Assembly (NCBI GenBank): GCA_016931965.1
Contig: JAFGDT010000110.1
Coordinates: 40,377 to 104,376, forward strand
Source of the DNA: a bacterium
Lineage (GTDB): Bacteria > Zhuqueibacterota > QNDG01 > DSAB01
Length of the DNA: 64,000 nucleotides
Reading direction: 5' to 3'
The notes below the pieces were generated by a model. That model ran no database searches and was not told where the DNA came from. It saw nothing but the letters and a program-made list of their open reading frames with translations. How positions within the stretch are numbered: the first letter of the stretch is position 1; each line of letters begins with the position of its first letter. Positions 1 through 64,000 of this stretch are shown one piece after another. Made by a program: the position numbers and the translations under genes.

Positions 1-555
1 ATCCCCGTCAAACGTCATCATGATGGGCCTGTTTCCGTATGCACATCCCTGGTCCATTCGGCCGCAGCGTGAGGGAGTGGTAATTTCACCCAGATAGGCA
101 TATTCCATCTCGCCGCGAATCGTCATTTTCAGATCGTAGATCCGGTTGAATGCGCGGGCGACAAGGACACAGATGGCGGCGCTGGATGAGAGTCCTTTTT
201 TTATGGGGAGATCGGTTAAATCATTCTCAATCTCAAGGCCGCGGACCCTGTAATGGGTCAGAACCTGGTAGGCCACACCGGCTACATAGCTGAAGAAGCC
301 TCCTTTTTTGGCTTCTTCCAGCAGGGTTTCCCTTTCCATGGGGAGTTCGAAAGGGCCTTTGCGGGTGCCATCTTCGAGCGTTGCACGGAAGATGAGTTTG
401 GACGGATGGGATTTCACCTCGGCATAGATGCCCTGGTTTGTGCCTGTGATCAGGGTGTATCCTTTCTCCAGATCGGCATTGATGCGGCGGTATCCCCCCG
501 CCCAGTCGCTGTGTTCACCAAAGAGACAGATCCGTCCTGGTACAAAGATTTTCAT
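1..555 (-). CDS. GHMP-family sugar kinase (galactokinase-like); the C-terminal part is cut off by the window edge
   Basis: The reverse-strand translation starts at ATG 553-555 (MKIFVPGRICLFGEHSDWAGG...). It carries the galactokinase-type GEHxDW motif and the GHMP phosphate-binding motif (GLSSSAAICV). The frame stays open to position 1. Confidence 0.7.
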   Translation of the reverse strand, partial: MKIFVPGRICLFGEHSDWAGGYRRINADLEKGYTLITGTNQGIYAEVKSHPSKLIFRATLEDGTRKGPFELPMERETLLEEAKKGGFFSYVAGVAYQVLTHYRVRGLEIENDLTDLPIKKGLSSSAAICVLVARAFNRIYDLKMTIRGEMEYAYLGEITTPSRCGRMDQGCAYGNRPIMMTFDGD

Positions 556-744
556 AATTTTTCCTTCTGTTATTAAAATGATCATCAGAATAATCGATGC
601 ATTATATTAGAAAGAATATAATAAATTATCGTTTGAAAGGCGAGGATTTTTATTTATCTGAAGATAATCAAATCAAATACAGTGATTCACCCATTCGATG
701 CCTCATCAAGTCGGGATTGGCGATGTCTATCAGCCACCTTCATC

Positions 745-773
745 TTGACAAGTTCTCGGAGAATTTGTATATT
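745..773 (+). promoter_or_regulatory. sigma70-type promoter: TTGACA, 17-nt spacer, TATATT
   Basis: The consensus -35 box is at 745-750 and the -10 box at 768-773, 25 nt upstream of the tRNA-Leu 5' end. Confidence 0.55.
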
Positions 774-798
774 GATTTCGATTGTAGAACGTCACTCT

Positions 799-882
799 GC
801 CGGGGTGGTGAAATTGGTAGACGCAGGGGACTCAAAATCCCCCGGACTTCGGTCCATGAGAGTTCGATTCTCTCCCCCGGCA
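799..882 (+). tRNA. tRNA-Leu (anticodon CAA), class II with a long variable arm
   Basis: The 7-bp acceptor stem is GCCGGGG/CCCCGGC. The anticodon loop is CTCAAAA with CAA at 833-835. There is a long variable arm, a T-loop TTCGATT and discriminator A882. CCA is not encoded. Confidence 0.9.
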
Positions 883-892
883 CACACATTCG

Positions 893-927
893 GCCACACG
901 TTATTCCTGGTGTGGCACTATTTTTAT
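893..927 (+). terminator. hairpin terminator downstream of tRNA-Leu
   Basis: A GCCACAC/GTGTGGC stem with a 10-nt loop is followed by ACTATTTTTAT. Confidence 0.45.
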
Positions 928-1024
928 CCGCAACCATTTGTTTTCGATCATCAATCATGAAAAAAACGGAAAATGTAATTTTCCCAATCGCTTATCGGAT
1001 CAGTTATTGGTTCAAGGAGATACT

Positions 1025-2542
1025 GTGAATAACCGAGTGGGTTTTGACAATGATCGCTATCTTGAAGAACAGACGTCGGCCATACTTGAACGCGTAGAGC
1101 GGTTCAACAACAAACTCTACCTCGAATTCGGGGGCAAACTGCTTTACGATCTTCATGCTTCCCGGGTTCTTCCCGGGTTTGATCCCAATGTAAAGATGCG
1201 GCTGCTTCAGCAGTTAAAGGACAGGGCCGACATCATTCTCTGTATTTATGCGGGTGATATCGAACGAAAAAAAGTCCGAGCCGATTTCGGTATTACTTAT
1301 GATACGGATGCTCTGAAATTGATCGATGATTTAAGAGATTGGGGCATTGATGTCCTCGCTGTGGTCATCACACGATACGAAGATCAACCGGCGACAAAAG
1401 TGTTTAAAAATCGGCTGGAACGACAAAACATCCGGGTCTATATCCATCGGTACACAAAAGGCTATCCCACTGATGTTGACTTGATTGTCAGTGATGAAGG
1501 GTACGGGGCAAATGAGTATATCCAAACCAAGAATCCGCTCGTTGTGGTCACCGGTCCGGGACCAGGAAGCGGCAAACTGGCCACCTGTCTATCGCAGTTG
1601 TATCATGAAAACAAGAATGGCATCAAAGCGGGCTATGCCAAATTTGAGACCTTTCCCATCTGGAATTTACCCTTAAAGCACCCGGTCAATGTGGCTTATG
1701 AAGCAGCCACCGCCGATATCCGGGATTACAATCAAATAGATCCTTTTCATCTCGAAGCCTACAGTGAAACAACCGTCAACTACAACCGGGATGTTGAGAT
1801 TTTTCCCGTTTTGAAAAAAATCCTTGGCAAGATAACGGGGAACCATTCCATCTATTTATCTCCTACCGACATGGGGGTCAACCGGGCCGGTTTTGGGATC
1901 CTTGACGACGGAGCTGTCCAAGAAGCAGCTAAGCAGGAGGTGATTCGAAGGGCATTCCGGTATAAATGTGAATACATGATGGGTTTTACAGATAAAGAGA
2001 CGGTGAAACGAATCGAACTGCTGATGGGTGAGTTGAATATCGTGCAGGAGGACAGGAAAGTGGTTCAGCCAGCAAGAAACGCCGCGAAGGAAGGTCAAAA
2101 AAAGGGGAAAGGACACGATGGGATCTACTGCGGGGCCGCATTGGAATTGAAAAACGGATCGATTATCACAGGCAAGAATTCTCCGCTCATGCACGCTGCA
2201 TCGAGCCTCATCCTGAATGCTGTAAAAGAGCTGGCCGGTATACCCGATGAAATTCATCTGCTGGCGCCAACGATTACCGAGTCCATCGGTCATTTCAAGA
2301 AAGAGCTATCCAATACAAAGAATGTCAGTATGGATCTGGAAGAAACCCTGATTGCACTCAGCATCAGCGTGACGAACAACCCTTCTGCACAGGTCGCTGT
2401 GAAGAAATTGAAGGAGCTCAATGGTTGTGAAGCGCATACCACACACATTCCCACACCGGGAGACGAAGCCGGCATGCGGAAACTGGGCATCAATCTAACC
2501 AGCGATCCTATTTTTTCGAGTAAGTGTCTTTTTATCAGTTAG
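1025..2542 (+). CDS. DUF1846 (UPF0371) family protein
   Basis: The N-terminal region (GFDNDRYLEEQ...YLEFGGKLLYD) is typical of DUF1846. I propose GTG 1025 as the start, 5 nt after AAGGAG. The six-frame ORF extends to ATG 938. Confidence 0.7.
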   Translation: MNNRVGFDNDRYLEEQTSAILERVERFNNKLYLEFGGKLLYDLHASRVLPGFDPNVKMRLLQQLKDRADIILCIYAGDIERKKVRADFGITYDTDALKLIDDLRDWGIDVLAVVITRYEDQPATKVFKNRLERQNIRVYIHRYTKGYPTDVDLIVSDEGYGANEYIQTKNPLVVVTGPGPGSGKLATCLSQLYHENKNGIKAGYAKFETFPIWNLPLKHPVNVAYEAATADIRDYNQIDPFHLEAYSETTVNYNRDVEIFPVLKKILGKITGNHSIYLSPTDMGVNRAGFGILDDGAVQEAAKQEVIRRAFRYKCEYMMGFTDKETVKRIELLMGELNIVQEDRKVVQPARNAAKEGQKKGKGHDGIYCGAALELKNGSIITGKNSPLMHAASSLILNAVKELAGIPDEIHLLAPTITESIGHFKKELSNTKNVSMDLEETLIALSISVTNNPSAQVAVKKLKELNGCEAHTTHIPTPGDEAGMRKLGINLTSDPIFSSKCLFIS

Positions 2543-2594
2543 GTGGGCATAGACTCAAATTCAAGGGAATCAACATATCTATCGTGGAGAGAAA

Positions 2595-3482
2595 ATGAAT
2601 GGTTTGACTTTCTACATCGTCGATGTATTTGCAGAAGAAAAATACAGCGGCAATCAACTCGCCGTGGTTCGACATGCTGAGCGGCTTTCCGAGACCGAAA
2701 TGCAGCGAATTGCCCGTGAGATGCATTTTTCTGAAACAACCTTTGTTCTCTCCGATCAATCGAGAGAGGGTGGATTCGATGTCCGCATTTTTACACCAGA
2801 AAATGAAGTGGATTTTGCCGGCCATCCCACATTGGGAACGGCTTATGTGATTCAGAAAAAGATCATTCAAATTCCAGTTGAAAGGATTGTATTAAATCTC
2901 AAAGTCGGACCGATACCCGTCTCATTTCAAAAAAAATCGGGAGATCATTCAATACTCTGGATGCAGCAGATTCATCCCACGTTTGGATCGACATTGCCTT
3001 CGGAACAGTTAGCAGAGGTCTTGTGTATCGACACAAACATGATTGATACACGCTTTCCCATTGAGCAAGTCTCCACCGGATTGCCCTTTATCATTGTTCC
3101 TCTCACAGGTCTTTCCGCTCTGAAGCAGATCAAAATCAATAGCAACGCGTACGATCGGTTAACCGAGAATCTCTGGGCAAAGATTATTCTGGTCTTTGCG
3201 CCCGAAGGGCATCATAAAACGGCTGATTTGAGTGTCAGGGTTTTTCCCCTCTGTTTTGGAATCCCCGAGGATCCGGCTACGGGGAGCGGCAACGGGTGCC
3301 TTGCAGGGTATCTGGTTAAACACCGTTATTTTGGTCAACCGGAAATCGATTTGAAAGTCAGTCAGGGACACGAAATCAAACGGCCCTCTCTACTTCATCT
3401 CAAAGCCAGGGAAACCGGTCAGAACATCGATATTCAAGTTGGGGGCCGGGTGATTGAAGTGGCTGAAGGGCAGCTCATTTAA
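2595..3482 (+). CDS. PhzF-family phenazine-biosynthesis-like isomerase/epimerase
   Basis: The 295-aa protein begins FYIVDVFAEEKYSGNQLAVV and contains HFSETTFV and GHPTLGTAYV, which are canonical PhzF/YddE motifs. Confidence 0.85.
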   Translation: MNGLTFYIVDVFAEEKYSGNQLAVVRHAERLSETEMQRIAREMHFSETTFVLSDQSREGGFDVRIFTPENEVDFAGHPTLGTAYVIQKKIIQIPVERIVLNLKVGPIPVSFQKKSGDHSILWMQQIHPTFGSTLPSEQLAEVLCIDTNMIDTRFPIEQVSTGLPFIIVPLTGLSALKQIKINSNAYDRLTENLWAKIILVFAPEGHHKTADLSVRVFPLCFGIPEDPATGSGNGCLAGYLVKHRYFGQPEIDLKVSQGHEIKRPSLLHLKARETGQNIDIQVGGRVIEVAEGQLI

Positions 3483-3552
3483 TCTTTTCCAGAAGATCAC
3501 TTCCCGATGAATGAATCGATTGAGTCGGAAATGAGAGTGTGAAAAAAGGATC

Positions 3553-4656
3553 ATGTCCAAGTATTATCAAGAATTGGAAAGCGAGGCGGAGCATACTTTC
3601 CCGATCGATTCGACCATTCAAAAACTGATTCAATACCAGCAAGATGCTGGATTCGGGTTTCCGCAGTACTGGGACACGACCTATCGGTTTCAGGATTTTT
3701 ATCGGGATTATGAAGATGGTCTGATCCATCGTATTTTGAATAGTCGTGAAGAAAAACTGAAACGCTTAATTCGTCAGGAACAGCTTGAATCCGGTAATCC
3801 CTTGGTTGAGGATCGCCCTTTATTCACCGATGCATTCCAGTTTGCAGCCAGGAAAATTCTCTGGCGGGCGTTTCGGCGAATCGGCTTTCAGGGCACAAAA
3901 TCGAAAGGGGAAGAGGGTGCTGTCCATGACGGCTGCTGGATCTGCATGGAGAATATTCCCGATGAACAGAAGGGATTCCGAATCACCGGTCCAGATGGAT
4001 CTCTCAGTCATGTCATTTTGATGAATCCTTTTCCCATACTCAAAGACCAGGTTACCATCGCATCGCTCCAGCATGAGCCGCAGGAACTGACGGAGAAACA
4101 CATTCGATTTATTCTTGATCTGGTTGAAAGATCGGAAGCGTTTAAATACAGTTTCAACGGTATCGGTGCAGGGGCGAGTATCCCGGCACATTTCCATTTT
4201 TATGGTTTTGCCGGGACACTTCCTGTCGAGGAGATTTCGCTCTCCGTGCCCATCAAAGAGACCGATCACATCTCTGTCCATCGACTGGATCCCGTCTGGC
4301 CCATCTCTGCCATTGTCCTCACCGGTCACAATGAACCGATTGTCGCTTTCTTGCTTGTCGTATCAAAGCATCTCCATTCAAAAAATTTACGTATGAACAT
4401 CCTGTTTACACGGGATGATGCAAGACAAGCGAGAGTCTATGTTTTCCCCAGAAAAAAAGCGGGACCGGAACCGGGCACCGGCTTTCACAGGCTTTTCGGG
4501 AGTATTGAAATGGGCGGTATGCTTGTCTGCGAATCGAGTGTGGAGTATCAGAATGCGCGTGGAGACCATTTTGTTGAGGCGCTCAAGCAGGTTGGAGTGT
4601 CCGGAGCCGGTTCATCGAGCAGTGAACTCGTTGAGGGATTGACTGTCGACCTATAG
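3553..4656 (+). CDS. HIT-like/GalT-like nucleotidyltransferase or phosphorylase family protein (possibly GDP-hexose-phosphorylase-like, DUF4922-like)
   Basis: The 367-aa protein has an HFHFYGF histidine motif after GIGAGASIPA, resembling the HxHxQ/HxHxH motif of GalT, Apa2 and VTC2-type enzymes. The family assignment is tentative. Confidence 0.45.
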   Translation: MSKYYQELESEAEHTFPIDSTIQKLIQYQQDAGFGFPQYWDTTYRFQDFYRDYEDGLIHRILNSREEKLKRLIRQEQLESGNPLVEDRPLFTDAFQFAARKILWRAFRRIGFQGTKSKGEEGAVHDGCWICMENIPDEQKGFRITGPDGSLSHVILMNPFPILKDQVTIASLQHEPQELTEKHIRFILDLVERSEAFKYSFNGIGAGASIPAHFHFYGFAGTLPVEEISLSVPIKETDHISVHRLDPVWPISAIVLTGHNEPIVAFLLVVSKHLHSKNLRMNILFTRDDARQARVYVFPRKKAGPEPGTGFHRLFGSIEMGGMLVCESSVEYQNARGDHFVEALKQVGVSGAGSSSSELVEGLTVDL

Positions 4657-4711
4657 AAACGATTCAATTTCTGGATTTGTAGTCGTTCTTATTTTCTTTT
4701 TCTGGATTTCC

Positions 4712-5725
4712 ATGAAATTATCCGCCCCAAAAAGAGTTATTCTTTTAATATGTCTTTTCCTGTTGCTGATAATTGGAGGTTATTTTGTCAACACGGCTTA
4801 TGTTCACTATTACCACTCCTCTCCACATCATGCATCCTATCGAGCGGATTTGTCCGATTTGTTTGATGATACACTGAGCCATTATTATGTGCACACTGAT
4901 GGGACAGGAGCGCTTGCTCTTGAATCGGGTATGTATGCCAATCCTCCTTTCAATTTTGATGGTGTGCCGGTTGTTGATTACGGGGAAGATGTCGGAAGAC
5001 AGGAAAATCCAGTGACAATTGCACAATACGGTCTGGACAATTGGGAGCTCTATCTGCAGACACAGGACGGGAAATATATCGATGTTCTGTTGATCCAATC
5101 CGACTGGCTGGTCGATCATCAAGAAAATGGCAAATGGGCGTACAATTTTGAAATCCATGAACGATCGCTTCAAAAAGGCTGGATTTCGGCGATGGCCCAG
5201 GGACAGGCCATTTCGCTACTGCTGCGCGCATGGCAATTTACAGAGGATTCAAGCTACTTTCAATCGGCTCAGGAATCATTATCCCTTTTTAAGTTGGATC
5301 TCAAAGAGAATGGTGTCTCTTTTTATGAAAGCGACAGTTCAATATGGTTTGAAGAATACCCTGATCCTTTCAATCCCACCCATGTCTTGAACGGGCATAT
5401 ATGGGCACTGTTTGGCCTCTGGGATTACTATCGTGTCACTCACGATTCGGTGGCAAGGCAATTGTTTGATGCTGGGATTCAAGCTGTTGAAGATCAAATC
5501 GATTGTTATGATACGGGGTACTGGGTACTGTACGAACAAAAACCGTTGCGTTTAGTCAGCGGCTCCTATATGGATTTACAGATTGATCAGATGGTGGTTC
5601 TTTATGCTCTGACTCAACATGAAGTTTTTGATGTTTATGCAAAAAAATGGTATGGATATTTTAACAATAAAAAGAATTTTCCCAAAATTGTGATACAAAA
5701 GATAAAATCTTTTTTAACACATTAA
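4712..5725 (+). CDS. D-glucuronyl C5-epimerase C-terminal-domain family protein with a signal anchor
   Basis: An N-terminal transmembrane helix is followed by WISAMAQGQAISLLLRAW and HVLNGHIWALFGLWDYY, both typical of the C5-epimerase C-terminal (alpha/alpha-toroid) domain. Confidence 0.65.
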   Translation: MKLSAPKRVILLICLFLLLIIGGYFVNTAYVHYYHSSPHHASYRADLSDLFDDTLSHYYVHTDGTGALALESGMYANPPFNFDGVPVVDYGEDVGRQENPVTIAQYGLDNWELYLQTQDGKYIDVLLIQSDWLVDHQENGKWAYNFEIHERSLQKGWISAMAQGQAISLLLRAWQFTEDSSYFQSAQESLSLFKLDLKENGVSFYESDSSIWFEEYPDPFNPTHVLNGHIWALFGLWDYYRVTHDSVARQLFDAGIQAVEDQIDCYDTGYWVLYEQKPLRLVSGSYMDLQIDQMVVLYALTQHEVFDVYAKKWYGYFNNKKNFPKIVIQKIKSFLTH

Positions 5726-5744
5726 ATCATTTCATGATATTCTC

Positions 5745-6440
5745 TCATTCTTGTGAATGGGCCTCGATAAAATCTTCCTCTATTTTTTCTGCCACACGAT
5801 CTGCTGTATAGTCGGCCAGATGCGTAAATCCGGTTATCATTTCTTCCTCAGATAAATCGGATAAGGCAGAGGCGGTGAGCACATTTCCAAATGATTCACC
5901 CAGACCGAATATAGAACCGGTGATGACTGTCTTTTCACGAATTGTCTTTTCCCAGACTTCGATGTGCCTGACGTTGTCGATTAGTCTGACATTCAGATCA
6001 ATGATAAATTCGACACTGGCATCCCATGATTTGGCCTCAATACCATATTTTTTTATCTTCATCATCATGAGAAAATCGGCGCCTTTTGTCTCTTCGAGAG
6101 GATAAAAATAGAGATATTCACTGCTCTGTTCGAGTGTCCGCTTTCGTATTTGTTCGGGGATATTTACCTGTGTCATGGCATTGTCCAGACGTTGTTGAGC
6201 CTGACGTAATTGAATCTCTTTCCCAATAGAGGTTCCAATCCGTATAGCTGTTTCGACCAATCCTTGACTTCCGAGATAAAAGGAATCCGAAAAAATTTGT
6301 GCCCTTGGGGGTGTGGCCATCATGGCCGCGACCGTGGTCTCATTAAACTCGTATTCATGGAGTCGGTTAGAGCTGCATCGGATGATGACAATAGAGACCA
6401 GGATGAGGATAAGCATAATAATGACTATTTGTTTTTTCAT
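5745..6440 (-). CDS. hypothetical lipoprotein
   Basis: I chose MKKQIVIIMLILILVSIVIIRCSS as the start because GGAGG lies 7 nt upstream. This is a signal peptide with a lipobox-like Cys. I found no family match. Confidence 0.55.
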   Translation of the reverse strand: MKKQIVIIMLILILVSIVIIRCSSNRLHEYEFNETTVAAMMATPPRAQIFSDSFYLGSQGLVETAIRIGTSIGKEIQLRQAQQRLDNAMTQVNIPEQIRKRTLEQSSEYLYFYPLEETKGADFLMMMKIKKYGIEAKSWDASVEFIIDLNVRLIDNVRHIEVWEKTIREKTVITGSIFGLGESFGNVLTASALSDLSEEEMITGFTHLADYTADRVAEKIEEDFIEAHSQE

Positions 6441-6477
6441 ATGTTCCTCCATTCGTTTTTTGGTTTATATTTTAGAC

Positions 6478-6592
6478 ATCCTCCTAAATCTCCCTTTGAA
6501 GGGAGATCCTCGTCCATTTTTTTTAGGACAAGGTAGAGGGATGTCTCTCCCCTTGAGTGGAGAACCTTGGCGATAGCCAAGGAAGAGGGGTG
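6478..6592. repeat. BIME-like mosaic hairpin element, copy a (modules A-B-C-D)
   Basis: It contains the hairpins TCTCCCTTTGAAGGGAGA, GTCC..GGAC, TCTCCCCTTGAGTGGAGA and CCTTGGCGATAGCCAAGG, then AAGAGGGGTGT. Related copies are at 6996-7081, 10145-10275 and 13201-13385. Confidence 0.8.
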
Positions 6593-6958
6593 TTACTCAA
6601 CCAATTGAATGATCCTTTCAACAACACCTTCAATATTATTTATGACATCCAGATTTGAGACCCGAAGAACTTTGAGATTCAATCCCTTTAGGTATGCATC
6701 CCGAATTTCATCGTATTCCAAACCGTCATCTTCGTAATGCTGGCCGCCATCGACTTCGATGACGAGGTTGGCTTCAGGCGCATAGAAATCAACGATGTAA
6801 TTGTCCATTGGGCGTTGGCGGAGGAATTTAACGCCAGCCATTTGCCTCATTCGCAGGTGCTGCCACAATTTAACTTCTGCATCGGTCATTGAACTGCGTA
6901 GTTTTCTGGCGCGGTCTTTCAATTTTGGATTGTATTTTAGAATTGGATTTTTTAGCAT
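6593..6958 (-). CDS. DUF559 (Vsr-like) endonuclease-domain protein
   Basis: The protein reads MLKNPILKYNPKLKDRARKLRSSMTDAEVKLWQHLR...VIEVDGGQHY. The six-frame ORF extends N-terminally into the repeat element, so I trimmed it to ATG 6958. Confidence 0.75.
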   Translation of the reverse strand: MLKNPILKYNPKLKDRARKLRSSMTDAEVKLWQHLRMRQMAGVKFLRQRPMDNYIVDFYAPEANLVIEVDGGQHYEDDGLEYDEIRDAYLKGLNLKVLRVSNLDVINNIEGVVERIIQLVE

Positions 6959-6995
6959 GCGTTTGAAGCTCTGTTCTTTTTGATTTCTTTTTGGA

Positions 6996-7081
6996 CACCC
7001 ACCTAAATCCTCCCTCAAGGGAGGACTTAACTTATCTCCCCTTGAGGGGAGACCCTTGGCGATAGCCAAGGAAGAGGGGTG
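6996..7081. repeat. BIME-like mosaic hairpin element, copy b (modules X-C-D)
   Basis: It contains TCCTCCCTCAAGGGAGGA, TCTCCCCTTGAGGGGAGA and CCTTGGCGATAGCCAAGG, then AAGAGGGGTGT, and abuts RM stub 4. Confidence 0.8.
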
Positions 7082-7185
7082 TCACACACTCCCCTCCACA
7101 ATCTTAATCTCCTCCTCCGTCAAGCCTTACAGCTCGTACACAAGTCGGTCAATCTGCGTGTCTGTAGCATCGATCTGGCGCTGGA
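7082..7185 (-). pseudogene. orphan 3'-terminal stub (copy 4) of a Type IIG RM gene
   Basis: A 104-bp stretch is homologous to 10276-10380, the last ~35 codons of the 974-aa RM gene (QRQIDATDTQIDRLVYEL...). The Tyr codon has become TAA at 7127-7129. No upstream gene body is present. Confidence 0.8.
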
Positions 7186-7205
7186 ACTGCTCGAGATTGC
7201 CTGCT

Positions 7206-7733
7206 CTATTTCCACTCATCGGGTCTTCTCAATATAAAACCATCTAACTTCTTCAATCTATCTGGGAAAACGGAATTTGCGATTCTCTTCTCAGGGAATA
7301 ATTTTTTCACCTTCTTTATCGGTGCAGAAAGATCACTGTCTGCTGAAATTAATATCGCTCTATCGAACCGATCCTTAAAAGCATCGGTTAACATTTCAAC
7401 GGCAATATTCACATCCGTCATTTTCTCGTTTGGTTTTGGTATGATGTTGCCACATTTGTAACATTCGATATCATTTGGAAGATAGTGGCCATAATAAATC
7501 TTGAATTTTTTCAAGGTTTCCAGTGCTTCAATAAACGTCGTCTGTCTTTTTACTTTATCCGGTGGAAAAGATACTCGTGAAGTAAAATATTTTGTCATAA
7601 TTAACTTTTGATCTTCTTTTAGAAGAGCCTTCGCCAGTTTCTGTAAGTTCAACCAATAATAACGCTTCCACTTTTTCTCCTTCAATCCAAAATACAGATT
7701 AAAACCATCGATGTATACGATCACTTTTTCCAT
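7206..7733 (-). CDS. NYN-domain (LabA-like) predicted RNase with a Cys-x2-Cys insert
   Basis: MEKVIVYIDGFNLYFG and DVNIAVEMLTDA...ILISADSDLSAP are the NYN (PF01936) hallmarks. I trimmed the start to ATG 7733; the ORF caller used TTG 7751. Confidence 0.8.
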   Translation of the reverse strand: MEKVIVYIDGFNLYFGLKEKKWKRYYWLNLQKLAKALLKEDQKLIMTKYFTSRVSFPPDKVKRQTTFIEALETLKKFKIYYGHYLPNDIECYKCGNIIPKPNEKMTDVNIAVEMLTDAFKDRFDRAILISADSDLSAPIKKVKKLFPEKRIANSVFPDRLKKLDGFILRRPDEWK

Positions 7734-7744
7734 GATAATTTTTC

Positions 7745-7773
7745 TTGACAAACGTAAACAAAGGTGTTATATT
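7745..7773 (+). promoter_or_regulatory. consensus sigma70 promoter TTGACA-17-TATATT, divergent from the NYN gene
   Basis: The -35 and -10 hexamers are exact with a 17-nt spacer, and no plus-strand ORF follows. Confidence 0.5.
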
Positions 7774-7780
7774 TTATCCA

Positions 7781-7848
7781 TAAGAACACCGCTGGAGATA
7801 GCATCTCCGGTTTGACGCTCCGACTCAGTCGGGGCGTTTCTTATTTCT
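7781..7848 (+). ncRNA. candidate small RNA N (~68 nt)
   Basis: The transcript implied by the 7745 promoter contains a GGAGAT-AGC-ATCTCC hairpin and then a CGCTCCGAC-TCA-GTCGGGGCG hairpin followed by TTTCTTATTTCT, a Rho-independent terminator. There is no ATG in it. Confidence 0.4.
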
Positions 7849-7870
7849 AAGGATCTCATTGCAACGATTT

Positions 7871-7957
7871 CTCCACCACCTTAATCTCCTCCTCCGTTAA
7901 ACCGTAAAGCTCGTACACCAGCCGGTCAATCTGTGCGTCTATGGAATTAATCTGGCG
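7871..7957 (-). pseudogene. orphan 3'-terminal stub (copy 3) of a Type IIG RM gene
   Basis: It is homologous to the RM 3' end and reads ...SIDAQIDRLVYELYGLTEEEIKVVEKSLQ* in frame, but there is no start codon or gene body upstream. Confidence 0.75.
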
Positions 7958-8014
7958 ATTATAGATAACCCATATTATCCTAAAATTAATTTTGATATAG
8001 TTGAAACTTTTTAC

Positions 8015-8042
8015 TTGACATTGTGTAAAATATTTGTAATTT
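8015..8042 (+). promoter_or_regulatory. sigma70-like promoter TTGACA-16-TAATTT
   Basis: The -35 box is exact and the -10 box is weaker. It is convergent with the 3' end of the DUF3800 gene 8140-8865. Confidence 0.35.
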
Positions 8043-8048
8043 TATAGT

Positions 8049-8146
8049 GCGCCACATAGAGCCGAAAACCCTGATGATGTCAGGGAAACCGTTTAACGGT
8101 AGTCCAGAATTTCGAGACGTAGGCTTGTCGGGCGCCTTTTTATTTT
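8049..8146 (+). ncRNA. candidate small RNA B (~100 nt)
   Basis: It contains the hairpin CCCTGA-TGATG-TCAGGG (8069-8085) and an ACCG...CGGT hairpin, and ends in GGCGCC plus TTTTTATTTT, which abuts the stop codon of the convergent DUF3800 gene. These could instead be terminator structures of that gene. Confidence 0.25.
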
Positions 8147-18232: not shown

Positions 18233-18750
18233 TTTACAAGGGGTAGAGAGGAAAGGAGGTTTCGTTATCTGATCGGTTCAAATGCAATGAGCATGCCAGA
18301 ACAATATTAAGTCTCTTATGTAACAGTTTAATAAGAAGATGGCGATATTTACTTGGTTTTACATTTACAGCGAGATGAATTTCAATTTGTGAACAAATCT
18401 TCATGATTCTTTTCAAATTGAAACAAATGTTACAGAAATGACTTATTTGTCATTGATTCACTTTTGCGTTTTTTATCTTATCGTTTATTGATGTGAGAAG
18501 GACGCGTTCAAATATTTGAAATAATTGCGTAACTGATTATAAAAAACATGCCTTAGATTATCATTCCATTTCAGACGGATAATGATATTGACAAAATGTT
18601 AATATTTGCTTAACTTTAAGAACATTTTTTCAGGTTTGTCGCTTTATTTCGACTGCATTCTGTAAAAGAACCACTGTGTTTGAAAAATGTATTGTGACCA
18701 ACTTTGTGAGAGATCTTCTGTAAAAAACAGGTTGATCTTTGGAGATTTAT

Positions 18751-21489
18751 ATGACCGGTAAACAGCTGGATAAAGTTTATGAACCGAAAGCGGTTGAAGG
18801 GAAATGGTACCGGTACTGGCTGGATCATGAATTGTTTCATGCCGATGCGGGCAGCCCAAAAAAAAAGTATACCATCATGATTCCCCCGCCCAATGTGACA
18901 GGCATGTTGACGATGGGCCATATTCTGAACAATACGATTCAGGATCTACTCGTTCGATGGAAACGCATGGAAGGTTATGAAGCTTTGTGGCTGCCGGGAA
19001 CGGATCATGCCGGAATCGCGACGCAAAACAAGGTTGAAAGCGCACTGAGAGAAGAAGGGATCACCCGCCATGATTTGGGTCGTGAAAAGTTAATTGAAAA
19101 AGTGTGGGAGTGGAAAGAGAGATACGGCGGGATCATCTTAAAGCAATTGAGGAAATTAGGCGCTTCCTGTGACTGGAAACGGGAACGCTTCACCATGGAC
19201 GAGGGGTTAAGCCGGGCAGTGAAAGAGGTCTTTATTCGATTATACGAAAAGGATCTCATATACAAAGGGCGCAGACTGATAAACTGGTGTCCGCGGTGTC
19301 ATACCGCACTTGCCAATGAGGAAGCGCCCAATATCGATATCCAGGGAAAATTCTGGCATATCGCTTATCCCATTCACAATAGCAAAGAGATGATCGTGGT
19401 CTCCACGACACGTCCTGAAACCATGTTGGGCGATACGGCTGTTGCTGTTCATCCCGAAGACGAACGGTATCAAAGGTGGATCGGAAAGCATGTCATGCTT
19501 CCCCTGATGAACCGACCGATTCCGATCATCGCGGACGCACATGCCGATCCCGAGAAGGGAAGCGGTGCAGTCAAAATCACACCGGCCCATGATTTTAACG
19601 ATTTTGAAGTCGGACAAAGACATCAATTGGAACAGATCTCCGTGATCGATGAGAACGGGAAGATGAACGAACAGGCGGGACCTTATCAGGGTATGGACCG
19701 CTTTCAGGCAAGAAAACAGATTTTAAAGGACTTGAAGGAATTGGATCTCCTGAAGGGGGAGGAACCCCACCAGGTACCGATTCCGCACTGTTACCGGTGC
19801 AAAACGATCATCGAACCGATGCTCTCTGAACAGTGGTTTGTCAAAATGAAACCGCTTGCCGATCCGGCCATTCGAGCGGTGAAGGAGGGAAAAATTAGGT
19901 TCTATCCCAAGCAGTGGGAAGAGACCTATTTCTACTGGATGGAAAATATCCGGGATTGGTGCATTAGCCGGCAGATATGGTGGGGTCACCGCATTCCTGT
20001 ATGGACCTGCATAAACGGGCATCGGTTTACGGCACGGGAAGATCCTGATTCCTGTCCGAAATGCGGGAACACCCAATTGCAGCAGGACCCGGATGTGCTC
20101 GATACCTGGTTCTCTTCCTGGCTGTGGCCCTTCAGCACACTGGGATGGCCTGTAGAAACAGAGGATCTAAAAAGTTTTTTCCCGACAGACACAATGGTCA
20201 CCGGTCCTGACATTATCTTTTTCTGGGTGGCGCGGATGATCATGGCCTCCCTTGAATTTATGGGAGAGGTGCCTTTTCATGATGTCTATTTTAATGGCAT
20301 GATCCGTGACCTTTCCGGGAAAACGATGTCCAAATCACTGGGCAATTCACCCGATCCCCTGTGGCTGATCGACGGAGCCAGTCGGGAAACAGTGAAGGAT
20401 TTTGCATTGAAAAATCCTTCGTACAAAGAGGGTGTCCCCCCATACGGAGCCGATGCGATTCGACTGACGATGGTTTATCTTACCCCTCTTGGGGGAGATA
20501 TCCATTTCGACCATACGCTGGTCGAATTCGGGCAAAAATTTTGTAATAAACTCTGGAATGCTTCCCGTCTTGTTCATGCAAATCTCGACGAAAATAAAGA
20601 CTGTCTTCGCCTCGATCAAATATCCGCTCAGAAACTCGAGCTTTCGGATCGCTGGATACTCAGTCGTCTACAGCATGCCATTGGTGATATTCGTCAGGGA
20701 TTCCGACATTTTCGGTTTAATGATTCTGCTAAAAGTCTATACAGTTTTGTCTGGAGTGAATTTTGTGACTGGTATCTCGAACTGGTCAAAATCCGGCTGT
20801 ATGAAAAGAAAGATGCACAGGCAAAAATCACAGCGCAATCGGTTGTTCTCTTTGTATTGGAACAGATTTTAAAACTGGCCCATCCATTCATCCCCTTTAT
20901 CACGGAAGAGATCTGGCAGGCTTTGCCCTTTCTTAGGTCCCCTGCAGAATCAGTGCAGTCCATCATGAAGCAGACCTATCCTCAAGTACATCGAGAATGG
21001 ATCGATAAAGCCGCTGAAAAGGAGATGGACTTCATACAGAAAACGATCAGCTGTATCAGAAACATTCGAAGTGAAATGAATATCCCCCCAGACAAAAAAG
21101 CGCATGTGATGGTGAATGGCCCCAAAGAGAAGGTGCAGAGCATAAAAAGGGTTTCCGTCTATTTTGAAAAGTTGGCTGGTGTTCAGTCCATTGAATTCAA
21201 CAAACAGGTTGAAAAACCAAACGAAACGGCCTGCGGCATTGTAGAAGATGTGGAAGTGTTCATTCCCCTTGCAGGATTGATCGATCTCGATGTTGAGAGA
21301 GATCGGATCGGGAAGGAAGTCAAACGGATGGAAAAGATCCTCAATGATCTCAATCTCAAGTTAAGCAATCACCAATTTTTAAAAAAGGCCCCTGCACACA
21401 TTGTCGAGAAAGAGCAGCAAAAACAGACGGATTTTGGTGAAAAGCTGAAAAAATTAAAGAAAAATTTTGAGATGTTAGGAAAAGCATAA
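18751..21489 (+). CDS. valS: valyl-tRNA synthetase
   Basis: It has PPPNVTGMLTMGH (the HIGH-type motif), KMSKSLGN and a C-terminal coiled coil. ATG 18751 is preceded by GGAG. Confidence 0.95.
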   Translation: MTGKQLDKVYEPKAVEGKWYRYWLDHELFHADAGSPKKKYTIMIPPPNVTGMLTMGHILNNTIQDLLVRWKRMEGYEALWLPGTDHAGIATQNKVESALREEGITRHDLGREKLIEKVWEWKERYGGIILKQLRKLGASCDWKRERFTMDEGLSRAVKEVFIRLYEKDLIYKGRRLINWCPRCHTALANEEAPNIDIQGKFWHIAYPIHNSKEMIVVSTTRPETMLGDTAVAVHPEDERYQRWIGKHVMLPLMNRPIPIIADAHADPEKGSGAVKITPAHDFNDFEVGQRHQLEQISVIDENGKMNEQAGPYQGMDRFQARKQILKDLKELDLLKGEEPHQVPIPHCYRCKTIIEPMLSEQWFVKMKPLADPAIRAVKEGKIRFYPKQWEETYFYWMENIRDWCISRQIWWGHRIPVWTCINGHRFTAREDPDSCPKCGNTQLQQDPDVLDTWFSSWLWPFSTLGWPVETEDLKSFFPTDTMVTGPDIIFFWVARMIMASLEFMGEVPFHDVYFNGMIRDLSGKTMSKSLGNSPDPLWLIDGASRETVKDFALKNPSYKEGVPPYGADAIRLTMVYLTPLGGDIHFDHTLVEFGQKFCNKLWNASRLVHANLDENKDCLRLDQISAQKLELSDRWILSRLQHAIGDIRQGFRHFRFNDSAKSLYSFVWSEFCDWYLELVKIRLYEKKDAQAKITAQSVVLFVLEQILKLAHPFIPFITEEIWQALPFLRSPAESVQSIMKQTYPQVHREWIDKAAEKEMDFIQKTISCIRNIRSEMNIPPDKKAHVMVNGPKEKVQSIKRVSVYFEKLAGVQSIEFNKQVEKPNETACGIVEDVEVFIPLAGLIDLDVERDRIGKEVKRMEKILNDLNLKLSNHQFLKKAPAHIVEKEQQKQTDFGEKLKKLKKNFEMLGKA

Positions 21490-21505
21490 CATAAAGAGGT
21501 TTGTC

Positions 21506-22858
21506 ATGATAAGAAGATTGTTTTTCATTATTATGGGTATACTCATCTGTTCTGGCCATCTGCCGGCGCAAGATGTTGCCCTTACAGTTTATAATCAAAA
21601 CAGGGCCCTGGTCAGGGAAATCAGAAAACTCTCTATCGAATCAGGAATTTCAACAATATCTTTTACTGATGTAGCTGCCTTAATCGATCCAACCTCTGTT
21701 CATTTTCAGTCTCTGACGGATCCTGATAAATTGACCATATTGGAGCAGAATTTTGAGTACGATCTGGTCAGTTCGAGTAAGATACTGGAAAAGTATATCG
21801 ATGAATCGATACGGATTGTCACCAGCGAAGGAGAAGTCTTTAGCGGAAATCTTCTCAGCGCTGCGGGATCCGATGTGGTCATTCAAGACCAGGGGGGCTC
21901 CATCAAGGTCATCGGCAGATCAGGTATTCAGCATTTCGATTTTCTTGAACTTCCGGAAGGGCTGATCACACGGCCCACACTGGTCTGGATGGTTGAGAAT
22001 CAGGGCAAAAAAGAGCAGGACGGTGAAATCAGTTATTTAACAGGCGGTGTCAACTGGCATGCGGAATATGTCGCCGTCTCGGATGCAGATGATCAAAATT
22101 TAAATATCAGCGGTTGGGTATCCGTCGAAAACCGTTCGGGCACAGCTTATCAAAATGCCAAACTCAAACTGGTTGCAGGAGATGTCAATGTGGTTCAGGA
22201 ATATCGTCAGACCGGAGAAGTCATGATGGAGACCACGGCACTGGCCAGGGTGGCTCCCCAGTTTGAAGAGAGCGAACTCTTCGAGTATCATCTCTATACG
22301 CTTCAACGCAGAACGACGCTGAAAAATAACCAGATCAAACAGGTCTCACTTTTCTCGCCGGCTCAAACGAAAACGAAAAAGTTATTCATATACGATGGCG
22401 CCAGATACGATCAAAAAGTTCGTGTGCATCTCGAATTTCAGAACAGCCAGCGGGATGGACTGGGACTGCCGCTTCCCAAAGGAAAGATACGGGTCTACAA
22501 AGAAGATCAGGATGGCGCTCTGGAATTTATCGGTGAAGATCAAATCGATCACACGCCGGTTGATGAAAAAATCCGGATTTTTTTAGGGAATGCCTTTGAT
22601 CTTGTGGGCGAGAGGGTCGTTAAGTCTTCGAGAAGCATCAGCAACCGTTCGCGTGAGGAGGAGATCGAAATCGTCCTGAGAAATCATAAAGAAGAAGATG
22701 TCGAAATTGTCGTGGTTGAACATTTCTACGGCGACTGGAACATTGAAGAGAGTTCCGATCCCTTTTCACAAAAAGATGCCTATACATCGGAATTTGTCAT
22801 GCCTGTTCCTTCGCAAGGAGAAAGGACGCTCACCTATAAGGTCGTTATCCGTTGGTAA
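21506..22858 (+). CDS. DUF4139-domain protein (MuiA-like), secreted
   Basis: A signal peptide is followed by DVALTVYNQNRALVRE, typical of the DUF4140/DUF4139 family. Confidence 0.6.
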   Translation: MIRRLFFIIMGILICSGHLPAQDVALTVYNQNRALVREIRKLSIESGISTISFTDVAALIDPTSVHFQSLTDPDKLTILEQNFEYDLVSSSKILEKYIDESIRIVTSEGEVFSGNLLSAAGSDVVIQDQGGSIKVIGRSGIQHFDFLELPEGLITRPTLVWMVENQGKKEQDGEISYLTGGVNWHAEYVAVSDADDQNLNISGWVSVENRSGTAYQNAKLKLVAGDVNVVQEYRQTGEVMMETTALARVAPQFEESELFEYHLYTLQRRTTLKNNQIKQVSLFSPAQTKTKKLFIYDGARYDQKVRVHLEFQNSQRDGLGLPLPKGKIRVYKEDQDGALEFIGEDQIDHTPVDEKIRIFLGNAFDLVGERVVKSSRSISNRSREEEIEIVLRNHKEEDVEIVVVEHFYGDWNIEESSDPFSQKDAYTSEFVMPVPSQGERTLTYKVVIRW

Positions 22859-22898
22859 AAGTCCATATGTTTTTATAGGTCGGTATCTTTTTGAATGT

Positions 22899-25007
22899 AT
22901 GAACATGCCTTCTCACAACCAGTTGAAAATGGAAACGCCCGTACAATTTGTGAAGGGTATCGGCCCCAAGCGTGCAACCCTTCTTAAACGCGTCTTCATC
23001 GAAACGGTTGAGGATCTTCTCACCTATTTTCCCCGTCGTTATCTTGATCGCAGTCAGTTGACCCAAATTCGTCACTTGAAAGCAGGTGAAGAGGTGACTG
23101 TCATGGGGAAGGTGCTTTCCTGCGAAACGGTCAGAGGAAGGGTCAGTCGCTATATGCTTTTATTGGGTGACGGAACGGGAATTCTTCAGTGTGTATGGTT
23201 CCGCGGCGTTCACTATATTTCAAAAGTTTTTCAAATAGGGGATAGAGTTGCTTTCAATGGAAAAATCACCTACTACCATGGACCCCAGCTTGTGCATCCT
23301 GAATATGATAAAATCTCGGAAGAAGGAGAATCGGATCCCGTGCATACAGGGAGAATCATCCCCATGTATCCTTCAACCGAGGCCCTGTCCCGAAGCGGCT
23401 TGGACAGTCGCGGATTCAGACGGATTCTTCGGGGTGTGCTGGACAGCATGACGGAATCGATCCCTGAGACCCTGTCTCAGGAAATCATTCGCAATCAAAA
23501 ACTGGTCTCCCTTTCATATGCTCTGGCCAATATTCATTTTCCTCAAAGCTGGAAGGGTCTCAGGCAGGCCCAACACAGATTAAAATTTGAAGAATTGTTT
23601 TTCCTTCAGCTTTTTTTAGCGCTTCAGAGAAAAACGAATCAAGTAGAAAAAAAAGGGATTGTTTTTCAAATAGTGGGTGAGCAGACCAAACAGCTGGTTG
23701 ATCGTCTTCCTTTTGAATTGACCCAGGCCCAAAAACGCGTTCTGCATGAAATTCGCCGGGACATGAAAAAGGAGCAGTCGATGAACCGTTTGCTACAGGG
23801 CGATGTAGGATCCGGGAAAACCATTGTTGCCCTGGTAGCGATGTTGATAGCCGTTGAAAATGGTTTCCAGGCCGCGCTGATGGCGCCGACAGAAATTCTT
23901 GCGGAACAGCACTACATCAATGTGCATGGCTGGCTGGAAGATTTGGGTGTTCAAGTGGCTTTGCTCAAAGGAGGACAAAGGGAATCCGAAAGACGAGAAA
24001 TTTTAAGAAAAATGTCCGAAGGCGAAATCAATATTGTTGTGGGGACACATGCTCTTGTTCAGGAGAGTGTCTGCTTCAAACAGTTGGGCTTTGTTGTGAT
24101 TGATGAACAGCATCGTTTCGGTGTCATGCAGAGAGCTGTCCTTCGGCAAAAAGGGTATCATCCCGATGTTCTGGTGATGACGGCCACACCGATTCCACGA
24201 ACATTGACCTTAACCCTCTATGGCGATTTGGACATTTCCATTATCGATGAGATGCCCGCGGGAAGAAAACCCATTCGCACTTTCTGGCGGAAAGAAGACA
24301 AACGAGATGAAATTTACACCTTTATACGGCGTGAAATCGGGAAAGGACGACAGGCTTATGTTGTCTATCCTCTGGTGGAGGAATCGGAGAAAGTGGATCT
24401 GGCCGATGCAACCGCTGGATATGAAATGTTGTCCAAGCAGATTTTTCCTGAATATAAGCTGGCGCTGATACACGGTCGTATGAAGGCTGAAGAAAAAGAG
24501 AAAATCATGGGCGATTTCACATCCGGGGGGATCCATATTCTCGTCAGTACAACCGTTATTGAAGTGGGTGTGGATGTGCCGAATGCGACTGTTATGCTGA
24601 TTGAGCATGCCGAACGTTTTGGATTGAGTCAGCTCCATCAATTGCGCGGACGGGTGGGTCGGGGTGAAGACCAGGCCACCTGCATTCTTCTTTCCCAGTA
24701 TCAACTCTCCGATGATGCTGTGAAAAGATTGAAAACCATGGTTGAAACCACGGATGGATTTCGAATCGCGGAAGTCGATCTGCAGTTGAGGGGGCCCGGA
24801 GAGATCTGTGGAACGAGGCAGCACGGTATACTGGACTTTAAAATAGCCAACCTGATAACGGATGAATCTATTTTAACCGCAGCGCGAAAGGAGACGTTTC
24901 AGTTGGTTGAAGCCGATTTTCATCTCGAACAGTTCGAGAATCAGCAGCTCAGGGACACTTATTTGAAACGATATCAGGAAAAAATGGGTTTAATGAAAGT
25001 GGGATAA
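22899..25007 (+). CDS. recG: ATP-dependent DNA helicase RecG
   Basis: It has an N-terminal wedge region (VKGIGPKRATLL), GDVGSGKT, and DEQHRFGV within helicase motifs. I took the start as ATG 22899 (MNMPSH...). Confidence 0.9.
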   Translation: MNMPSHNQLKMETPVQFVKGIGPKRATLLKRVFIETVEDLLTYFPRRYLDRSQLTQIRHLKAGEEVTVMGKVLSCETVRGRVSRYMLLLGDGTGILQCVWFRGVHYISKVFQIGDRVAFNGKITYYHGPQLVHPEYDKISEEGESDPVHTGRIIPMYPSTEALSRSGLDSRGFRRILRGVLDSMTESIPETLSQEIIRNQKLVSLSYALANIHFPQSWKGLRQAQHRLKFEELFFLQLFLALQRKTNQVEKKGIVFQIVGEQTKQLVDRLPFELTQAQKRVLHEIRRDMKKEQSMNRLLQGDVGSGKTIVALVAMLIAVENGFQAALMAPTEILAEQHYINVHGWLEDLGVQVALLKGGQRESERREILRKMSEGEINIVVGTHALVQESVCFKQLGFVVIDEQHRFGVMQRAVLRQKGYHPDVLVMTATPIPRTLTLTLYGDLDISIIDEMPAGRKPIRTFWRKEDKRDEIYTFIRREIGKGRQAYVVYPLVEESEKVDLADATAGYEMLSKQIFPEYKLALIHGRMKAEEKEKIMGDFTSGGIHILVSTTVIEVGVDVPNATVMLIEHAERFGLSQLHQLRGRVGRGEDQATCILLSQYQLSDDAVKRLKTMVETTDGFRIAEVDLQLRGPGEICGTRQHGILDFKIANLITDESILTAARKETFQLVEADFHLEQFENQQLRDTYLKRYQEKMGLMKVG

Positions 25008-25066
25008 GATAAAATGATTCATCAGAATTTTAGAAAAATTCAATAATAGATTTATAGGAGGTGGAG

Positions 25067-25510
25067 ATGTCCGAAAATAATCAAAAAAGCGAGGCCTTAT
25101 TTATGCAGCTGGTTCTGACATTTCAAATGGCTGCATGGCAGCAGATGGGAAAAATCAAGAATCCGTTAACCGATAAGGTGGAGAGAGATCTTTATCAGGC
25201 TCAATATTCAATCGATATACTGGAAATGCTGCGATCCAAAACAGCGGGTAATCTCAATGATAACGAAAAACAATTTTTGAATAAAATCCTCAGTGAACTT
25301 CAGTTGAATTATATCGATGAAATGAGCAAGGAGAAAAAAGAGCGGGAACAAAAGAAGGAAACCGTCAAAGAAGAGCAGGGTGCCGAAGTAAAAGAGGAAG
25401 AGAAAGAAACGGCAGTCAAGGAAAAAGATGAGAAGAATCAAGAAGAAAAACCCAAAAAATCACAGAAAACGGGCGGAGAAAAGAGCCGTCGGAAATCATC
25501 CAAGAAATAA
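25067..25510 (+). CDS. DUF1844-domain protein with a Lys/Glu-rich tail
   Basis: FMQLVLTFQMAAWQQMGKIKNPLTDKVERDLYQAQYSIDILEMLRSKTAGNLNDNEKQFLNKILSELQLNYID matches the DUF1844 core. Confidence 0.6.
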   Translation: MSENNQKSEALFMQLVLTFQMAAWQQMGKIKNPLTDKVERDLYQAQYSIDILEMLRSKTAGNLNDNEKQFLNKILSELQLNYIDEMSKEKKEREQKKETVKEEQGAEVKEEEKETAVKEKDEKNQEEKPKKSQKTGGEKSRRKSSKK

Positions 25511-25591
25511 TGATTTCGGTGAAGCGATTTATTTTGACTTGATTTGTTATTAATTAATAATTACTTTTTTAATTATCTAAAATGTAGTTCT

Positions 25592-26371
25592 ATGAATAGG
25601 GGCGACCAACAATCAAATCAAACCCACTGGGAACACTACTGGGAAAACAAAAAAGAGGTCGGTGAAATCTATTCAAATGGAGACAGACTGGTTGTTCAAA
25701 TTCTCCGATCAACCCAGGTCAAAAACAAGCGGATTTTAGAAGTGGGTGCGGGAACCGGGAGAGACGGTTTCCGATTGGCTGATGCAGGGGCTCGTGTTTT
25801 TTTTCTTGACTATGCCGATCGTTCTTTGGCATTCATAAAAAAACAGATCCAGGATAATGGGAAAAGCGCTTACCTGATCAGGGCGGATGCGCGGGCGCTG
25901 CCATTTCGATCCACCTGTTTTGATGTTGTGTTTCATCAAGGTCTACTCGAACACTTTCGGAATCCGGAGGTCTTGCTCCGAGAAAATCACCGTGTCCTCC
26001 AAAAAGACGGGATTTGTCTTGTCGATGTTCCACAGAAGTATCATATTTACACGGTGATCAAGCATGTATTGATGATTTTGCATGCGTGGTTTGCCGGTTG
26101 GGAAACGGAATTTTCGGTTCGGCGTCTGCGCCAACTTGTTCAGGATGCCGGATTCCGGATCGATGTATTCTATGGCGATTGGATGCGGCCCGGCCTGATC
26201 TATCGCATCGTCCGTGAACTGCTTTTACGTATCGGGATTCGGCTTCCCATGTATCCAAAGGGGTTTAAAATCAGTCAGTTGATCCGGACAAAGATACGGA
26301 TCCTGCTCAGTCGATATCCTCTGTTTTTGAACACATACTTGGATATCGGCGTGGTGGCGAAGAAATCATAA
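25592..26371 (+). CDS. class I SAM-dependent methyltransferase
   Basis: ILEVGAGTGRDG (motif I) and FDVVFHQGLLEHF (methyltransferase type 11-like). Confidence 0.8.
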   Translation: MNRGDQQSNQTHWEHYWENKKEVGEIYSNGDRLVVQILRSTQVKNKRILEVGAGTGRDGFRLADAGARVFFLDYADRSLAFIKKQIQDNGKSAYLIRADARALPFRSTCFDVVFHQGLLEHFRNPEVLLRENHRVLQKDGICLVDVPQKYHIYTVIKHVLMILHAWFAGWETEFSVRRLRQLVQDAGFRIDVFYGDWMRPGLIYRIVRELLLRIGIRLPMYPKGFKISQLIRTKIRILLSRYPLFLNTYLDIGVVAKKS

Positions 26372-26382
26372 GAAACGGAGCC

Positions 26383-27498
26383 ATGAAATACCGAATACTC
26401 TTAATCAACTGGCAGGATATTGCCAATCCGAAGGGAGGAGGGGCTGAAGTTCATGCACACCAAATCTTTAAACGGATTGCCGGAAAGGGACACGAAGTGA
26501 TTCAGTTCAGTTGCCTTTTCCCCAATGCTCCCAGAGAGGAGACCATCGATGGTATTCGGGTGATGCGTTGCGGCGGCCGAAAGGTGTTTAATTTCATGGT
26601 TCCTGCTGCCTATAAGAAGTTGAGCCGTCAAATGAAGCTTGACATTGTGATCGATGATATCAATAAAATACCCTTTTATACACCTCTTTTTGTCCGAGAG
26701 CCGCTTGTGGGGATTGTTCATCACCTTTTTGGCAAAAGCATCCTGCTGGAGACAAGCTGGATACAGGCGCACTATGTCCTGCTGGGTGAGCGACTCATTC
26801 CCCGGATCTATAAGCACAAAAGGCTTGTTGCCGTTTCCGAGAGTACGCGGAGGGAACTCAATCAGTGGGGAATCAGTAACAATAACATCGACATCGTCCT
26901 GAATGGTATTGATCCGCAACAGTATTATATTCTGCCTGGCATGAAAGATCCAAATCCGCTCATTGGATACTATGGTCGGCTGAAAAAATATAAATGCATT
27001 GATCATCTCATTCGTGCACTGGGTTTGGTTGTGCGACAGATCCCGAATGCACGTCTATTGATTGTAGGCATGGGAGATTATCAGAAAGAATTGGAAAGGT
27101 TGGTTGGAAAATTAAATCTGAATCCGTATGTCCGGTTTGTCAGTACAACACACCCACATGAAAGTGTCAAGTATCTCAATCAAATGTGGGTTGTTGCAAA
27201 TCCTTCTCCCAAGGAGGGATGGGGACTTACCGTCATCGAAGCCAATGCCTGCGGCACACCTGTTGTCGCCGCAGACTCTCAGGGGTTGCGTGATTCTGTC
27301 ATTGACGGTGAAACCGGTTTTTTGTATCCCTGGGGTGATATCGATCGGTTGGCGGATCGTATTGTTCAGATCATTTCGAACAAAAAGCTCCGTCAGAAAC
27401 TTGAGCGGGGAGCAGAAAACTGGGCAAAAAAATTCAGTTGGGATGAATCAGCATCAGAAATGATGAGCATTATTGAGCATGTTGTCAATGGTTCATGA
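26383..27498 (+). CDS. glycosyltransferase family 4 (GT-B)
   Basis: The GGAEVHAHQI N-terminal domain and EGWGLTVIEANACGTPVVAADSQGLRDSV (the EX7E region) are typical of GT4. Confidence 0.85.
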   Translation: MKYRILLINWQDIANPKGGGAEVHAHQIFKRIAGKGHEVIQFSCLFPNAPREETIDGIRVMRCGGRKVFNFMVPAAYKKLSRQMKLDIVIDDINKIPFYTPLFVREPLVGIVHHLFGKSILLETSWIQAHYVLLGERLIPRIYKHKRLVAVSESTRRELNQWGISNNNIDIVLNGIDPQQYYILPGMKDPNPLIGYYGRLKKYKCIDHLIRALGLVVRQIPNARLLIVGMGDYQKELERLVGKLNLNPYVRFVSTTHPHESVKYLNQMWVVANPSPKEGWGLTVIEANACGTPVVAADSQGLRDSVIDGETGFLYPWGDIDRLADRIVQIISNKKLRQKLERGAENWAKKFSWDESASEMMSIIEHVVNGS

Positions 27499-27514
27499 AT
27501 GGGAGGGTTCCTAT

Positions 27515-30409
27515 ATGGATAATCATAAAAGACTCAATGGGTTTATTGGTTTTGTGGTTACAGTCATTGCTTTTTTAACCTATTTGCGGACGATTGCACC
27601 CACAACTTCATTTTGGGATTGTGGAGAGTTTATTACCTGTTCCTATATTCTGGGAGTGCCCCATCCACCCGGTGCTCCGTTCTATCTGTTGATCGGAAGA
27701 ATTTTTTCGCTCATCCCTTTTGCGGCTGACATTGGTTTTCGCGTTAATCTTATTTCTGCAATCACAAGCACCCTGACGGTTCTCTTTACCTACTTAATTA
27801 TTGTCCGGTTGATCAACATCTGGCGCGGTGAGCCTAAAACCGCCACCGATCGTTTTCTGGTCTATGCGAGTGGTTTTATCGGGTCATTGGCTTTTGCTTT
27901 TACCGATTCACAGTGGTTCAATGCTGTCGAAGCGGAAGTCTATGCCATCAGTATGTTTTTTACTGCCGCTGTTGTCTGGCTGATTCTGGTCTGGATGGAG
28001 AAATCGGACCGTCCCTCGAGTGACCGGTATATTCTCATGATTTCATACTGTGTCGGTCTAGCCATCGCCATTCATTTGCTCAATATACTGGCATTGCCCT
28101 TTGTCTTTTTGATTATTTATTTTCGAAAATGCAAACCCGATTCAATTAAAGAATTTATTCTCCATGGTTTATTGGCCATGGGTTTGTTGGGGATTTCGGT
28201 ATTAATCGGACTGGTTTTCAAGGCACTGTTTGTGGGATTGATTGTCTTCCTGATCGCGCATGGCATTTACCGGCGGGGAAGAATCAGTGAACAAGCCAAG
28301 CGATATACCGAGCTGGCCTTCTTTCTCGGATGCGGAGTGACTATTTTTTACCTGATCTACCCTGGAATCATTCAAGGTGTCCCTTACATTGTGGAAAAAT
28401 GGTCATTCGGATTGTTGGCTTTGTTGGTCATTGGACTGGCGCTGGCGATTCTCTATGCTGTGATACAAAGGAGGAGGTGGACTTCTCTGGCACTGATCTC
28501 ACTTTTTCTCATCCTGTTGGGCTATTCGACATACAGTGTCATTTATATTCGATCAAGTCTGGATCCCCCTATAGATGAAAACAATCCGGATACACCTGAA
28601 AGACTGGTCAGTTATCTGAACCGTGAACAGTATGGAACATGGGGCACGCTGCCCAGGCGTTATCCCGGTATCCCTTTCGATATGATATTTGAGCAGCAAA
28701 ATCCGGGGCAGAGTTATGCGTTTCATGAGTTTGGAAAACAGATGGATTTTTTCTGGAACTTTCAAATGAAAAAATTGTATTGGCGATATTTTGGATGGCA
28801 ATTTATCGGAAAGGGAACAACCCTCGGCACTGATGATTACATTGCCGAGACCATTTCACTCTACGGACTATTTGGACTGCCTTTTCTTATCGGCTTATTT
28901 GGAATGGTGCATCACTTTTCACGCGACTGGAAACGGGCGTTGGCAGTTCTTGTTTTATTTGTCATGACGGGTATCGCTATTGTGGTCTATCTTAACCAGG
29001 AAGATCCCCAACCCAGGGAACGGGACTATGTCTACGTGGGTTCATTTTTCGCTTTTGCACTCTGGATCGGCACAGGAGTGGCCGGTTTGCTGGAATGGAT
29101 AGGCGATTTCCTTCGGGATAAGGCAAAAATCAGATCGGTTGTTCTGATCAGTACATCTGTGCTCTTACTTATTATTCTTCCGATCCGACTGTTTGCTTTT
29201 AATTTCGAGTCACACGACCGTACAGGGAATTATGTAGCCTACGATTATTCATACAACATCCTTCAGAGCTGTGAGCAAAACGCAATCGTTTTTACCAATG
29301 GTGACAACGACACATTTCCTCTCTGGTTTCTCCAGGAAGTGTATGGGATACGAAATGATGTTCGGGTCGTCAATCTGTCTCTTTTAAATACAGCCTGGTA
29401 TATCAAACAGCTGCGGGATCTGGAACCCAAAATTCCCATTCAGCTGAGTGACGCAGCCATCGAAGCATTGTATCCCCGGGCCTGGCAAACAAGGAAAATG
29501 TCTATCCCGGTTCCTGAAGACGTGATGCAGGAAGTGAAAGATAAGATGGAATCGCCCGGTGCAGAGCATGTTTCGGAAAATATTGTTTTTACGGTTGAAC
29601 CGACCTATTCAGTCGGTGGACAGGATGCTATTCTCGTGAAAGATCTGATGATCATCCGCATTCTGGCTGCAACGGAATGGCGACGTCCTGTCTATTTTGC
29701 CATGACTGTGTCCGAAGAGAACAAGATCGGATTGAACGATTATCTGCGCATGGATGGTCTGGCCTTTAAAGTGGTTCCCTATCCTGTTGAAAGTGTTTAC
29801 GCCGAAAGACTCAAAGTCAACCTACTTGAAAAATACCTTTATCGGGGGCTTGACAATTCAACTGTTTATTTCAACACAAACACGGTCAAGCTTCTTCAAA
29901 ACTATCGGTCGACATTTTTGAGCCTCGTTGAATACTATCTGAATCAGGGTCAGAAAGAAGATGCGCAGGTGGTCTTGAAATTTATGTCTGAGAAAATGCC
30001 TCCGCAAGTGATTCCTTACAACGACGAACGCCATGCTTTGGCCATCACGAATTTTTATCAGCGGGCAGATCTCCCCATTGATGGTGAAGAACAACTTAAT
30101 TATGTGATTCGAGGCCGTCAGATGAATCGTGAAGAGCGTTTGACGATAGCCGGTTACTACGCTCAATTTCAATATTGGGATCGGGCTGAAGCGGTTTTCA
30201 GAGATCTGATTAAAGAAAATCCGAATGATGCAGAGGCTTATTCGATACTGGTTGCTATTTTAAAAATGTCCCAGCAATATGATAAGGCTGTTATGGTTTT
30301 AGAAGACTGGGTTGGAAGATATCCGAGGGACAGCATCGCGCTGAGCGAGCTGGAGACCCTGCGAAAAATAGCGATTTCAGATTCGAATGTTTTCGATTTG
30401 AATCCATGA
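27515..30409 (+). CDS. DUF2723 polytopic membrane protein (GT-C-like putative glycosyltransferase) with C-terminal TPR repeats
   Basis: TIAPTTSFWDCGEFITCSYILGVPHPPGAPFY is the DUF2723 hallmark. There are more than 10 predicted TM helices and a C-terminal TPR-like region. Confidence 0.75.
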   Translation: MDNHKRLNGFIGFVVTVIAFLTYLRTIAPTTSFWDCGEFITCSYILGVPHPPGAPFYLLIGRIFSLIPFAADIGFRVNLISAITSTLTVLFTYLIIVRLINIWRGEPKTATDRFLVYASGFIGSLAFAFTDSQWFNAVEAEVYAISMFFTAAVVWLILVWMEKSDRPSSDRYILMISYCVGLAIAIHLLNILALPFVFLIIYFRKCKPDSIKEFILHGLLAMGLLGISVLIGLVFKALFVGLIVFLIAHGIYRRGRISEQAKRYTELAFFLGCGVTIFYLIYPGIIQGVPYIVEKWSFGLLALLVIGLALAILYAVIQRRRWTSLALISLFLILLGYSTYSVIYIRSSLDPPIDENNPDTPERLVSYLNREQYGTWGTLPRRYPGIPFDMIFEQQNPGQSYAFHEFGKQMDFFWNFQMKKLYWRYFGWQFIGKGTTLGTDDYIAETISLYGLFGLPFLIGLFGMVHHFSRDWKRALAVLVLFVMTGIAIVVYLNQEDPQPRERDYVYVGSFFAFALWIGTGVAGLLEWIGDFLRDKAKIRSVVLISTSVLLLIILPIRLFAFNFESHDRTGNYVAYDYSYNILQSCEQNAIVFTNGDNDTFPLWFLQEVYGIRNDVRVVNLSLLNTAWYIKQLRDLEPKIPIQLSDAAIEALYPRAWQTRKMSIPVPEDVMQEVKDKMESPGAEHVSENIVFTVEPTYSVGGQDAILVKDLMIIRILAATEWRRPVYFAMTVSEENKIGLNDYLRMDGLAFKVVPYPVESVYAERLKVNLLEKYLYRGLDNSTVYFNTNTVKLLQNYRSTFLSLVEYYLNQGQKEDAQVVLKFMSEKMPPQVIPYNDERHALAITNFYQRADLPIDGEEQLNYVIRGRQMNREERLTIAGYYAQFQYWDRAEAVFRDLIKENPNDAEAYSILVAILKMSQQYDKAVMVLEDWVGRYPRDSIALSELETLRKIAISDSNVFDLNP

Positions 30410-31377
30410 TCAGCAGAGAGAATGGTTTGATTCGAAGGGTTCTTTTTCAGGCATTCAAAATTATCATCAGCGGAATCCTGATTGGGTATCTGCTCCGTCG
30501 CATCGGTATGGGAAATGTGATCGAGCATCTCCAGTCTGCCGATGTGTCCTGGTTGTGTGGAGCGACGGTTCTTTTTACTGCGAGTCTTTTTATAGGGAGT
30601 TGTCAATGGTGGATCCTTCTTAAAAGTGAAGGCATTGAAATAAACTGGAAAAAGACAGTTTCATTCTATTTTGTCGGTCTTTTTTTTAATAATTTTTTAA
30701 TCAGTGGCCTGGGAGGGGATTTATTCCGTATGATTGACATTAAACGCTATTCAAAGAATGGAACCAGTGCTGTTTCCTCTGTGTTTTTGGATCGGTTTAT
30801 GGGATTATTTGTTCTTTCGGGGATGGCGGTTTTCGCAATACCCTGGATTTTAATACGGGGTGGTAGTTTATTTCAATTGTGGTTCCCTCTTGTATTCCTG
30901 ACCGCGGGATGGATATTGATCCTTCTCTTTTTATTCAACAGCGCATTTGCCGGACTTTTAAAGCGGTTGCTTCAGAAAATCACTCCCAAAAAGATCAGCG
31001 CCCACGTTCAAGAGATCTATCAAAAAATTTGGCAATTCGGGCGCAAAAGACACCTGTTGATTCAAGTGGGTATTCTGTCGATCATCATTCAGAGCGCCAG
31101 AATCATGACCCATTATTGTCTGGGCCGATCGTTGGGGATTATGTTATCACCCCTCTATTTTTTTCTGTTGATTCCCCTCATTGCGGTGATGGCCAGTTTA
31201 CCGGTCAGTGTAGGGGGACTTGGGATCCGTGAACAAAGTGGCGTCGTCCTTTTCGGCTTATTGGGTGTCCATACGATTCAGGCTTTTACCATGGAAGCCC
31301 TTGCTTATCTTTTTGCTGTTGTTTTAAGTCTTCCCGGGGGATTGATTTTTATGGTTCGGAAAAAAGTGGGACGGTGA
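30406..31377 (+). CDS. flippase-like (UPF0104 / lysyl-PG-synthase TM-domain) membrane protein
   Basis: It is polytopic with VGLFFNNFLISGLGGDLFR and SLPVSVGGLGIREQ, typical of PF03706. Confidence 0.65.
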   Translation: MISRENGLIRRVLFQAFKIIISGILIGYLLRRIGMGNVIEHLQSADVSWLCGATVLFTASLFIGSCQWWILLKSEGIEINWKKTVSFYFVGLFFNNFLISGLGGDLFRMIDIKRYSKNGTSAVSSVFLDRFMGLFVLSGMAVFAIPWILIRGGSLFQLWFPLVFLTAGWILILLFLFNSAFAGLLKRLLQKITPKKISAHVQEIYQKIWQFGRKRHLLIQVGILSIIIQSARIMTHYCLGRSLGIMLSPLYFFLLIPLIAVMASLPVSVGGLGIREQSGVVLFGLLGVHTIQAFTMEALAYLFAVVLSLPGGLIFMVRKKVGR

Positions 31378-31415
31378 TGCATGACTGGAAAAAGGAAGAA
31401 AATAGGAGTAGAACA

Positions 31416-32441
31416 ATGAAGTCAATTCGATTATTTATGGTTGTTTCAACTGTTTTTGTGATCGGTTCTTGCAGTTTGAAGCCAAGAAGCTGGTGGACAG
31501 AGGGTGTCATTGGCGTGATAATGGATCAAGAAGAATGGGAAGTGACACAGATACCATTAGAGAGGGTATACGAGCGTGTTGTACGTACTCCTCAAATTGA
31601 AACGATGTTTACAATCAGATATGTGCCTGACTCCGATTTCGAGCGATACACAAGCTATCAGTATCTCATCTTGGCAGCTACTTTGGAATCGCATGGGAGG
31701 GTCGGTCAAATTGTCGAGAGGGTTGTTTCCGATCCTGAAATTCGTCAGGGGGTGGAGGAGGGGGAGTATTATGTCTTTACCCAACGCGACCAGTGGGCGA
31801 AAGATCAATTGATGATCATTCTCGTCGCCAAGGATTTGATCACCCTTCGCGAAAAGATCGAGACCAATGAAGAGTTTCTCTACGCTATTTTTGATGCTGA
31901 TTGGAATGAACAACTCGAGGAAGACATGTTTGCAAGAGGTGAGCAGAAGGATGTCGAAGAAGAGCTCATGGCTATTTATGGTTGGTCTATGCGGATTCAA
32001 CGGGATTATTTTCTTGTTCAGGAACTGCCGGAGGAAGGATTTATCTGGTTTCGTCGAATGTATCCCGAACGCTGGATATTTGTACGCTGGATTGATGGGG
32101 GGGATACGACGTTGTTGGATCCCTATTGGATTGTTAAGGAAAGGAACCGTATTGGTGCTGAGTATTATGGCGGGGATCGGGTAAGAAGCGACCAGTTTTT
32201 ATTTTCTCGCAGGTCCACCTTTTTGGGTCGGAAGGCACAGATCACATCCGGTCTTTGGGAGAATGACGGGAAGGTGGCCGGCGGACCTTTTATCAATTAC
32301 ACCTTCCACGATTCTCTTTCCCGCCGGGTTTATATGATTGATGTGGCTGTTTTTGCTCCGGCCAGGGATAAAATGCCTTATCTTCGTCGTCTTGATGTCC
32401 TGGCTCATACTTTTCACACGGTCTTTGATATGGGAAGGTGA
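31416..32441 (+). CDS. hypothetical lipoprotein (possibly DUF4837-like)
   Basis: MKSIRLFMVVSTVFVIGSC is a lipoprotein signal and AGGAG lies 7 nt upstream. The family assignment is weak. Confidence 0.45.
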   Translation: MKSIRLFMVVSTVFVIGSCSLKPRSWWTEGVIGVIMDQEEWEVTQIPLERVYERVVRTPQIETMFTIRYVPDSDFERYTSYQYLILAATLESHGRVGQIVERVVSDPEIRQGVEEGEYYVFTQRDQWAKDQLMIILVAKDLITLREKIETNEEFLYAIFDADWNEQLEEDMFARGEQKDVEEELMAIYGWSMRIQRDYFLVQELPEEGFIWFRRMYPERWIFVRWIDGGDTTLLDPYWIVKERNRIGAEYYGGDRVRSDQFLFSRRSTFLGRKAQITSGLWENDGKVAGGPFINYTFHDSLSRRVYMIDVAVFAPARDKMPYLRRLDVLAHTFHTVFDMGR

Positions 32442-32503
32442 GCTTGTATAGAGGATGAATCTATCATAACACTGGATCAAAGTTTTTATTAAAAGAGGGA
32501 TAC

Positions 32504-32983
32504 TTGAATATGGCTTTCAATAAGGATGTCAAAGTGGCTGTTTTGATGGGGAGTCAGTCAGATGAGACTGTCATGCAGCATTGTGTTCAACTGCTTCAAT
32601 ATTTTGGCATTCCCCATGAGGTGCATGTGATGTCCGCACATCGTCATCCAGACAAAGTAACAGTGTTTGCTCAATCCATTGATGAGAAAGATATTCATGT
32701 TGTTATTGCGGGTGCGGGTATGGCTGCACATCTTCCCGGTGTATTGGCTTCCCAGACCACAGTACCGGTCATTGGTGTACCTCTGGAGGGATCCTCTTTG
32801 GGAGGGCAGGATGCGCTTTTTTCCATGGTGCAAATGCCTTCGGGAATTCCTGTGGCCACGATGGCTATCGGAAAAACAGGGGCACAAAATGCGGCTATTT
32901 TGGCCGCAGAGATTTTAGCGCTTCGGGATAATGCATTAAAAAAGAAATTGATCGCATTCAGAAAACAGGGGAGTAAAATATAG
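32504..32983 (+). CDS. purE: 5-(carboxyamino)imidazole ribonucleotide mutase
   Basis: VAVLMGSQSD...VIAGAGMAAHLPGVLASQTTVPVIGVP is the canonical PurE sequence. Confidence 0.9.
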   Translation: MNMAFNKDVKVAVLMGSQSDETVMQHCVQLLQYFGIPHEVHVMSAHRHPDKVTVFAQSIDEKDIHVVIAGAGMAAHLPGVLASQTTVPVIGVPLEGSSLGGQDALFSMVQMPSGIPVATMAIGKTGAQNAAILAAEILALRDNALKKKLIAFRKQGSKI

Positions 32984-33025
32984 GGTGTATTGTTCGTACT
33001 ATAAATATCAATCGAGGAATTTGTC

Positions 33026-35098
33026 ATGAATATAGGTTGGGTAAGTAAAATATTGGAGGATTCACAATACAACCTATTAATCTTTAAATATGAAGAAATA
33101 GAAGCCCTTGAAAAAAGGATTATTGTTAAGAATGATAAGCCCTATGTCAATTGTATTATTCGTGAGAAGGAAGTCCATCTGAAACCCGAGGAAATCGTCC
33201 GTCAGCTTTATACTGCTAAGCTCATCAAAGATTACGGTTATCCCAGAAAACGGATACGATTCGAGCATCCTGTCCAGTTTGGGCGGGAAACAAAATCTGC
33301 AGATATCGTCGTGTTTGACAAAGATAGACCAACCGTTGAATATATTATTGTCGAGGTCAAGAAACCGAAGCTCAAGGATGGCAAGGAACAACTGAGATCA
33401 TATTGTAATGCTACCGGAGCACCCATTGGTGTATGGTCAAACGGAGGGCAGATTTCCCATTATAATCGTAAAGATCCGAATTTTTTCGAGGACATCACCG
33501 ACATCCCTAAAGCAGATCAGACTTTTGAAGACATTCTGAAAGAACGTTTTACGCTGCGCGACTTGATCATTCGCGATAAAATCCCCAATGAAGGCAAATC
33601 TCTTAAGACCATTATTACCGAAATGGAAGATGAGGTTCTCGCAAATGCCGGTGTTGATGTTTTTGAAGAGGTTTTCAAACTTATATTTGCTAAACTATAT
33701 GACGAACAAAAAAGTCAACAGGACAAGAGCGTTATCAATTATTTTCTGCGTAATAAGGAACTGCCGCAGGTATCTGAACGACAAGCTTTTTATAGTGCCA
33801 AAAACAACGATACGTTTGATTCGATCAAGGAAGCGCTGCAAAAAATAGACGATTCCGGTTTCAGAGTTCTTGAATTCCGTAACACCGGCCAATCCGAGGG
33901 CGAGTTAAAGAAGAAGATACAGAAACTTTTTGACGATGCTAAAAATAAATGGCCGGGCGTTTTCCCTGATGAAAGTAAAATTGATCTTTCACCTTCGCAC
34001 CTTTCCGTTTGTATTTCAAGCCTTCAGGATGTCAAACTTTTCAATTCCAATCTGCAGGTTATAGACGAAGCTTTTGAATATCTGGTAAACAAGTCCTCTA
34101 AGGGAGAAAAGGGCCAATATTTCACTCCTCGGCATGTGATCGATATGTGCGTCAAGATGCTTAATCCCAAGCGGGGTGAATATATGATCGACACCGCCGC
34201 CGGTTCCTGTGGATTCACTGTTCATACGATCTTTCACCGTACAGGGCACTTATTTGAAAATACAGAAATTTCTCAGGAAGAAAAAGAGGATGTCCTCAAA
34301 GTTTTCGGCATTGATTTTGATGAAAAGGTCGTGCGTGTGGCTCGGACACTCAACTTGATCGCAGGCGATGGTGAAACAAACATTTTGCATCTTAATACAC
34401 TGGATTATGACCGCTGGGATGAAATCGTTAATAACCCGGATTGGCGGGACACTTACGGAAGTGGTTTTAGACGCTTGGAAGCCCTCAAAAAAGAGACTAA
34501 TGGCCATAAAGAATTTCTCTTTGATATTTTGATGGCCAATCCACCATTTGCAGGGGATATTAAAGAATCCCGCATCATCCATAAATATGAGCTCGGCTAT
34601 AACAAGAAGAACAAGCCAAAGTCAAAGGTCGGCAGGGATATTCTCTTTATCGAACGAAACCTTGATTTCATCAAGCCGGGTGGCAGGATGGCAATCGTAT
34701 TGCCTCAAGGGTGATTCAACAATACATCCGATAAGGACATCCGGGAATTTGTTGCGGGTAAGGCGCGCATTTTGGCAGTTGTCGGCCTGCAGGGCAACAC
34801 CTTTAAACCCCACACAGGCACCAAAACAAGTGTCTTATTCCTGCAAAAATGGGACAAAAAACTTTGCCCAAAGAAAGATGATTATCCTATCTTTTTTGCG
34901 GTATCAGAGAAATCAGGCAAGGATAATTCAGGCGAATACGTCTACGTTAAAAATGGTGAGGGCAAGCCAAAGCTGGATTACTACGGTCATTTTATCGTTG
35001 ATCACGATCTGCACAATCAAGGCGGCGCATTACCGGATGGTATTGCCGAAGCATTCATTGACTGGGCGAAGAAAGAGAAATTGAGCTTTTGGAAATAA
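33026..35098 (+). pseudogene. hsdM: Type I RM methyltransferase subunit HsdM interrupted by an in-frame TGA at 34712-34714
   Basis: It has motif I DTAAGSCGFTV and motif IV ILMANPPFAG. The frame reads ...AIVLPQG*FNNTSDKDIREFVAGKARILAVVGLQGNTF..., so the C-terminal ~128 aa continue in the same frame after the stop. TGA is used as a genuine stop elsewhere, for example at the mutS end. Confidence 0.6.
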
Positions 35099-35101
35099 CA
35101 T

Positions 35102-36529
35102 ATGCAAATATCTTGTGTTAATTACAAGAAATTAGATCAAGGGACACGGCTTGATGCAGAGTATTACAAGCCAGAGTTCTTAGAAGTCGAAAAAATACTA
35201 TGGAAAGCTAACTGTAAACTGTTAGACGATGTGAGCAAGTCGATCAAAAGTTTTGGAGCATATGCATTGTGCAACAAGATGGTTTTAGTTGCTAAAGGGA
35301 TTCCCTTTATACGATGTAAGGATATCAAAAAAGGTTTTGTTGATTTTTCAGAAGTACTTTTCATTGATGAGGCAACACACTGCCTTCTTTCAAAATCAGC
35401 GATTACTCCTAATATCGTTATGCTCACTATGTCTGGGTCAGTAGGTAATTCTGCAATTGCTGATCCAACTTGGAAATATCCAATAAATTCAAATCAAGAC
35501 ATTGCGAAGATAGAAACGGATGATTTAATAAATCCATACTATTTAACTGTTTTTTTCAATACAAAATATGGGAAAAGCCAAACAGAAAGATTGCCCATTG
35601 GTAGTATTCAACAACATATTTTTTTATGGCAGTTGAAAGGACTTCTAATTTTTACACCATCATCCAAATTACAAGGATTAATAGCTGGCATTTATTGCAA
35701 AGTTATTAAATTATTAAAAGATAGCGATTTCTTTTATCAAAAAGCAGAGCAAATCCTACTTTTCGAGCTTGGCCTTCTGAACTGGAAGCCAAAGCGAAGA
35801 CTTTCATTTGTCAAGAATTTCTCCGAAACGCAGACCGGCGGACGCATTGACGCCGAATACTTCCAACCGATGTATGAGGAAATCGTCGACAAGATATCAA
35901 AACGATTTAATGCTAAGCCGATTGGTGAATATAATTTTATCGATGTCACAACAGGACAATATTCGGATAATTATACTGAAAAGTTGTCTGGTTTGCCATA
36001 TATAAGAGGCACAGATTTACTTTCTGGTACTGTGAAAATGGACAATCTTGTTTATATTGCAAAAGAGCACCAAGAAAAAAGCAAGCTTGCGAGAGAAGGC
36101 GATGTTGTTGTCACACGGGTAGGAACTATTGGTTTATCAGCAAGGATTCCAAAAGAATGTGAAGGCGGTACTATTAGTGATAATCTCATTAGACTAAGAA
36201 TTAAAGATGATGGATTGGACACCTATTTTCTTGCTTTATTTCTTGATAGTATCTTGGGCAGAAGTTTAATGATACGATACAGCAGAGGAAGTGTTCAGCA
36301 ACGTTTAAATCAGGAAACTTTAAAGGAAATCATCATCCCGATTTTAGACAGAAATATTCAAGCAAACATTGCTTTGGAAGTTAAAGATTCTCATAAGCTA
36401 AGGGAACAGTCAAGGTGTCTGTTAGACATTGCCAAGCGTGGCGTTGAGATGGCGATCGAGAAGAGTGAAAAAGACGCTCAAAATTGGATCGATGAAGAAT
36501 TGAGGAAGTTAAACTTCCGTGTGGATTAG
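35102..36529 (+). CDS. hsdS: Type I RM specificity subunit HsdS (two TRDs)
   Basis: The 475-aa protein has two target-recognition domains separated by a conserved central region and a C-terminal coiled coil (QNWIDEELRKL). Confidence 0.85.
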   Translation: MQISCVNYKKLDQGTRLDAEYYKPEFLEVEKILWKANCKLLDDVSKSIKSFGAYALCNKMVLVAKGIPFIRCKDIKKGFVDFSEVLFIDEATHCLLSKSAITPNIVMLTMSGSVGNSAIADPTWKYPINSNQDIAKIETDDLINPYYLTVFFNTKYGKSQTERLPIGSIQQHIFLWQLKGLLIFTPSSKLQGLIAGIYCKVIKLLKDSDFFYQKAEQILLFELGLLNWKPKRRLSFVKNFSETQTGGRIDAEYFQPMYEEIVDKISKRFNAKPIGEYNFIDVTTGQYSDNYTEKLSGLPYIRGTDLLSGTVKMDNLVYIAKEHQEKSKLAREGDVVVTRVGTIGLSARIPKECEGGTISDNLIRLRIKDDGLDTYFLALFLDSILGRSLMIRYSRGSVQQRLNQETLKEIIIPILDRNIQANIALEVKDSHKLREQSRCLLDIAKRGVEMAIEKSEKDAQNWIDEELRKLNFRVD

Positions 36530-36540
36530 AGAGGCAATCG

Positions 36541-37590
36541 ATGCCATTTAACCCGAAATATATCATTACCCCGAAGATCAATAAGGCGCTCATTGAGATC
36601 GAGCGGGTGCGGGGATTTCTGGATGCGATAAAGCTTAAGGATGACTGGATTTCCGATATGCAGAAAAAAGCGCTTATCCTTGAGTCGCACCACTCTACGC
36701 ATATTGAAGGTACAGCAATATCACTTTCTCAGGCACAGGATATTTTAGCGGGTAAAAAGGTTAAAGGCATCAGTCGTGACGATGAAAAAGAGCTTTTGAA
36801 TTACAAGAAGGCGATGGGTTTTATCTCAAAATATCTTGGCAAGGATGATCCGGTTTCGGAAGACATTATCCAAGAGCTTCACAGGATTCTGGTTAAAGGC
36901 GTCCGGGGCGAGAATGCAGGTCCGGGCAATTACCGAAAGATACAAAACTACGTCGTCAATTCCCGGACTCGTGAGGTCGTTTATACTCCGCCTCCCGCTT
37001 TAGAGGTCCCACATCTTATGCAAGAGTTTACGGAATGGATTAACAAGGCCGAGGATGTGTCGCCTATCCTTGTTGCCGCTATTGCCCAATTTCAGTTCGT
37101 GCATATTCATCCATTTATTGACGGTAACGGCAGGATGGCCCGGCTTCTTTCAACGCTTATTCTCTATAAGACAGGTTATGATTTTAAGCGGTTATTTACA
37201 ATCTCTGAATACTACGACAAAGACCGCTCAGCGTATTATGACGCTATTCAGTCAGTGCGTAAGAACAAGATGGATATGACCGGATGGCTTGAATATTTTG
37301 TTGATGGACTTCGTTCTCAGATGAAAGAGATACAGAATAAAGGAAAAGAGATCATTAAGAAAGATACAGCTTTGCAGAAAATAAAGAAAGCAGGATTTAA
37401 CGTTCGTCAGGAAAAAGCGATTAAGTTCATTTTACAGAATGGAAAAATAACAGTAAATGATTATCAGGCAGTTGCCTCATGTATTCGCAGGACAGCTCAG
37501 CGGGATTTGGATGATTTGCTTGAAAAGAAGGTCATAAAAGCGGTCGCCAAAAGCCCTACCGATCCGACAAAACATTATGTTTTACTGTGA
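36541..37590 (+). CDS. Fic/DOC family protein (putative AMPylator) with a C-terminal winged-helix domain
   Basis: HPFIDGNGRMARLL is the canonical HPFx[DE]GNGR Fic motif. The gene starts 11 nt after the hsdS stop. Confidence 0.9.
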   Translation: MPFNPKYIITPKINKALIEIERVRGFLDAIKLKDDWISDMQKKALILESHHSTHIEGTAISLSQAQDILAGKKVKGISRDDEKELLNYKKAMGFISKYLGKDDPVSEDIIQELHRILVKGVRGENAGPGNYRKIQNYVVNSRTREVVYTPPPALEVPHLMQEFTEWINKAEDVSPILVAAIAQFQFVHIHPFIDGNGRMARLLSTLILYKTGYDFKRLFTISEYYDKDRSAYYDAIQSVRKNKMDMTGWLEYFVDGLRSQMKEIQNKGKEIIKKDTALQKIKKAGFNVRQEKAIKFILQNGKITVNDYQAVASCIRRTAQRDLDDLLEKKVIKAVAKSPTDPTKHYVLL

Positions 37591-37628
37591 CAAGCTACTG
37601 TGACATACTGTGACATTTTACTGTGACA
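37584..37628 (+). repeat. four direct copies of ACTGTGACA at 10-13 bp spacing
   Basis: Copies lie at 37584-37592, 37597-37605, 37607-37615 and 37620-37628. The first overlaps the Fic stop codon and the fourth begins the hsdS stub. Confidence 0.8.
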
Positions 37629-37671
37629 AGGCGAAGAACCTAAAAACTGGATTGATGAGGAATTAAAATAA
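37622..37671 (+). pseudogene. orphan duplicate of the hsdS 3' terminus
   Basis: ...GAACCTAAAAACTGGATTGATGAGGAATTAAAATAA reads EPKNWIDEELK*. The real hsdS end (36470-36531) reads DAQNWIDEELRKLNFRVD*. Confidence 0.6.
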
Positions 37672-37697
37672 TTAGGAATTAAACAACTATCAACTGT

Positions 37698-38426
37698 ATG
37701 AATAACAATACCAAAATCCTGGTCATCATTCCAACTTATGATGAGGTGGAAAATATTCAGAAACTGATTCCCCTGGTTCTGGTTCAGGATCCACGTATTG
37801 GTGTACTGGTCATTGATGACGGTTCACCCGACGGTACGGCAGAGCAGGTTGAGAAGATGATGGCTAAAACAGATCATCGGTTGCATCTCATCAAACGTCC
37901 CCGTAAGATGGGTTTGGGAACGGCTTATGTGGATGGATTTAAGTATGCATTGAAAGAGCGGTATGATCTTATCTTCGAAATGGATGCCGATTTTTCCCAC
38001 GATCCAGATGCCATCCCCGAATTTTTAAAAACCATCGAAGATTACGATCTGGTGGTGGGTAGTCGATATATTCGGGGCGTCAATGTGATTAACTGGCCGA
38101 TGTCTCGTCTAATTCTTTCCTGGTTAGCGAATTTTTATACACGTGTGGTGACGGGACTTCCCCTTAAAGATGCTACCAGCGGATATAAGTGTTTTAAAAG
38201 AAATGTACTGGAGGCGATTGATCTGGATAATGTCCATTCGGATGGGTATGCATTTCAAATCGAGATCGACTTTAAAGTGTGGCAGAAAGGATTCCGTCTG
38301 AAAGAAATTCCCATCGTTTTTATCGATCGATATATCGGCATTTCTAAAATGAATCGCAAGATTATCCGGGAAGCCGTGTGGATGGTGTGGAAACTGCGCT
38401 TGTTGAGTCTATTTGGAAAATTATAA
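37698..38426 (+). CDS. GT2 polyprenol-phosphate mannose/glucose synthase (Dpm1/PpmS-like)
   Basis: It contains IIPTYDEVENI, VIDDGSPDGT, a DAD motif and GSRYI, the typical Dpm1-like GT2 motifs. Confidence 0.8.
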   Translation: MNNNTKILVIIPTYDEVENIQKLIPLVLVQDPRIGVLVIDDGSPDGTAEQVEKMMAKTDHRLHLIKRPRKMGLGTAYVDGFKYALKERYDLIFEMDADFSHDPDAIPEFLKTIEDYDLVVGSRYIRGVNVINWPMSRLILSWLANFYTRVVTGLPLKDATSGYKCFKRNVLEAIDLDNVHSDGYAFQIEIDFKVWQKGFRLKEIPIVFIDRYIGISKMNRKIIREAVWMVWKLRLLSLFGKL

Positions 38427-38429
38427 CCG

Positions 38430-40538
38430 ATGGTTACCCTTTCAATTATTGTTGTTAATTATAATGTAAAGCCATTTCTGGAACGGGCATTGCTCTCCAT
38501 ACAAAAAGCATTGGAAGGAATTTCTTCCGAAATATTTGTTGTGGATAACGCTTCTGGAGATGGCAGTGTGACCATGATTAAGGAGCGCTTTCCGGATGTT
38601 CATCTCATCTCAAATGTTGAGAATGCTGGTTTTGCCCGAGCGAATAATCAAGCTCTGCGCTGCGCAAAAGGGAAAATGATCTGTCTGATTAATCCAGATA
38701 CTTTTGTTCAGGAAGACACATTCAAAGTCTGTCTCGATTATTTGGAGAACCATCCATCGGTAGGTGCTGTCGGCTGTAAAATTGTGAATCCTGATGGGAC
38801 CCTGCAGCTTTCCTGCAGAAGGAGCATACCTACCCCCTGGGTTGCTTTTGCCAAAGTGGCGTTTTTAAGTACGTTATTTCCGAAAAGCAAACGATTCGGT
38901 CGCTACAATCTCACCTATCTGAATCCTGATGAAATAACGGAAGTGGAAGCCCTTTCTGGTTCTTTCATGGTCGTGCGGCAAGAGGTGATTGATCAAATCG
39001 GTCTTTTAGATGAAGCCTTCTTTCTCTATGGCGAGGATCTGGATTGGTGTTACCGCATGCAGCAAAAAGGCTGGAAGATCGTCTATCTGCCGGAAACCCA
39101 GATTATCCATTATAAAGGTCGAAGTACAAGAGAAGCTTCTTTTGATACCCAAAGCATCTTTTATGAAGCCATGCGACTCTTTGTCAAGAAGCATTTTGGA
39201 AAAGGGCGGTCGTTTTTACCACGATGGTTTTTGATGTTAGGAATCTGGATTCGGAGATCCATTTCGTTCCTTGTGCGATTTTTCAGCCGTTTGGTTGTGC
39301 CCTTTATTGATTTGGCGTTTCTCCAGTTCAGTTTAATCCTTGCCATCTGGATACGGTTCGGTGATCTTCAATTGTGGGATTACTATCGCGTCGTCAACAT
39401 CGTTTACACGACCATATGGATGATCTGTCTCTATGCGATGGGTTTGTACAAAAAAAGAATCTGTCCTGCATCAAAAGCGATGGAAGGCATTATGATCGGC
39501 TTTCTTCTCAACACGACATGGACTTTCTTTTTTAAAGAGTATGCTTTTTCACGGCAGGTGGTTCTGATTGCGGGTCTGTTGAATGGATTGTGCATAAGCA
39601 TGTGGCGATGGATTTTACGGGCGGCCGTAAAAGGTTATCGTATCCCTTTTTTGGGTCAGCTTGGCATTCATTTTTTCAAGAAGCGTATTCTTATCGTAGC
39701 CGGAGATCAAACAGGACAGCAAATACTCAAACAATTGGGTGAACGAAACGATTCAAGATTTGAAATTGTTGGATTTTTGGGATTATGCGAAAAAGAGACG
39801 CTCCAATCAGAAAACGGAAAAGCGCCGTTTTTAGGCACTTTAAAAGATCTGGATCGTATCGTCTCGGCGCATCGGATTCGGGAGGTGATTTTTTCACAGG
39901 AAGCAGTCAGCACTGAGACTCTGTTGCATGTTATGACCGCTGGAAGATCCATGGATATTCATTTCAAAATGTTCCCAAGAAATCTGGATATCATCACAGG
40001 CAAAACTTCTCTTGAGTATTTGGAAGATGTTCCTCTGCTCGATTTGGAATTTAAAATCTACTCCGGGCCCAATCAACTTTTGAAACGCATCATGGATATA
40101 TCGATAACCTGTTTACTGCTCCCCGTTCTATTGCCGATTTTGGCTTATCTATGGATTCATCCGTCGTTTCGATTTAAAAAGGCATTGATATCGGATGGAA
40201 TGGGTCACGCGCTCTCTGTACGACAGCTCTTTAAGAACGATCGTAAAGTGGATCACTGGCTGCGCAATATTCCTCTTTATTCAGAGGTTCTAAGGGGGCG
40301 TATGAGTTTGGTTGGATCAGAAATGATGGACTATTCAGATTCAGACACTGGAAGAGGCGTCAAACCCGGATTAACAGGATTGGTCCAGATCAATGCTGAC
40401 AGGAAGCTGCCGGAAGGGGATAAAAAGAAATACAATTTATATTATATAAGAAATTATACACCTCTTTTGGATGCAAAAATATTGTTGAGAAGTCTTTTAT
40501 CATTTAAACGACAGACAGGCAATATTTTGGGGAGATAA
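38430..40538 (+). CDS. fusion of a GT2 glycosyltransferase with a polyprenyl glycosylphosphotransferase-like (WbaP-type) protein
   Basis: An N-terminal GT2 domain ([19 protein letters not shown]) is followed by a membrane region, a Rossmann-like segment, and a C-terminal Bac_transf-like domain ending [12 protein letters not shown]. Several of the canonical Bac_transf residues are diverged. Confidence 0.7.
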
Positions 40539-40542
40539 ATAC

Positions 40543-41499
40543 ATGGCAGAATTTGTGTTGGATTTTGAAAAACCCATTGTCGAGCTGGAAAAGAAGATAG
40601 CTGAAATGAAAAATTATACAGCTGAAGAAAATGTGGAACTCGTCGATGAGATCAAACGGATGGAATCCCGGCTCGAAAAATTGATGATAGATACCTATTC
40701 AAAGCTCACCCGCTGGCAGCGCGTACAATTGGCACGGCATCCCAATCGGCCCTATACCCTTGATTATATAGAGAGAATTTTTACCGATTTTGTTGAGCTT
40801 CACGGAGATCGGCTCTTTTCGGATGATCCCGCTCTGGTCAGCGGATTGGCAAAACTGGATGGTCTTCCCATTATGGTGTTGGGGCAGCAGAAGGGACGAA
40901 CAACCAAAGAGAAGTTGTATCGAAATTTCGGCATGCTTAATCCCGAGGGGTATCGCAAGGCATTGCGGTTGATGAAAATGGCTGTGAAATTTCATCGGCC
41001 GATTGTTGTATTTATCGATACACCGGGAGCTTACCCCGGTCTCGGTGCGGAAGAGAGAGGTCAAGGAGAAGCCATAGCCAGAAATCTTTTTGAGATGTCC
41101 CACCTGGCTGTGCCTATTCTTGTTCTTATCATTGGAGAAGGCGCTTCAGGTGGTGCTTTGGGAATCGGAGTCGGGGATCGCATTCTCATGATGGAAAACG
41201 GATGGTATTCCGTCATCTCTCCGGAGGGGTGTGCTGCCATTCTCTGGAGGGATAACGCCAAGGCCAATATGGCCGCCGAAGCGCTCAAATTGGCTGCATC
41301 CGATTTGATTGAACTGGGAGTCATTGACGGTATTATCAAAGAGCCGATCGGCGGTGCACATCGCGATGTGGATGGTGCCGCGAAGATATTAAAGAAGACA
41401 ATCATCGATGAACTGAATAAACTTAGCGCTATCAGTACGGAAGATCTCGTTAAAAATCGGCTGGAAAAGTACGCGAAAATGGGTTTTTTTGATGAATGA
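40543..41499 (+). CDS. accA: acetyl-CoA carboxylase carboxyltransferase subunit alpha
   Basis: It contains [20 protein letters not shown] and [13 protein letters not shown], and is conserved across its full length. Confidence 0.95.
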
Positions 41500-41911
41500 T
41501 TCGACAAAAAAACCAGAGCATATTCATTCCGTTCGCGTCAGATACGCCGATGTGGACCGGATGGGTTTTGTTTATCATACACGGTATTTGGAATGGTTTG
41601 AAGCAGCAAGAACGGAATTGATCCGAACAATGGGGAAATCGTATTGTGAACTGGAGGAAGAGGGAACGTTCCTTCCTGTGGTGGAGGCCTATTGCCGGTA
41701 TCGACGACCAGTCAGATATGATGAGCTGGTTCGCATCAGAACAATTGTTGGGGAAGTGACGAAGTCGAAATTGCGTTTAGAATATCAATTGTGGGGGGAA
41801 GAGGATCGGATTATCAGAGTCGAAGGATACACCTCACATTGTTTTATGAATGCATCGGGCAAGCCGATGCGTGCTTCTCAATCTTTAATCGATTTTTTCT
41901 TGACTATTTGA
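41489..41911 (+). CDS. acyl-CoA thioesterase (YbgC/4HBT hotdog fold)
   Basis: [27 protein letters not shown] matches the YbgC/4HBT fold. Confidence 0.8.
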
Positions 41912-42001
41912 GGATAATGGTTACATCCACAAAAGTGGATGTGGGCCAAGCATGCTTGCTTTTGGAGACGGATCATGGCAATCTTTAGAATGATACGGTA
42001 C

Positions 42002-42955
42002 ATGAGACGATGTCTATTGTTTCCCATTGTTATTGTTATTTTTAAAGGTGTTCATTCACAGGAGAACCCTACTATGGAAACGGAAACACTTTCACTGGCT
42101 GAACAACTGGGGTATTCGAAAGAAGCCAAGCTTTTGATTGTGCATGCGGATGACATCGGTTTGTCGCATTCTGTCAATGAAGCTTCCATTCAAGCTTTTC
42201 AATATGGTATTGTCCGTTCCGGCAGCATCATGGTTCCCTGTCCCTGGTTTTCTGAGATCGCCGATTATGCAAAACAGTACCCGGAAATGGATCTGGGCAT
42301 CCATTTAACGCTTACCAGTGAATGGAAGCTCTATAGATGGGGATCCGTTTCTCCGACTTTCGATGTGCCTACTCTGTTGAACGATCAAGGTTTTTTTTAT
42401 CCGAGCAATGCCGAAGTTATGGTGGATGTCAATCCGGATGAAGTCGAAAAGGAATTGCGGGCACAGATTGACCGTGCCTTGGCCTTTGGTATTCAACCTT
42501 CTCACTTCGACAGCCATATGGGTACCCTTTTTGAATCGCCCGATCTGTTTCATATCTATCTTCGACTTTCTCGCGACTATAAGATCCCCGTTTTTTTGCC
42601 CCGCGAGGTTATTGAGCAATCCTCGCCTGAGCTGTCGGCAAGTCTGCAACGAGACGGCTTTTTGATGATTGATCGATACATGATGGCCCATTCCAATGTG
42701 TCTGCCGATGGATGGATAGAATTTTATTCGGATTTGATCAGGAATTTAAAACCCGGGATCACACAGATCATTATTCATTTTGGTTTTGATAATGAAGAGT
42801 TGCGTGCGATATCTATCGATCATCCCGATTATGGAGCTGCATGGAGACAACGGGATTTTGATGTGTTTACCAGCGATATGATCAAAGATCTCATTGAAGA
42901 GAATGATATACATCCCATTACATGGCGGGAAATCGGGAAACTTTTAGGAGAGTAA
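42002..42955 (+). CDS. ChbG/HpnK (YdjC) family carbohydrate deacetylase, secreted
   Basis: The signal peptide MRRCLLFPIVIVIFKG is followed by LLIVHADDIGLSHSVNEA and GIHLTLTSEW. The ORF caller's upstream start at 41939 overlaps the thioesterase gene. Confidence 0.75.
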   Translation: MRRCLLFPIVIVIFKGVHSQENPTMETETLSLAEQLGYSKEAKLLIVHADDIGLSHSVNEASIQAFQYGIVRSGSIMVPCPWFSEIADYAKQYPEMDLGIHLTLTSEWKLYRWGSVSPTFDVPTLLNDQGFFYPSNAEVMVDVNPDEVEKELRAQIDRALAFGIQPSHFDSHMGTLFESPDLFHIYLRLSRDYKIPVFLPREVIEQSSPELSASLQRDGFLMIDRYMMAHSNVSADGWIEFYSDLIRNLKPGITQIIIHFGFDNEELRAISIDHPDYGAAWRQRDFDVFTSDMIKDLIEENDIHPITWREIGKLLGE

Positions 42956-43063
42956 ATAAAAAATAACAGTATGTTCCAAAATATGCACGCTCTTAATTTC
43001 AAATCTTTTCATTCTTTATAAAATCTCTTGAATATACATTCCTAAAAATCTTATATTGATAGC

Positions 43064-44578
43064 GTGGGTGAAGATTCAAACCATATTTTTCCGAAAGAAA
43101 AGGTGTCATATTTGATACAGCATTTTGCCGATCATAAAATCAGCTCTGCACTGAATCGAATAGATCAATCTTTTCACATCCATCGATCTATTTTACTTGT
43201 CATCGTATGGATCATGGTTTTTGGGGAAGTGTGTGGTCAAAACGGTCCGCCGAATGCCGATCATTTATGGTTGAACAAATATTCTAACCCTATATTTGCG
43301 GCGGATCTTATCCTTGCAGCTGTTCTTCCTGACCGGCAATCGGTTTCAACATCCCAATTCACACCACAGCCTGGATCGAGAATCCGTATCGATGAAGCCC
43401 GATTTGCAGACATTGATCGTCATGCCCTGAGGGCTCCACAATCGGTCAGGCATTCCGTCGAGCGTTTGGCCGCTTATCTCACTGAACCGTGCCGAAATGA
43501 TCTCGAGAAAGTTCGGTCGATTTACCGCTGGATTACCGAAAATATTTCGTATGATGTCGAGGGTTATCGATCGGGGAATTATGGAGATTTAAGTCCTGAA
43601 AGTGTACTGAGCAGTGGCAGTGCCGTCTGTTCAGGATATACCGGATTGTTCGGGATGTTGGCAGATGCCTCTGGAATCGAGGTGATTGAAATCAGTGGGT
43701 GGGCAAAAGGCATCGGATATGAAGCCGGGGATCCGATCCTGGGTCCAACAAACCATGCCTGGAATGCTGTGAAGATTGGTGATGGATGGTATCTTATCGA
43801 TTCCACATGGGGAGCCGGTTCATCGGATGGCATCCGTTTTGTCCGCCAATTTGAGGAACACTATTTTCTCACGCCACCCGAACAGTTTATCTTTGATCAC
43901 CTTCCGGAAGATCCGTCCTGGCAACTGCTTGAATATCCTTTATCAGAATCTCAATTTGTTCATCTTCCTCATGTTAAATCGCACTTTTTTCGGAATGGTT
44001 TGGAGATCGTAAGTCATTTCCAAAGTGTCGTCGAAACAGACCATCAAATTTCGATTGCGCTTCAGACCTCTTTGGATTTATCGCTCTCGGCGCGTCTCAT
44101 ACGGAATGGTCAATCCCTCGACCAGTCACTGACTTTTACTCAGAGGACGGAAAATAGTCAATATCAGATCAATGCACTTTTTCCTGCCCCATCCGACTAT
44201 ATTCTCAGAATATTTGTCAGGCCCATTGAGGAGAACGGTCCCTACTGGCAGGCCATCGATTATAAAATAAAAGTGGGTAGGGGTATGCCGGGCCCGATCG
44301 GATTTCCCGAGATTATGGGTGCATTTGCAAAATATGGTGTCACCTTACATGCCCCCAGATCTGGTTATCTCAAAATTGGTGAGGTGGAGCCATTTATACT
44401 CTATGTGCCAAAGGCACGAAAGGTAGCCGTGATCATGGGCGATTCATGGTTTCATCTAAAAGAAAACAATGGATTCTTTGAAGGGAATGTGAAGGTTCAA
44501 GAGGGTGAGATCAGAGTTTGTGCGGAGTTTCTTCGTGAAGGACAGTATGAGTGTTTGCTTCAATATACAGCTTTTTAA
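43064..44578 (+). CDS. transglutaminase-like cysteine-protease-fold protein
   Basis: SSGSAVCSGYTGLFGML (the catalytic Cys), HAWNAVKIGDGWYLIDSTW (His) and the downstream Asp are present. The start is uncertain. Confidence 0.7.
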   Translation: MGEDSNHIFPKEKVSYLIQHFADHKISSALNRIDQSFHIHRSILLVIVWIMVFGEVCGQNGPPNADHLWLNKYSNPIFAADLILAAVLPDRQSVSTSQFTPQPGSRIRIDEARFADIDRHALRAPQSVRHSVERLAAYLTEPCRNDLEKVRSIYRWITENISYDVEGYRSGNYGDLSPESVLSSGSAVCSGYTGLFGMLADASGIEVIEISGWAKGIGYEAGDPILGPTNHAWNAVKIGDGWYLIDSTWGAGSSDGIRFVRQFEEHYFLTPPEQFIFDHLPEDPSWQLLEYPLSESQFVHLPHVKSHFFRNGLEIVSHFQSVVETDHQISIALQTSLDLSLSARLIRNGQSLDQSLTFTQRTENSQYQINALFPAPSDYILRIFVRPIEENGPYWQAIDYKIKVGRGMPGPIGFPEIMGAFAKYGVTLHAPRSGYLKIGEVEPFILYVPKARKVAVIMGDSWFHLKENNGFFEGNVKVQEGEIRVCAEFLREGQYECLLQYTAF

Positions 44579-44880
44579 AGTTTATTGGATCTTGATGGGT
44601 TTATTTTAAGTGATTCTTTTTTGGAGATAAACAGTAACCTGCCTTTGCCGATTTCAGTTTTCATTTAGTAATTGAAAATTCAATGATCGGTATAACTTTT
44701 TCTTGGAATTTATAAAATGATTTGTTAATATTTATGTTCTATTGAAATTGTATATGACAAACAGCGTTGGGGAATGGTGAAACCATTTGGCCACATCATA
44801 AGAAAAGACTTTATGCGATCGCTTTATTCAACAATCGATCTTTGATCACAATCCATTTATTTCAAAAGGAGGGTATCAAC

Positions 44881-45324
44881 ATGAACCGTTTTAAAAGTAT
44901 GATGATTGTTCTGATTTTTCTTGTTGCTATTTCACTGCCGCATCTGGTGGGTGCACAGTCCTACGCAGAACAGGTGTGGGAGCAACTTCAGGATGATTAT
45001 GATTATTTTAGTGAGTATGGAGATTATTATTTACTCAATTATGTCATCGGTACACTTGACGAAGATGCAAAGGATTATTGGACGTGGAATTTTTACGGCG
45101 GTGATGAATATCTCATTACGGCAGCCTGTGATTATGATTGTACTGATATCGATATCACCATTAAAGACAGTTATGGAAATATTTTACAGGAAGATACGCG
45201 AACCGATGATCAACCCTATGTCGAGTTCTCTCCAAGTGCTACGGGTGACTATCAAATCGAAATACATATGTATTCCTGTGACGAAGAACCCTGTTATTAT
45301 GGTTTCGGGATTTTTGTCAAGTAA
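44881..45324 (+). CDS. small secreted acidic Cys-containing protein (PPC-like beta-sandwich?)
   Basis: The signal peptide MNRFKSMMIVLIFLVAISLPHLVGA has GGAGGG upstream. The protein is Asp/Tyr-rich with Cys pairs. I found no firm family match. Confidence 0.45.
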   Translation: MNRFKSMMIVLIFLVAISLPHLVGAQSYAEQVWEQLQDDYDYFSEYGDYYLLNYVIGTLDEDAKDYWTWNFYGGDEYLITAACDYDCTDIDITIKDSYGNILQEDTRTDDQPYVEFSPSATGDYQIEIHMYSCDEEPCYYGFGIFVK

Positions 45325-45437
45325 ATAACGCGATTGAAATAGAGTCATTCTTGAATATTGAAAATGAGTCGTTTTACTCGCGATCATTTCAACACGTGTT
45401 TCATTTTTCAATAGGATTAAATTGGAGAAAAATAAAA

Positions 45438-45995
45438 ATGAAGCAAACGATGTTGTCGCCTTTTTTTATCATGATTTTAATGTTATCATGTGTTATTTTT
45501 CTCATTGGCGATGATGGTCGAGATCAAAACGAGCCGATCACTGTGGACATGGTTGATTTAGGCCGCTATGTCGGTCTTTGGTATGAAATAGCCAAAATCC
45601 CCAATCGGTTTCAGCGTCAATGTGAACGGAATACGACAGCCCAATACATGCTTCGGGAAGATGGGAAAATAGATGTGGTGAATCGGTGTGTTGATGAAAA
45701 TGGAGAAATGGTTGAAGCCAAAGGGATTGCAAAAATCGTTGATGGGGTTTCAAATGCAAAGCTGAAAGTCAGCTTTGTTCGATTGCTGGGTATATCCCTG
45801 TTCTGGGGTGATTACTGGATTATCGGATTGGATGAAAATTATCAATACGCCGTGGTCGGAACGCCAGACAGAAGGTATGGCTGGATACTGAGCCGAAAAC
45901 CGGAGCTGTCGCAGGAAGAGATGGATCGTGTATTTGCCATGTTACATGAACAAGGTTACAATCCAGAAGATTTTGAAATGACCTTGCATTTGTAG
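45438..45995 (+). CDS. blc: bacterial lipocalin (Blc-like) lipoprotein
   Basis: DLGRYVGLWYEIAKIPNRFQRQCERNTTAQY matches the Blc motif (YLGxWYEIARxPxxFE). It has a signal peptide with Cys. Confidence 0.8.
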   Translation: MKQTMLSPFFIMILMLSCVIFLIGDDGRDQNEPITVDMVDLGRYVGLWYEIAKIPNRFQRQCERNTTAQYMLREDGKIDVVNRCVDENGEMVEAKGIAKIVDGVSNAKLKVSFVRLLGISLFWGDYWIIGLDENYQYAVVGTPDRRYGWILSRKPELSQEEMDRVFAMLHEQGYNPEDFEMTLHL

Positions 45996-46142
45996 GGAAA
46001 TCGATTATAATTTTTACAATATGCTAAATAAAGAGGAATTCCTCGTGATCAATGATTTTCCTCTTTTTTTAAGTTCAACGATCGATTTGATATCATTTGC
46101 ATCAGAAATTTATAAATCAGAGGAAGAAGAAGAGGGCGTGGT

Positions 46143-46664
46143 TTGGTTCAAAAACATAAGCATCAGAAACTCCATAAGTCACGCGAGGACCTAACCGGAG
46201 AACATAAGATTGGGGATTTTGGGCAAGCTATATTCGGGTGTTTGTTTGCATTTGTATGGATATCGGATACCCATTTTTATCAGATCACGACCGCTTTGAA
46301 TTATCATATTCCCAGTTATGTCAGGATACCCAGTGGGATTATTTTATTGATTCTATCCGCCTCCCTGGCCATGACGGGACTCTATGTTGTGTTTATAGAA
46401 AAGAGAGAAAAACCGGTTGTGATCAGGAAAGGCGTGTTCGGTTTCGTACGGCATCCGATTTATCTTAGTGAAATACTTCTCTATCTTGGCTTCTTCATGT
46501 TCAGTTTGTCATTGGCCGCTTTATGCGTATTGATTATGGCCAGTTTGTTTCTGTATTTCCTCTCACGCTATGAAGAAAAACTGCTGCTGGCCCGTTTTGG
46601 AGCATCCTATAAAAAATATATGCAGGAAGTGGGTATGTGGATTCCGCGATTCTGGAGAAAATGA
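46143..46664 (+). CDS. isoprenylcysteine carboxyl methyltransferase (ICMT/PEMT)-family membrane methyltransferase
   Basis: VFGFVRHPIYLSEILLYLGFF is the RHPxY motif, and the protein has multiple TM helices. Confidence 0.7.
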   Translation: MVQKHKHQKLHKSREDLTGEHKIGDFGQAIFGCLFAFVWISDTHFYQITTALNYHIPSYVRIPSGIILLILSASLAMTGLYVVFIEKREKPVVIRKGVFGFVRHPIYLSEILLYLGFFMFSLSLAALCVLIMASLFLYFLSRYEEKLLLARFGASYKKYMQEVGMWIPRFWRK

Positions 46665-46761
46665 CGACTATTATGTCATCATGGGCCAGTAGGTATGGTT
46701 TTCTTTATTAATTGGAAAGAGAGAGAGTAGAGATCAGGTCAATAATGAAGGGCAATCGGTT

Positions 46762-47634
46762 ATGCGTATTGATAAAGAAATACAAAAGCAGTTGTTGATA
46801 TTTCAGAAGAATGAAAAAACAGAATATCACATTTATATGAAACTGGCAAGGAAGGTTCAATGCCCTGAGAATCGAAAGATTTTGAAAAGTATTGCCGAGG
46901 ATGAACTGAAACATTACGAATTCTGGCGCACATTGACCCAGTCCGATGTGAAACCCAACCAATGGAAAATCGGGATTTACTATCTCATCAGTCGTATCTT
47001 TGGTTTTACATTCGGTATCAAACTGATGGAGAACGGAGAGGGTGATGCGCAGGATAATTATCAGCAACTCGTCACACTGTTCCCTGAAGTGAAGAATATC
47101 GTTCAGGATGAAAATGACCATGAAGAAACCTTGATCCGTCTTTTAGACGAGGAACGGCTGCGATATATCGGGTCGATTGTTCTGGGTTTGAATGATGCGC
47201 TTGTCGAATTAACGGGAGCATTAGCCGGTCTGACACTGGCTCTCCAAAACACACAGTTAATTGCATTAACGGGTCTGATTACGGGAATCGCCGCAGCGCT
47301 TTCCATGGCGGCTTCGGAATATCTTTCTACGAAATCAGAGGATACGGCTCAGAATCCGATGAAGGCTTCTATTTATACAGGCAGTGCTTATGTAATGACT
47401 GTGATCATACTCATCCTCCCTTATTTGATCTTCGATAATTATTATCTGTGTCTGGCGCTGACACTGACTGCGGCCATCCTCATCATCGCATTTTTCAACT
47501 ATTATATTTCAGTGGCAAAGGAAGTTCCATTTAAAAATCGTTTTCTTGAAATGGCCGGACTGAGTTTGAGTGTAGCAATTTTAAGTTTTTTTATAGGATA
47601 CCTTATTCGCATGTTTTTGGGAGTTGATGTTTAG
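46762..47634 (+). CDS. fusion of a ferritin-like (rubrerythrin) domain with a VIT1/CCC1 iron/manganese transporter
   Basis: An N-terminal ferritin-like domain with EDELKHYEFW is followed by the C-terminal VIT1 region GLNDALVELTGALAGL...AASEYLS. Confidence 0.8.
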   Translation: MRIDKEIQKQLLIFQKNEKTEYHIYMKLARKVQCPENRKILKSIAEDELKHYEFWRTLTQSDVKPNQWKIGIYYLISRIFGFTFGIKLMENGEGDAQDNYQQLVTLFPEVKNIVQDENDHEETLIRLLDEERLRYIGSIVLGLNDALVELTGALAGLTLALQNTQLIALTGLITGIAAALSMAASEYLSTKSEDTAQNPMKASIYTGSAYVMTVIILILPYLIFDNYYLCLALTLTAAILIIAFFNYYISVAKEVPFKNRFLEMAGLSLSVAILSFFIGYLIRMFLGVDV

Positions 47635-47804
47635 ATTGAAATACATTATTGAAATCGGTTTTCATCGTTAAAATACTCCCTATGCTTCGTTCTATTCTCT
47701 CTTCGTGAAATGTACTTTTCTCTTGACTTTTGAAAAGGGAATTCCCTTATTAGATACATCCTATAAGGTTAAATATCACTATGCAAAAATAGGAGATCGG
47801 ATCG

Positions 47805-48338
47805 ATGGTGAAAAAATTTTGTTTTGTCGGAATCGTACTTGTCTTGATACTATTGAGTTGCTCATCGGTCAGGGTGATGGTCAACTACGATGAGACCGTC
47901 TCATTCAGTAATTACCGCACATTCCGATTTGTCAGTCCGAGACGGCAACAGAACGACCGGCCCGGTGCTGTGACCAATCCACTGATTACCGGAGATGTCA
48001 TGCGCGAAATCAGGCCCATTATGGAATCCAAGGGATTTTCAGAAGCAACCTCTGAAGAAACGGCGGATTTACTGGTCGTCTTTTATGCAATGATTCAGAA
48101 TCGCTCCGATTACGTACCCCCAACATATACAGTCGGTCGTTGGGGACGTGTTCGACGAACGAGCCCCGGTCATACGATCCAGTACAGAGAAGGTACACTG
48201 GTGATTGATATTGTCGATCGGCAGAAAAGAGAGATGATCTGGCAAGGAATCGGAAGGGGAGTGCTGGACCGGAACGATCCAGCTGAGAACCTTGTTGAAA
48301 GCGTTCAGGAAATTCTGGAATCTTTTCCACCGCAATAG
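47805..48338 (+). CDS. DUF4136-like lipoprotein
   Basis: It has a lipoprotein signal (ILLSCSS) and is about 170 aa. The family assignment is tentative. Confidence 0.5.
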   Translation: MVKKFCFVGIVLVLILLSCSSVRVMVNYDETVSFSNYRTFRFVSPRRQQNDRPGAVTNPLITGDVMREIRPIMESKGFSEATSEETADLLVVFYAMIQNRSDYVPPTYTVGRWGRVRRTSPGHTIQYREGTLVIDIVDRQKREMIWQGIGRGVLDRNDPAENLVESVQEILESFPPQ

Positions 48339-48374
48339 CCAATACATCAAATAAGCTGACTTTAGAATATTGAA

Positions 48375-48402
48375 GAGGCGAGAATCATGCTCGCCTCTTT
48401 GG
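48375..48402 (+). terminator. Rho-independent terminator
   Basis: GAGGCGAG-aatcat-CTCGCCTC is followed by TTTGGTCT. Confidence 0.6.
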
Positions 48403-48467
48403 TCTAAGACTCCATACAGGACTGTTCATTTATTATTATTGAAAGTCAAAACAAGGTTATAGAAATC

Positions 48468-49259
48468 ATGTTGAAAGTGACAATCTGTGAATTGAATGAC
48501 CAAACGGATCGACTCAAAAAGGATTGGGAAGGGTTGGTAAAACATGTCAGGAAGGAGAAGAGTGATCTTGTTTTGTTGCCCGAAATGATTTTTATCCCCT
48601 GGATTTTCCGAAAGTCCCAGTATGATTCTGTTTGTTGGGAACAAGCCGTGAACGCGCATCGCGTATGGGAAGCCCGTTTTTCTGAAATGGCATCCGCCGT
48701 TCTCATCGGTTCACGACCTGTGAACAGAGAAGGTAAGCGATACAATGAAGGATTTGTCTGGGACGGGAAAAAAGGTATACGTGCAGTCCATAAAAAATCC
48801 TACCTGCCTGATGAAGAGGATTTCTGGGAGGCTTCCTGGTATGATCGGGGACAAGGATTTTTTCGCCCTTTTCAGATAGCGGAAGCTCGAATTGGAATGT
48901 TGATCTGTACTGAAATCTGGTTTTTTCAACATGCGCGTAATTACGGACAAAAAGGGATTCATCTGATTGTCCATCCACGGGCAACGGGAAAATCGACTCT
49001 CGAAAAATGGCTGCTCGCAGGACGCGTCGCCTCTGTTGTAGCCGGTGGTTTTTGTATCTCTTCCAATCGAATCAATGCAGATGATTCTGAATCGGGCATG
49101 GGTGGTATGGGATGGATTACAGGACCTAACGGAGAAGTCCTGGCCCTCACCTCTCAAAAACAGCCCTTTATCACTTTAGAGATTGATTTAGATGAAGCGG
49201 AACATGCAAAAGGCACTTATCCAAGATATGTAACTGATTTGTCTGAGTCAAAGGTATAG
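48468..49259 (+). CDS. carbon-nitrogen hydrolase (nitrilase-superfamily) protein
   Basis: VLLPEM (the catalytic Glu), a Lys at HKKSYL, and MLICTEIWF (Cys) make the Glu-Lys-Cys triad. Confidence 0.8.
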   Translation: MLKVTICELNDQTDRLKKDWEGLVKHVRKEKSDLVLLPEMIFIPWIFRKSQYDSVCWEQAVNAHRVWEARFSEMASAVLIGSRPVNREGKRYNEGFVWDGKKGIRAVHKKSYLPDEEDFWEASWYDRGQGFFRPFQIAEARIGMLICTEIWFFQHARNYGQKGIHLIVHPRATGKSTLEKWLLAGRVASVVAGGFCISSNRINADDSESGMGGMGWITGPNGEVLALTSQKQPFITLEIDLDEAEHAKGTYPRYVTDLSESKV

Positions 49260-49261
49260 AC

Positions 49262-51244
49262 ATGGAATCGGTAAAAAAGTTTTTACAATCCTTTGTTTAT
49301 CTGGGTTTATTGTACTCAATTATTCTGATTATTTCCTGTGCTTCCACCAGTGATTGGGCTCAGCGAATATCGTGGGAAGATCTGGAACTGGTTGATATTC
49401 CAGGCCAGGAGGCCTATCCGGATGCCGGGGCGATCATCCTTTTAGATGAAGGCCGAATGGAAATCTTTGGCGGAGATCAGATTGGTTTTAGTGTTTTTAA
49501 CCACCATCGAATCGTCAAAATATTGAATCCCCGCGGGCTGCCCTTTGTCAATGTGTCCATCCCTTATCATTCGGATGCTGAAGTGAATCATATTCAGGCG
49601 CGGACCATTACGCCGGAAGGAGAAATCATTGTATTGGATGATGAAAACATCTATGATGTTTCTGCCTATACCAGTTTTATTTTCTATTCAGATCAACGGG
49701 CAAAATTGTTTACGATGCCTGCCGTTGAAAATGGATCCATCATTGAATACCGTTACAGTATCAGAATTTGGAATCGTACACTATGGCATTCCTGGATCTT
49801 CCAGAATACGGAACCTACACTCCTGTCCCGTTTTAGTTTAATTGAACCCTCTGAGTGGAAAGTGAATCATCGTCTGTATCACATCGATGTTCAACCCCAG
49901 GTAACGGGGGCTCCAGAAGGATTTAAATCCACTTATGTCTGGGAGGTCAGGAATGTAGCACCCGTAAAATCGGAATATGCCATGCCGTCGGCGAACGAAA
50001 TATTGGCCCGACTTGAGTTTGCTCCTGTGGGCGTTCAAGAATGGGATGATGTGGCAAAATGGTATTTCGATTTGTCTGATCCTCAAACTGTAACAAATTC
50101 CGAAATCAAAGACCAGGTATTGAATCTAACAGTCCAGGCAAAAACCGATGAAGAAAAACTCAAAGCCATTTATGAGTGGGTGCGTGATCATATTCGATAT
50201 ATCGCGGTCTCCATCGGTATTGGCGGGTATCAGCCCAATCCTGTATCGGAGATTTATCTCAGTCGATATGGGGATTGCAAGGATATGACCACCCTGCTCT
50301 GTGCCATGGCCCGAGAAGCGGGAATCGAAGCTTACCAGGCACTGATCAGCACATGGCCGAATGGCAAGATTGATCCTGAACTGCCTTCGCCATTTCAGTT
50401 CAATCACGTCATTGGTTATTTCCCTGCAGTTGGAGATAGCGGTATCTGGCTGGATGCCACAGAAAAGGGATGTCCCTTTAATCAGTTGCCCTGGTATGAC
50501 CGGGGATTGTCCGTCCTGGCTGTCGGGGAGAAGGGGAGAGGGGAGATGATGGTAACGCCCCGCAGCCCGGAGGAGAGCAATCGCGTTGTCTTCGACTGGA
50601 ATGTGTATTTGGAATCCTCAGGAGCAGCAGTAGTACAAGGGAGAACACTATATTCGGGAGCGCGGGCCGCCGAACTCAGGGAAGAATTAATCTATGCCTC
50701 GCAGGACGAACAGCGCCGCTGGATCGTAACTTTTTTGGCCGAGCGGTGCTGCGGTGTCGTACTGGATTCGTTTCATATTGATGGACTGCAGCCGGTTCGG
50801 GATCCGCTGGTCATAGAATATGCCCTGCATACGGATACTTTCATTTTGCCCCAATCGCAAAAGATGATTTTCCGTCCCAGCGTGATCCTTTCACTCGGAC
50901 TGGCTTCTTCTTTTCGTGCGCCCGAACGCGCTCATCCGATTCGGATTCCGTATGCATTCCAGGACAGCTTGGATCTGACTGTGCAGATTCCTCAGGGCTG
51001 GATTGTGGAGACTTCTATGATGTCCGACTCTCTCAGGTCTCCATTTGGTTCGGCGAATTGGTCCTGGGCTTTCGATGAAAAAGAGATTCAGATTGAGACG
51101 AATTATCAGCTGTCCGGAAGAGATATCGTGCCTGAAGATTATCACGCATTTCAGGCCTTTCTCGACAGTATTCATGAGAATGATTTAAGGGATATTATTC
51201 TTGTGAATCGTGAAGGTGTCGGAGAATCAGAACAGGTTAATTGA
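49262..51244 (+). CDS. DUF3857 plus transglutaminase-like domain protein, secreted
   Basis: There is a signal peptide, an N-terminal DUF3857-like beta region and RYGDCKDMTTLLCAMAREAGIEAY, the transglutaminase-core Cys. Confidence 0.75.
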   Translation: MESVKKFLQSFVYLGLLYSIILIISCASTSDWAQRISWEDLELVDIPGQEAYPDAGAIILLDEGRMEIFGGDQIGFSVFNHHRIVKILNPRGLPFVNVSIPYHSDAEVNHIQARTITPEGEIIVLDDENIYDVSAYTSFIFYSDQRAKLFTMPAVENGSIIEYRYSIRIWNRTLWHSWIFQNTEPTLLSRFSLIEPSEWKVNHRLYHIDVQPQVTGAPEGFKSTYVWEVRNVAPVKSEYAMPSANEILARLEFAPVGVQEWDDVAKWYFDLSDPQTVTNSEIKDQVLNLTVQAKTDEEKLKAIYEWVRDHIRYIAVSIGIGGYQPNPVSEIYLSRYGDCKDMTTLLCAMAREAGIEAYQALISTWPNGKIDPELPSPFQFNHVIGYFPAVGDSGIWLDATEKGCPFNQLPWYDRGLSVLAVGEKGRGEMMVTPRSPEESNRVVFDWNVYLESSGAAVVQGRTLYSGARAAELREELIYASQDEQRRWIVTFLAERCCGVVLDSFHIDGLQPVRDPLVIEYALHTDTFILPQSQKMIFRPSVILSLGLASSFRAPERAHPIRIPYAFQDSLDLTVQIPQGWIVETSMMSDSLRSPFGSANWSWAFDEKEIQIETNYQLSGRDIVPEDYHAFQAFLDSIHENDLRDIILVNREGVGESEQVN

Positions 51245-51264
51245 AATAATTCAGGTACATTGTT

Positions 51265-51660
51265 TATAAAATTTGTGGGTGGTAGAGTACTGAGAAAAGA
51301 GATGCTGAATCAATGCTGAAATAAATTCAGCACAAGGTTCAGCATGACAGAATCGAAGATGGTGTTGTCATTCTGAGTCCCACTTTGTGGGACGAAGAAT
51401 CTGGGGAGATGGGATTTTTAGCAATGAAAAGTCCTTTTCACCACTCCGGATCCTTCGCTCCGGGAAAATGGAGCTCAGGATGACAGATCGTATAACAGAA
51501 TGCTGAACCCAGAGATGATGAGACGAGGGATCCTAAAAAAGAGACCCTGAAACAAGTTCAGGGTGACAAATAAAGGGGGAGGTGTCATCCTGAATTGATT
51601 TCAGGATCTGGGGTGGTAGAAAAACATCATATTTGATATGGCAAACTTACTTTTCAAATT
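51265..51660. repeat. thicket of palindromic, MITE-like repeats upstream of the GIY-YIG gene
   Basis: Recurrent motifs are GATGCTGAATCAATGCTGAAATAAATTCAGCACAAGGTTCAGCATGACA (51301-51349, an exact copy also at 52147-52195), GTCATCCTGAATTGATTTCAGGATCTGGGG and the nested inverted repeat GTCATTCTGAGTCC...GGAGCTCAGGATGAC. Confidence 0.8.
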
Positions 51661-52023
51661 ATGCGTCGAAAATATTATGTATACATACTGACCAATAAAA
51701 AAAACCGGGTGCTCTACATAGGTGTTACGAATAATTTGCCCCGAAGAATATGGGAGCATAAGCAGAAGTTGGTCAAGGGATTTACTCATAAGTACAATTG
51801 TACAAAGTTAATTTATTTTGAAGAAACCGAATCCGTCTATTCTGCAATAGAACGAGAGAAACAGCTCAAGAACTGGCGCAGAGAATGGAAGATAGATTTG
51901 ATCTCCGAGATGAATCCGAATTGGGAGGATCTTGCTGTAAAATATCATATGTTCGGAGAAGATGATAAGGATTCTAAAACAGGAGATGCTGAAAAAATAG
52001 ATGCTGAATCAAGTTCAGCATGA
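51661..52023 (+). CDS. GIY-YIG nuclease family protein
   Basis: MRRKYYVYILTNKKNRVLYIGVTNNLPRRIWEHKQ is the canonical GIY-YIG start. The C-terminal ~25 codons run into the repeat. Confidence 0.8.
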   Translation: MRRKYYVYILTNKKNRVLYIGVTNNLPRRIWEHKQKLVKGFTHKYNCTKLIYFEETESVYSAIEREKQLKNWRREWKIDLISEMNPNWEDLAVKYHMFGEDDKDSKTGDAEKIDAESSSA

Positions 52024-52262
52024 CAGGGTTCAGCATGACAAAATAGTGGAGGGGGATGTTGTTATCCTGAACTCGTTTCAGGATCTGGGTGGTGTGGTAC
52101 TGAAAACAGGGATGCTGAATCAAGTTCAGCATGACAAGAATGGTGAGATGCTGAATCAATGCTGAAATAAATTCAGCACAAGGTTCAGCATGACAAAATG
52201 AGGGAGGTTGTCATCCTGAATTTATTTCAGGATCTGGGGGGTGGAATCAGTACCGCGAAGCC
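51985..52262. repeat. thicket of palindromic, MITE-like repeats downstream of the GIY-YIG gene
   Basis: GATGCTGAATCAAGTTCAGCATGACA occurs twice. GTYATCCTGAAYTNRTTTCAGGATCTGGG occurs at 52056-52090 and 52209-52240. There is an exact 49-bp copy of the upstream repeat. Confidence 0.8.
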
Positions 52263-52267
52263 ATCCA

Positions 52268-53536
52268 TTATTCAGCTTTTTTTAAAATACCCTCTCCGTG
52301 CTTAATGACGCCCACCTTTGCATTTTTCCCGTGTCGATTGAGAGCCTGTGCGAAAGCCTCATCGAAATCTGTTGTTGCGGACATGCCGACCCGGCCTGCT
52401 TCTTTTGCGGTAATGCCGTCTGTTACAAGGTGGATGTGAATGCGTCTTCTCACCCGGTCAAAGGCCATGTATGTGGCAGCCGCCACCGGATCGGCGATTC
52501 GATGGTTGTGAACCTGTTCCAATATCTTTTTCGCAGGCGTCATACCCATTTCAACAAACTGGGGATGATCCCGTGTGATTCCCTCCGGAGCCGGTACGAG
52601 AAGAATCAGGGTGGTTCCCTCTTTCATCTCCCGGCCGTAATTAATGAGAGGTTTGAATCCCTGCCATAGGTCGCGGTCTGCCGGATGCGAACTGGCGATG
52701 AGGATATTCGGCTCTTCATCGTATTCCATCATGTATATAGACTGGGCGGTTTTTACTCCCTGGCGATGGGCGAGAACAACATCACCAGCGACGACGTCTA
52801 CAATCTGTTTATGACGATTCAAAACCACATTAAGAATAAACTTGAGTCCTGTTTGAATAGCCATCTTTTCCATTTCTTTGCGGACTGGATTTTCAGCGTG
52901 TCCTAGTATGGTGTCTATTTGGCTTGATCCAGACAGATGCGTGCTGGCCGTTGTGATTGCACTCGAAACGCCCGGTTGAATCATTTTCGCGCCCCCTGTC
53001 CAGCCTGCGTACATGTGGGGGACAATGCTGCCCACCGCAATGCTCAGCGGGGTTTCCACATATTTTCGGCTCACCTGGACTGGCGTGCCCACCGGGGTTG
53101 AACCAAAATCGACAAAATCATCCGGATTCTGCGGCAGGTTTTCAACTCGAACCCGGCTCATCACTTTTTCGCCAAACCGCACTCGGCACTCCTCCTCGGT
53201 CATGGGACGGTGGGTTCCAAGGGCGATTAACACCGTTACGGCGCTGTCGGGAACGCCGGCATGGTTCAGCTCATCCAGAAGAACCGGCAAAATGAGATGC
53301 TGAGGTGTGGAACGGGTGCTGTCATCGGCCAGAATGATGGTTTCTTTGCCATGTTGTCTGACCAGATCGGAAAGTGGGGATGTTCCGATCGGTTTACGAA
53401 GTGCTTCTCTGATGGATTCCTCTGGATTTTTCAGAGTTGAAGCATCATTCAGGTCTTTTATCCAGATCAGGAAGTCTTCATCAACGTTCAGAATCTTTTT
53501 TCCATTTCCGTATGGTATTTCAATTTGTTTGATCAC
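52268..53536 (-). CDS. larA: lactate racemase (LarA, DUF2088) family protein
   Basis: The N-terminus reads IEIPYGNGKKIL...ILADDSTRSTPQHLILPVLLDELNHAGVPD...ALGTHRPMTEEE, matching the LarA family. Confidence 0.85.
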   Translation of the reverse strand: MIKQIEIPYGNGKKILNVDEDFLIWIKDLNDASTLKNPEESIREALRKPIGTSPLSDLVRQHGKETIILADDSTRSTPQHLILPVLLDELNHAGVPDSAVTVLIALGTHRPMTEEECRVRFGEKVMSRVRVENLPQNPDDFVDFGSTPVGTPVQVSRKYVETPLSIAVGSIVPHMYAGWTGGAKMIQPGVSSAITTASTHLSGSSQIDTILGHAENPVRKEMEKMAIQTGLKFILNVVLNRHKQIVDVVAGDVVLAHRQGVKTAQSIYMMEYDEEPNILIASSHPADRDLWQGFKPLINYGREMKEGTTLILLVPAPEGITRDHPQFVEMGMTPAKKILEQVHNHRIADPVAAATYMAFDRVRRRIHIHLVTDGITAKEAGRVGMSATTDFDEAFAQALNRHGKNAKVGVIKHGEGILKKAE

Positions 53537-53567
53537 GGATGTTCCTTTGAGTGTGTCTTACAAACCA

Positions 53568-53600
53568 CCCTCTCCTTAATCCTCTCCCTGAGGGAGAGGA
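53568..53600. repeat. 33-bp hairpin repeat (left flank of DUF559 gene 2)
   Basis: CCCTCTCCTTAATCCTCTCCCTGAGGGAGAGGA. The same sequence with one mismatch lies at 53961-53993 in direct orientation. Confidence 0.8.
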
Positions 53601-53614
53601 AATGATGAAGGTGG

Positions 53615-53956
53615 TTATTCACAATATCTCCATATTTCTTCTAATACATCTGTACTATTTTGTAACACTTCGTGGTTCCAAAATCGAATGACTTGATACC
53701 CCTCGTTATTCAGCCATTGCGTTCTGATTAGGTCTTTCTTTTGGTTTTCATTATGTTGACTCCCATCGACCTCTATAATGAGTCTTTTTTCAAAACAGAT
53801 GAGATCAACGATATAGGGGCCTATGGGTTGTTGCCTTCTGAACTTTAAATGATTAAATCGTTTTCCTCTTAAATGGTGCCAGAGTAACCGTTCAGCATCT
53901 GTCGAGTTTTTTCTTAATTTTCTGGCCAATTGGGTGAATGGTTTTCGTATCCTCAC
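53615..53956 (-). CDS. DUF559 (Vsr-like) endonuclease-domain protein, second copy
   Basis: FTQLARKLRKNSTDAERLLWHHLR...IIEVDGSQH. It is flanked by 33-bp direct hairpin repeats. Confidence 0.75.
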   Translation of the reverse strand: MRIRKPFTQLARKLRKNSTDAERLLWHHLRGKRFNHLKFRRQQPIGPYIVDLICFEKRLIIEVDGSQHNENQKKDLIRTQWLNNEGYQVIRFWNHEVLQNSTDVLEEIWRYCE

Positions 53957-53960
53957 CCTG

Positions 53961-53993
53961 CCCTCTCCTTAATCCTCTCCCTCAGGGAGAGGA
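53961..53993. repeat. 33-bp hairpin repeat (right flank of DUF559 gene 2)
   Basis: CCCTCTCCTTAATCCTCTCCCTCAGGGAGAGGA. Confidence 0.8.
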
Positions 53994-54026
53994 AGGTGAT
54001 ATGTATAAATGATCGGCTTTTGCTTT

Positions 54027-57000
54027 TTATCTTTCTTCTTCCAACAACCGTTCATAGTATTGCCGGATCAAATCCTGATAATCTTTTGTATAACCTTCGT
54101 CTCCCAAACGCAATATATCCCGGAGGATACGTTCTCGTCCCGTTTGTTGTTCCAGCGAGAGCGCTTCCGGACTTTGCCGGATCACATCTTCACCCGTAAG
54201 CGACTCTCTCTCCCGGCTGTAATCCCGTTTCCTGACGGAGCGCTGGGCGTCGAGTAGGCGGGATAAAATCCGCTCCTGTCGCTCGATTGTTTCCTGATCG
54301 GCTCTCTGCTGCTCCAGATCCTCGATCACCGATTCCATATCCTCGACCATTTGATCAAGTCTCCCGGTGATTTCCGAACGGTCGCCGAATTCTCTGAGTA
54401 GATCTTCCATGGCTTTTTTCACCGCACTTTGTTCAGCGGCCAGCCTGGCCATAGCGGCCTGTTCCTCGAGGGATAATTGTCCGTCTTGAAAGAGATCCAT
54501 CATCTGCTGGTTGATACCCAGTTGCATTTGACTCATCTTTTCAAGGCCCGCCATGTATTGTTCCATGCCCAGTCCGGAACCCGAACCGGCCAGTTGTTCC
54601 AGTGCCTCCTGTATGGCCATCACGGTTTCGTTGAGGGCTCCCATGGCTTGTCCCTGAGAGGGTCGAGCACCCTGTTGGCCCCCCGGTTGTGACATCATCT
54701 GCAGGGCATCTTTCATCTGTGTCTGGGCTTTGCCCAATGCCCTGCCCATCTCCGGCGTCACAAAAAAGGTTTCCTGAGCAAGCTGCACCAATGAATCGGC
54801 TACCTGATTCAGACCGGATAAAAGCGAAAGCTGTTTCTCCGCCGATTGCGATTCCGAGACTTCTCCTTTGGATGTTTGAGACATGAGATCTTCCTGACCA
54901 CGTGACAGCTGCAGCAATCTGTAGGATGCCCTGTTTAATGCATTGGCCACTTTTTCTTTTTGATCGCTCATCATATTCTGCTGCATCTCTTTCATCATTT
55001 CAGAGATCGACTCCATGGTCTGCTGTGCTCCAGTACCGGCGGCTGCGGCTTTTTCATTCTGTCCCGCCTCCATCATTTGTTGCATTCGACTGAACTGTCC
55101 GGAAAGATTCTCCTGATCCATTCTGTTCATAATCGCTTCAAGCTGGGAAAGCGGCATGCCAGGGAGTTCCTCCATCATATCTGAGAGGGTATCCATCTCC
55201 TGCCGGAGCAACTCCGAATCTTCCTCTATTTTTTCTTCCCTCTCGACGAGCTCGGATGATGTTTCCTCCTTCATTTGATTCAGATCCCGATTGATCCTTT
55301 CCTGTCTCTCGATGAGATCGTCCATCCGCTTCACCAGTTCATCGACCTTCTGTTCCACCCTGAGTTTCTTCAGTATGGAAATGGTTCTCTCGATGGATTT
55401 CATGAAATTTTCCTGGGAGAGCTGAAAATTGTTCATGGCCAGTTTCAACTGTTCCTGATCCACCGTGTCCAAGGCTTCCTGAAGTTTTTTCATCGTCTCA
55501 GCCAGTTCCGGTGTGATGATTTCCTGAAAAAGTTTTTGGAGTTCCTGGTATTTTTCCAGTGTTTCCATACTGAGGAGATCGTTTTTTTCCATTCGATCGA
55601 TCAAATCAGCCATTCTCTCCTGGAGATTCCTGACTTCCTCCTCCATTTGAAGTTGCTTCTCACCCATTGATTCCAGATTTTTTCGCTCTTCCCATTCCAG
55701 TTCCCGGCTGCTCTTCATCTCTTCGGCAATCTGTTCAAGCTCCTCCCGAAGGATCTCACTTTCACTGTAAATGTCATTCAAACTTTCAATCTGATCGGAC
55801 TGCTCGGCCTCCACTTCCTGGAAGATTTCGAGCAGCGACGGGAAACGGGCCGTGTAAACAGCGCTTTGGGCACGCTTCGGTCCAGAGACATCGTCATTGT
55901 CCCAGACCTCGAATCTGTAGGCAATGATGTCTTCCGGATAGAGTCCCAGTTCCTCAAGATTCCAGGTATAATTCTGAAGCACTTTTATCGGTTTGTTTTC
56001 CGTAAAGGGGAGAGTCAATACAGATGGCATTGTTTCCAAAGAGTCGATGATTCCCCCTTTGTGAATCGCGTATGCCAATTGACAAAGAGACAATCCGAAG
56101 TCATCCTCCCCTTCCAATGTGAGGGGTATTGACATGGTTTCATCCAGATCGATGTTCTTTGCCGGAAAGAGGATGCGCGCCACAGGGTGGTAATCGGGCT
56201 GGACACCGATGGAATAGACTATCGGATTGGTGTTTTTCAGTTCCAGCGTATCGGTGAGTTCGATCCAGTATCGGTCATCCTGCCGCACCACGAATTCTCC
56301 TTCCGCATTTTGCTGATGGACAATCATTTGCCTTTTACCCTCTTTTTCGAAATAGATGGATGCCTCAGAGAGGGTTTTGTTGGCTGTGACGGAAAGGTGT
56401 ATCTTTGTACCGAGGAGCGCTCTCACCTCTCCACTGTTCTCTTCCAGTCTTCTCGTGGACATGCGGGCATAGGGGGGAGGTGTGAGTGTGACCTGAAGTG
56501 TTCTTACAAGCGGGCGCTGGACCACATCGATCCGACAGGTTTCCGACCGAAACCGGTCTGCTTCAATGAAATAATCGATATCTCTTCTTATAGATGCAAT
56601 CTGGTAATGATAGGGCGGGTGAAGGATGCGTTCCTGAATAGTGTTCTCCTCCTGTAAAAAGAGTGAAATCTCCGAAGGGGCCTTTCCATCGGCTTTCACT
56701 GTGATGTCCACATCCTCCCCCTGGATGACCTGAACATTGCCGGGTAAAAGTACCAACTGAAAAGGAATCGGGAGATTAAACTCCTGATTCGGATGGCTGA
56801 GTCGATCCAGTGCCTTTCCCAACTGACTTGGGAAAAGACTGAAAATGATGATGCAAAAGAGAGCCGTTATGGTTCCGATTCGAAACATTCGGGTCAATGG
56901 TTTTTTTGATACGGTCTGTCGAAAATCGAATGATTTCACTTCCTCGTATACGGTTTCAAGAGAGGCTTCGGCCATGGATGAGGAAGTTCCATAAGATTGA

Positions 57001-57368
57001 TCCGGGTGTGAGCGAAAGACCTGGAGTGCATCGGCCAGCCGGTCCTTGATCCGGGGGAAATGTCGGCCGACTTGGATAGCCAGACTGTCATCATCGGGAA
57101 AACGGGTTTTGAACCAAAGAGAGAATAGGGGTTTGATAACCCAAAAACCGAATGCAACCGGTACACCAATCAAAAATCCAATGAAAAACAGGGTTCGAAC
57201 CGGAGATGAAAAATAAAACAGAGCCTCCAACAGGGAAAAGAATAAAATGATACCGGCACACATCACCAATCCATTCAAACTGCCTCTCAGCAGGGTAAAG
57301 ACTTTTTCCTTTTGGCGCAGTTGATGGAGCTTTATCTGAATCGTGGTGTATGTGTCATTTTTCTGCAT
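54027..57368 (-). CDS. large membrane-anchored protein (DUF4175-like) with a long Gln/Glu/Met-rich coiled-coil region
   Basis: The 1113-aa protein has N-terminal TM helices and a long coiled-coil central and C-terminal region, and ends DYQDLIRQYYERLLEEER. Confidence 0.6.
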   Translation of the reverse strand: MQKNDTYTTIQIKLHQLRQKEKVFTLLRGSLNGLVMCAGIILFFSLLEALFYFSSPVRTLFFIGFLIGVPVAFGFWVIKPLFSLWFKTRFPDDDSLAIQVGRHFPRIKDRLADALQVFRSHPDQSYGTSSSMAEASLETVYEEVKSFDFRQTVSKKPLTRMFRIGTITALFCIIIFSLFPSQLGKALDRLSHPNQEFNLPIPFQLVLLPGNVQVIQGEDVDITVKADGKAPSEISLFLQEENTIQERILHPPYHYQIASIRRDIDYFIEADRFRSETCRIDVVQRPLVRTLQVTLTPPPYARMSTRRLEENSGEVRALLGTKIHLSVTANKTLSEASIYFEKEGKRQMIVHQQNAEGEFVVRQDDRYWIELTDTLELKNTNPIVYSIGVQPDYHPVARILFPAKNIDLDETMSIPLTLEGEDDFGLSLCQLAYAIHKGGIIDSLETMPSVLTLPFTENKPIKVLQNYTWNLEELGLYPEDIIAYRFEVWDNDDVSGPKRAQSAVYTARFPSLLEIFQEVEAEQSDQIESLNDIYSESEILREELEQIAEEMKSSRELEWEERKNLESMGEKQLQMEEEVRNLQERMADLIDRMEKNDLLSMETLEKYQELQKLFQEIITPELAETMKKLQEALDTVDQEQLKLAMNNFQLSQENFMKSIERTISILKKLRVEQKVDELVKRMDDLIERQERINRDLNQMKEETSSELVEREEKIEEDSELLRQEMDTLSDMMEELPGMPLSQLEAIMNRMDQENLSGQFSRMQQMMEAGQNEKAAAAGTGAQQTMESISEMMKEMQQNMMSDQKEKVANALNRASYRLLQLSRGQEDLMSQTSKGEVSESQSAEKQLSLLSGLNQVADSLVQLAQETFFVTPEMGRALGKAQTQMKDALQMMSQPGGQQGARPSQGQAMGALNETVMAIQEALEQLAGSGSGLGMEQYMAGLEKMSQMQLGINQQMMDLFQDGQLSLEEQAAMARLAAEQSAVKKAMEDLLREFGDRSEITGRLDQMVEDMESVIEDLEQQRADQETIERQERILSRLLDAQRSVRKRDYSRERESLTGEDVIRQSPEALSLEQQTGRERILRDILRLGDEGYTKDYQDLIRQYYERLLEEER

Positions 57369-57380
57369 CGTTTTCCCATC

Positions 57381-58031
57381 TTAATTGAGCAGTGCCCATA
57401 TCAGGATGTTTGTACCCATCTTTAATGCGGCGTCCCTTTTTTCTGGGGGATCTTCATAGACATCCGGATCGACCCATCCATCGGAGATGTTGGTTTCGTA
57501 TGTGTAAAAGACCATCAGTCGGCCATCATCGTCAAAAATGCCGAATCCCTGAGGCGGTTTGTTGTCGTGCTCATGAATTTTGGGCAGCCCGTTATCAAAG
57601 CGATAGTGGATCGAATAGATACCATGTGAAAAGGGGAGTTCGACCATCTCTCTTGAAGGGAAGACTTTTTTCATGGCTTTTCTGAATGTTTCATCCAATC
57701 CGTAGTCATCATCCGTGTAAAGAAAACCCCCATGAAGAAGGTATGTTCTCAGCCTTATACTTTCCTCATCGGATAATGACAGCTGCCCGTGTCCCGTCAG
57801 AAAGAGAAAAGGATAAGAAAAAAGCTTTTCATCGGTCAAAGAGACCTGCGCTTCCTCCTGGGCAATATCCACATGTGTGTTTACCCTGACAAACGCACAC
57901 AGGTTGGGAATAGCAGACGGATCGTTATACCAGTCCCCTCCTCCCTGATATTTTACCCTTGCAATAACCAATGAACTGGACTCCGTGTTCCCCTGAGCCA
58001 GAGACAAGGTTACAAAGGAAGCCAAAATCAT
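57381..58031 (-). CDS. DUF4159-like secreted protein
   Basis: The signal peptide MILASFVTLSLAQG is followed by ARVKYQGGGDWYNDPSAIPNL. The gene ends 12 nt upstream of the DUF4175-like gene. I trimmed the ORF caller's N-terminal extension because it overlaps the DUF456 gene. Confidence 0.55.
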   Translation of the reverse strand: MILASFVTLSLAQGNTESSSLVIARVKYQGGGDWYNDPSAIPNLCAFVRVNTHVDIAQEEAQVSLTDEKLFSYPFLFLTGHGQLSLSDEESIRLRTYLLHGGFLYTDDDYGLDETFRKAMKKVFPSREMVELPFSHGIYSIHYRFDNGLPKIHEHDNKPPQGFGIFDDDGRLMVFYTYETNISDGWVDPDVYEDPPEKRDAALKMGTNILIWALLN

Positions 58032-58086
58032 CGTGGCGATCCATTTTATAAAATATGTGTGAATGATCCTTTTCACCTTGATATTC

Positions 58087-64000: not shown

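Follow-up and report, generated by a model that had tools for sequence, protein, structure and literature searches.

The locus described here lies in a 64,000-nt stretch of bacterial DNA, hereafter the window, in which a gene for a NYN nuclease on the minus strand faces away from a short predicted small RNA (sRNA) gene on the plus strand. Two DUF3800 genes, each with a small plus-strand unit of its own, lie beside this pair. The features considered below are as follows, with positions counted from the first letter of the window.

7206-7733, minus strand: partner gene, a NYN (LabA-like, PIN-like) ribonuclease of the PADLOC HEC-09 family, assigned with Pfam and PADLOC profiles
7745-7773, plus strand: sRNA promoter, with the -35 box at 7745-7750, a 17-nt spacer and an extended -10 element, TGtTATATT, at 7765-7773 (TG at 7765-7766)
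7780-7848, plus strand: predicted sRNA transcript of ~67-69 nt, its start placed from the position of the -10 element
7785-7790, plus strand: conserved single-stranded 5' motif AACACC (family consensus AACAGC; AACCCC in divergent members)
7791-7811, plus strand: hairpin 1, a 9-bp stem (two G·U pairs) with an AGC triloop and an invariant GAU-AGY-AUC tip
7812-7816, plus strand: linker UUGAC, ending in a conserved GAC (YYYGAC in the family), whose last bases open the terminator stem
7814-7848, plus strand: intrinsic terminator, an 11-bp G+C-rich hairpin (7814-7838) with a TCA loop and a U-rich tail, UUUCUUAUUUCU (7837-7848)
8015-8146, plus strand: promoter and predicted ~100-nt multi-stem sRNA, convergent with a DUF3800 gene running from 8865 to 8140 (PADLOC PDC-M04A)
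9060-9188, plus strand: promoter and predicted ~95-nt sRNA with the core GCGACCAAG...CUUGGCCGC, convergent with a DUF3800 gene running from 9919 to 9164

In the initial annotation, an exact TTGACA box, a 17-nt spacer and a TATATT box, arranged as in the tRNA-Leu promoter, were read as the start of a candidate sRNA of ~68 nt with two hairpins and no coding potential, and most of this reading was reproduced. The boxes lie at 7745-7750 and 7768-7773 and agree with the tRNA-Leu promoter (745-773; tRNA-Leu at 799-883) in both hexamers and in spacing (tRNA-Leu being the window's sole tRNA gene), and just 4 of the 50 promoter-like matches in 16 kb agree at 11 or more of the 12 positions. The predicted RNA contains no open reading frame and folds with an energy of -30.6 kcal/mol (z = -5.4 relative to shuffled sequences). 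Both hairpins are present, the first being longer than originally described (9 bp, 7791-7811). The reported overlap of the promoter with the 5' end of the NYN gene was not upheld: the alignment of homologues sets the start codon at the ATG at 7733 rather than the TTG at 7751, and the -35 box is therefore located 12 nt upstream of the ATG, outside the coding sequence.

Among the terminator-like sites listed for positions 1-16000, the hairpin at 7814-7838 ranks first (11 pairs, seven of them G-C), and since no U tract follows it on the other strand, the terminator works in one direction only. The same region contains 15 terminator-like sites, against 15.6 expected from shuffled sequences, so that the terminator by itself is not significant and the unit, taken alone, is only suggestive. 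A covariance model built from the homologues described below matched positions 7779-7845 with 68.7 bits (E = 6.5e-16) and found no second credible copy within the 64-kb window.

The protein encoded by the partner gene matches Pfam NYN (2.3e-10) and the HEC-09 profile PDLC04163 (3.8e-71), the latter with residues 7-165 aligned to positions 1-159 of 203. It comprises 175 residues, as compared with ~203 in the family, because of an 84-nt in-frame deletion; in a DNA alignment with an intact relative, the deleted segment is bounded by AGAAGAnAAT microhomology. The 28 residues thus removed, some of them nearly invariant, correspond to a core strand-helix-strand segment of a full-length homologue as modelled with AF2 (pLDDT 88). 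The sole significant PDB match of the AF2 NYN model is the LabA-like protein 2qip, and the homologue alignments contain four invariant acidic residues, D9, D107, D132 and D134. The window thus pairs a damaged NYN gene with an intact sRNA unit.

To find out whether homologous NYN genes carry the same promoter and hairpin module, a check proposed in the initial annotation, we used the NYN protein to search a set of genomes with one representative per species. This small sample comprised 12 loci (45-77% identity), 11 of which had upstream DNA. The divergent unit was present in all 11, and with Thermus oshimai JL-2 in 12 of 12; no NYN gene of the window clade without the sRNA was seen in these 12 protein-first loci. 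The hosts were Desulfobacteraceae, Calditrichaceae, Bacteroidota (Bacteroidales/Bacteroidetes), Cytophagia, Phycisphaerae, a "delta proteobacterium" and Deinococcota. In the cultured T. oshimai JL-2, the unit is located on the megaplasmid pTHEOS01 at ~205.8 kb, directly before the NYN gene (205933-206550) and on the other strand (49.6 bits with the covariance model). The layout from 5' to 3' is a tail AAC(A/C)(G/C)C, a 9-bp stem with the GAU-AGY-AUC tip, the linker YYYGAC, a G+C-rich terminator hairpin and GUUUCUUUUU; a second, partial tandem copy of the sRNA was found at a single locus.

In the reverse direction, we searched metagenome contigs with a pattern of conserved letters, which itself fixes part of the conserved sequence, and obtained at least 120 contigs with one copy each. 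Among the matches listed, 86 have a NYN gene that starts 41-75 nt away from the motif and is encoded on the other strand, 7 leave no room for one, and 27 have no NYN. Thus, in 86 of the 113 listed loci with room (76%), the sRNA adjoins NYN in the same divergent arrangement. The 27 loci without NYN, and the finding that terminator-like sites in the window are no commoner than in shuffled sequence, could be taken as signs of a generic terminator, REP-type or bidirectional, or of a promoter and a hairpin combined by chance. This explanation is effectively refuted by the single copy in 64 kb and the one copy per locus elsewhere, by the fixed geometry to NYN in 86 loci, and by the strong covariation and the conservation of the hairpin that is not part of the terminator. 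The initial annotation had named occurrence of the module at unrelated loci as the sign of such a repeat. The module does occur at 27 loci without NYN, but there it consists of single, complete sRNA genes and not of a dispersed REP-type repeat.

Covariation was counted on an alignment of 65 sequences. Paired cells amounted to 98.7%, as compared with 32-52% when the partners were slid by 1-3 columns; 10 of the 16 pairs changed on both sides, and none of 500 shuffles reached the observed pairing values. Hairpin 1 was paired in 99.5% of cells, with double compensatory changes at five of nine pairs, and the terminator stem, paired in 97.6%, also covaried. At the three stem positions not fixed by the search pattern, 4-6 pair types each were seen, and the 5' tail motif was also found in the protein-first loci, which were not chosen by the pattern. 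G·U and U·G pairs were frequent, on the sRNA strand only (33 at one pair alone). Read from the complementary strand they would turn into A·C mismatches, which places the selection for the structure on the sRNA strand. In most loci, the promoter was TTGAC(A/T)-16/18-TAnnnT, and in Bacteroidetes-type loci it was replaced by TAnnTTTG at the right distance, so the promoter type follows the host lineage.

The same data bear on the idea that the conserved element acts as DNA, for example as an attC-like recombination site, an operator palindrome or a cassette boundary. The unit is located at cassette edges, in an array whose members are separated by 87-nt stubs from the 3' end of a methyltransferase, it stays behind when NYN is lost, and its structure is flanked by AAC and GUU. 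A DNA element would not account for G·U pairs that become mismatches on the opposite strand, nor for a lineage-specific promoter before and a U tract after nearly all copies. The 3' flank, GUUUCUU, does not contain the GTTRRRY core of attC sites, and there are two separate hairpins instead of a single imperfect one. We therefore regard action as DNA as very improbable. The possibility that the stub is part of the NYN unit was likewise dropped, because such a C-terminal methyltransferase peptide is encoded downstream of the sRNA in just 5 of the 117 loci among the matches listed; the stubs belong to the history of the island in the window and not to the NYN-sRNA module.

Taken together, the linkage, the covariation and the host-type promoters support the proposal of an independently transcribed sRNA of ~68 nt. 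The suggestion that the unit is a functional part of the NYN cassette is likewise supported, given that it is found beside every inspected NYN homologue of at least 45% identity, that its stems covary and that its promoter is of the host type. The element is very likely a genuine sRNA gene that is functionally coupled to NYN.

The sRNA and the nuclease are not lost symmetrically. Each of the 27 listed loci without NYN carries a complete sRNA unit, and the features that the search pattern did not fix are equally good in orphan and linked copies, with a mean terminator stability of -15.8 kcal/mol and a mean promoter score of 9.3 in the orphans, and -15.6 kcal/mol and 8.9 in the linked copies. 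The first NYN codons remain at three of the orphan loci. In some, other genes (HsdS, HsdR, AbiEi, a Fic-like gene or ORF6N) occupy the place of NYN, and in another a DUF3800 gene lies downstream. Among the 86 linked loci, at least 7 retain only a NYN fragment even though the contig continues. An sRNA that outlives its nuclease is what one would expect of an RNA that protects against the protein; orphan sRNAs could also reflect an RNA function independent of NYN.

In more distant NYN clades (29-38% identity), a small structured RNA lies immediately upstream of the gene on the same strand. A related build, with a C-rich 5' tail, a hairpin, a linker ending in GAC and a terminator, is found with NYN homologues of 34-38% identity on a Streptomyces plasmid and in a phage clone, both of which thus retain the GAC linker motif. 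The Streptomyces version reads AUACCCCGCC-hairpin-UUCGAC-terminator-GUUUUUG and lies ~100 nt before NYN (24.5 bits with the covariance model, E = 5e-5). The version in the faecal phage clone has a TAnnTTTG promoter followed by UUACCCCCC-hairpin-GCUGAC-terminator-U7, with the ATG ~20 nt further on (22.6 bits, E = 2e-4). Leptospira plasmids carry TTGACA-16-TATAAA, a two-hairpin RNA and a U tail that abuts the ATG (fold z = -4.3), with a compensatory change in the terminator stem in a second Leptospira species, and Methylobacterium nodulans pMNOD01 has a matching layout. The Leptospira and Methylobacterium cases, with two hairpins and a U tail and lacking the GAC linker, were judged by eye and are weaker evidence than the two model matches. 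In small enterobacterial plasmids (3.4-4.2 kb), the structured leader upstream of NYN is longer; its first hairpin retains the flanks CACUACC and UUCU, and the stem of that hairpin differs between E. coli and Klebsiella. Since an RNA of this build accompanies NYN both in tandem and divergently, only action in trans would suit the two arrangements; the orphan copies and the change of orientation, as read from sequence, argue for a trans-acting RNA partner.

A role in cis was also considered. The sRNA begins ~47 nt upstream of the NYN ATG and is transcribed away from the gene. Across loci its -35 box is located 11-19 nt from the NYN start codon, so the NYN leader must contain the box. The only -10-like hexamer on the NYN strand lies back-to-back over the sRNA -10 element (TAAAAT in the window, TATAAT in several loci), and NYN, unlike the sRNA, has no recognisable strong promoter of its own. 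The sRNA promoter might therefore compete with that of NYN, and the sRNA might also be antisense to read-through into NYN; through transcriptional interference or type I-like antisense control, NYN would then be silenced or uncoupled. Past the sRNA, 23 of 26 long loci have their next gene on the NYN strand; given this arrangement and the one-way terminator, read-through transcripts carry the full complement of the sRNA, making antisense control of such transcripts possible. Cis mechanisms, however, do not require primary-sequence conservation across phyla, and they explain neither the orphan copies with all their features nor the same-strand tandem RNAs of other NYN clades. Complementarity to the NYN translation start and coding region is at chance level. 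Overall, we consider regulation in cis unlikely.

Direct pairing of the sRNA with the NYN mRNA in trans was also rejected, because the duplex energies were no better than those of shuffled sRNAs (mean z = -0.17, 31 loci). A cluster of best duplexes at the SADSD codons was dropped because the pairings were inconsistent. With respect to the functions originally put forward, namely regulatory or antitoxin RNAs or transcriptional insulators, the insulator and a purely cis-acting regulator are disfavoured because the RNA sequence is strongly conserved, both promoter and terminator persist in the orphans, and NYN clades differ in orientation; an antitoxin or regulatory RNA is the reading we infer.

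The neighbouring DUF3800 cassettes show a comparable organization. The unit at 8015-8146 is kept at seven loci with homologues of 53-76% identity, on the other strand directly behind the stop codon, with compensatory changes at 15 of its 31 predicted pairs. The unit at 9060-9188 is kept in the same convergent position beside DUF3800 homologues at five loci, where the GCGACCAAG...CUUGGCCGC stem itself is the terminator. The DUF3800 domain has been modelled as RNase H-like. The claim that every cassette is accompanied by a small plus-strand unit thus holds for the NYN and the two DUF3800 cassettes, and on plain reading no such unit was seen for the DUF559 gene (6593-7069).

We also surveyed the genomic surroundings of the NYN-sRNA pair. 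Defence and restriction-modification genes in the flanks include Eco57I-type methyltransferases, an SNF2-PLD protein, IrrE, a deaminase and ORF6N. Ordinary metabolic and housekeeping genes are found there as well, and restriction-modification or helicase genes adjoin only part of the loci; the notion that the pair is always embedded in a defence system was unsupported in view of these mixed flanks. For the same reason, the ~0.8-kb pair appears to be an autonomous mobile cassette and no strict passenger of one host system. A protein scan of IMG/VR found no NYN, a pattern scan of viral sequences returned one contig with an orphan sRNA copy, and GenBank phages contained two distant NYN genes only; a phage origin was accordingly rejected, the module being essentially absent from viral collections. 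A blastn search with the sRNA consensus gave no match in complete E. coli genomes and one partial match in plasmids (query 28-69, E = 0.01).

We compared the pair with known RNA-protein systems. Type III toxin-antitoxin systems (ToxIN/CptIN/TenpIN) likewise combine an endoribonuclease with a small non-coding RNA that has a strong promoter, an intrinsic terminator and an excess over the protein (predicted here), and form compact mobile modules in defence contexts and on plasmids. In the distant NYN clades, even the order of RNA, terminator and nuclease on one strand is that of toxI-toxN. On the other hand, the nuclease here has a NYN/PIN-like fold (Pfam NYN, 2qip) and not that of ToxN/AbiQ, the RNA is a single two-hairpin unit and not a tandem direct-repeat array, and the RNA and nuclease genes diverge both in the window and in each of the 86 linked loci listed, the tandem order being confined to the distant clades. 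The module thus behaves like a type III system but departs from it in three defining features: the toxin fold, the repeat-array antitoxin and, in this clade, the gene order. Classical type III toxins process their repeat array, and the single RNA unit seen here counts against an antitoxin reading. Type I systems and cis-antisense pairs differ more clearly, since the sRNA does not pair with the NYN mRNA beyond chance and the partner is a soluble nuclease of ~203 residues and not a small hydrophobic peptide.

In Clostridioides difficile, the abiF RNA motif (AbiF/RCd22) offers a precedent, a gene-linked RNA that neutralizes a toxic protein by direct contact, in cis and in trans, in a type III-like manner (PMC12373285). 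As in our case, that structured motif was first found beside one protein family by comparative genomics (PMC12373285); unlike ours, the protein is Abi_2, which is HEPN-like, and the RNA is a different one, a same-strand 5' leader. DUF3800 genes are accompanied by eleven different RNA motifs of unexplained function (Weinberg et al. 2017, PMC5737381). These motifs (DUF3800-I to -XI) and the drum and skipping-rope RNAs are conserved structured sRNAs with Rho-independent terminators (PMC5737381), and the window sRNA falls in with them by behaviour, not by homology: it has its own terminator, adjoins one protein family and varies in orientation. Its partner is NYN and not DUF3800.

The sRNA appears to be new to Rfam. 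At the gathering threshold, Rfam 15 recognized only tRNA-Leu in the whole window, and scans of positions 6400-10400 (E ≤ 10) and of the 12 homologous loci (E ≤ 1) gave no family for the three sRNAs. The models of DUF3800-I and DUF3800-IX are in Rfam 15, yet neither matched any of the three. In the literature searched for NYN proteins together with RNA antitoxins or RNA motifs, we found no description of this sRNA; an earlier description elsewhere is possible. The protein family has been described as Hma-embedded candidate 09 (HEC-09), a single NYN protein (Payne et al. 2024 preprint, bioRxiv 10.1101/2024.01.29.577857). In E. coli, HEC-09 failed to protect against either the BASEL set or classic coliphages, and no toxicity was reported (bioRxiv 10.1101/2024.01.29.577857). 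The constructs carried ~150 bp of upstream DNA, and the text mentions no non-coding RNA (bioRxiv 10.1101/2024.01.29.577857); that upstream DNA probably included the sRNA gene.

We propose that a dedicated, trans-acting structured sRNA and the divergent HEC-09 NYN protein may form a two-component RNA-protein cassette in which the nuclease would be inhibited in a type III-like fashion, a reading to which we give an even chance. The sequence data show the sRNA gene, the conservation of its structure on this strand, its linkage to NYN, its survival without NYN and its clade-dependent orientation; we infer that it is transcribed, that NYN binds the RNA and is toxic, and that the RNA inhibits the nuclease and does not activate it. 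A strong consensus promoter would drive the sRNA, and the transcript would stop at its own terminator. The sRNA would be in large excess over NYN, because its promoter is strong, NYN has no comparable one, and the NYN leader crosses the sRNA -35 box. The nuclease would recognize the RNA directly, with the GAUAGYAUC tip, the 5' AACAGC tail and the GAC linker as candidate contacts, and binding of the RNA would hold a potentially toxic RNase inactive, as a type III RNA antitoxin does. The nuclease would become free once the supply of RNA fails, for example after the cassette is lost or a phage causes shut-off, in line with a toxin-antitoxin or abortive-infection logic.

Alternatively, the RNA might be a positive cofactor, scaffold or sensor, such that NYN needs the sRNA for activity or specificity, or the system might be triggered when a phage factor cleaves or modifies the sRNA, which would then serve as a decoy or substrate. 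The linkage, covariation and trans-action evidence supports such a role equally, and the comparable gene-linked RNAs (DUF3800-I, drum, skipping-rope) were noted to have features that point to a "sophisticated biochemical function" (PMC5737381). The strict conservation of loop and tail also exceeds what occlusion of the active site might need. Persistence of the RNA in 27 loci without NYN is, however, unexpected for a cofactor unless NYN is encoded elsewhere in those genomes, and a conserved 5' tail cannot serve as the variable part of a guide. We therefore consider a cofactor-type role improbable, and retain inhibition of the nuclease as the preferred reading.

On that reading, the HEC-09 NYN protein and the ~67-nt sRNA may constitute a new family of type III-like RNA-antitoxin modules for toxin-antitoxin or abortive-infection functions, in which a NYN/PIN-like toxin would for the first time be combined with a non-repetitive RNA. 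By extension from the three adjacent cassettes in the window, a whole class of "single-gene" candidates (HEC-09, PDC-M04/DUF3800) may be nuclease-sRNA pairs whose RNA halves were overlooked by protein-centred screens. We judge this reading as a whole to be plausible, with a chance that falls somewhat short of even.

The implications concern first the HEC-09 family itself, which protein pipelines list as a one-gene defence candidate and which failed its only reported protection test. Our results suggest that HEC-09, so far taken for a single-gene system, consists of an RNA and a protein, and that the pair is probably toxin-antitoxin-like. If HEC-09 always travels with the sRNA, the unit to be cloned, tested and annotated changes. 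The sRNA represents an RNA family apparently absent from Rfam and provides, besides the DUF3800 RNAs, a second independent example of nuclease-like proteins with dedicated sRNAs, three such pairs lying side by side in the window. The hypothesis that it is an RNA antitoxin or a partner of a NYN RNase is testable, and because the cultured T. oshimai JL-2 carries the pair on pTHEOS01, it can be tested directly. If the broader proposal holds, overlooked RNA halves may account for negative heterologous assays.

The NYN ribonuclease gene of the window (7206-7733, - strand) carries an 84-nt in-frame deletion relative to its 203-aa family, and comparison with an intact relative (locus L001) shows that the missing segment is bordered by an AGAAGAnAAT microhomology. 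Nearly invariant positions in the core of the fold are lost with that segment, and therefore the gene is probably inactive, while the divergent HEC-09-type sRNA gene beside it remains intact.

This NYN unit lies in an array with two DUF3800 cassettes and a DUF559 gene, in which the following features were located (window coordinates).

6593-7069, - strand: DUF559 (Vsr-like endonuclease) gene, last in the array of cassettes, beyond stub 1
8015-8146, + strand: promoter (TTGACA at 8015) and ~100-nt multi-stem sRNA; partner gene 8865->8140 (-)
9060-9188, + strand: conserved sRNA of the second DUF3800 cassette; partner gene 9919->9164 (-)
7094-7180, 7871-7957, 8895-8981, 10001-10087 and 10288-10374: five copies of an 87-nt segment, 63-100% identical
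6525-6593, 7014-7082, 10208-10276 and 13258-13326: 69-nt repeats with internal hairpins, bordering the units of the island

The first DUF3800 sRNA (8015-8146) is convergent with its partner, a PADLOC PDC-M04A gene, and its closing stem is predicted to act also as the terminator. The same placement is kept in seven loci, which encode homologues of five proteins at 53-76% identity. Since this sRNA matched no Rfam family, it looks like a further DUF3800-associated RNA type. The sRNA of the second cassette has the core GCGACCAAG-ACAGCCGYRAGUGUGCGACUGG-hairpin-CUUGGCCGC, and the window copy has an additional terminator hairpin that is absent from its homologues. Some homologues of this cassette are flanked by DUF1156 and DUF499 genes. 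Alongside the DUF559 gene, no sRNA-like unit was noticed on a plain reading of the region.

The 87-nt segment codes for the C-terminal end (…IDRLVYELYGLTEEEI…) of the protein from the type IIG restriction-methylase gene 13200->10276, and four of the five copies are orphan stubs placed between the cassettes. The arrangement suggests that the cassettes were gained serially, via recombination at methylase 3' ends. A methylase tail of like kind directly precedes a few NYN loci elsewhere (L005, L053, L066, L070 and L125). The 69-nt repeats, which are possibly a REP or MITE-like element, gave only a weak match to Rfam whalefall-1 (best 26.5 bits, below the gathering score of 37).

Outside the window, both cassette kinds co-occur as well, because in L099 an sRNA without an NYN gene (at 2148) adjoins an opposite-strand DUF3800 ORF that lies 290-1024 nt downstream of it. 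Another orphan HEC-09-type sRNA, which scores 50 bits with the covariance model, is carried by a viral contig (L150 1880-1939, - strand; IMG/VR UViG_3300033149_002731), upstream of an HNH gene and with a poor U tail. No NYN gene lies in the 7.7 kb of this contig that were analysed. A counter-defence decoy carried by a phage is a conceivable reading of this single case. In a Phycisphaerae locus (L010 2807-2925, - strand), the sRNA is directly followed by a second hairpin 1, the AGY-triloop stem, plus a hairpin (32.4 bits), the sole hint of a tandem-repeat organisation of the sRNA.

More distant NYN genes, at 29-38% identity, have a structured RNA and terminator immediately upstream, in tandem (coordinates within each locus).

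L134 2385-2492
L135 291-400
L136 1092-1240
L151 1413-1478
L152 323-391
L153 ~300-400
L154 234-298

The carriers are Leptospira, Methylobacterium, Streptomyces, E. coli and Klebsiella plasmids and a faecal phage clone. This tandem RNA-terminator-NYN order resembles the layout of ToxIN, and the pairing of NYN genes with sRNAs may reach much wider than the HEC-09 clade.

Follow-up and report, generated by a model that had tools for sequence, protein, structure and literature searches.

Several described systems glycosylate targets outside the cytoplasm from lipid-linked sugars. In PMT-type systems (yeast Pmt1/2/4; actinobacterial Pmt with Ppm1), the lipid-linked sugar comes from a Dpm1/Ppm1-type GT2 enzyme and is transferred to protein by a GT-C enzyme, and the three-component systems GtrA/GtrB/GtrC, ArnC/ArnEF/ArnT and CsbB/GtcA/YfhO join a GT2 polyprenol-phosphate-sugar synthase to a flippase and a GT-C enzyme (Kelly et al. 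2024, PMC11127046). Human TMEM260, which carries luminal TPRs, was proven to be a protein O-mannosyltransferase in 2023, and its catalytic Asp and that of PMT1 lie at the same position, after TM1 (PMC10214176). The statement in the initial annotation of the present locus that the function of DUF2723 is unknown is therefore outdated: the Pfam family PF11028 (formerly DUF2723) is now named 'Protein O-mannosyl-transferase TMEM260-like'. The literature we searched contained no experiments on any bacterial TMEM260-like protein.

Here we consider a region of a 64,000-nucleotide window (the whole stretch of DNA that was analysed, from an uncultured KSB1-like bacterium) in which a TMEM260-like gene lies among other putative glycosylation genes. 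On balance, we predict that the genes of this region make up a pathway for extracytoplasmic glycosylation that uses a lipid-linked donor and is centred on the TMEM260-family GT-C enzyme; the acceptors of this periplasmic pathway are probably proteins. All genes named by the initial annotation were present where it had placed them, according to the ORF list, Pfam and NCBIfam, and every gene given below is on the + strand. Packing is tight, with gaps of 11 nt between the methyltransferase and GT4 genes and 16 nt between the GT4 and GT-C genes, and a 4-nt overlap of the GT-C stop with the UPF0104 start.

The central gene (27515..30409) encodes a polytopic protein of 964-978 aa that matches PF11028 (E 3.6e-64) and, at its C terminus, TPR_14/TPR_19. 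It is laid out as about 13 TM helices, a periplasmic alpha/beta domain (~590-760) and a TPR array (~788-960), with an invariant W-D-x-G-E-F motif immediately past TM1 in which Asp35 is the candidate catalytic residue. A structure check bore out the GT-C fold that had been proposed for this protein. Its nearest structural neighbours are protein-modifying enzymes, of which PMTs are closest by fold, and STT3B, PglB and AglB are among its top matches.

A second gene (37698..38426) encodes a Dpm1/PPM-synthase-like GT2 protein of 242 aa with no TM segment and a conserved DAD motif. The Pyrococcus furiosus Dol-P-Man synthase 5mlz is its best PDB match (E 2.6e-30, residues 5-233) and this exact protein carries the NCBI name 'polyprenol monophosphomannose synthase', both of which agree with the earlier reading of it as Dpm1/PpmS-like. 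Its top NCBIfam models, PpgS, AglJ, PgfS and ArnC, are all polyprenol-phosphate-sugar synthases, all below cut-off, and its sequence predicts the same activity. In the pathway that we propose, this soluble enzyme would transfer sugar from a nucleotide sugar to polyprenol phosphate at the cytoplasmic face. The lipid-linked sugar would then move to the periplasmic leaflet, with the UPF0104 protein as candidate flippase, and the first periplasmic loop of the GT-C enzyme (W-D35-x-G-E38-F) would pass the sugar to an acceptor in the envelope. The most probable acceptors are Ser/Thr residues on secreted or membrane proteins, which the alpha/beta domain and TPR array would choose. This proposal keeps the two-step lipid-donor part of the mannose- or arabinose-type logic suggested earlier, but neither mannose nor arabinose is supported as the sugar. 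A gene for an NAD-dependent epimerase/dehydratase lies directly 5' of the GT2 gene in relatives (L025, L027, L028) and is absent from this window.

Upstream of the GT-C gene lie three genes for cytoplasmic proteins. The first encodes a small DUF1844 protein with a Lys/Glu-rich tail (25067..25510; PF08899, E 8.5e-23) and is found directly 5' of TMEM260-like genes in L002-L008, L013, L024, L028 and L063. The others encode a class I SAM-dependent methyltransferase (25592..26371; Methyltransf_11/25, Methyltransf_11 E 2.6e-19) with no predicted TM segment and a retaining GT4 glycosyltransferase of GT-B fold (26383..27498; Glycos_transf_1 E 3e-39, Glyco_transf_4), whose nearest NCBIfam models, MshA and BshA, all score below cut-off. 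Methyltransferase orthologues lie immediately 5' of GT4 in L020, L024, L025, L027 and L063, and in sister lineages a GT2 and a different methyltransferase stand in for this pair. Downstream of the GT-C gene is a polytopic UPF0104/LPG_synthase_TM protein of the MprF flippase-domain family with about 8 TM segments (30406..31377; PF03706, E 2.7e-39), a predicted lipid flippase that exceeds the cut-off of TIGR00374 'flippase-like domain' (58.7 versus 43.2 bits).

Alternatively, and in our view rather unlikely, GT4 (perhaps with the methyltransferase) may make a glycolipid at the cytoplasmic face that UPF0104 flips, and the GT-C enzyme, with the product of the Dpm1-like GT2, may decorate this lipid or an envelope glycan and not protein. 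GT4 and UPF0104 adjoin the GT-C gene in both TMEM260-type and YfhO-type cassettes, and YfhO-type enzymes glycosylate teichoic acids. A glycolipid that is made by GT4 and then flipped has been proposed for Pseudomonas aeruginosa GpgS/GpgF and Clostridioides difficile HexSDF, and GpgS is a GT4 of equal length (1116 nt) in one operon with GpgF, a UPF0104 protein (PMC12713373). Fusions of UPF0104 with GT-B glycosyltransferases and with SAM methyltransferases also occur in several phyla (preprint 10.1101/2022.03.11.483950). The known or proposed substrates of UPF0104 proteins are glycerolipids (MprF, GpgF), not polyprenol-phosphate sugars, which counts against the flippase role assigned above. The window GT4 does match MGlcDAG synthase and GlcNAc-PG synthase models weakly, but it reaches 43 bits against a GlcN_PG_synth cut-off of 480, and the operon has no deacetylase. 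The pairing is also inconstant, in that L001 has UPF0104 with a GT2 in place of GT4 and L002 and L028 lack UPF0104 altogether. The structural proximity of the GT-C enzyme to protein-modifying enzymes, together with a TPR array as in TMTC and TMEM260, likewise argues against a lipid or glycan acceptor.

In the protein glycosylation pathway that we favor, a DUF4837 lipoprotein (31416..32441; PF16125, E 1e-38) may act as a periplasmic accessory. It has a signal peptide and lipobox Cys (MKSIRLFMVVSTVFVIGSC), with Cys19 kept in at least 90% of 47 homologues. In its AF2 model (pLDDT 90.3), the C-terminal half folds like PsbP/Mog1/LpqN/DcrB (Foldseek, E ~1e-5 to 3e-3); no catalytic signature was found in the protein, and we predict an accessory or ligand-binding role.

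A neighborhood check of the linkage expected between DUF2723, a PpmS-like GT2 and UPF0104 found it in several lineages and not as a general rule. The methyltransferase, GT4, TMEM260-like, UPF0104 and DUF4837 genes form a tight block that is kept across phyla. The longer order methyltransferase-GT4-TMEM260-like-UPF0104(-DUF4837)-purE-(epimerase)-GT2 is kept in L024, L025/26, L027, L033 and L063, and L001, L002 and L028 hold rearranged versions in which linkage is still intact. Two Krumholzibacteriia-type loci (L020, L059) have the order methyltransferase-GT4-UPF0104-TMEM260-like and, about 9 kb further downstream, a GT2 of 59% identity; in L020 the gene immediately 5' of this GT2 encodes a YfhO-like and not a TMEM260-like protein. 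In L097, a distant TMEM260-like gene with TPRs is 1 kb from the GT2. KSB1-like and Krumholzibacteriia-type loci have the Dpm1-like GT2 within 10 kb of a TMEM260-like gene; Marinimicrobia, Ignavibacteria, Rhodothermales and Balneolaceae loci do not, and of all TMEM260-like loci with a 10 kb flank about half lack it. Long GT2-centred loci contain a TMEM260-like gene in only 4 of 37 cases, and the tightest partners of the GT2 there are the GT2-pseudoPGT fusion described below and accA.

This distribution bears on a further possibility, which we judge quite unlikely: the block from methyltransferase to DUF4837 may be self-contained and draw its donor from elsewhere, with the GT2, the fusion and accA forming a separate envelope or lipid unit that is close by only because the KSB1-like radiation inherited this gene order. 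Because the housekeeping genes recG, purE and accA are interleaved in conserved order, co-localization in the KSB1-like clade may indeed partly reflect inherited synteny. The intervening genes differ (permease, PfkB, epimerase, RM), the GT2 is widespread with no TMEM260-like gene nearby, including on human-gut contigs, and the Marinimicrobia pattern extends to other FCB lineages. Yet proximity was kept while the upstream block was rearranged in three different ways, and it is seen again in L020 and L059, which belong to another phylum-level lineage, and in L097, with a distant family member. Moreover, a YfhO-type GT-C gene lies directly 5' of an orthologous GT2 in nine metagenome loci, so that this GT2 is habitually a GT-C partner, and in four of the nine UPF0104 and GT4 lie upstream of that GT-C gene, so the cassette logic recurs in other lineages. 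We infer that the block and the GT2 genes 3' of it work together.

The two parts are separated in this window by purE and three variable genes. purE (32504..32983), a housekeeping class I N5-CAIR mutase gene (TIGR01162, 185.5 bits versus a cut-off of 149.6), had been counted as part of an island that splits the cluster. Because its position is constant in every related locus (identical in L001, L002, L024, L025, L027, L033 and L063), purE lies outside the island and is ancestral to the array. The conserved downstream boundary is accA (40543..41499; NCBIfam accA, 488 bits), which follows the fusion gene in L001, L002, L024, L025, L028 and several metagenome loci; purE and accA are both housekeeping genes carried along within the array. 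The island itself holds up for the other three genes, which are missing at the same site in relatives. They encode a Type I-like N6-adenine DNA methyltransferase with an N-terminal HSDR_N_2 nuclease-like domain (33026..35099; Pfam; PADLOC MTase_I, 770 bits), an HsdS-like Type I specificity subunit (35102..36529; Pfam Methylase_S; PADLOC Specificity_I, E 2e-51) and a SoFic-like Fic-domain protein (36541..37590; Pfam Fic; PADLOC SoFic, 232 bits). The methylase is probably a pseudogene because an in-frame TGA (34712-34714) breaks it, with LPQG-stop-FNNTS read in one frame, and no hsdR or R subunit is present in the island, so that it is not a complete Type I RM system as had been supposed. L024 retains a 49-aa remnant of the methylase consisting of its first and last codons, and its Fic gene at the same site is non-orthologous. 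Together, the three form a decaying defence islet, which inserted between purE and the GT2 gene.

The last gene before accA (38430..40538; Pfam, NCBIfam), found 3' of the Dpm1-like GT2 in many loci, encodes 702 aa in which a GT2 domain (1-270) is joined to a WbaP-type membrane/CoA_binding_3/Bac_transf PGT scaffold. The WbaP-like half cannot be taken for a WbaP-type enzyme: in a HMMER alignment to PglC (8e37), LRNIP replaces LDELP and the catalytic Asp-Glu dyad is gone, as it is in all five orthologues aligned. Thus, the fusion is a pseudo-phosphoglycosyl transferase and not an initiating one. Together with GT4 and the methyltransferase, it probably elaborates or diversifies the lipid-linked glycan before flipping; in a simple monosaccharide-transfer scheme, GT4 and the methyltransferase would have no place, which weighs against our preferred reading. 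A very improbable variant, resembling the Haloferax Agl pathway, would give each cytoplasmic enzyme a role: the Dpm1/AglJ-like GT2 would start a short oligosaccharide on polyprenol monophosphate, the fusion and GT4 would extend it, the methyltransferase would cap it, and after flipping the GT-C enzyme would move the whole unit, like an oligosaccharyltransferase. The cluster lacks an active phosphoglycosyl transferase for initiation, AglJ ranks second among the NCBIfam models for the GT2, the GT-C enzyme matches STT3B, PglB and AglB in structure, and sister lineages differ by swaps of glycosyltransferase and methyltransferase genes, as loci that diversify glycans do. However, the closest characterized relatives, TMEM260 by family and PMTs by fold, transfer a single mannose, direct evidence of an oligosaccharide is lacking, and Marinimicrobia-type loci have just one extra GT2.

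Among known systems, the predicted protein glycosylation centred on the TMEM260-like enzyme is closest to human TMEM260 (IPT domains; Larsen et al. 2023, PMC10214176), with which the bacterial protein shares the PF11028 N-terminal module, PF28495 TMEM260_2 (on the identical database protein), the GT-C fold, an acidic residue just after TM1 and TPRs on the non-cytoplasmic side. It differs in length (964 versus 707 aa), in a donor that would be a polyprenol-phosphate sugar instead of Dol-P-Man, and in its operon with GT4, methyltransferase, UPF0104 and lipoprotein genes. Unlike PMT-type enzymes, it matches no GT39 PMT/PMT_2 Pfam model, has a TPR array and distinct alpha/beta domain in place of a MIR domain, and belongs to a host with a Gram-negative-type envelope. 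The three-component systems have a GtrA/SMR-type flippase where UPF0104 is the candidate here, and our GT2 lacks a membrane anchor and its gene does not adjoin the GT-C gene, which is of the TMEM260 family and accompanied by extra GT4, methyltransferase and lipoprotein genes. Streptococcal GtrB/PgtC2 and Pgf (PMC12041528, PMC5856776) likewise use a GT2 lipid-sugar synthase and polytopic transferases to modify Ser/Thr of envelope proteins, with an epimerase adjoining the GT2 as in the three relatives but not in this window; their GT-C family differs, and PgfS, third-best model for our GT2, scores 55 bits against a cut-off of 500. GpgSDF/HexSDF (PMC12713373) likewise combine, in one operon, a GT4 (about 371 aa) with a UPF0104 protein predicted to be a flippase, but the operon studied here has no deacetylase, its GT4 is non-orthologous and a GT-C gene lies between the two. 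The same three families, namely UPF0104 as flippase, a PMT/STT3-like protein and an AglD-like GT2, were predicted to cooperate in glycosylation in an archaeal neighborhood with a different GT-C family (Makarova, Galperin, Koonin 2015, PMC5898192). The pathway logic is thus already known and the component genes are already annotated; the cluster is a predicted bacterial TMEM260-type variant.

The gene array at 25067-40538 of the window is best explained as encoding periplasmic glycosylation from a lipid-linked donor. A Dpm1-like GT2 would make a polyprenol-P-sugar, a flippase, for which the UPF0104 protein is the candidate, would move it across the membrane, and a TMEM260-like GT-C enzyme would transfer the sugar to an acceptor in the envelope. 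The initial annotation had described an envelope glycosylation cluster here, and its gene list proved correct in the Pfam and NCBIfam searches from which we took the gene order. All genes between 21.5 and 44.6 kb lie on the + strand. DUF4139 and then recG precede genes for DUF1844 (25067-25510), a class I SAM methyltransferase (25592-26371), a GT4 glycosyltransferase (26383-27498), a 964-aa polytopic protein with PF11028 and C-terminal TPRs (27515-30409), a UPF0104/LPG_synthase_TM protein (30406-31377), a DUF4837 lipoprotein (31416-32441), purE (32504-32983), an N6 DNA methylase with an HSDR_N_2 N-terminus (33026-35099), a specificity subunit (35102-36529), a Fic protein (36541-37590), the 242-aa GT2 (37698-38426), and a 702-aa fusion of GT2, CoA_binding_3, and Bac_transf domains (38430-40538); accA, a YbgC-type thioesterase, a YdjC-like deacetylase, and a transglutaminase follow in that order. 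The genes from methyltransferase to lipoprotein are closely packed, the GT-C and UPF0104 genes overlapping by 4 nt and the remaining gaps measuring 11-40 nt. Scanning 24.8-42 kb for promoters and terminators gave counts equal to the shuffled expectation and is uninformative on operon limits.

Several features lie around this array. Two transglutaminase-like envelope proteins are encoded at 43064-44578 and 49262-51244, one with Ig-like_KY and the other with DUF3857/DUF3858, and a DUF3857 transglutaminase is also found near the cluster in the related locus L025. Further 5', a radical SAM aminomutase of the KamA family, extended at its N-terminus by ~190 aa (16290-18122), sits between mutS and valS; valS directly follows mutS in locus L024.

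The DUF2723 protein (27515-30409) had been proposed as the periplasmic GT-C transferase. PF11028, now named 'Protein O-mannosyl-transferase TMEM260-like', matches residues 49-221 of the 978-aa ORF at 216.3 bits (cut-off 24.2, E 3.6e-64), and PF28495 TMEM260_2 is also on record for the identical database protein P0001. The identical protein in NCBI is called 'DUF2723 domain-containing protein [bacterium]'; homologues number more than 7,000, many from candidate division KSB1, and some are already named 'protein O-mannosyl-transferase family'. The DUF2723 model was traced by Larsen et al. 2023 to human TMEM260, an ER protein O-mannosyltransferase for IPT domains whose fold is predicted to be GT-C, whose TPRs are luminal, and whose first luminal loop contains a critical Asp52, and bacteria are mentioned there only as 'distant homologs in bacteria' (PMC10214176). 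Our literature search found no paper or experimental work on a bacterial TMEM260-like member.

With 59 homologues as input, AlphaFold2 gave a confident model (pLDDT 86.6, pTM 0.85) that consists of ~13 TM helices (residues 5-567), an alpha/beta domain (~590-760) bearing an invariant T-N-G-D-N-D-T-F-P-L-W, and a helical/TPR array (~788-960), the TPR repeats falling in the C-terminal non-cytoplasmic region. The predicted fold is that of a GT-C enzyme, as the initial annotation had supposed, and the nearest structures to the model are protein-modifying: the matches were Pmt4 (20.0), Pmt2 (19.8), STT3B (18.4), PglB (18.4), AftB (16.0), ALG12 (15.5), ALG9 (14.8), Pmt1 (14.4), AglB (14.1), and ArnT (13.1), with AftA, DPY19, and AftD next and Foldseek concordant. 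A W34-D35-x-G37-E38-F39 motif just after TM1 is invariant, and its Asp35 and Glu38, 9-12 residues past TM1, are unchanged in the 59 homologues. GT-C enzymes have their catalytic acid just after TM1. Acidic catalytic residues lie in the first extracytoplasmic loop of human TMEM260 (D52) and PMT1 (D77) (PMC10214176), and from its position we infer that Asp35 may correspond to human D52.

Assignment of the GT2 (37698-38426) to the family of polyprenol-P-sugar synthases is secure. The protein has no TM segment, and its best PDB match, nearly full length (residues 5-233), is the Pyrococcus furiosus Dol-P-Man synthase 5mlz (E 2.6e-30). EMDAD(F/L)SH, which includes the DXD motif, is invariant in eight orthologues, and the best NCBIfam models, PpgS, AglJ, PgfS, and ArnC, all describe polyprenol-P-sugar synthases. 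Of the proposed identity as a Dpm1/PpmS-like polyprenol-P-hexose synthase, then, the family is secure and the sugar is not: GT2 scores 47-62 bits against equivalog cut-offs of 325-529 and falls outside all four equivalogs, and its sugar specificity is therefore not readable from these models. NCBI names the exact protein 'polyprenol monophosphomannose synthase', and NCBI and JGI naming is that of a PPM / Dol-P-Man synthase. A gene for an NAD-dependent epimerase/dehydratase directly 5' of GT2 in five relatives (L025, L027, L028, L033, L063) argues against taking mannose for granted as the sugar. An independent assembly with an identical GT2 (L110, Logan contig SRR13394437_297923) begins 99 bp 5' of that gene, at window ~37599; this start at the Fic/GT2 junction would fit strain-level variation at the edge of the island.

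The cluster had also been viewed as split by an insertion comprising purE, a Type I RM system, and fic. This view applies to the methylase, specificity, and Fic genes (33026-37590), which are variable, but not to purE. A true class I PurE is encoded in the same position in all related arrays (L001, L002, L024, L025, L027, L033, L063), so purE was not inserted and is ancestral to the array; across divergent lineages, it consistently has the GT-C/UPF0104/DUF4837 block on one side and the epimerase/GT2 block on the other. The GC content of the island is 0.36-0.43 versus ~0.45 in its flanks, and a search of these flanks for direct or inverted repeats turned up nothing att-like, only short matches attributable to chance. 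Nor is a complete Type I RM system borne out, for M and S genes are present but no hsdR lies between purE and GT2, and the methylase contains an in-frame TGA at 34712-34714 (LPQG*FNNTS); a frameshift was rejected because the interruption is this in-frame codon. Locus L024 (76% identical) keeps the window order, and its purE-GT2 interval contains only a 49-aa ORF (15528-15677), made of the first ~17 and last ~32 codons of the same methylase gene, and a RhuM+Fic gene. This remnant and the TGA of the window therefore place an RM system in the common ancestor of both lineages, decaying independently in each. The Fic genes of the window and L024 are not orthologous. A methylation-associated defence system (MADS) was considered and rejected, as the MAD2/mad5 matches are below cut-off and weaker than those to plain Type I M/S models. 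Other relatives carry other cargo between purE and GT2 (permease, PfkB, epimerase); the array varies at this site and is otherwise conserved. The epimerase, PfkB, and YfhO-like genes of relatives were not found elsewhere in the 64-kb window. A second defence-type patch (8140-13200), on the - strand in a low-GC stretch (33-36% GC) adjoining mutS, contains a Type IIG enzyme (HSDR_N + N6_Mtase/Eco57I/MmeI + TaqI_C; 10276-13200) and two DUF3800 genes (8140-8865, 9164-9919).

Conservation of the array was assessed in 23 genome loci and several protein-database contigs, annotated with tblastn, HMMs, and Pfam. Loci L025 and L026 (56% identical) read methyltransferase, GT4, GT-C, UPF0104, DUF4837, purE, permease, PfkB, epimerase, GT2, fusion, and accA, and the KSB1 locus L027 reads recG, methyltransferase, GT4, GT-C, UPF0104, DUF4837, purE, epimerase, and GT2. 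A different GT2 gene, GT2', follows GT-C in L001, ahead of UPF0104, DUF4837, purE, GT2, fusion, and accA, with only 36 nt from purE to GT2. L002 and L028 have DUF1844, GT-C, GT2', Methyltransf_23, and DUF4837, and further on epimerase, GT2, fusion, and accA. In L020 (Krumholzibacteriia), methyltransferase, GT4, UPF0104, two GT-C genes, and more glycosyltransferases are followed ~9 kb downstream by a 59%-identical GT2. Marinimicrobia-type loci have DUF1844, GT-C, and GT2' only, and loci from Ignavibacteria, Rhodothermales, and Balneolaceae have no partner gene within 10 kb of GT-C. GT2', which shares ~30% identity with the fusion's GT2 domain, is an elongating GT2 of generic type; in the Marinimicrobia-type loci it was rejected as a polyprenol-P-sugar synthase, its PDB matches being generic elongating GT2 enzymes and not Dpm1/ArnC. 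DUF1844 itself (25067-25510) is small and cytoplasmic, with a tail rich in Lys and Glu, and its gene directly precedes TMEM260-like genes in L003-L008, L013, and L028, including Marinimicrobia-type loci, independently of recG; this linkage is conserved.

The expected co-occurrence of GT2 with GT-C was found in part: the two lie within 10 kb in the window and 11 other loci (L001, L002, L020, L024, L025, L027, L028, L033, L059, L063, L097), and are unlinked at that distance in nine (L003-L006, L010, L012, L013, L016, L019). A metagenome scan with the alignment of eight GT2 orthologues gave 80 loci at 50-69% identity. Among the 37 that are at least 8 kb long, four have a TMEM260-like gene (L033, L059, L063, and L097, the last distant, 1141 aa, TPR-bearing, and 1 kb from GT2), many have no GT-C at all, and at least seven have the pseudo-PGT fusion directly after GT2, with accA next in most. 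Nine loci (L035, L038, L053, L054, L061, L070, L071, L075, L089) encode, directly 5' of GT2, mutually homologous polytopic proteins of 820-960 aa that match YfhO (PF09586, a GT-C family), preceded in four of the nine by a UPF0104 protein and GT4. Often, UPF0104, GT4, and another GT2 precede the YfhO-like GT-C. An unannotated 830-aa protein adjoining GT2 in L020 (19235-21727) belongs to the same YfhO-like group; because it is the immediate neighbour of GT2, L020 is weakened as clean independent evidence of TMEM260-like/GT2 coupling. From the YfhO-like and TMEM260-like loci together, the set of GT4, UPF0104, GT-C, and Dpm1-like GT2 therefore recurs with different GT-C families. This recurrence supports a general cassette logic, and the loci show that GT2 does not pair exclusively with TMEM260-like enzymes. 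We consider it quite unlikely that the two halves of the cluster lack any functional tie.

In the fusion (38430-40538), the GT2 domain is apparently intact and the large-PGT architecture is kept, the PGT part lying at about residues 575-702. Its WbaP-like part is alignable to PglC 8e37 only from just past the catalytic dyad, with LRNIP in place of LDELP, and only positions 90-175 of 179 of the Bac_transf profile (PF02397) are matched. The Asp-Glu dyad is gone and the segment before it shortened in all five orthologues (window, L001, L002, L024, L025). The fusion is thus a conserved pseudo-phosphoglycosyl transferase whose PGT part may provide the GT2 domain with a scaffold, either in the membrane or for binding polyprenol phosphate. 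The DUF4837 lipoprotein (31416-32441) has a lipobox, and a confident model likens its C-terminal half to PsbP, Mog1, LpqN, and DcrB, a fold that binds ligands or partners and bears no catalytic signature. A sequence search of the PDB with this protein gave no match; the fold search alone gave the PsbP/Mog1-like match, which is without catalytic meaning.

The UPF0104 protein (30406-31377) scores above the TIGR00374 'flippase-like' threshold. Together with GT4 it might instead serve a glycolipid route, the two acting like GpgS and GpgF (PMC12713373). Proteins in which UPF0104 is fused to a GT-B glycosyltransferase or to a SAM methyltransferase are described from several phyla (preprint 10.1101/2022.03.11.483950). 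The GpgSDF operon shares UPF0104 with the window, yet the window GT4 reaches only 43 bits against the GlcN_PG_synth cut-off of 480, and the deacetylase of that operon is missing from the operon here, a YdjC-like gene lying 9.5 kb downstream; we regard this route as unlikely. The YdjC-like carbohydrate deacetylase (41939-42955), 3' of accA and the thioesterase and missing from that site in L024, could be relevant to an N-acetyl-sugar lipid.

For the periplasmic pathway, the acceptor is most likely protein Ser/Thr, by analogy with the only characterised member of the family, the nearest structures, and the TPR array. Being cytoplasmic, GT4, the methyltransferase, and the fusion could act only before flipping, and the replacement of GT4 and methyltransferase by GT2' and Methyltransf_23 in sister lineages looks like glycan diversification. 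We judge it very improbable that a short oligosaccharide is assembled on polyprenol monophosphate and transferred en bloc. A broader possibility, which we offer tentatively and with more doubt than confidence, is that in diderm bacteria of the FCB group (KSB1, Marinimicrobia, Latescibacterota, Ignavibacteria, Rhodothermales, and others) TMEM260-like proteins act as PMT-type protein O-glycosyltransferases and are prokaryotic relatives of the metazoan IPT-domain O-mannosyltransferase, working within a modular four-part cassette of GT4, UPF0104 flippase, GT-C, and Dpm1-like GT2 in which the GT-C is interchangeable (TMEM260-like or YfhO-like) and cytoplasmic glycosyltransferase and methyltransferase genes diversify the glycan. 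If true, uncultured phyla would possess a widespread route of protein glycosylation that has so far gone uncharacterised.

To our knowledge, the TMEM260 family has so far been studied only in animals, in which its loss leads to the heart and kidney syndrome SHDRA. If our reading is right, the window provides a bacterial setting for the family, and PMT-like protein O-glycosylation reaches large uncultured diderm phyla, beyond Actinobacteria and Firmicutes. GT-C, UPF0104, the Dpm1-like GT2, GT4, and the methyltransferase form a concrete, testable gene set, and the results suggest that GT-C pathways of more than one family use UPF0104 proteins as flippases. Public databases already contain the individual gene annotations and the pathway logic is published for three-component and archaeal UPF0104/PMT-like/AglD-like systems, and therefore the gain is incremental until biochemistry is available.

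Our findings fit among known systems built on the same logic, namely the three-component systems (PMC11127046) and PMT/Ppm1 O-mannosylation. The streptococcal GtrB/PgtC2 and Pgf systems apply the same principle to proteins (PMC12041528), and an archaeal neighbourhood combines UPF0104, there a predicted flippase, with a PMT/STT3-like enzyme and an AglD-like GT2 (PMC5898192). Whereas three-component systems use a GtrA-family or SMR-type flippase, none is encoded at 25-41 kb of the window, where UPF0104/PF03706 is the only candidate. The window further differs from known systems in that its GT-C is TMEM260-like and its GT2 is soluble and not adjacent to GT-C, and it adds to them a GT4, a methyltransferase, a lipoprotein, and a dead PGT fusion.

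Follow-up and report, generated by a model that had tools for sequence, protein, structure and literature searches.

A probably inactivated two-gene restriction-modification system without a motor subunit, next to an intact Fic gene

Why should a locus that resembles a Type I restriction-modification (RM) operon carry an in-frame stop codon in its methyltransferase gene, no hsdR and a fic gene behind its specificity gene? The segment at 33026-37671 of the window (the whole stretch of 64,000 nucleotides analysed) consists of an RM-fusion M gene, an S gene and fic, and it sits between purE and a glycosyltransferase gene. The sequence-only reading saw here a decaying Type I system or an hsdMS plus Fic module; the module wording can be kept, whereas the decay of a Type I system cannot. 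Our reading, to which we give a probability of about 0.7, is that the segment is a compact, horizontally acquired defence islet, whose core is a two-gene motor-less RM system similar to the Type IIB 'RM + S' enzymes, disabled by one stop and accompanied by a Fic cargo gene. The features of the M gene are the following:

33026..35098, + strand: RM-fusion gene ('hsdM' or N-6 DNA methylase elsewhere), 690 codons with one in-frame TGA; Pfam HSDR_N_2 and N6_Mtase
33185..33508, + strand: N-terminal PD-(D/E)xK nuclease domain, aa 54-161; PF13588 (HSDR_N_2), E = 5.8e-27, full profile length
33263-33265 (E80), 33302-33304 (D93), 33353-33355 (E110) and 33359-33361 (K112), + strand: candidate catalytic residues, from the BsaXI alignment
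34058..34990, + strand: gamma-class N6-adenine methyltransferase domain; PF02384 on both sides of the stop
34712..34714, + strand: in-frame TGA in place of the invariant Arg563 (LPQG-R-FNN), one base from AGA or CGA

Regarding the nature of M, the protein matches the PADLOC profile MTase_I PDLC03034 with 965 bits, and its methyltransferase profile is split by the stop into positions 5-186 before the TGA and 189-275 after it. Motif I (DTAAGSCGF, 34190-34216) and motif IV (NPPF, 34538-34549) both lie upstream of the TGA, as had been noticed before. However, M also has a nuclease domain of its own. Whether the single protein or the family profile is compared with the PDB, the best sequence match is RM.BsaXI, and the N-terminal domains are co-linear in the alignment. 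The catalytic residues of BsaXI are E73, D90, E105 and K107, and these four are reported to be conserved across Type IIB (PMC11997821). E110 and K112 of M align with E105 and K107, whereas E80 and D93 fall within 2 residues of E73 and D90; the alignment of this domain is weak when taken alone (conditional E = 2.8e-5, with two of the four catalytic positions off by 2). All four residues are the same throughout two sets of 18 and 44 relatives, and E80, D93 and E110 keep a conservation of at least 90% among relatives down to 31% identity. An AF2 model of M (pLDDT 85.8) has three BsaXI chains as its top Foldseek matches (E = 2.7e-23, around 709 columns), whereas the alignments with Type I M subunits extend over only around 450-530 columns. 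The global TM-scores against BsaXI are low (0.43), owing to a different arrangement of the domains. M is thus a PD-(D/E)xK nuclease fused to a gamma-class N6-adenine methyltransferase, and its closest solved relative by sequence and fold is BsaXI. No member of exactly this M family is known to cut DNA.

The S gene, which was described earlier as intact with two target-recognition domains (TRDs), is indeed complete:

35102..36529, + strand: S subunit, 475 aa, two TRDs, intact; Pfam Methylase_S
around 35744-35791 (CR1) and 36419-36502 (CR2), + strand: conserved regions of S

The PADLOC Specificity_I profiles span aa 4-194 and 181-454, that is, both halves of the protein, and the NCBIfam MAD5 profile matches aa 1-453. 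The exact S protein is present in NCBI (RQV92074.1 / MBN2031023.1). Compared with the related locus L010, TRD2 (35907-36427) is unalignable, whereas the remaining module aligns.

The lack of hsdR in the 64-kb window agrees with what had been reported before; the large ORFs of the window encode a single SF2 helicase, RecG (22680-25004). One explanation is a classical Type I system that lost its hsdR or has it at another place in the genome, so that the M and S genes are a decaying remnant. JGI and PADLOC (with REBASE-derived labels) do call the family 'type I M', HsdM structures match the methyltransferase by fold, and the window covers only 64 kb of the genome. Nevertheless, in classical Type I systems hsdR is normally a neighbour of the other genes, and M has a conserved nuclease domain of its own. 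Furthermore, relatives of M with 64-91% identity occur in at least 570 species genomes of many phyla, nearly always with an S gene behind them, and none of the 79 related loci that were analysed has an hsdR in operon position. Of the 32 ORFs that reach 750 aa and lie no further than 10 kb from related M loci, only 3 have helicase domains, and none of the nine ORFs checked individually has one, the operon-adjacent ones among them. On a Klebsiella IncF plasmid there are M, S and a hypothetical gene, but no R. The relatives 79-91% identical to M are nearly all 676-712 aa long; others are single RM-S chains (1170-1210 aa, containing Methylase_S) or an RM-half-S chain (907 aa), which belong to the same continuum as Type IIB/IIG, and such fusions within one family also speak against a Type I remnant. 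Since the relatives are mostly M followed by S, with variable cargo and without an adjacent hsdR, its absence is native to the family and not a sign of decay, and we regard the remnant explanation as highly improbable.

S lies downstream of M in 72 of the 79 loci, being the next gene in 38 and following one to three cargo genes in 34. The cargo, between M and S or after S, includes DUF4145, AAA ATPases, PIN, YhcG, Fic and others. This frequent cargo could suggest that M and S act only as a methyltransferase, with a non-catalytic nuclease-like domain, and that defence comes from the cargo, here Fic, coupled to the methylation status. Engineered nuclease-HsdM fusions did methylate without restricting (PMC6158711), and the related MADS system needs extra genes. 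However, M is directly followed by S in more than half of those 72 loci, many of the genes 3' of S are housekeeping genes, the invariant E/D/ExK residues argue for catalysis, and the same Fic is mostly found without this M/S pair. Therefore, we consider a methyltransferase-only role very unlikely.

Among the known systems, BsaXI (Type IIB, RM + S; PDB 8w0p/8w2p; PMC11997821) shares with the window system the two-gene make-up without a translocase, the order of the RM domains (N-terminal PD-(D/E)xK nuclease, helical connector and gamma-class N6A methyltransferase) and a separate S of around 475 aa with two TRDs. Nevertheless, the identity is only around 17% over the structural alignment, and M, with 690 versus 916 aa, is presumably too short to have the additional C-terminal elements of BsaXI (knob and paddle). 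M ends in a short C-terminal helix, which is nearer to the BcgI/EcoKI-type tail; in contrast to BsaXI, cleavage by the family is only predicted, and the copy of M described here is truncated. The BcgI-type Type IIB enzymes (RM plus an HsdS-like subunit) share domain order, subunit split and RM size with M, BcgI A having around 640 aa; this likeness rests on architecture, not on close homology or direct sequence comparison, and M matches the Type IIG profile of PADLOC (length 637) in aa 362-463 only. Such enzymes have been called 'motor-less Type I' systems (PMC6158711), and an HsdM-like methyltransferase has been reported for the RM+S group (PMC11997821). EcoKI (HsdM/HsdS/HsdR, Type I) has a homologous methyltransferase core and a two-TRD S, but it uses an HsdR translocase, whereas here the nuclease is fused to M and the family loci have no HsdR. 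MAD2 and MAD5 are the nearest NCBIfam families to M and S, and the PADLOC mad2 profile aligns from aa 55 of M, including the nuclease-like N-terminus. However, the scores are far below the equivalog cut-offs (300 versus 720 and 169 versus 400) and the other six mad genes are absent at this locus. As MAD2 and MAD5 act within an eight-gene system (10.1101/2023.03.30.534895), the M and S pair could need partners encoded elsewhere. The locus is an inactivated copy of an already known kind of motor-less RM system.

As for the inactivation, the frame of M runs from the ATG at 33026 to the TAA at 35096-35098 and contains a single TGA, after which the same frame resumes (AIVLPQG, stop, FNNTSDKDIREF), as ORF and translation confirm. 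The sequence-only reading was right that the stop replaces one residue, but this residue is not an unspecified one: it is Arg in three sets of relatives (17/17, 44/44 and 79/79), encoded in the last set by AGA (28), AGG (19), CGC (13), CGT (7), CGG (7) and CGA (5). Because of this TGA, the M gene is a pseudogene in this genome. The phase-variable site that had also been suggested does not fit, as one base has been substituted and the flanking sequence has no simple repeat.

The stop could also be an error of sequencing or assembly, or a minority allele, with an intact gene and an active system in most cells. The sequence comes from a metagenome-assembled genome, only one base is affected, the rest of the 4.6-kb module is undamaged, an exact-pattern scan of metagenome contigs gave no second copy of the allele with either a stop or a sense codon, and the population may be polymorphic. 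Against this, the Logan contig SRR13394437_1059548 is 100% identical over 3399 nt, TGA included, although this contig and one NCBI MAG may share their source run, so that the confirmation may not be independent. Two NCBI records (RQV... and MBN... accessions) have consecutive accessions for purE and S and therefore no protein for the M gene, and a collection of 5.8 billion clusters contains no intact M protein more than 91% identical. We hold an error or a minority allele to be quite unlikely.

Read-through of the UGA at low frequency, by near-cognate decoding or selenocysteine, would leave the RM system attenuated rather than dead. The S gene is intact and the 127 codons 3' of the TGA are fully open and conserved as in relatives: compared with the related locus L001, the codons after the stop have 48 synonymous and 5 non-synonymous differences, versus 138 and 61 before it. 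A recent mutation explains this preservation equally well. Moreover, TGA is a real stop elsewhere in the window, as had been stated: it terminates 21 of the 65 ORFs of at least 150 codons (measured stop to stop), including fic, whose L010 homologue has its stop at the same place. The RNA around and after the UGA (91 nt) is no more stably folded than its shuffled versions (z = 0.71), that is, there is no SECIS-like structure; the window contains one tRNA gene, for tRNA-Leu; the U after the UGA is not among the leakiest stop contexts; and the relatives have sense codons for Arg in 79 of 79 cases. Read-through is thus unlikely, and the earlier preference for a nonsense mutation over recoding holds. 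The TGA is most likely a real nonsense mutation, and a recent one, because M has no second lesion, its downstream codons are intact, and so are S and Fic.

Taken together, the mechanism that we propose starts from an intact copy in which one polypeptide would comprise the N-terminal nuclease, a helical linker and the methyltransferase, and the separate S subunit would supply a bipartite recognition site through its two TRDs. If it works as BsaXI and BcgI do, an (RM)2S complex would methylate the recognition sites of the host and would cleave DNA in which they are unmethylated, close to the site and with no translocase driven by ATP, which would be why no hsdR exists. A single base change from AGA or CGA would then have left a product of 562 aa, predicted to keep the nuclease domain and motifs I-IV but to lose the Phe after Arg563, the last methyltransferase strands and the C-terminal helix. 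HsdM with its C-terminus deleted does not assemble with HsdS (PMC6158711). A truncated M without the C-terminal region needed for S binding would thus lose methylation and targeted cleavage together, and for this reason the mutation would probably be harmless to the host.

The last part of the segment contains the following features:

36541..37590, + strand: fic, class II Fic AMP-transferase of the SoFic type, 349 aa, intact; Pfam Fic and Fic_N
37583..37628, + strand: four direct repeats of TACTGTGACA, starting at 37583, 37596, 37606 and 37619
37627..37671, + strand: relic of an S-gene 3' end (QGEEPKNWIDEELK and a stop) without a start codon, found by translation 3' of the fic cassette

The fic gene starts 11 nt past the S stop and its C-terminal region is a wHTH, both as described earlier. 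The label 'toxin-like' has to be qualified, since the protein has its own inhibitory motif (STHIEG, 36694-36711; S52-x-x-x-E56-G57) and is therefore of class II. Its active site is HPFIDGNGRMAR (aa 190-201, 37108-37143). It matches PADLOC SoFic with 232 bits (aa 12-335 on profile positions 24-340 of 361), and its PDB matches are 7xux, 4rgl and SoFic (3eqx/3zcn). Thus, it shares with SoFic and other class II Fic-wHTH proteins the Fic_N, Fic and C-terminal wHTH regions, the inhibitory SxxxEG and the active site HPFx(D/E)GNGRxxR; nevertheless, despite the near full-length PADLOC match, its score for the NCBIfam SoFic equivalog is 93.7, versus a cut-off of 550. SoFic AMPylates EF-Tu, EcSofic is anti-phage and CccR is an autoregulator. 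No AS1-like small gene is present downstream of fic, where 107 nt separate it from the next gene with no ORF within. In our mechanism, Fic would be a self-inhibited AMP-transferase appended to the 3' end of S.

It had been proposed that Fic occupies the position of hsdR, but the family has no hsdR there and the relatives of Fic appear in many contexts. Only 3 of 80 close relatives adjoin this M/S family; others follow a Type I HsdR, Type III Res or GmrSD gene. The fic gene forms a SoFic-type cargo cassette of its own behind the 3' end of S, and is one of the many cargo genes that can replace one another in this family; the locus is an ordinary small defence island in which an inactivated two-gene RM system adjoins an intact Fic defence gene.

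The first TACTGTGACA repeat overlaps the fic stop codon. L010, whose Fic is 79% identical (108 synonymous and 73 non-synonymous codon differences), has the same array with the same spacing, and this array or near variants follow around 75 of 80 metagenomic relatives of Fic, whatever their neighbours. The repeats are different in paralogous Fic-wHTH genes whose wHTH sequence differs. The array is part of the fic cassette, and it lies at the 3' end of the gene, whereas the binding of SoFic has been reported in the promoter region. The homology with L010 ends at 37628. The relic that follows has an NWIDEEL identical to that of the C-terminus of the resident S (QNWIDEELRKLNFRVD before its stop), which is typical of the S C-termini of the family.

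The restriction genes lie in an islet between purE and a glycosyltransferase gene, with these features:

33026-35098, + strand: M, fused nuclease-methyltransferase gene, frame of 690 codons
34712-34714, + strand: in-frame TGA of M
35102-36529, + strand: S, specificity gene, 475 aa, beginning 3 nt past the M stop
36541-37590, + strand: fic, 349 aa, beginning 11 nt past the S stop
37583-37628: four direct repeats at the 3'-end of fic
37627-37671, + strand: reading frame resembling the 3'-end of S

The sequence-only reading took this for a Type I locus without hsdR. Actually, the M protein brings its own nuclease domain: residues 54-161 cover the whole profile of Pfam HSDR_N_2 (PF13588, E = 5.8e-27), known from the R subunits of Type I systems as their PD-(D/E)xK nuclease. 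The methyltransferase part matches PF02384, with EcoKI, StySJI and other M subunits among its PDB matches. S matches PF01420, and its profiles cover both halves of the protein, as in a two-TRD HsdS-type subunit.

The best solved relative of M was the RM subunit of BsaXI, both with the single sequence (E = 6.8e-19) and with the family profile (E = 5.2e-23). The N-terminal domains of the two proteins aligned co-linearly in the sequence and in the profile searches, each of these alignments being weak alone. A first AlphaFold model of M, made with 44 sequences of 79-91% identity, reached a pLDDT of 46 and was unusable, and a second one, made with a diverse alignment with representatives down to 31% identity, reached a pLDDT of 85.8 and a pTM of 0.79. 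Searching the PDB with the M model, the top three Foldseek matches were BsaXI chains (E = 2.7e-23 to 2.6e-21), aligned over about 709 columns and thus nearly end to end. DrdV and BpuSI, which are of Type IIG, covered about 630-660 columns, and the Type I M subunits only about 450-530. Regarding the active site, the catalytic residues of BsaXI are E73, D90, E105 and K107, and the Type IIB enzymes are reported to conserve them (PMC11997821). The alignment with M, a weak one, sets E110 and K112 opposite E105 and K107, and E80 and D93 no more than two residues off E73 and D90. These four candidate catalytic residues were invariant in 18 and in 44 relatives; furthermore, for E80, D93 and E110 conservation stayed at 90% or more in sequences as distant as 31% identity.

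The locus resembles a classical Type I system in having an HsdM-type gamma-class N6-adenine methyltransferase and a two-TRD HsdS, but it has no HsdR (SF2 translocase plus nuclease), which is the defining feature of that type. With the Type IIB RM+S enzymes BcgI and BsaXI it shares a single polypeptide in which the PD-(D/E)xK domain stands N-terminal of the methyltransferase, the conserved E...D...ExK residues and a two-TRD S, separate or fused in those enzymes, with no ATP-dependent motor. The architecture that defines Type IIB RM+S systems is present in the locus, and a system of this kind would work like one, architecture and conservation together predicting DNA cleavage by the family.

The absence of hsdR from the window, noticed from the sequence, held: RecG was the only SF2 helicase among its large ORFs. 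HsdR was likewise missing from the operon position in all of the 79 related loci. Among the 32 ORFs that reach 750 aa and lie no more than 10 kb from the family M genes, only 3 had helicase domains, and the nine checked singly, the operon-adjacent ones among them, had no helicase and were housekeeping or unrelated proteins. The large ORFs adjoining M at loci L036, L047, L051, L053, L058, L064, L070 and L078 were rejected as hsdR candidates, as they encode HTH proteins, sensor kinases, peptidase M1, GlyRS, oxidoreductases or TPR/TIR proteins. Some representatives of the family are single chains with a fused Methylase_S (1170-1210 aa), or of 907 aa with one TRD. The family covers the same continuous range of forms (RM+S, RMS, RM-half-S) as the Type IIB and IIG enzymes, and therefore the missing hsdR is its native state and not decay. 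In the literature, such enzymes have been termed 'motor-less Type I' systems (PMC6158711).

Membership in the methylation-associated defence system (MADS) was rejected, because the NCBIfam equivalog scores were below the cut-offs (M against MAD2, 300 bits, cut-off 720; S against MAD5, 169 bits, cut-off 400) and the gene content differs: MADS is an eight-gene mad1-8 operon, whereas here purE and the glycosyltransferase gene enclose just M, S and Fic. A second restriction system, seemingly intact, is present elsewhere in the window:

10279-13209, - strand: 977-aa single-chain Type IIG-like enzyme with HSDR_N, N6_Mtase/Eco57I/MmeI_Mtase and TaqI_C domains

The relatives of M at 79-91% identity, nearly all of 676-712 aa and sharing its two domains, belong to Bacteroidota, Elusimicrobiota, Omnitrophota, Planctomycetota, Chloroflexota, Marinimicrobia and other phyla. 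A scan of one genome per species gave at least 570 loci of the family, the best 80 of which (64-91% identity) add Patescibacteria, Nitrospirota, Poribacteria, Latescibacterota and Proteobacteria. Closed chromosomes also carry the family (for example OZ244028.1, OZ240244.1 and OY282373.1). The all-against-library search gave 7040 matches at E <= 1e-3 and 711 at E <= 1e-30. At 64-91% identity, in at least 570 species genomes and more than 15 phyla, the RM+S family may represent an uncharacterised clade of motor-less restriction enzymes, with a very wide spread and unusual conservation. Its proteins go under the labels 'type I M' or 'N-6 DNA methylase', which is why these loci are read as incomplete Type I systems. 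Once the fused nuclease domain is recognised, they become self-contained Type IIB-like systems, a change that touches hundreds of species genomes, most of them from uncultured lineages, as well as a Klebsiella plasmid and plasmid pAQ6 of Picosynechococcus PCC 7002.

In the Klebsiella IncF plasmid the order is M-S-hypothetical gene, with no R. Plasmid 2 of Klebsiella pneumoniae INF231 (NZ_LR890357.1) bears an M+S pair at 177937-179961 and 176537-177928. The pAQ6 plasmid of the model cyanobacterium PCC 7002 (locus L086, NC_010480.1, 8001-11540) encodes a 1179-aa RM-S single chain (WP_012308631.1), whose RM part is 61% identical to that of M. The methylome of PCC 7002 contains a bipartite motif, GG(6mA)N5CTTC, without an assigned enzyme (PMC12362590), and the pAQ6 protein is a possible candidate for it. 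Tandem paralogues were seen in some Poribacteria loci, where RM-half-S fusions (about 930 aa) lie directly 5' of a standard RM+S pair; M-like genes stand in tandem at L082 (three, of 930, 932 and 704 aa) and at L066 (two, of 941 and 712 aa).

Position of S relative to M in 79 loci of the family
S directly after M: 38/79 loci
S after M and 1-3 inserted genes: 34/79 loci
No S found: 7/79 loci, several of which end at or just past M

The inserted and trailing genes encode DUF4145 (8), AAA_15/AAA_21 ATPases (7), PIN (4), YhcG nuclease (3), Fic (3), RhuM (2), DUF3800 (2), PemK (2), Mrr_cat, HipA_2, Schlafen and PycTM, which are a typical defence/toxin assortment. The family may be a carrier of defence cargo, placed between RM and S or at the 3'-end of S. 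At L001, the closest relative (91% identity), the order is M-S-DUF3800 amid housekeeping genes. Beside that islet (14444-14593 and 15144-15992 of L001) we observed, in this order, a 49-aa TrmI-like N-terminal fragment, a nucleotidyltransferase pair and a full trmI; the fragment and the full gene suggest a target-gene duplication at the insertion site.

RM proteins from phyla as distant as Bacteroidota, Elusimicrobiota, Omnitrophota, Chloroflexota, Patescibacteria and others are 79-91% identical. This implies frequent recent horizontal transfer, although no integrase or transposase adjoins the family RM genes to point to a route. The GC content of the islet is 0.40 and that of its flanks 0.42-0.45, a slight difference that is weak evidence of foreign origin.

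The in-frame TGA in M and the intact S had been seen from the sequence and were found again; Fic is intact as well. The frame runs from the ATG at 33026 for 562 codons to the TGA (AIVLPQG, stop, FNNTSDK) and stays open to the TAA at 35096-35098. Motifs I (DTAAGSCGF) and IV (NPPF) both lie 5' of the TGA, and the Pfam N6_Mtase profile is matched from position 5 to 186 on its 5' side and from 189 to 275 on its 3' side; therefore a single domain is split by one codon. The relatives encode Arg at codon 563 in all three comparison sets (17/17, 44/44 and 79/79). In the last set the codons were AGA (28), AGG (19), CGC (13), CGT (7), CGG (7) and CGA (5), and one substitution separates TGA from AGA or CGA. 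A Logan assembly of run SRR13394437 matches the window from 33361 to 36759 at 100%, TGA included, and gene calls on the Logan contig break M at the same place. The S, Fic, purE and glycosyltransferase proteins are each found as exact copies under two NCBI accession series (RQV9207x and MBN20310xx). The purE and S accessions are consecutive in both, so neither record would hold an M protein, as a pseudogene call gives. The lesion thus appears to be real, which favours the nonsense mutation among the options offered by the sequence-only reading.

Compared with L001, the 127 codons 3' of the TGA showed 48 synonymous and 5 non-synonymous differences with no further lesion, and therefore the nonsense mutation is recent; the part 5' of the TGA showed 138 and 61. 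The metagenome contigs, scanned for the exact 57-nt stretch that spans the stop and with the first base of this codon left as N, gave 0 matches, hence no population alleles were recovered.

Two other explanations of the TGA were considered. Selenocysteine insertion or another programmed recoding of the UGA was rejected, in agreement with the first view of the TGA as a real stop. Of the 65 window ORFs that measure 150 codons or more from stop to stop, 21 end in TGA, and therefore the standard code applies; in addition, no structured element follows the UGA: when 34700-34790 was folded in search of a SECIS-like hairpin, z was 0.71 and 149 of 200 shuffles folded equally well or better. The phase-variable site that had also been proposed was discarded because the stop (CCTCAAGGGTGATTCAAC) carries no simple-sequence repeat tract; furthermore, no local inverted repeats were found around it and the islet has no recombinase gene. 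Promoter and terminator scans of 32400-38000 were at chance level.

Regarding the effect of the nonsense mutation, the 562-aa product would retain the nuclease domain and motifs I-IV. It would lose the Phe next after Arg563, which we take to be a residue of the adenine-binding pocket by comparison with other gamma-class methyltransferases, as well as the last strands of the fold (580-587, 601-608 and 623-626 in the AlphaFold model) and the C-terminal helix (673-683). An HsdM without its C-terminus does not assemble with HsdS (PMC6158711), and from this we infer that methylation and S-directed cleavage should vanish together. Such a joint loss would account for the tolerance of the mutation and for the persistence of S as, for now, an intact orphan. 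In this genome the M-S system is dead through one recent point mutation, and therefore its S-specified motif should be unmethylated.

The Fic protein carries the Pfam Fic_N and Fic domains. Its active site HPFIDGNGRMAR (aa 190-201) fits HxFx(D/E)GNGRxxR, and the inhibitory motif S52-T-H-I-E56-G57, which aligns with the equivalent motif in 7xux, lies in the same chain. Since this S52-x-x-x-E56-G57 motif is intramolecular, the protein is of class II. The PADLOC SoFic profile matched nearly end to end (232 bits, aa 12-335), the NCBIfam SoFic equivalog gave only 93.7, far under its cut-off of 550, and in the sequence search the SoFic chains of the PDB matched only aa 137-263. The protein belongs to the known class II Fic-wHTH group, with a predicted C-terminal wHTH. 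Proteins of the SoFic type have been reported to act against phages as systems of a single gene; EF-Tu is AMPylated by SoFic, which binds DNA via its wHTH, and anti-phage activity or AMPylation has been reported for EcSofic and SoFic (PMC12249575; 10.64898/2026.07.09.737422).

The alternative view of the locus as an hsdMS plus Fic module was right. The gene order M-S-Fic is also found in L010, a locus of a Thermodesulfobacteriota MAG. Its homology to the window extends over 33104-35907 (76%) and 36427-37628 (78%), only TRD2 being unalignable, and the two Fic proteins are 79% identical. The idea that Fic occupies the position of hsdR did not stand. Only 3 of the 80 metagenomic Fic relatives (73-83% identity) adjoin this M/S family, thus Fic is an independent cargo cassette and not a stand-in for hsdR. 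Others come after a true HsdR of Type I, a Res/Mod pair of Type III, GmrSD or unrelated genes. We found no AS1-like small antitoxin gene 3' of fic, where the only reading frame is the start-less one resembling the 3'-end of S.

The direct repeats of TACTGTGACA have a period of 10-13 nt, begin within the last fic codons and overlap the stop. An array with the same spacing is present in L010 (14564-14609), and the array or near variants of it follow just 3' of the fic stop in about 75 of the 80 Fic relatives (L088-L167), whatever the neighbours. Paralogous Fic-wHTH genes with another wHTH sequence have other repeats behind them.

Repeats behind paralogous Fic-wHTH genes
L152: 3x AGGTTGGCGATT
L113: GGTTGGCGATT/AGTTGTCA
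L167: 4x (A/G)GGACA

The array may be a wHTH binding array or a cassette boundary. Directly 3' of it, 37627-37671 translates to QGEEPKNWIDEELK followed by a stop, with no start codon. The resident S ends in QNWIDEELRKLNFRVD, and the NWIDEEL of its C-terminus is duplicated in this segment, which is a relic of an S 3'-end. The relic looks like the scar of a cassette insertion or an allele replacement, and it suggests that a segment comprising the S 3'-end and fic recombined into a pre-existing S gene. Fic may be a mobile cassette delimited by the fourfold array, which overlaps its stop and co-varies with the wHTH. The array itself would then be a specific Fic-wHTH binding or recombination site, docking onto the 3'-ends of restriction operons.

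We give roughly one chance in four to the joint reading, in which RM+S is a widespread uncharacterised motor-less clade and cargo carrier, Fic a mobile cassette, the array its wHTH-binding/recombination site and the S relic the scar of it. In itself, an RM gene with a nonsense mutation next to a Fic gene is ordinary; the points worth taking into account are the systematic misannotation of a widespread motor-less RM family, its cargo habit and the conserved array of the Fic cassette.

Among the genes found 5' of the Fic relatives, a Type I HsdR (L158, 2209-5817, 1203 aa) and a Type III Res (L094, 2744-5899, 1052 aa) each carry a C-terminal Peptidase_S24 (LexA-like) domain, which is an unusual fusion.

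Follow-up and report, generated by a model that had tools for sequence, protein, structure and literature searches.

The closest described relatives of the locus presented here are found among toxin genes. For the effector-immunity displacement arrays of Rhs, CDI and T6SS loci, homology-facilitated illegitimate recombination (HFIR) has been proposed (Jackson, 2009; Kirchberger, 2017, PMC5361080). In these arrays, a newly acquired module pairs with a conserved stretch of the gene already present, brings in non-homologous cargo and orphans the old 3' part, and repeated events leave the newest module nearest the gene. A looser relative is the insertion of restriction-modification (RM) genes with long target duplication, the mechanism of which is unknown (Nobusato, 2000; Furuta, Abe and Kobayashi, 2010, PMC2853133). 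In the published cases of this kind, direct repeats of more than 30 bp surround defence DNA that carries no mobility genes, and they often overlap the 3' end of an adjacent gene; the two copies are nearly identical, and only one is present at an empty site. Accessory defence genes can also be embedded in other defence systems, as PrrC is in EcoprrI. Defence genes embedded in Type I RM, BREX, DISARM and Hma systems have been catalogued, and the route by which they arrive was left at the idea of a "genomic sink" (Payne et al., 2024, bioRxiv 10.1101/2024.01.29.577857).

The window analysed here is a stretch of 64,000 nucleotides from a bacterium of the Zhuqueibacterota. It contains an event of a kind known from toxin loci and, more loosely, from RM mobility, which is new at RM 3' ends with defence cargo and is found twice in the window. 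In the case considered first, a fic gene stands between a full-length specificity gene (hsdS) and an orphan hsdS 3' end, hereafter the stub. The features of this locus are as follows.

32984..37697, + strand: the whole RM/defence island, between purE (32504-32983) and GT2 (37698-)
33026..35098, + strand: RM-A subunit, a fused nuclease-methylase (Pfam HSDR_N_2 and N6_Mtase)
35102..36529, + strand: hsdS-like specificity gene, full length, with two TRDs (Pfam Methylase_S; PADLOC Specificity_I and mad5)
36404..36540, + strand: left arm, comprising the hsdS 3' conserved region, the tail (..ELRKLNFRVD-stop) and the TAGAGAGG RBS spacer
36541..37590, + strand: fic, starting 11 nt after hsdS
37580..37630, + strand: 3' repeat array, four copies of ACTGTGACA at 37584, 37597, 37607 and 37620 (spacing 13-10-13)
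37633..37701, + strand: orphan hsdS 3' stub, (G)EEPKNWIDEELK-stop-LGIKQLSTV-stop, placed by tblastn, score test and family consensus
From 37698, + strand: GT2, a family 2 glycosyltransferase, separated from fic by a 107-nt spacer

The order of full-length hsdS, fic and hsdS 3' stub, first put forward in a sequence-only reading of the window, is borne out by the gene layout and by tblastn. In L081, the closest syntenic relative in the metagenome collection, the order is DUF4837-purE-GT2-GT2b-accA with a gap of 28 nt between purE and GT2, and the five genes resemble those of the window at 59-76% amino acid identity. Because purE and GT2 are adjacent in L081, positions 32984-37697 represent an inserted island, with the stub as the last element at its right border. 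The island has a lower GC content and a reversed AT skew. No recombinase was found within 32984-37697, and inspection of ORFs and Pfam domains revealed no integrase. RM-A is broken by an in-frame TGA (34712-34714), which replaces an Arg conserved in four homologs. An alternative genetic code was considered for the in-frame TGA codons in RM-A and after fic and was rejected, as TGA terminates 12 of 43 long ORFs and the RM-A codon stands at the conserved Arg. The embedded genes of Payne et al. lie within an RM operon or at its end and share its orientation, and fic is likewise a same-strand accessory gene. However, it follows hsdS instead of standing between genes of the system, and that study reported no recombination mechanism and no stubs.

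The stub, read in the frame of fic, is (Q)GEEPKNWIDEELK-stop-LGIKQLSTV-stop, in which the first stop is a nonsense codon (TAA, 37669-37671, in place of Lys) and the terminal TGA overlaps the ATG of GT2. The core of the homology spans 37633-37683, and the remainder (37684-37701) is taken from the open frame alone. When the last 60 residues of HsdS were searched against the whole window with tblastn, the stub was the top non-self match (17 aa, 37633-37683, E=0.031), in an alignment that crosses the TAA (KDAQNWIDEELRKLNFR against EEPKNWIDEELK-stop-LGIK). Its ungapped BLOSUM62 score of 48 was the highest non-self score in all six frames, followed by 40, 40 and 36, and lay above the maxima of all 30 whole-window shuffles (32-44), a result that upholds the claim of similarity beyond AT-rich chance. 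Since this top match also lies on the same strand in the 107-nt spacer right behind the cassette, a chance origin appears very unlikely. The HsdS C-terminal consensus, derived from 120 collected homologs, is ...LLDIAKRGVEMAIEKxEKxAQxWIxxELKKLG(V/I)K...stop. Past its TAA, the stub (...NWIDEELK-stop-LGIK...) agrees with the family sequence ELKKLG(V/I)K, whereas the hsdS of the window has ELRKLNFR. An HMM of the HsdS C-terminus gave the stub 0.9 bits (local score, stop masked as X); the same HMM recovered the true ends and the upstream stubs of L001 and L038, and no further downstream stub over all fetched loci. Thus, the stub peptide lies in the spacer and in the fic frame, as the sequence-only reading had it, but its limits have to be redrawn: the peptide was said to start at 37622, and GAACCT begins at 37636; the stub was said to end at the TAA, and the similarity continues past this codon toward the GT2 start, giving a length of about 51-69 nt.

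The stub had also been described as a duplicate of the present hsdS end, and this description does not hold. At the nucleotide level the two are related, yet they share just 61% identity over 51 nt by manual count, and 81% in the best-matching 31 nt. Against the 3' ends of eleven other family members, the stub shows 69-88% identity over 20-50 nt, with individual counts of 36/50 for L164, 34/46 for L170 and 31/41 for L174, as compared to 25/31 for the hsdS end of the window itself. Within the NWIDEEL core, stub and hsdS end differ at four nucleotides, all of them synonymous third positions, and the stub tail (LGIK...) resembles that of L164 (LGVKL-stop), an allele without fic. Because the stub is about equally similar to every allele of the family, it appears to derive from another, earlier hsdS allele that was displaced, and to be neither a copy of the present end nor a fresh duplicate. 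The stub is short, and both its assignment to an allele and the junction microhomology discussed below depend on few sites. It lies in direct orientation and is devoid of a TRD. A phase-variable hsdS shufflon was therefore rejected, there being no recombinase in the island either. Taken together, these observations indicate that the stub is real but has no function: it is a scar left when recombination took place at the conserved 3' terminus of an RM specificity gene.

The edges of the sequence that fic shares with other genomes are very different on its two sides. On the right, homology between the window and the fic loci of six other genomes always ends at 37628/9, the last base of the fourth repeat; the loci giving this edge are L017 (Thermodesulfobacteriota), L001 (Syntrophaceae), L041 (Omnitrophota), L038 (Spirochaetes) and L174. 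The stub begins 1-4 nt after this point. The repeat ACTGTGACA occurs exactly four times in the 64-kb window, as compared to 0.38 expected, and all four copies are in the array, the first of them overlapping the fic stop codon. On the left the edge is ragged: homology with L017, L001, L041, L038, L174 and L163 begins between 36404 and 36487 and continues into fic. In alleles without fic (L161, L164, L170 and L176), homology to the window stops at 36489-36507, before the hsdS tail, and other tails follow. The tail and the 11-nt RBS spacer are common only to the fic-linked loci, namely the window, L017, L163 and L174. Fic-linked hsdS genes end in L-[NGS]-[FVI]-[RC]-[VLF]-[DNY]-stop, then a TAG(A/C)GAGG spacer and the fic ATG. 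In L001, L041 and L038, a bare hsdS 3' fragment precedes fic in a non-RM context that contains no hsdS gene. Given the constant right edge and the hsdS 3' fragments found ahead of fic elsewhere, the moving unit, as far as alignments between genomes define it, consists of the hsdS 3' conserved region and tail, the RBS, fic and the four ACTGTGACA repeats, with a sharp right and a ragged left edge. The left end has no site matching the array. The locus as a whole has the appearance of a mosaic, since RM-A is 88% identical at the nucleotide level to that of L170 (33167-35101), and the hsdS 3' conserved region and fic are 75-80% identical to those of all relatives. L170 itself carries a DUF3800 gene behind hsdS and no fic.

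The best explanation, and in our judgement the probable one, is that an old hsdS 3' end was displaced when a fic module arrived with an hsdS end of its own. The comparisons establish that the stub exists, that the island was inserted, that the cassette has a sharp right edge and travels with its left arm, and that the stub has diverged as an allele would; the order of events and a mechanism of the HFIR type are what we infer. An earlier RM-A/hsdS island would have ended in a stub-type hsdS tail directly ahead of GT2. An incoming segment, composed of the hsdS 3' region and tail, the RBS, a SoFic-like fic and four repeats, would then have recombined into the resident RM locus. Pairing on the left would have been homologous, within hsdS or RM-A, so that the working hsdS now ends in the fic-linked tail. 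Since there is no homology on the right, the end of the array (...GTGACAAG) would have been joined illegitimately to the old hsdS, roughly 70 nt (about 23 codons) before its stop codon, possibly at a microhomology of 3-6 nt, GA(C/G)AAG or AAG, the family sequence at this point being ...ATC GAG AAG... The old tail would have remained in place and later gained its nonsense codon (AAA to TAA). It may be that this took place in a previous host and that the island already contained the stub when it arrived. As in the Rhs and T6SS arrays, a full gene is followed on the same strand by orphan 3' copies, the orphan represents a different allele, and the incoming module carries a conserved anchor. Here, however, an RM gene serves as the anchor, and what is displaced is no variable toxin tip and immunity gene, but the conserved extreme 3' end of that RM gene. 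The cargo consists of independent defence genes (SoFic-like Fic, DUF3800/PDC-M04A, NYN/HEC-09), and there is no evident selection for the stubs.

The second case is a Type IIG island, whose parallel to the fic locus had been noted before and proves stronger than claimed, with four orphan RM C-termini.

10276-13200, - strand: Type IIG RM gene with Eco57I and TaqI_C domains
10270-9989, 8954-8883, 7957-7862 and 7192-7082, - strand: four orphan Type IIG 3' stubs (..LVYELYGLTEEEIKIVEGSV-stop), found by tblastn of the RM C-terminus

These stubs stand 70, 17, 110 and 12 nt upstream of genes for DUF3800, DUF3800 (PDC-M04A), NYN (HEC-09) and DUF559, respectively. The cargo was named by Pfam and, for PDC-M04A and HEC-09, by PADLOC; both of the latter come from the catalogue of Payne et al. 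This spacing is what sequential displacement predicts, with the stubs as former gene ends and the newest module nearest the RM gene, and the repeated events of the Rhs and T6SS arrays have their counterpart in the four stubs. In L024, L025 and L050, fic is directly preceded by a stub of the Type IIG type (...VYKLYGLxDEEIxIIEGEK-stop-ATG). Thus, the movement of RM 3' fragments with cargo is not confined to a single RM family.

From these two loci it had been proposed that RM 3' termini are targeted in general. Recombination at the conserved 3' end of an RM gene remains the best explanation of the stub, but a general targeting is not supported. No stub is present at five further loci of this RM family that carry cargo: L017, L163 and L174 carry fic, L170 carries DUF3800, and L176 carries YhcG, placed between RM-A and hsdS. 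Among the contexts of the closest HsdS and RM-A homologs, the cargo is fic, DUF3800, YhcG or nothing, and none has a stub. Cargo other than fic does occur in the family, as DUF3800 and YhcG, though not in the company of a stub. Alleles of hsdS without fic do exist in relatives, and they have other tails, but none was found at this locus next to GT2. The pre-insertion state, in which a fic-less hsdS ending in ...EEPKNWIDEELKKLGIKQLSTV-stop would stand beside GT2, was searched for through GT2 relatives in metagenomes and was not found; sampling of the lineage is sparse, with 69% identity for the best-matching GT2, and the search yielded the empty site for the whole island in L081 and no fic-less hsdS here. 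Outside this family, the fic cassette stands beside many non-RM genes. A constant linkage of fic to RM was rejected on the diversity of its upstream neighbours in 64 loci, which include six ResIII and two HsdR genes as well as transposases, toxins, gyrA, recA and icd. The five stubless loci and the diverse genes upstream of fic show that RM 3' targeting is no rule; what recurs is a conserved gene end that recombination either exploits or carries with it. Given the five stubless loci, displacement either is not the usual route by which cargo arrives, or its stubs are quickly lost.

An alternative possibility is that a segment of RBS, fic and repeats inserted in the last ~70 nt of a single hsdS with target duplication, both copies then diverging in place. 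This mode is documented for RM genes (PMC2853133), and duplications of local sequence are common around fic in other phyla, where direct repeats flank 20 of 59 fic cassettes, as compared to 5 of 236 shifted pseudo-cassettes. These repeats are 27-260 nt long and 79-100% identical, lie within 700 nt on either side of the cassette, and vary from locus to locus; on this analysis, they match insertion with long target duplication. In L012, a gene of 907 aa is followed by fic and then by a 260-nt copy of the 3' end of the 907-aa gene (86% nucleotide identity; 84% amino acid identity over 92 residues). The C-terminus of this gene resembles what we take to be a Type III restriction subunit. In L170, a 147-nt duplication of the trmI 5' end (89% identity) surrounds another small cassette. 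The window also shares with the published cases an alignable direct repeat of more than 30 bp (51 nt) around an insert that has no integrase or transposase. However, its hsdS copies (61% over 51 nt) are far more diverged than those of the repeat-flanked fic loci, and at about 61-81% they differ from the near-identical published duplications; neither near-identical repeats nor an empty fic site with a single copy was found at this locus. Moreover, the left copy is orthologous, at about 75-80% nucleotide identity, to fic-linked hsdS ends that have no right copy. It came with the insert, which is an accessory gene inside an RM locus and not an RM system. The neighbouring hsdS matches the stub no better than foreign alleles do, and the exclusively synonymous differences in the NWIDEEL core are those of selected alleles rather than of a decaying duplicate. 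On balance, target duplication is an unlikely origin of this stub.

A further possibility places the initiative with the cassette itself, and it requires a closer look at the Fic protein and its repeats. The protein is a class II Fic with the motif HPFIDGNGR, the inhibitory motif STHIEG and the Pfam domains Fic and Fic_N. It matches the PADLOC SoFic model over residues 12-335 (E=3.5e-69), and its NCBIfam SoFic equivalog score of 93.7 bits is below the cut-off of 550. The best PDB matches are CccR (7XUX) and CbFic2 (8CIL); residues 145-338 align to residues 163-361 of the 8CIL chain, thereby covering its HTH domain (304-362). Judging from these alignments, the Fic protein would have a C-terminal wHTH domain and be SoFic-like, and it is a predicted defence gene product. 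CccR and CbFic2 are DNA-binding wHTH-Fic proteins, and related wHTH-Fic proteins bind specific DNA (PMC9755527). The Fic motif, the inhibitory motif and the wHTH-homologous C-terminus are common to SoFic, CccR, CbFic2 and the protein of the window, but known members of the SoFic type bind inverted repeats in their own promoter, whereas the window fic has a 3' array of direct repeats. The SoFic-like fic gene is very widely transferred. Its homologs, at 75-83% amino acid identity, are found in more than 10 phyla, their taxa including Omnitrophota, Zixibacteria, Planctomycetia, Uhrbacteria, Nitrospira, Elusimicrobia and Atribacteria.

Arrays at the 3' end are a regular feature of these genes. In 59 of 80 genome loci, some 7-mer recurs exactly three or four times within the 102 nt at the fic 3' end, as compared to 38 of 1596 random segments. 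The close clade has the array of four ACTGTGACA copies, with the 13-10-13 spacing in 23 of 44 loci; other fic subclades have arrays of TATAGGACA, TTAAGGGACA, AATTGCACGCA or ACTTGCGACA, and in L017, L027, L034, L045 and L163 two array types are stacked. Downstream flanks are unrelated between fic loci, and upstream flanks fall into a few "left-arm" classes. Covariation between the Fic tail and the repeat type was partly discounted as evidence of binding, as the ORF enters the first repeat(s) and the array thus encodes the tail. The window array of direct 9-mers has no significant fold (z=+1.0); an integron gene cassette was rejected, the array being no attC and no integrase being present. An integrase-mediated island in a gene 3' end, of the tRNA or icd type, was rejected in the same way for its lack of an integrase and its locus-specific flanking repeats.

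It is conceivable that the SoFic-like fic and its four-repeat array form an unrecognised type of mobile gene cassette, the array being bound by the wHTH domain or a host factor and setting the right end, and we give this idea a slim chance. If it were true, the cassette would carry a ragged upstream piece and leave long, variable target duplications, and the hsdS stub would be one footprint. That the array serves as a recombination or end site, bound by the wHTH domain or by an enzyme acting in trans, with the stub marking the cut point, seems slimmer still. The constant right edge at the array and the ragged left one would fit such a unit, as would the conservation of repeat sequence and 13-10-13 spacing across phyla, the strong enrichment of flanking repeats and the specific DNA binding of related wHTH-Fic proteins. 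The unit, however, has no recombinase, transposase or nuclease domain by Pfam or PADLOC, and no matching site at its left end, and its constant right edge could merely reflect selection for a regulatory site. We know of no DNA processing by Fido-domain proteins, which likewise weighs against it.

It is highly doubtful that the stub is retained for a function, either as a homology arm for the loss or exchange of fic or as upstream context for GT2 expression. The stub does abut the GT2 start, where TGA and ATG overlap, and direct repeats permit excision in principle. It nevertheless contains a nonsense codon, and the identical runs that it shares with the true end are below 8 nt, too short for RecA recombination. 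No promoter, terminator, RNA structure or known RNA family was detected in the fic-GT2 spacer, and a stub of this kind is absent from all other loci of the family. Finally, a chance similarity in AT-rich spacer DNA is barely credible: the match is short, and its HMM and tblastn values are weak, but it outscores every other non-self segment of the window and all shuffles, has the right strand and position, agrees with the family consensus past the stop, and aligns to eleven independent family 3' ends at 70-80% nucleotide identity.

The hsdS stub, the four Type IIG stubs and the RM 3' fragments ahead of fic in unrelated genomes suggest a concrete route for the assembly of defence islands, in which cargo moves with a conserved RM 3' end as its recombination anchor and the old end is left behind as a datable scar. 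From such scars, the sequence of steps by which defence islands were built up could be reconstructed. The fic cassette, with its conserved 3' array and flanking duplications, is a more novel lead than the stub. New leads on how, and perhaps why, this gene moves come from the array and from the excess of repeats that flank SoFic-like genes.

Around fic cassettes (the fic gene with its 3' repeat array) from many phyla, direct repeats of local sequence were found that range from 27 to 260 nt in length and from 79 to 100% in identity. Such repeats flank 20 of 59 fic loci drawn from the other genomes (L001-L080), as opposed to 5 of the 236 shifted controls, which are pseudo-cassettes moved from the true position. 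The repeat-flanked fic cassettes look like insertions with long target duplication, as illustrated by L012, with further examples at L052, L073, L025, and L051. In L170, the genome with the closest relative of the nuclease-methylase subunit gene RM-A, a copy of the trmI 5' end is followed by a small nucleotidyltransferase (NTP_transf_2) cassette and then by full trmI. This repeat, which adjoins the same RM family, is another long target duplication.

L012, 6605-6864 and 8105-8364: flanking repeat pair
L170, 10435-10581 and 11135-11281: trmI 5'-end copy, 147 nt, 89% identity

The cassette itself is marked by a conserved direct-repeat array at its 3' end, in the window and in loci from other genomes.

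Window 37580-37630, also L001-L080: direct-repeat array, 3-4 copies of 9-10-mers, positioned at the stop codon of fic or overlapping with it

In the close clade the array consists of four ACTGTGACA copies with a spacing of 13-10-13, while other Fic subclades have the motifs TATAGGACA, TTAAGGGACA, AATTGCACGCA, and ACTTGCGACA. An exact 7-mer in at least three copies was present at the fic 3' end in 59 of 80 loci, compared with 38 of 1596 control segments. These arrays may be binding sites for the wHTH domain of Fic. The wHTH-Fic proteins known so far recognise inverted repeats located in their own promoters, whereas the repeats described here are direct and lie at the 3' end of the gene. At six loci (L017, L027, L034, L045, L163, and L026), one fic gene has two different array types stacked downstream, such as a run of ACTGTGACA with copies of TTAAGGGACA, or three of GGTTGATGATTA, behind it. 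The stacked arrays may be what is left of fic cassettes that came earlier, or a second protein may bind there. In L012, L013, and L016, the fic leader encodes a short fragment (M..LKSVESQNVEFKSK..) ~60-110 nt ahead of the gene. This fragment looks as if it could derive from the 5' part of a gene for an ATP-binding regulator of the AlbA_2 type; if so, it would be a 5' stub, and of yet another gene class.

At the second RM locus of the window, the sequence-only reading had described cargo accompanied by a single 3' stub of the Type IIG RM gene. The stub arrangement holds, but there are four stubs.

Window 7082-10270, minus strand: four Type IIG RM C-terminus stubs, each closely upstream of a cargo gene

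One of them (10270-9989) adjoins the RM stop directly, with zero cargo between, and two cargo genes of this island match the PADLOC candidates PDC-M04A and HEC-09.

Near its two borders the fic-bearing island shares the short motif ACTAT(A/C)AA (33000-33010 and 37686-37693). A chance origin is likely for an AT-rich 5-8-mer, although the pair could reflect a short target duplication made when the entire island inserted. ACTAT is also present in the purE-GT2 spacer of L081, the closest syntenic relative, which lacks the island.

Within the island, RM-A has an in-frame stop codon.

Window 34712-34714: in-frame TGA in RM-A, at a position where Arg is conserved in four homologs (PQG[R]FNN)

Barring an assembly error, the gene for this restriction-methylase subunit has probably become a pseudogene recently. 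Near-identical homologs occur across many bacterial phyla, including CPR, with amino acid identities of 75-83% for Fic and 78-90% for RM-A, and on this basis the sequences indicate that horizontal spread of the RM/fic module has been both very recent and very wide.
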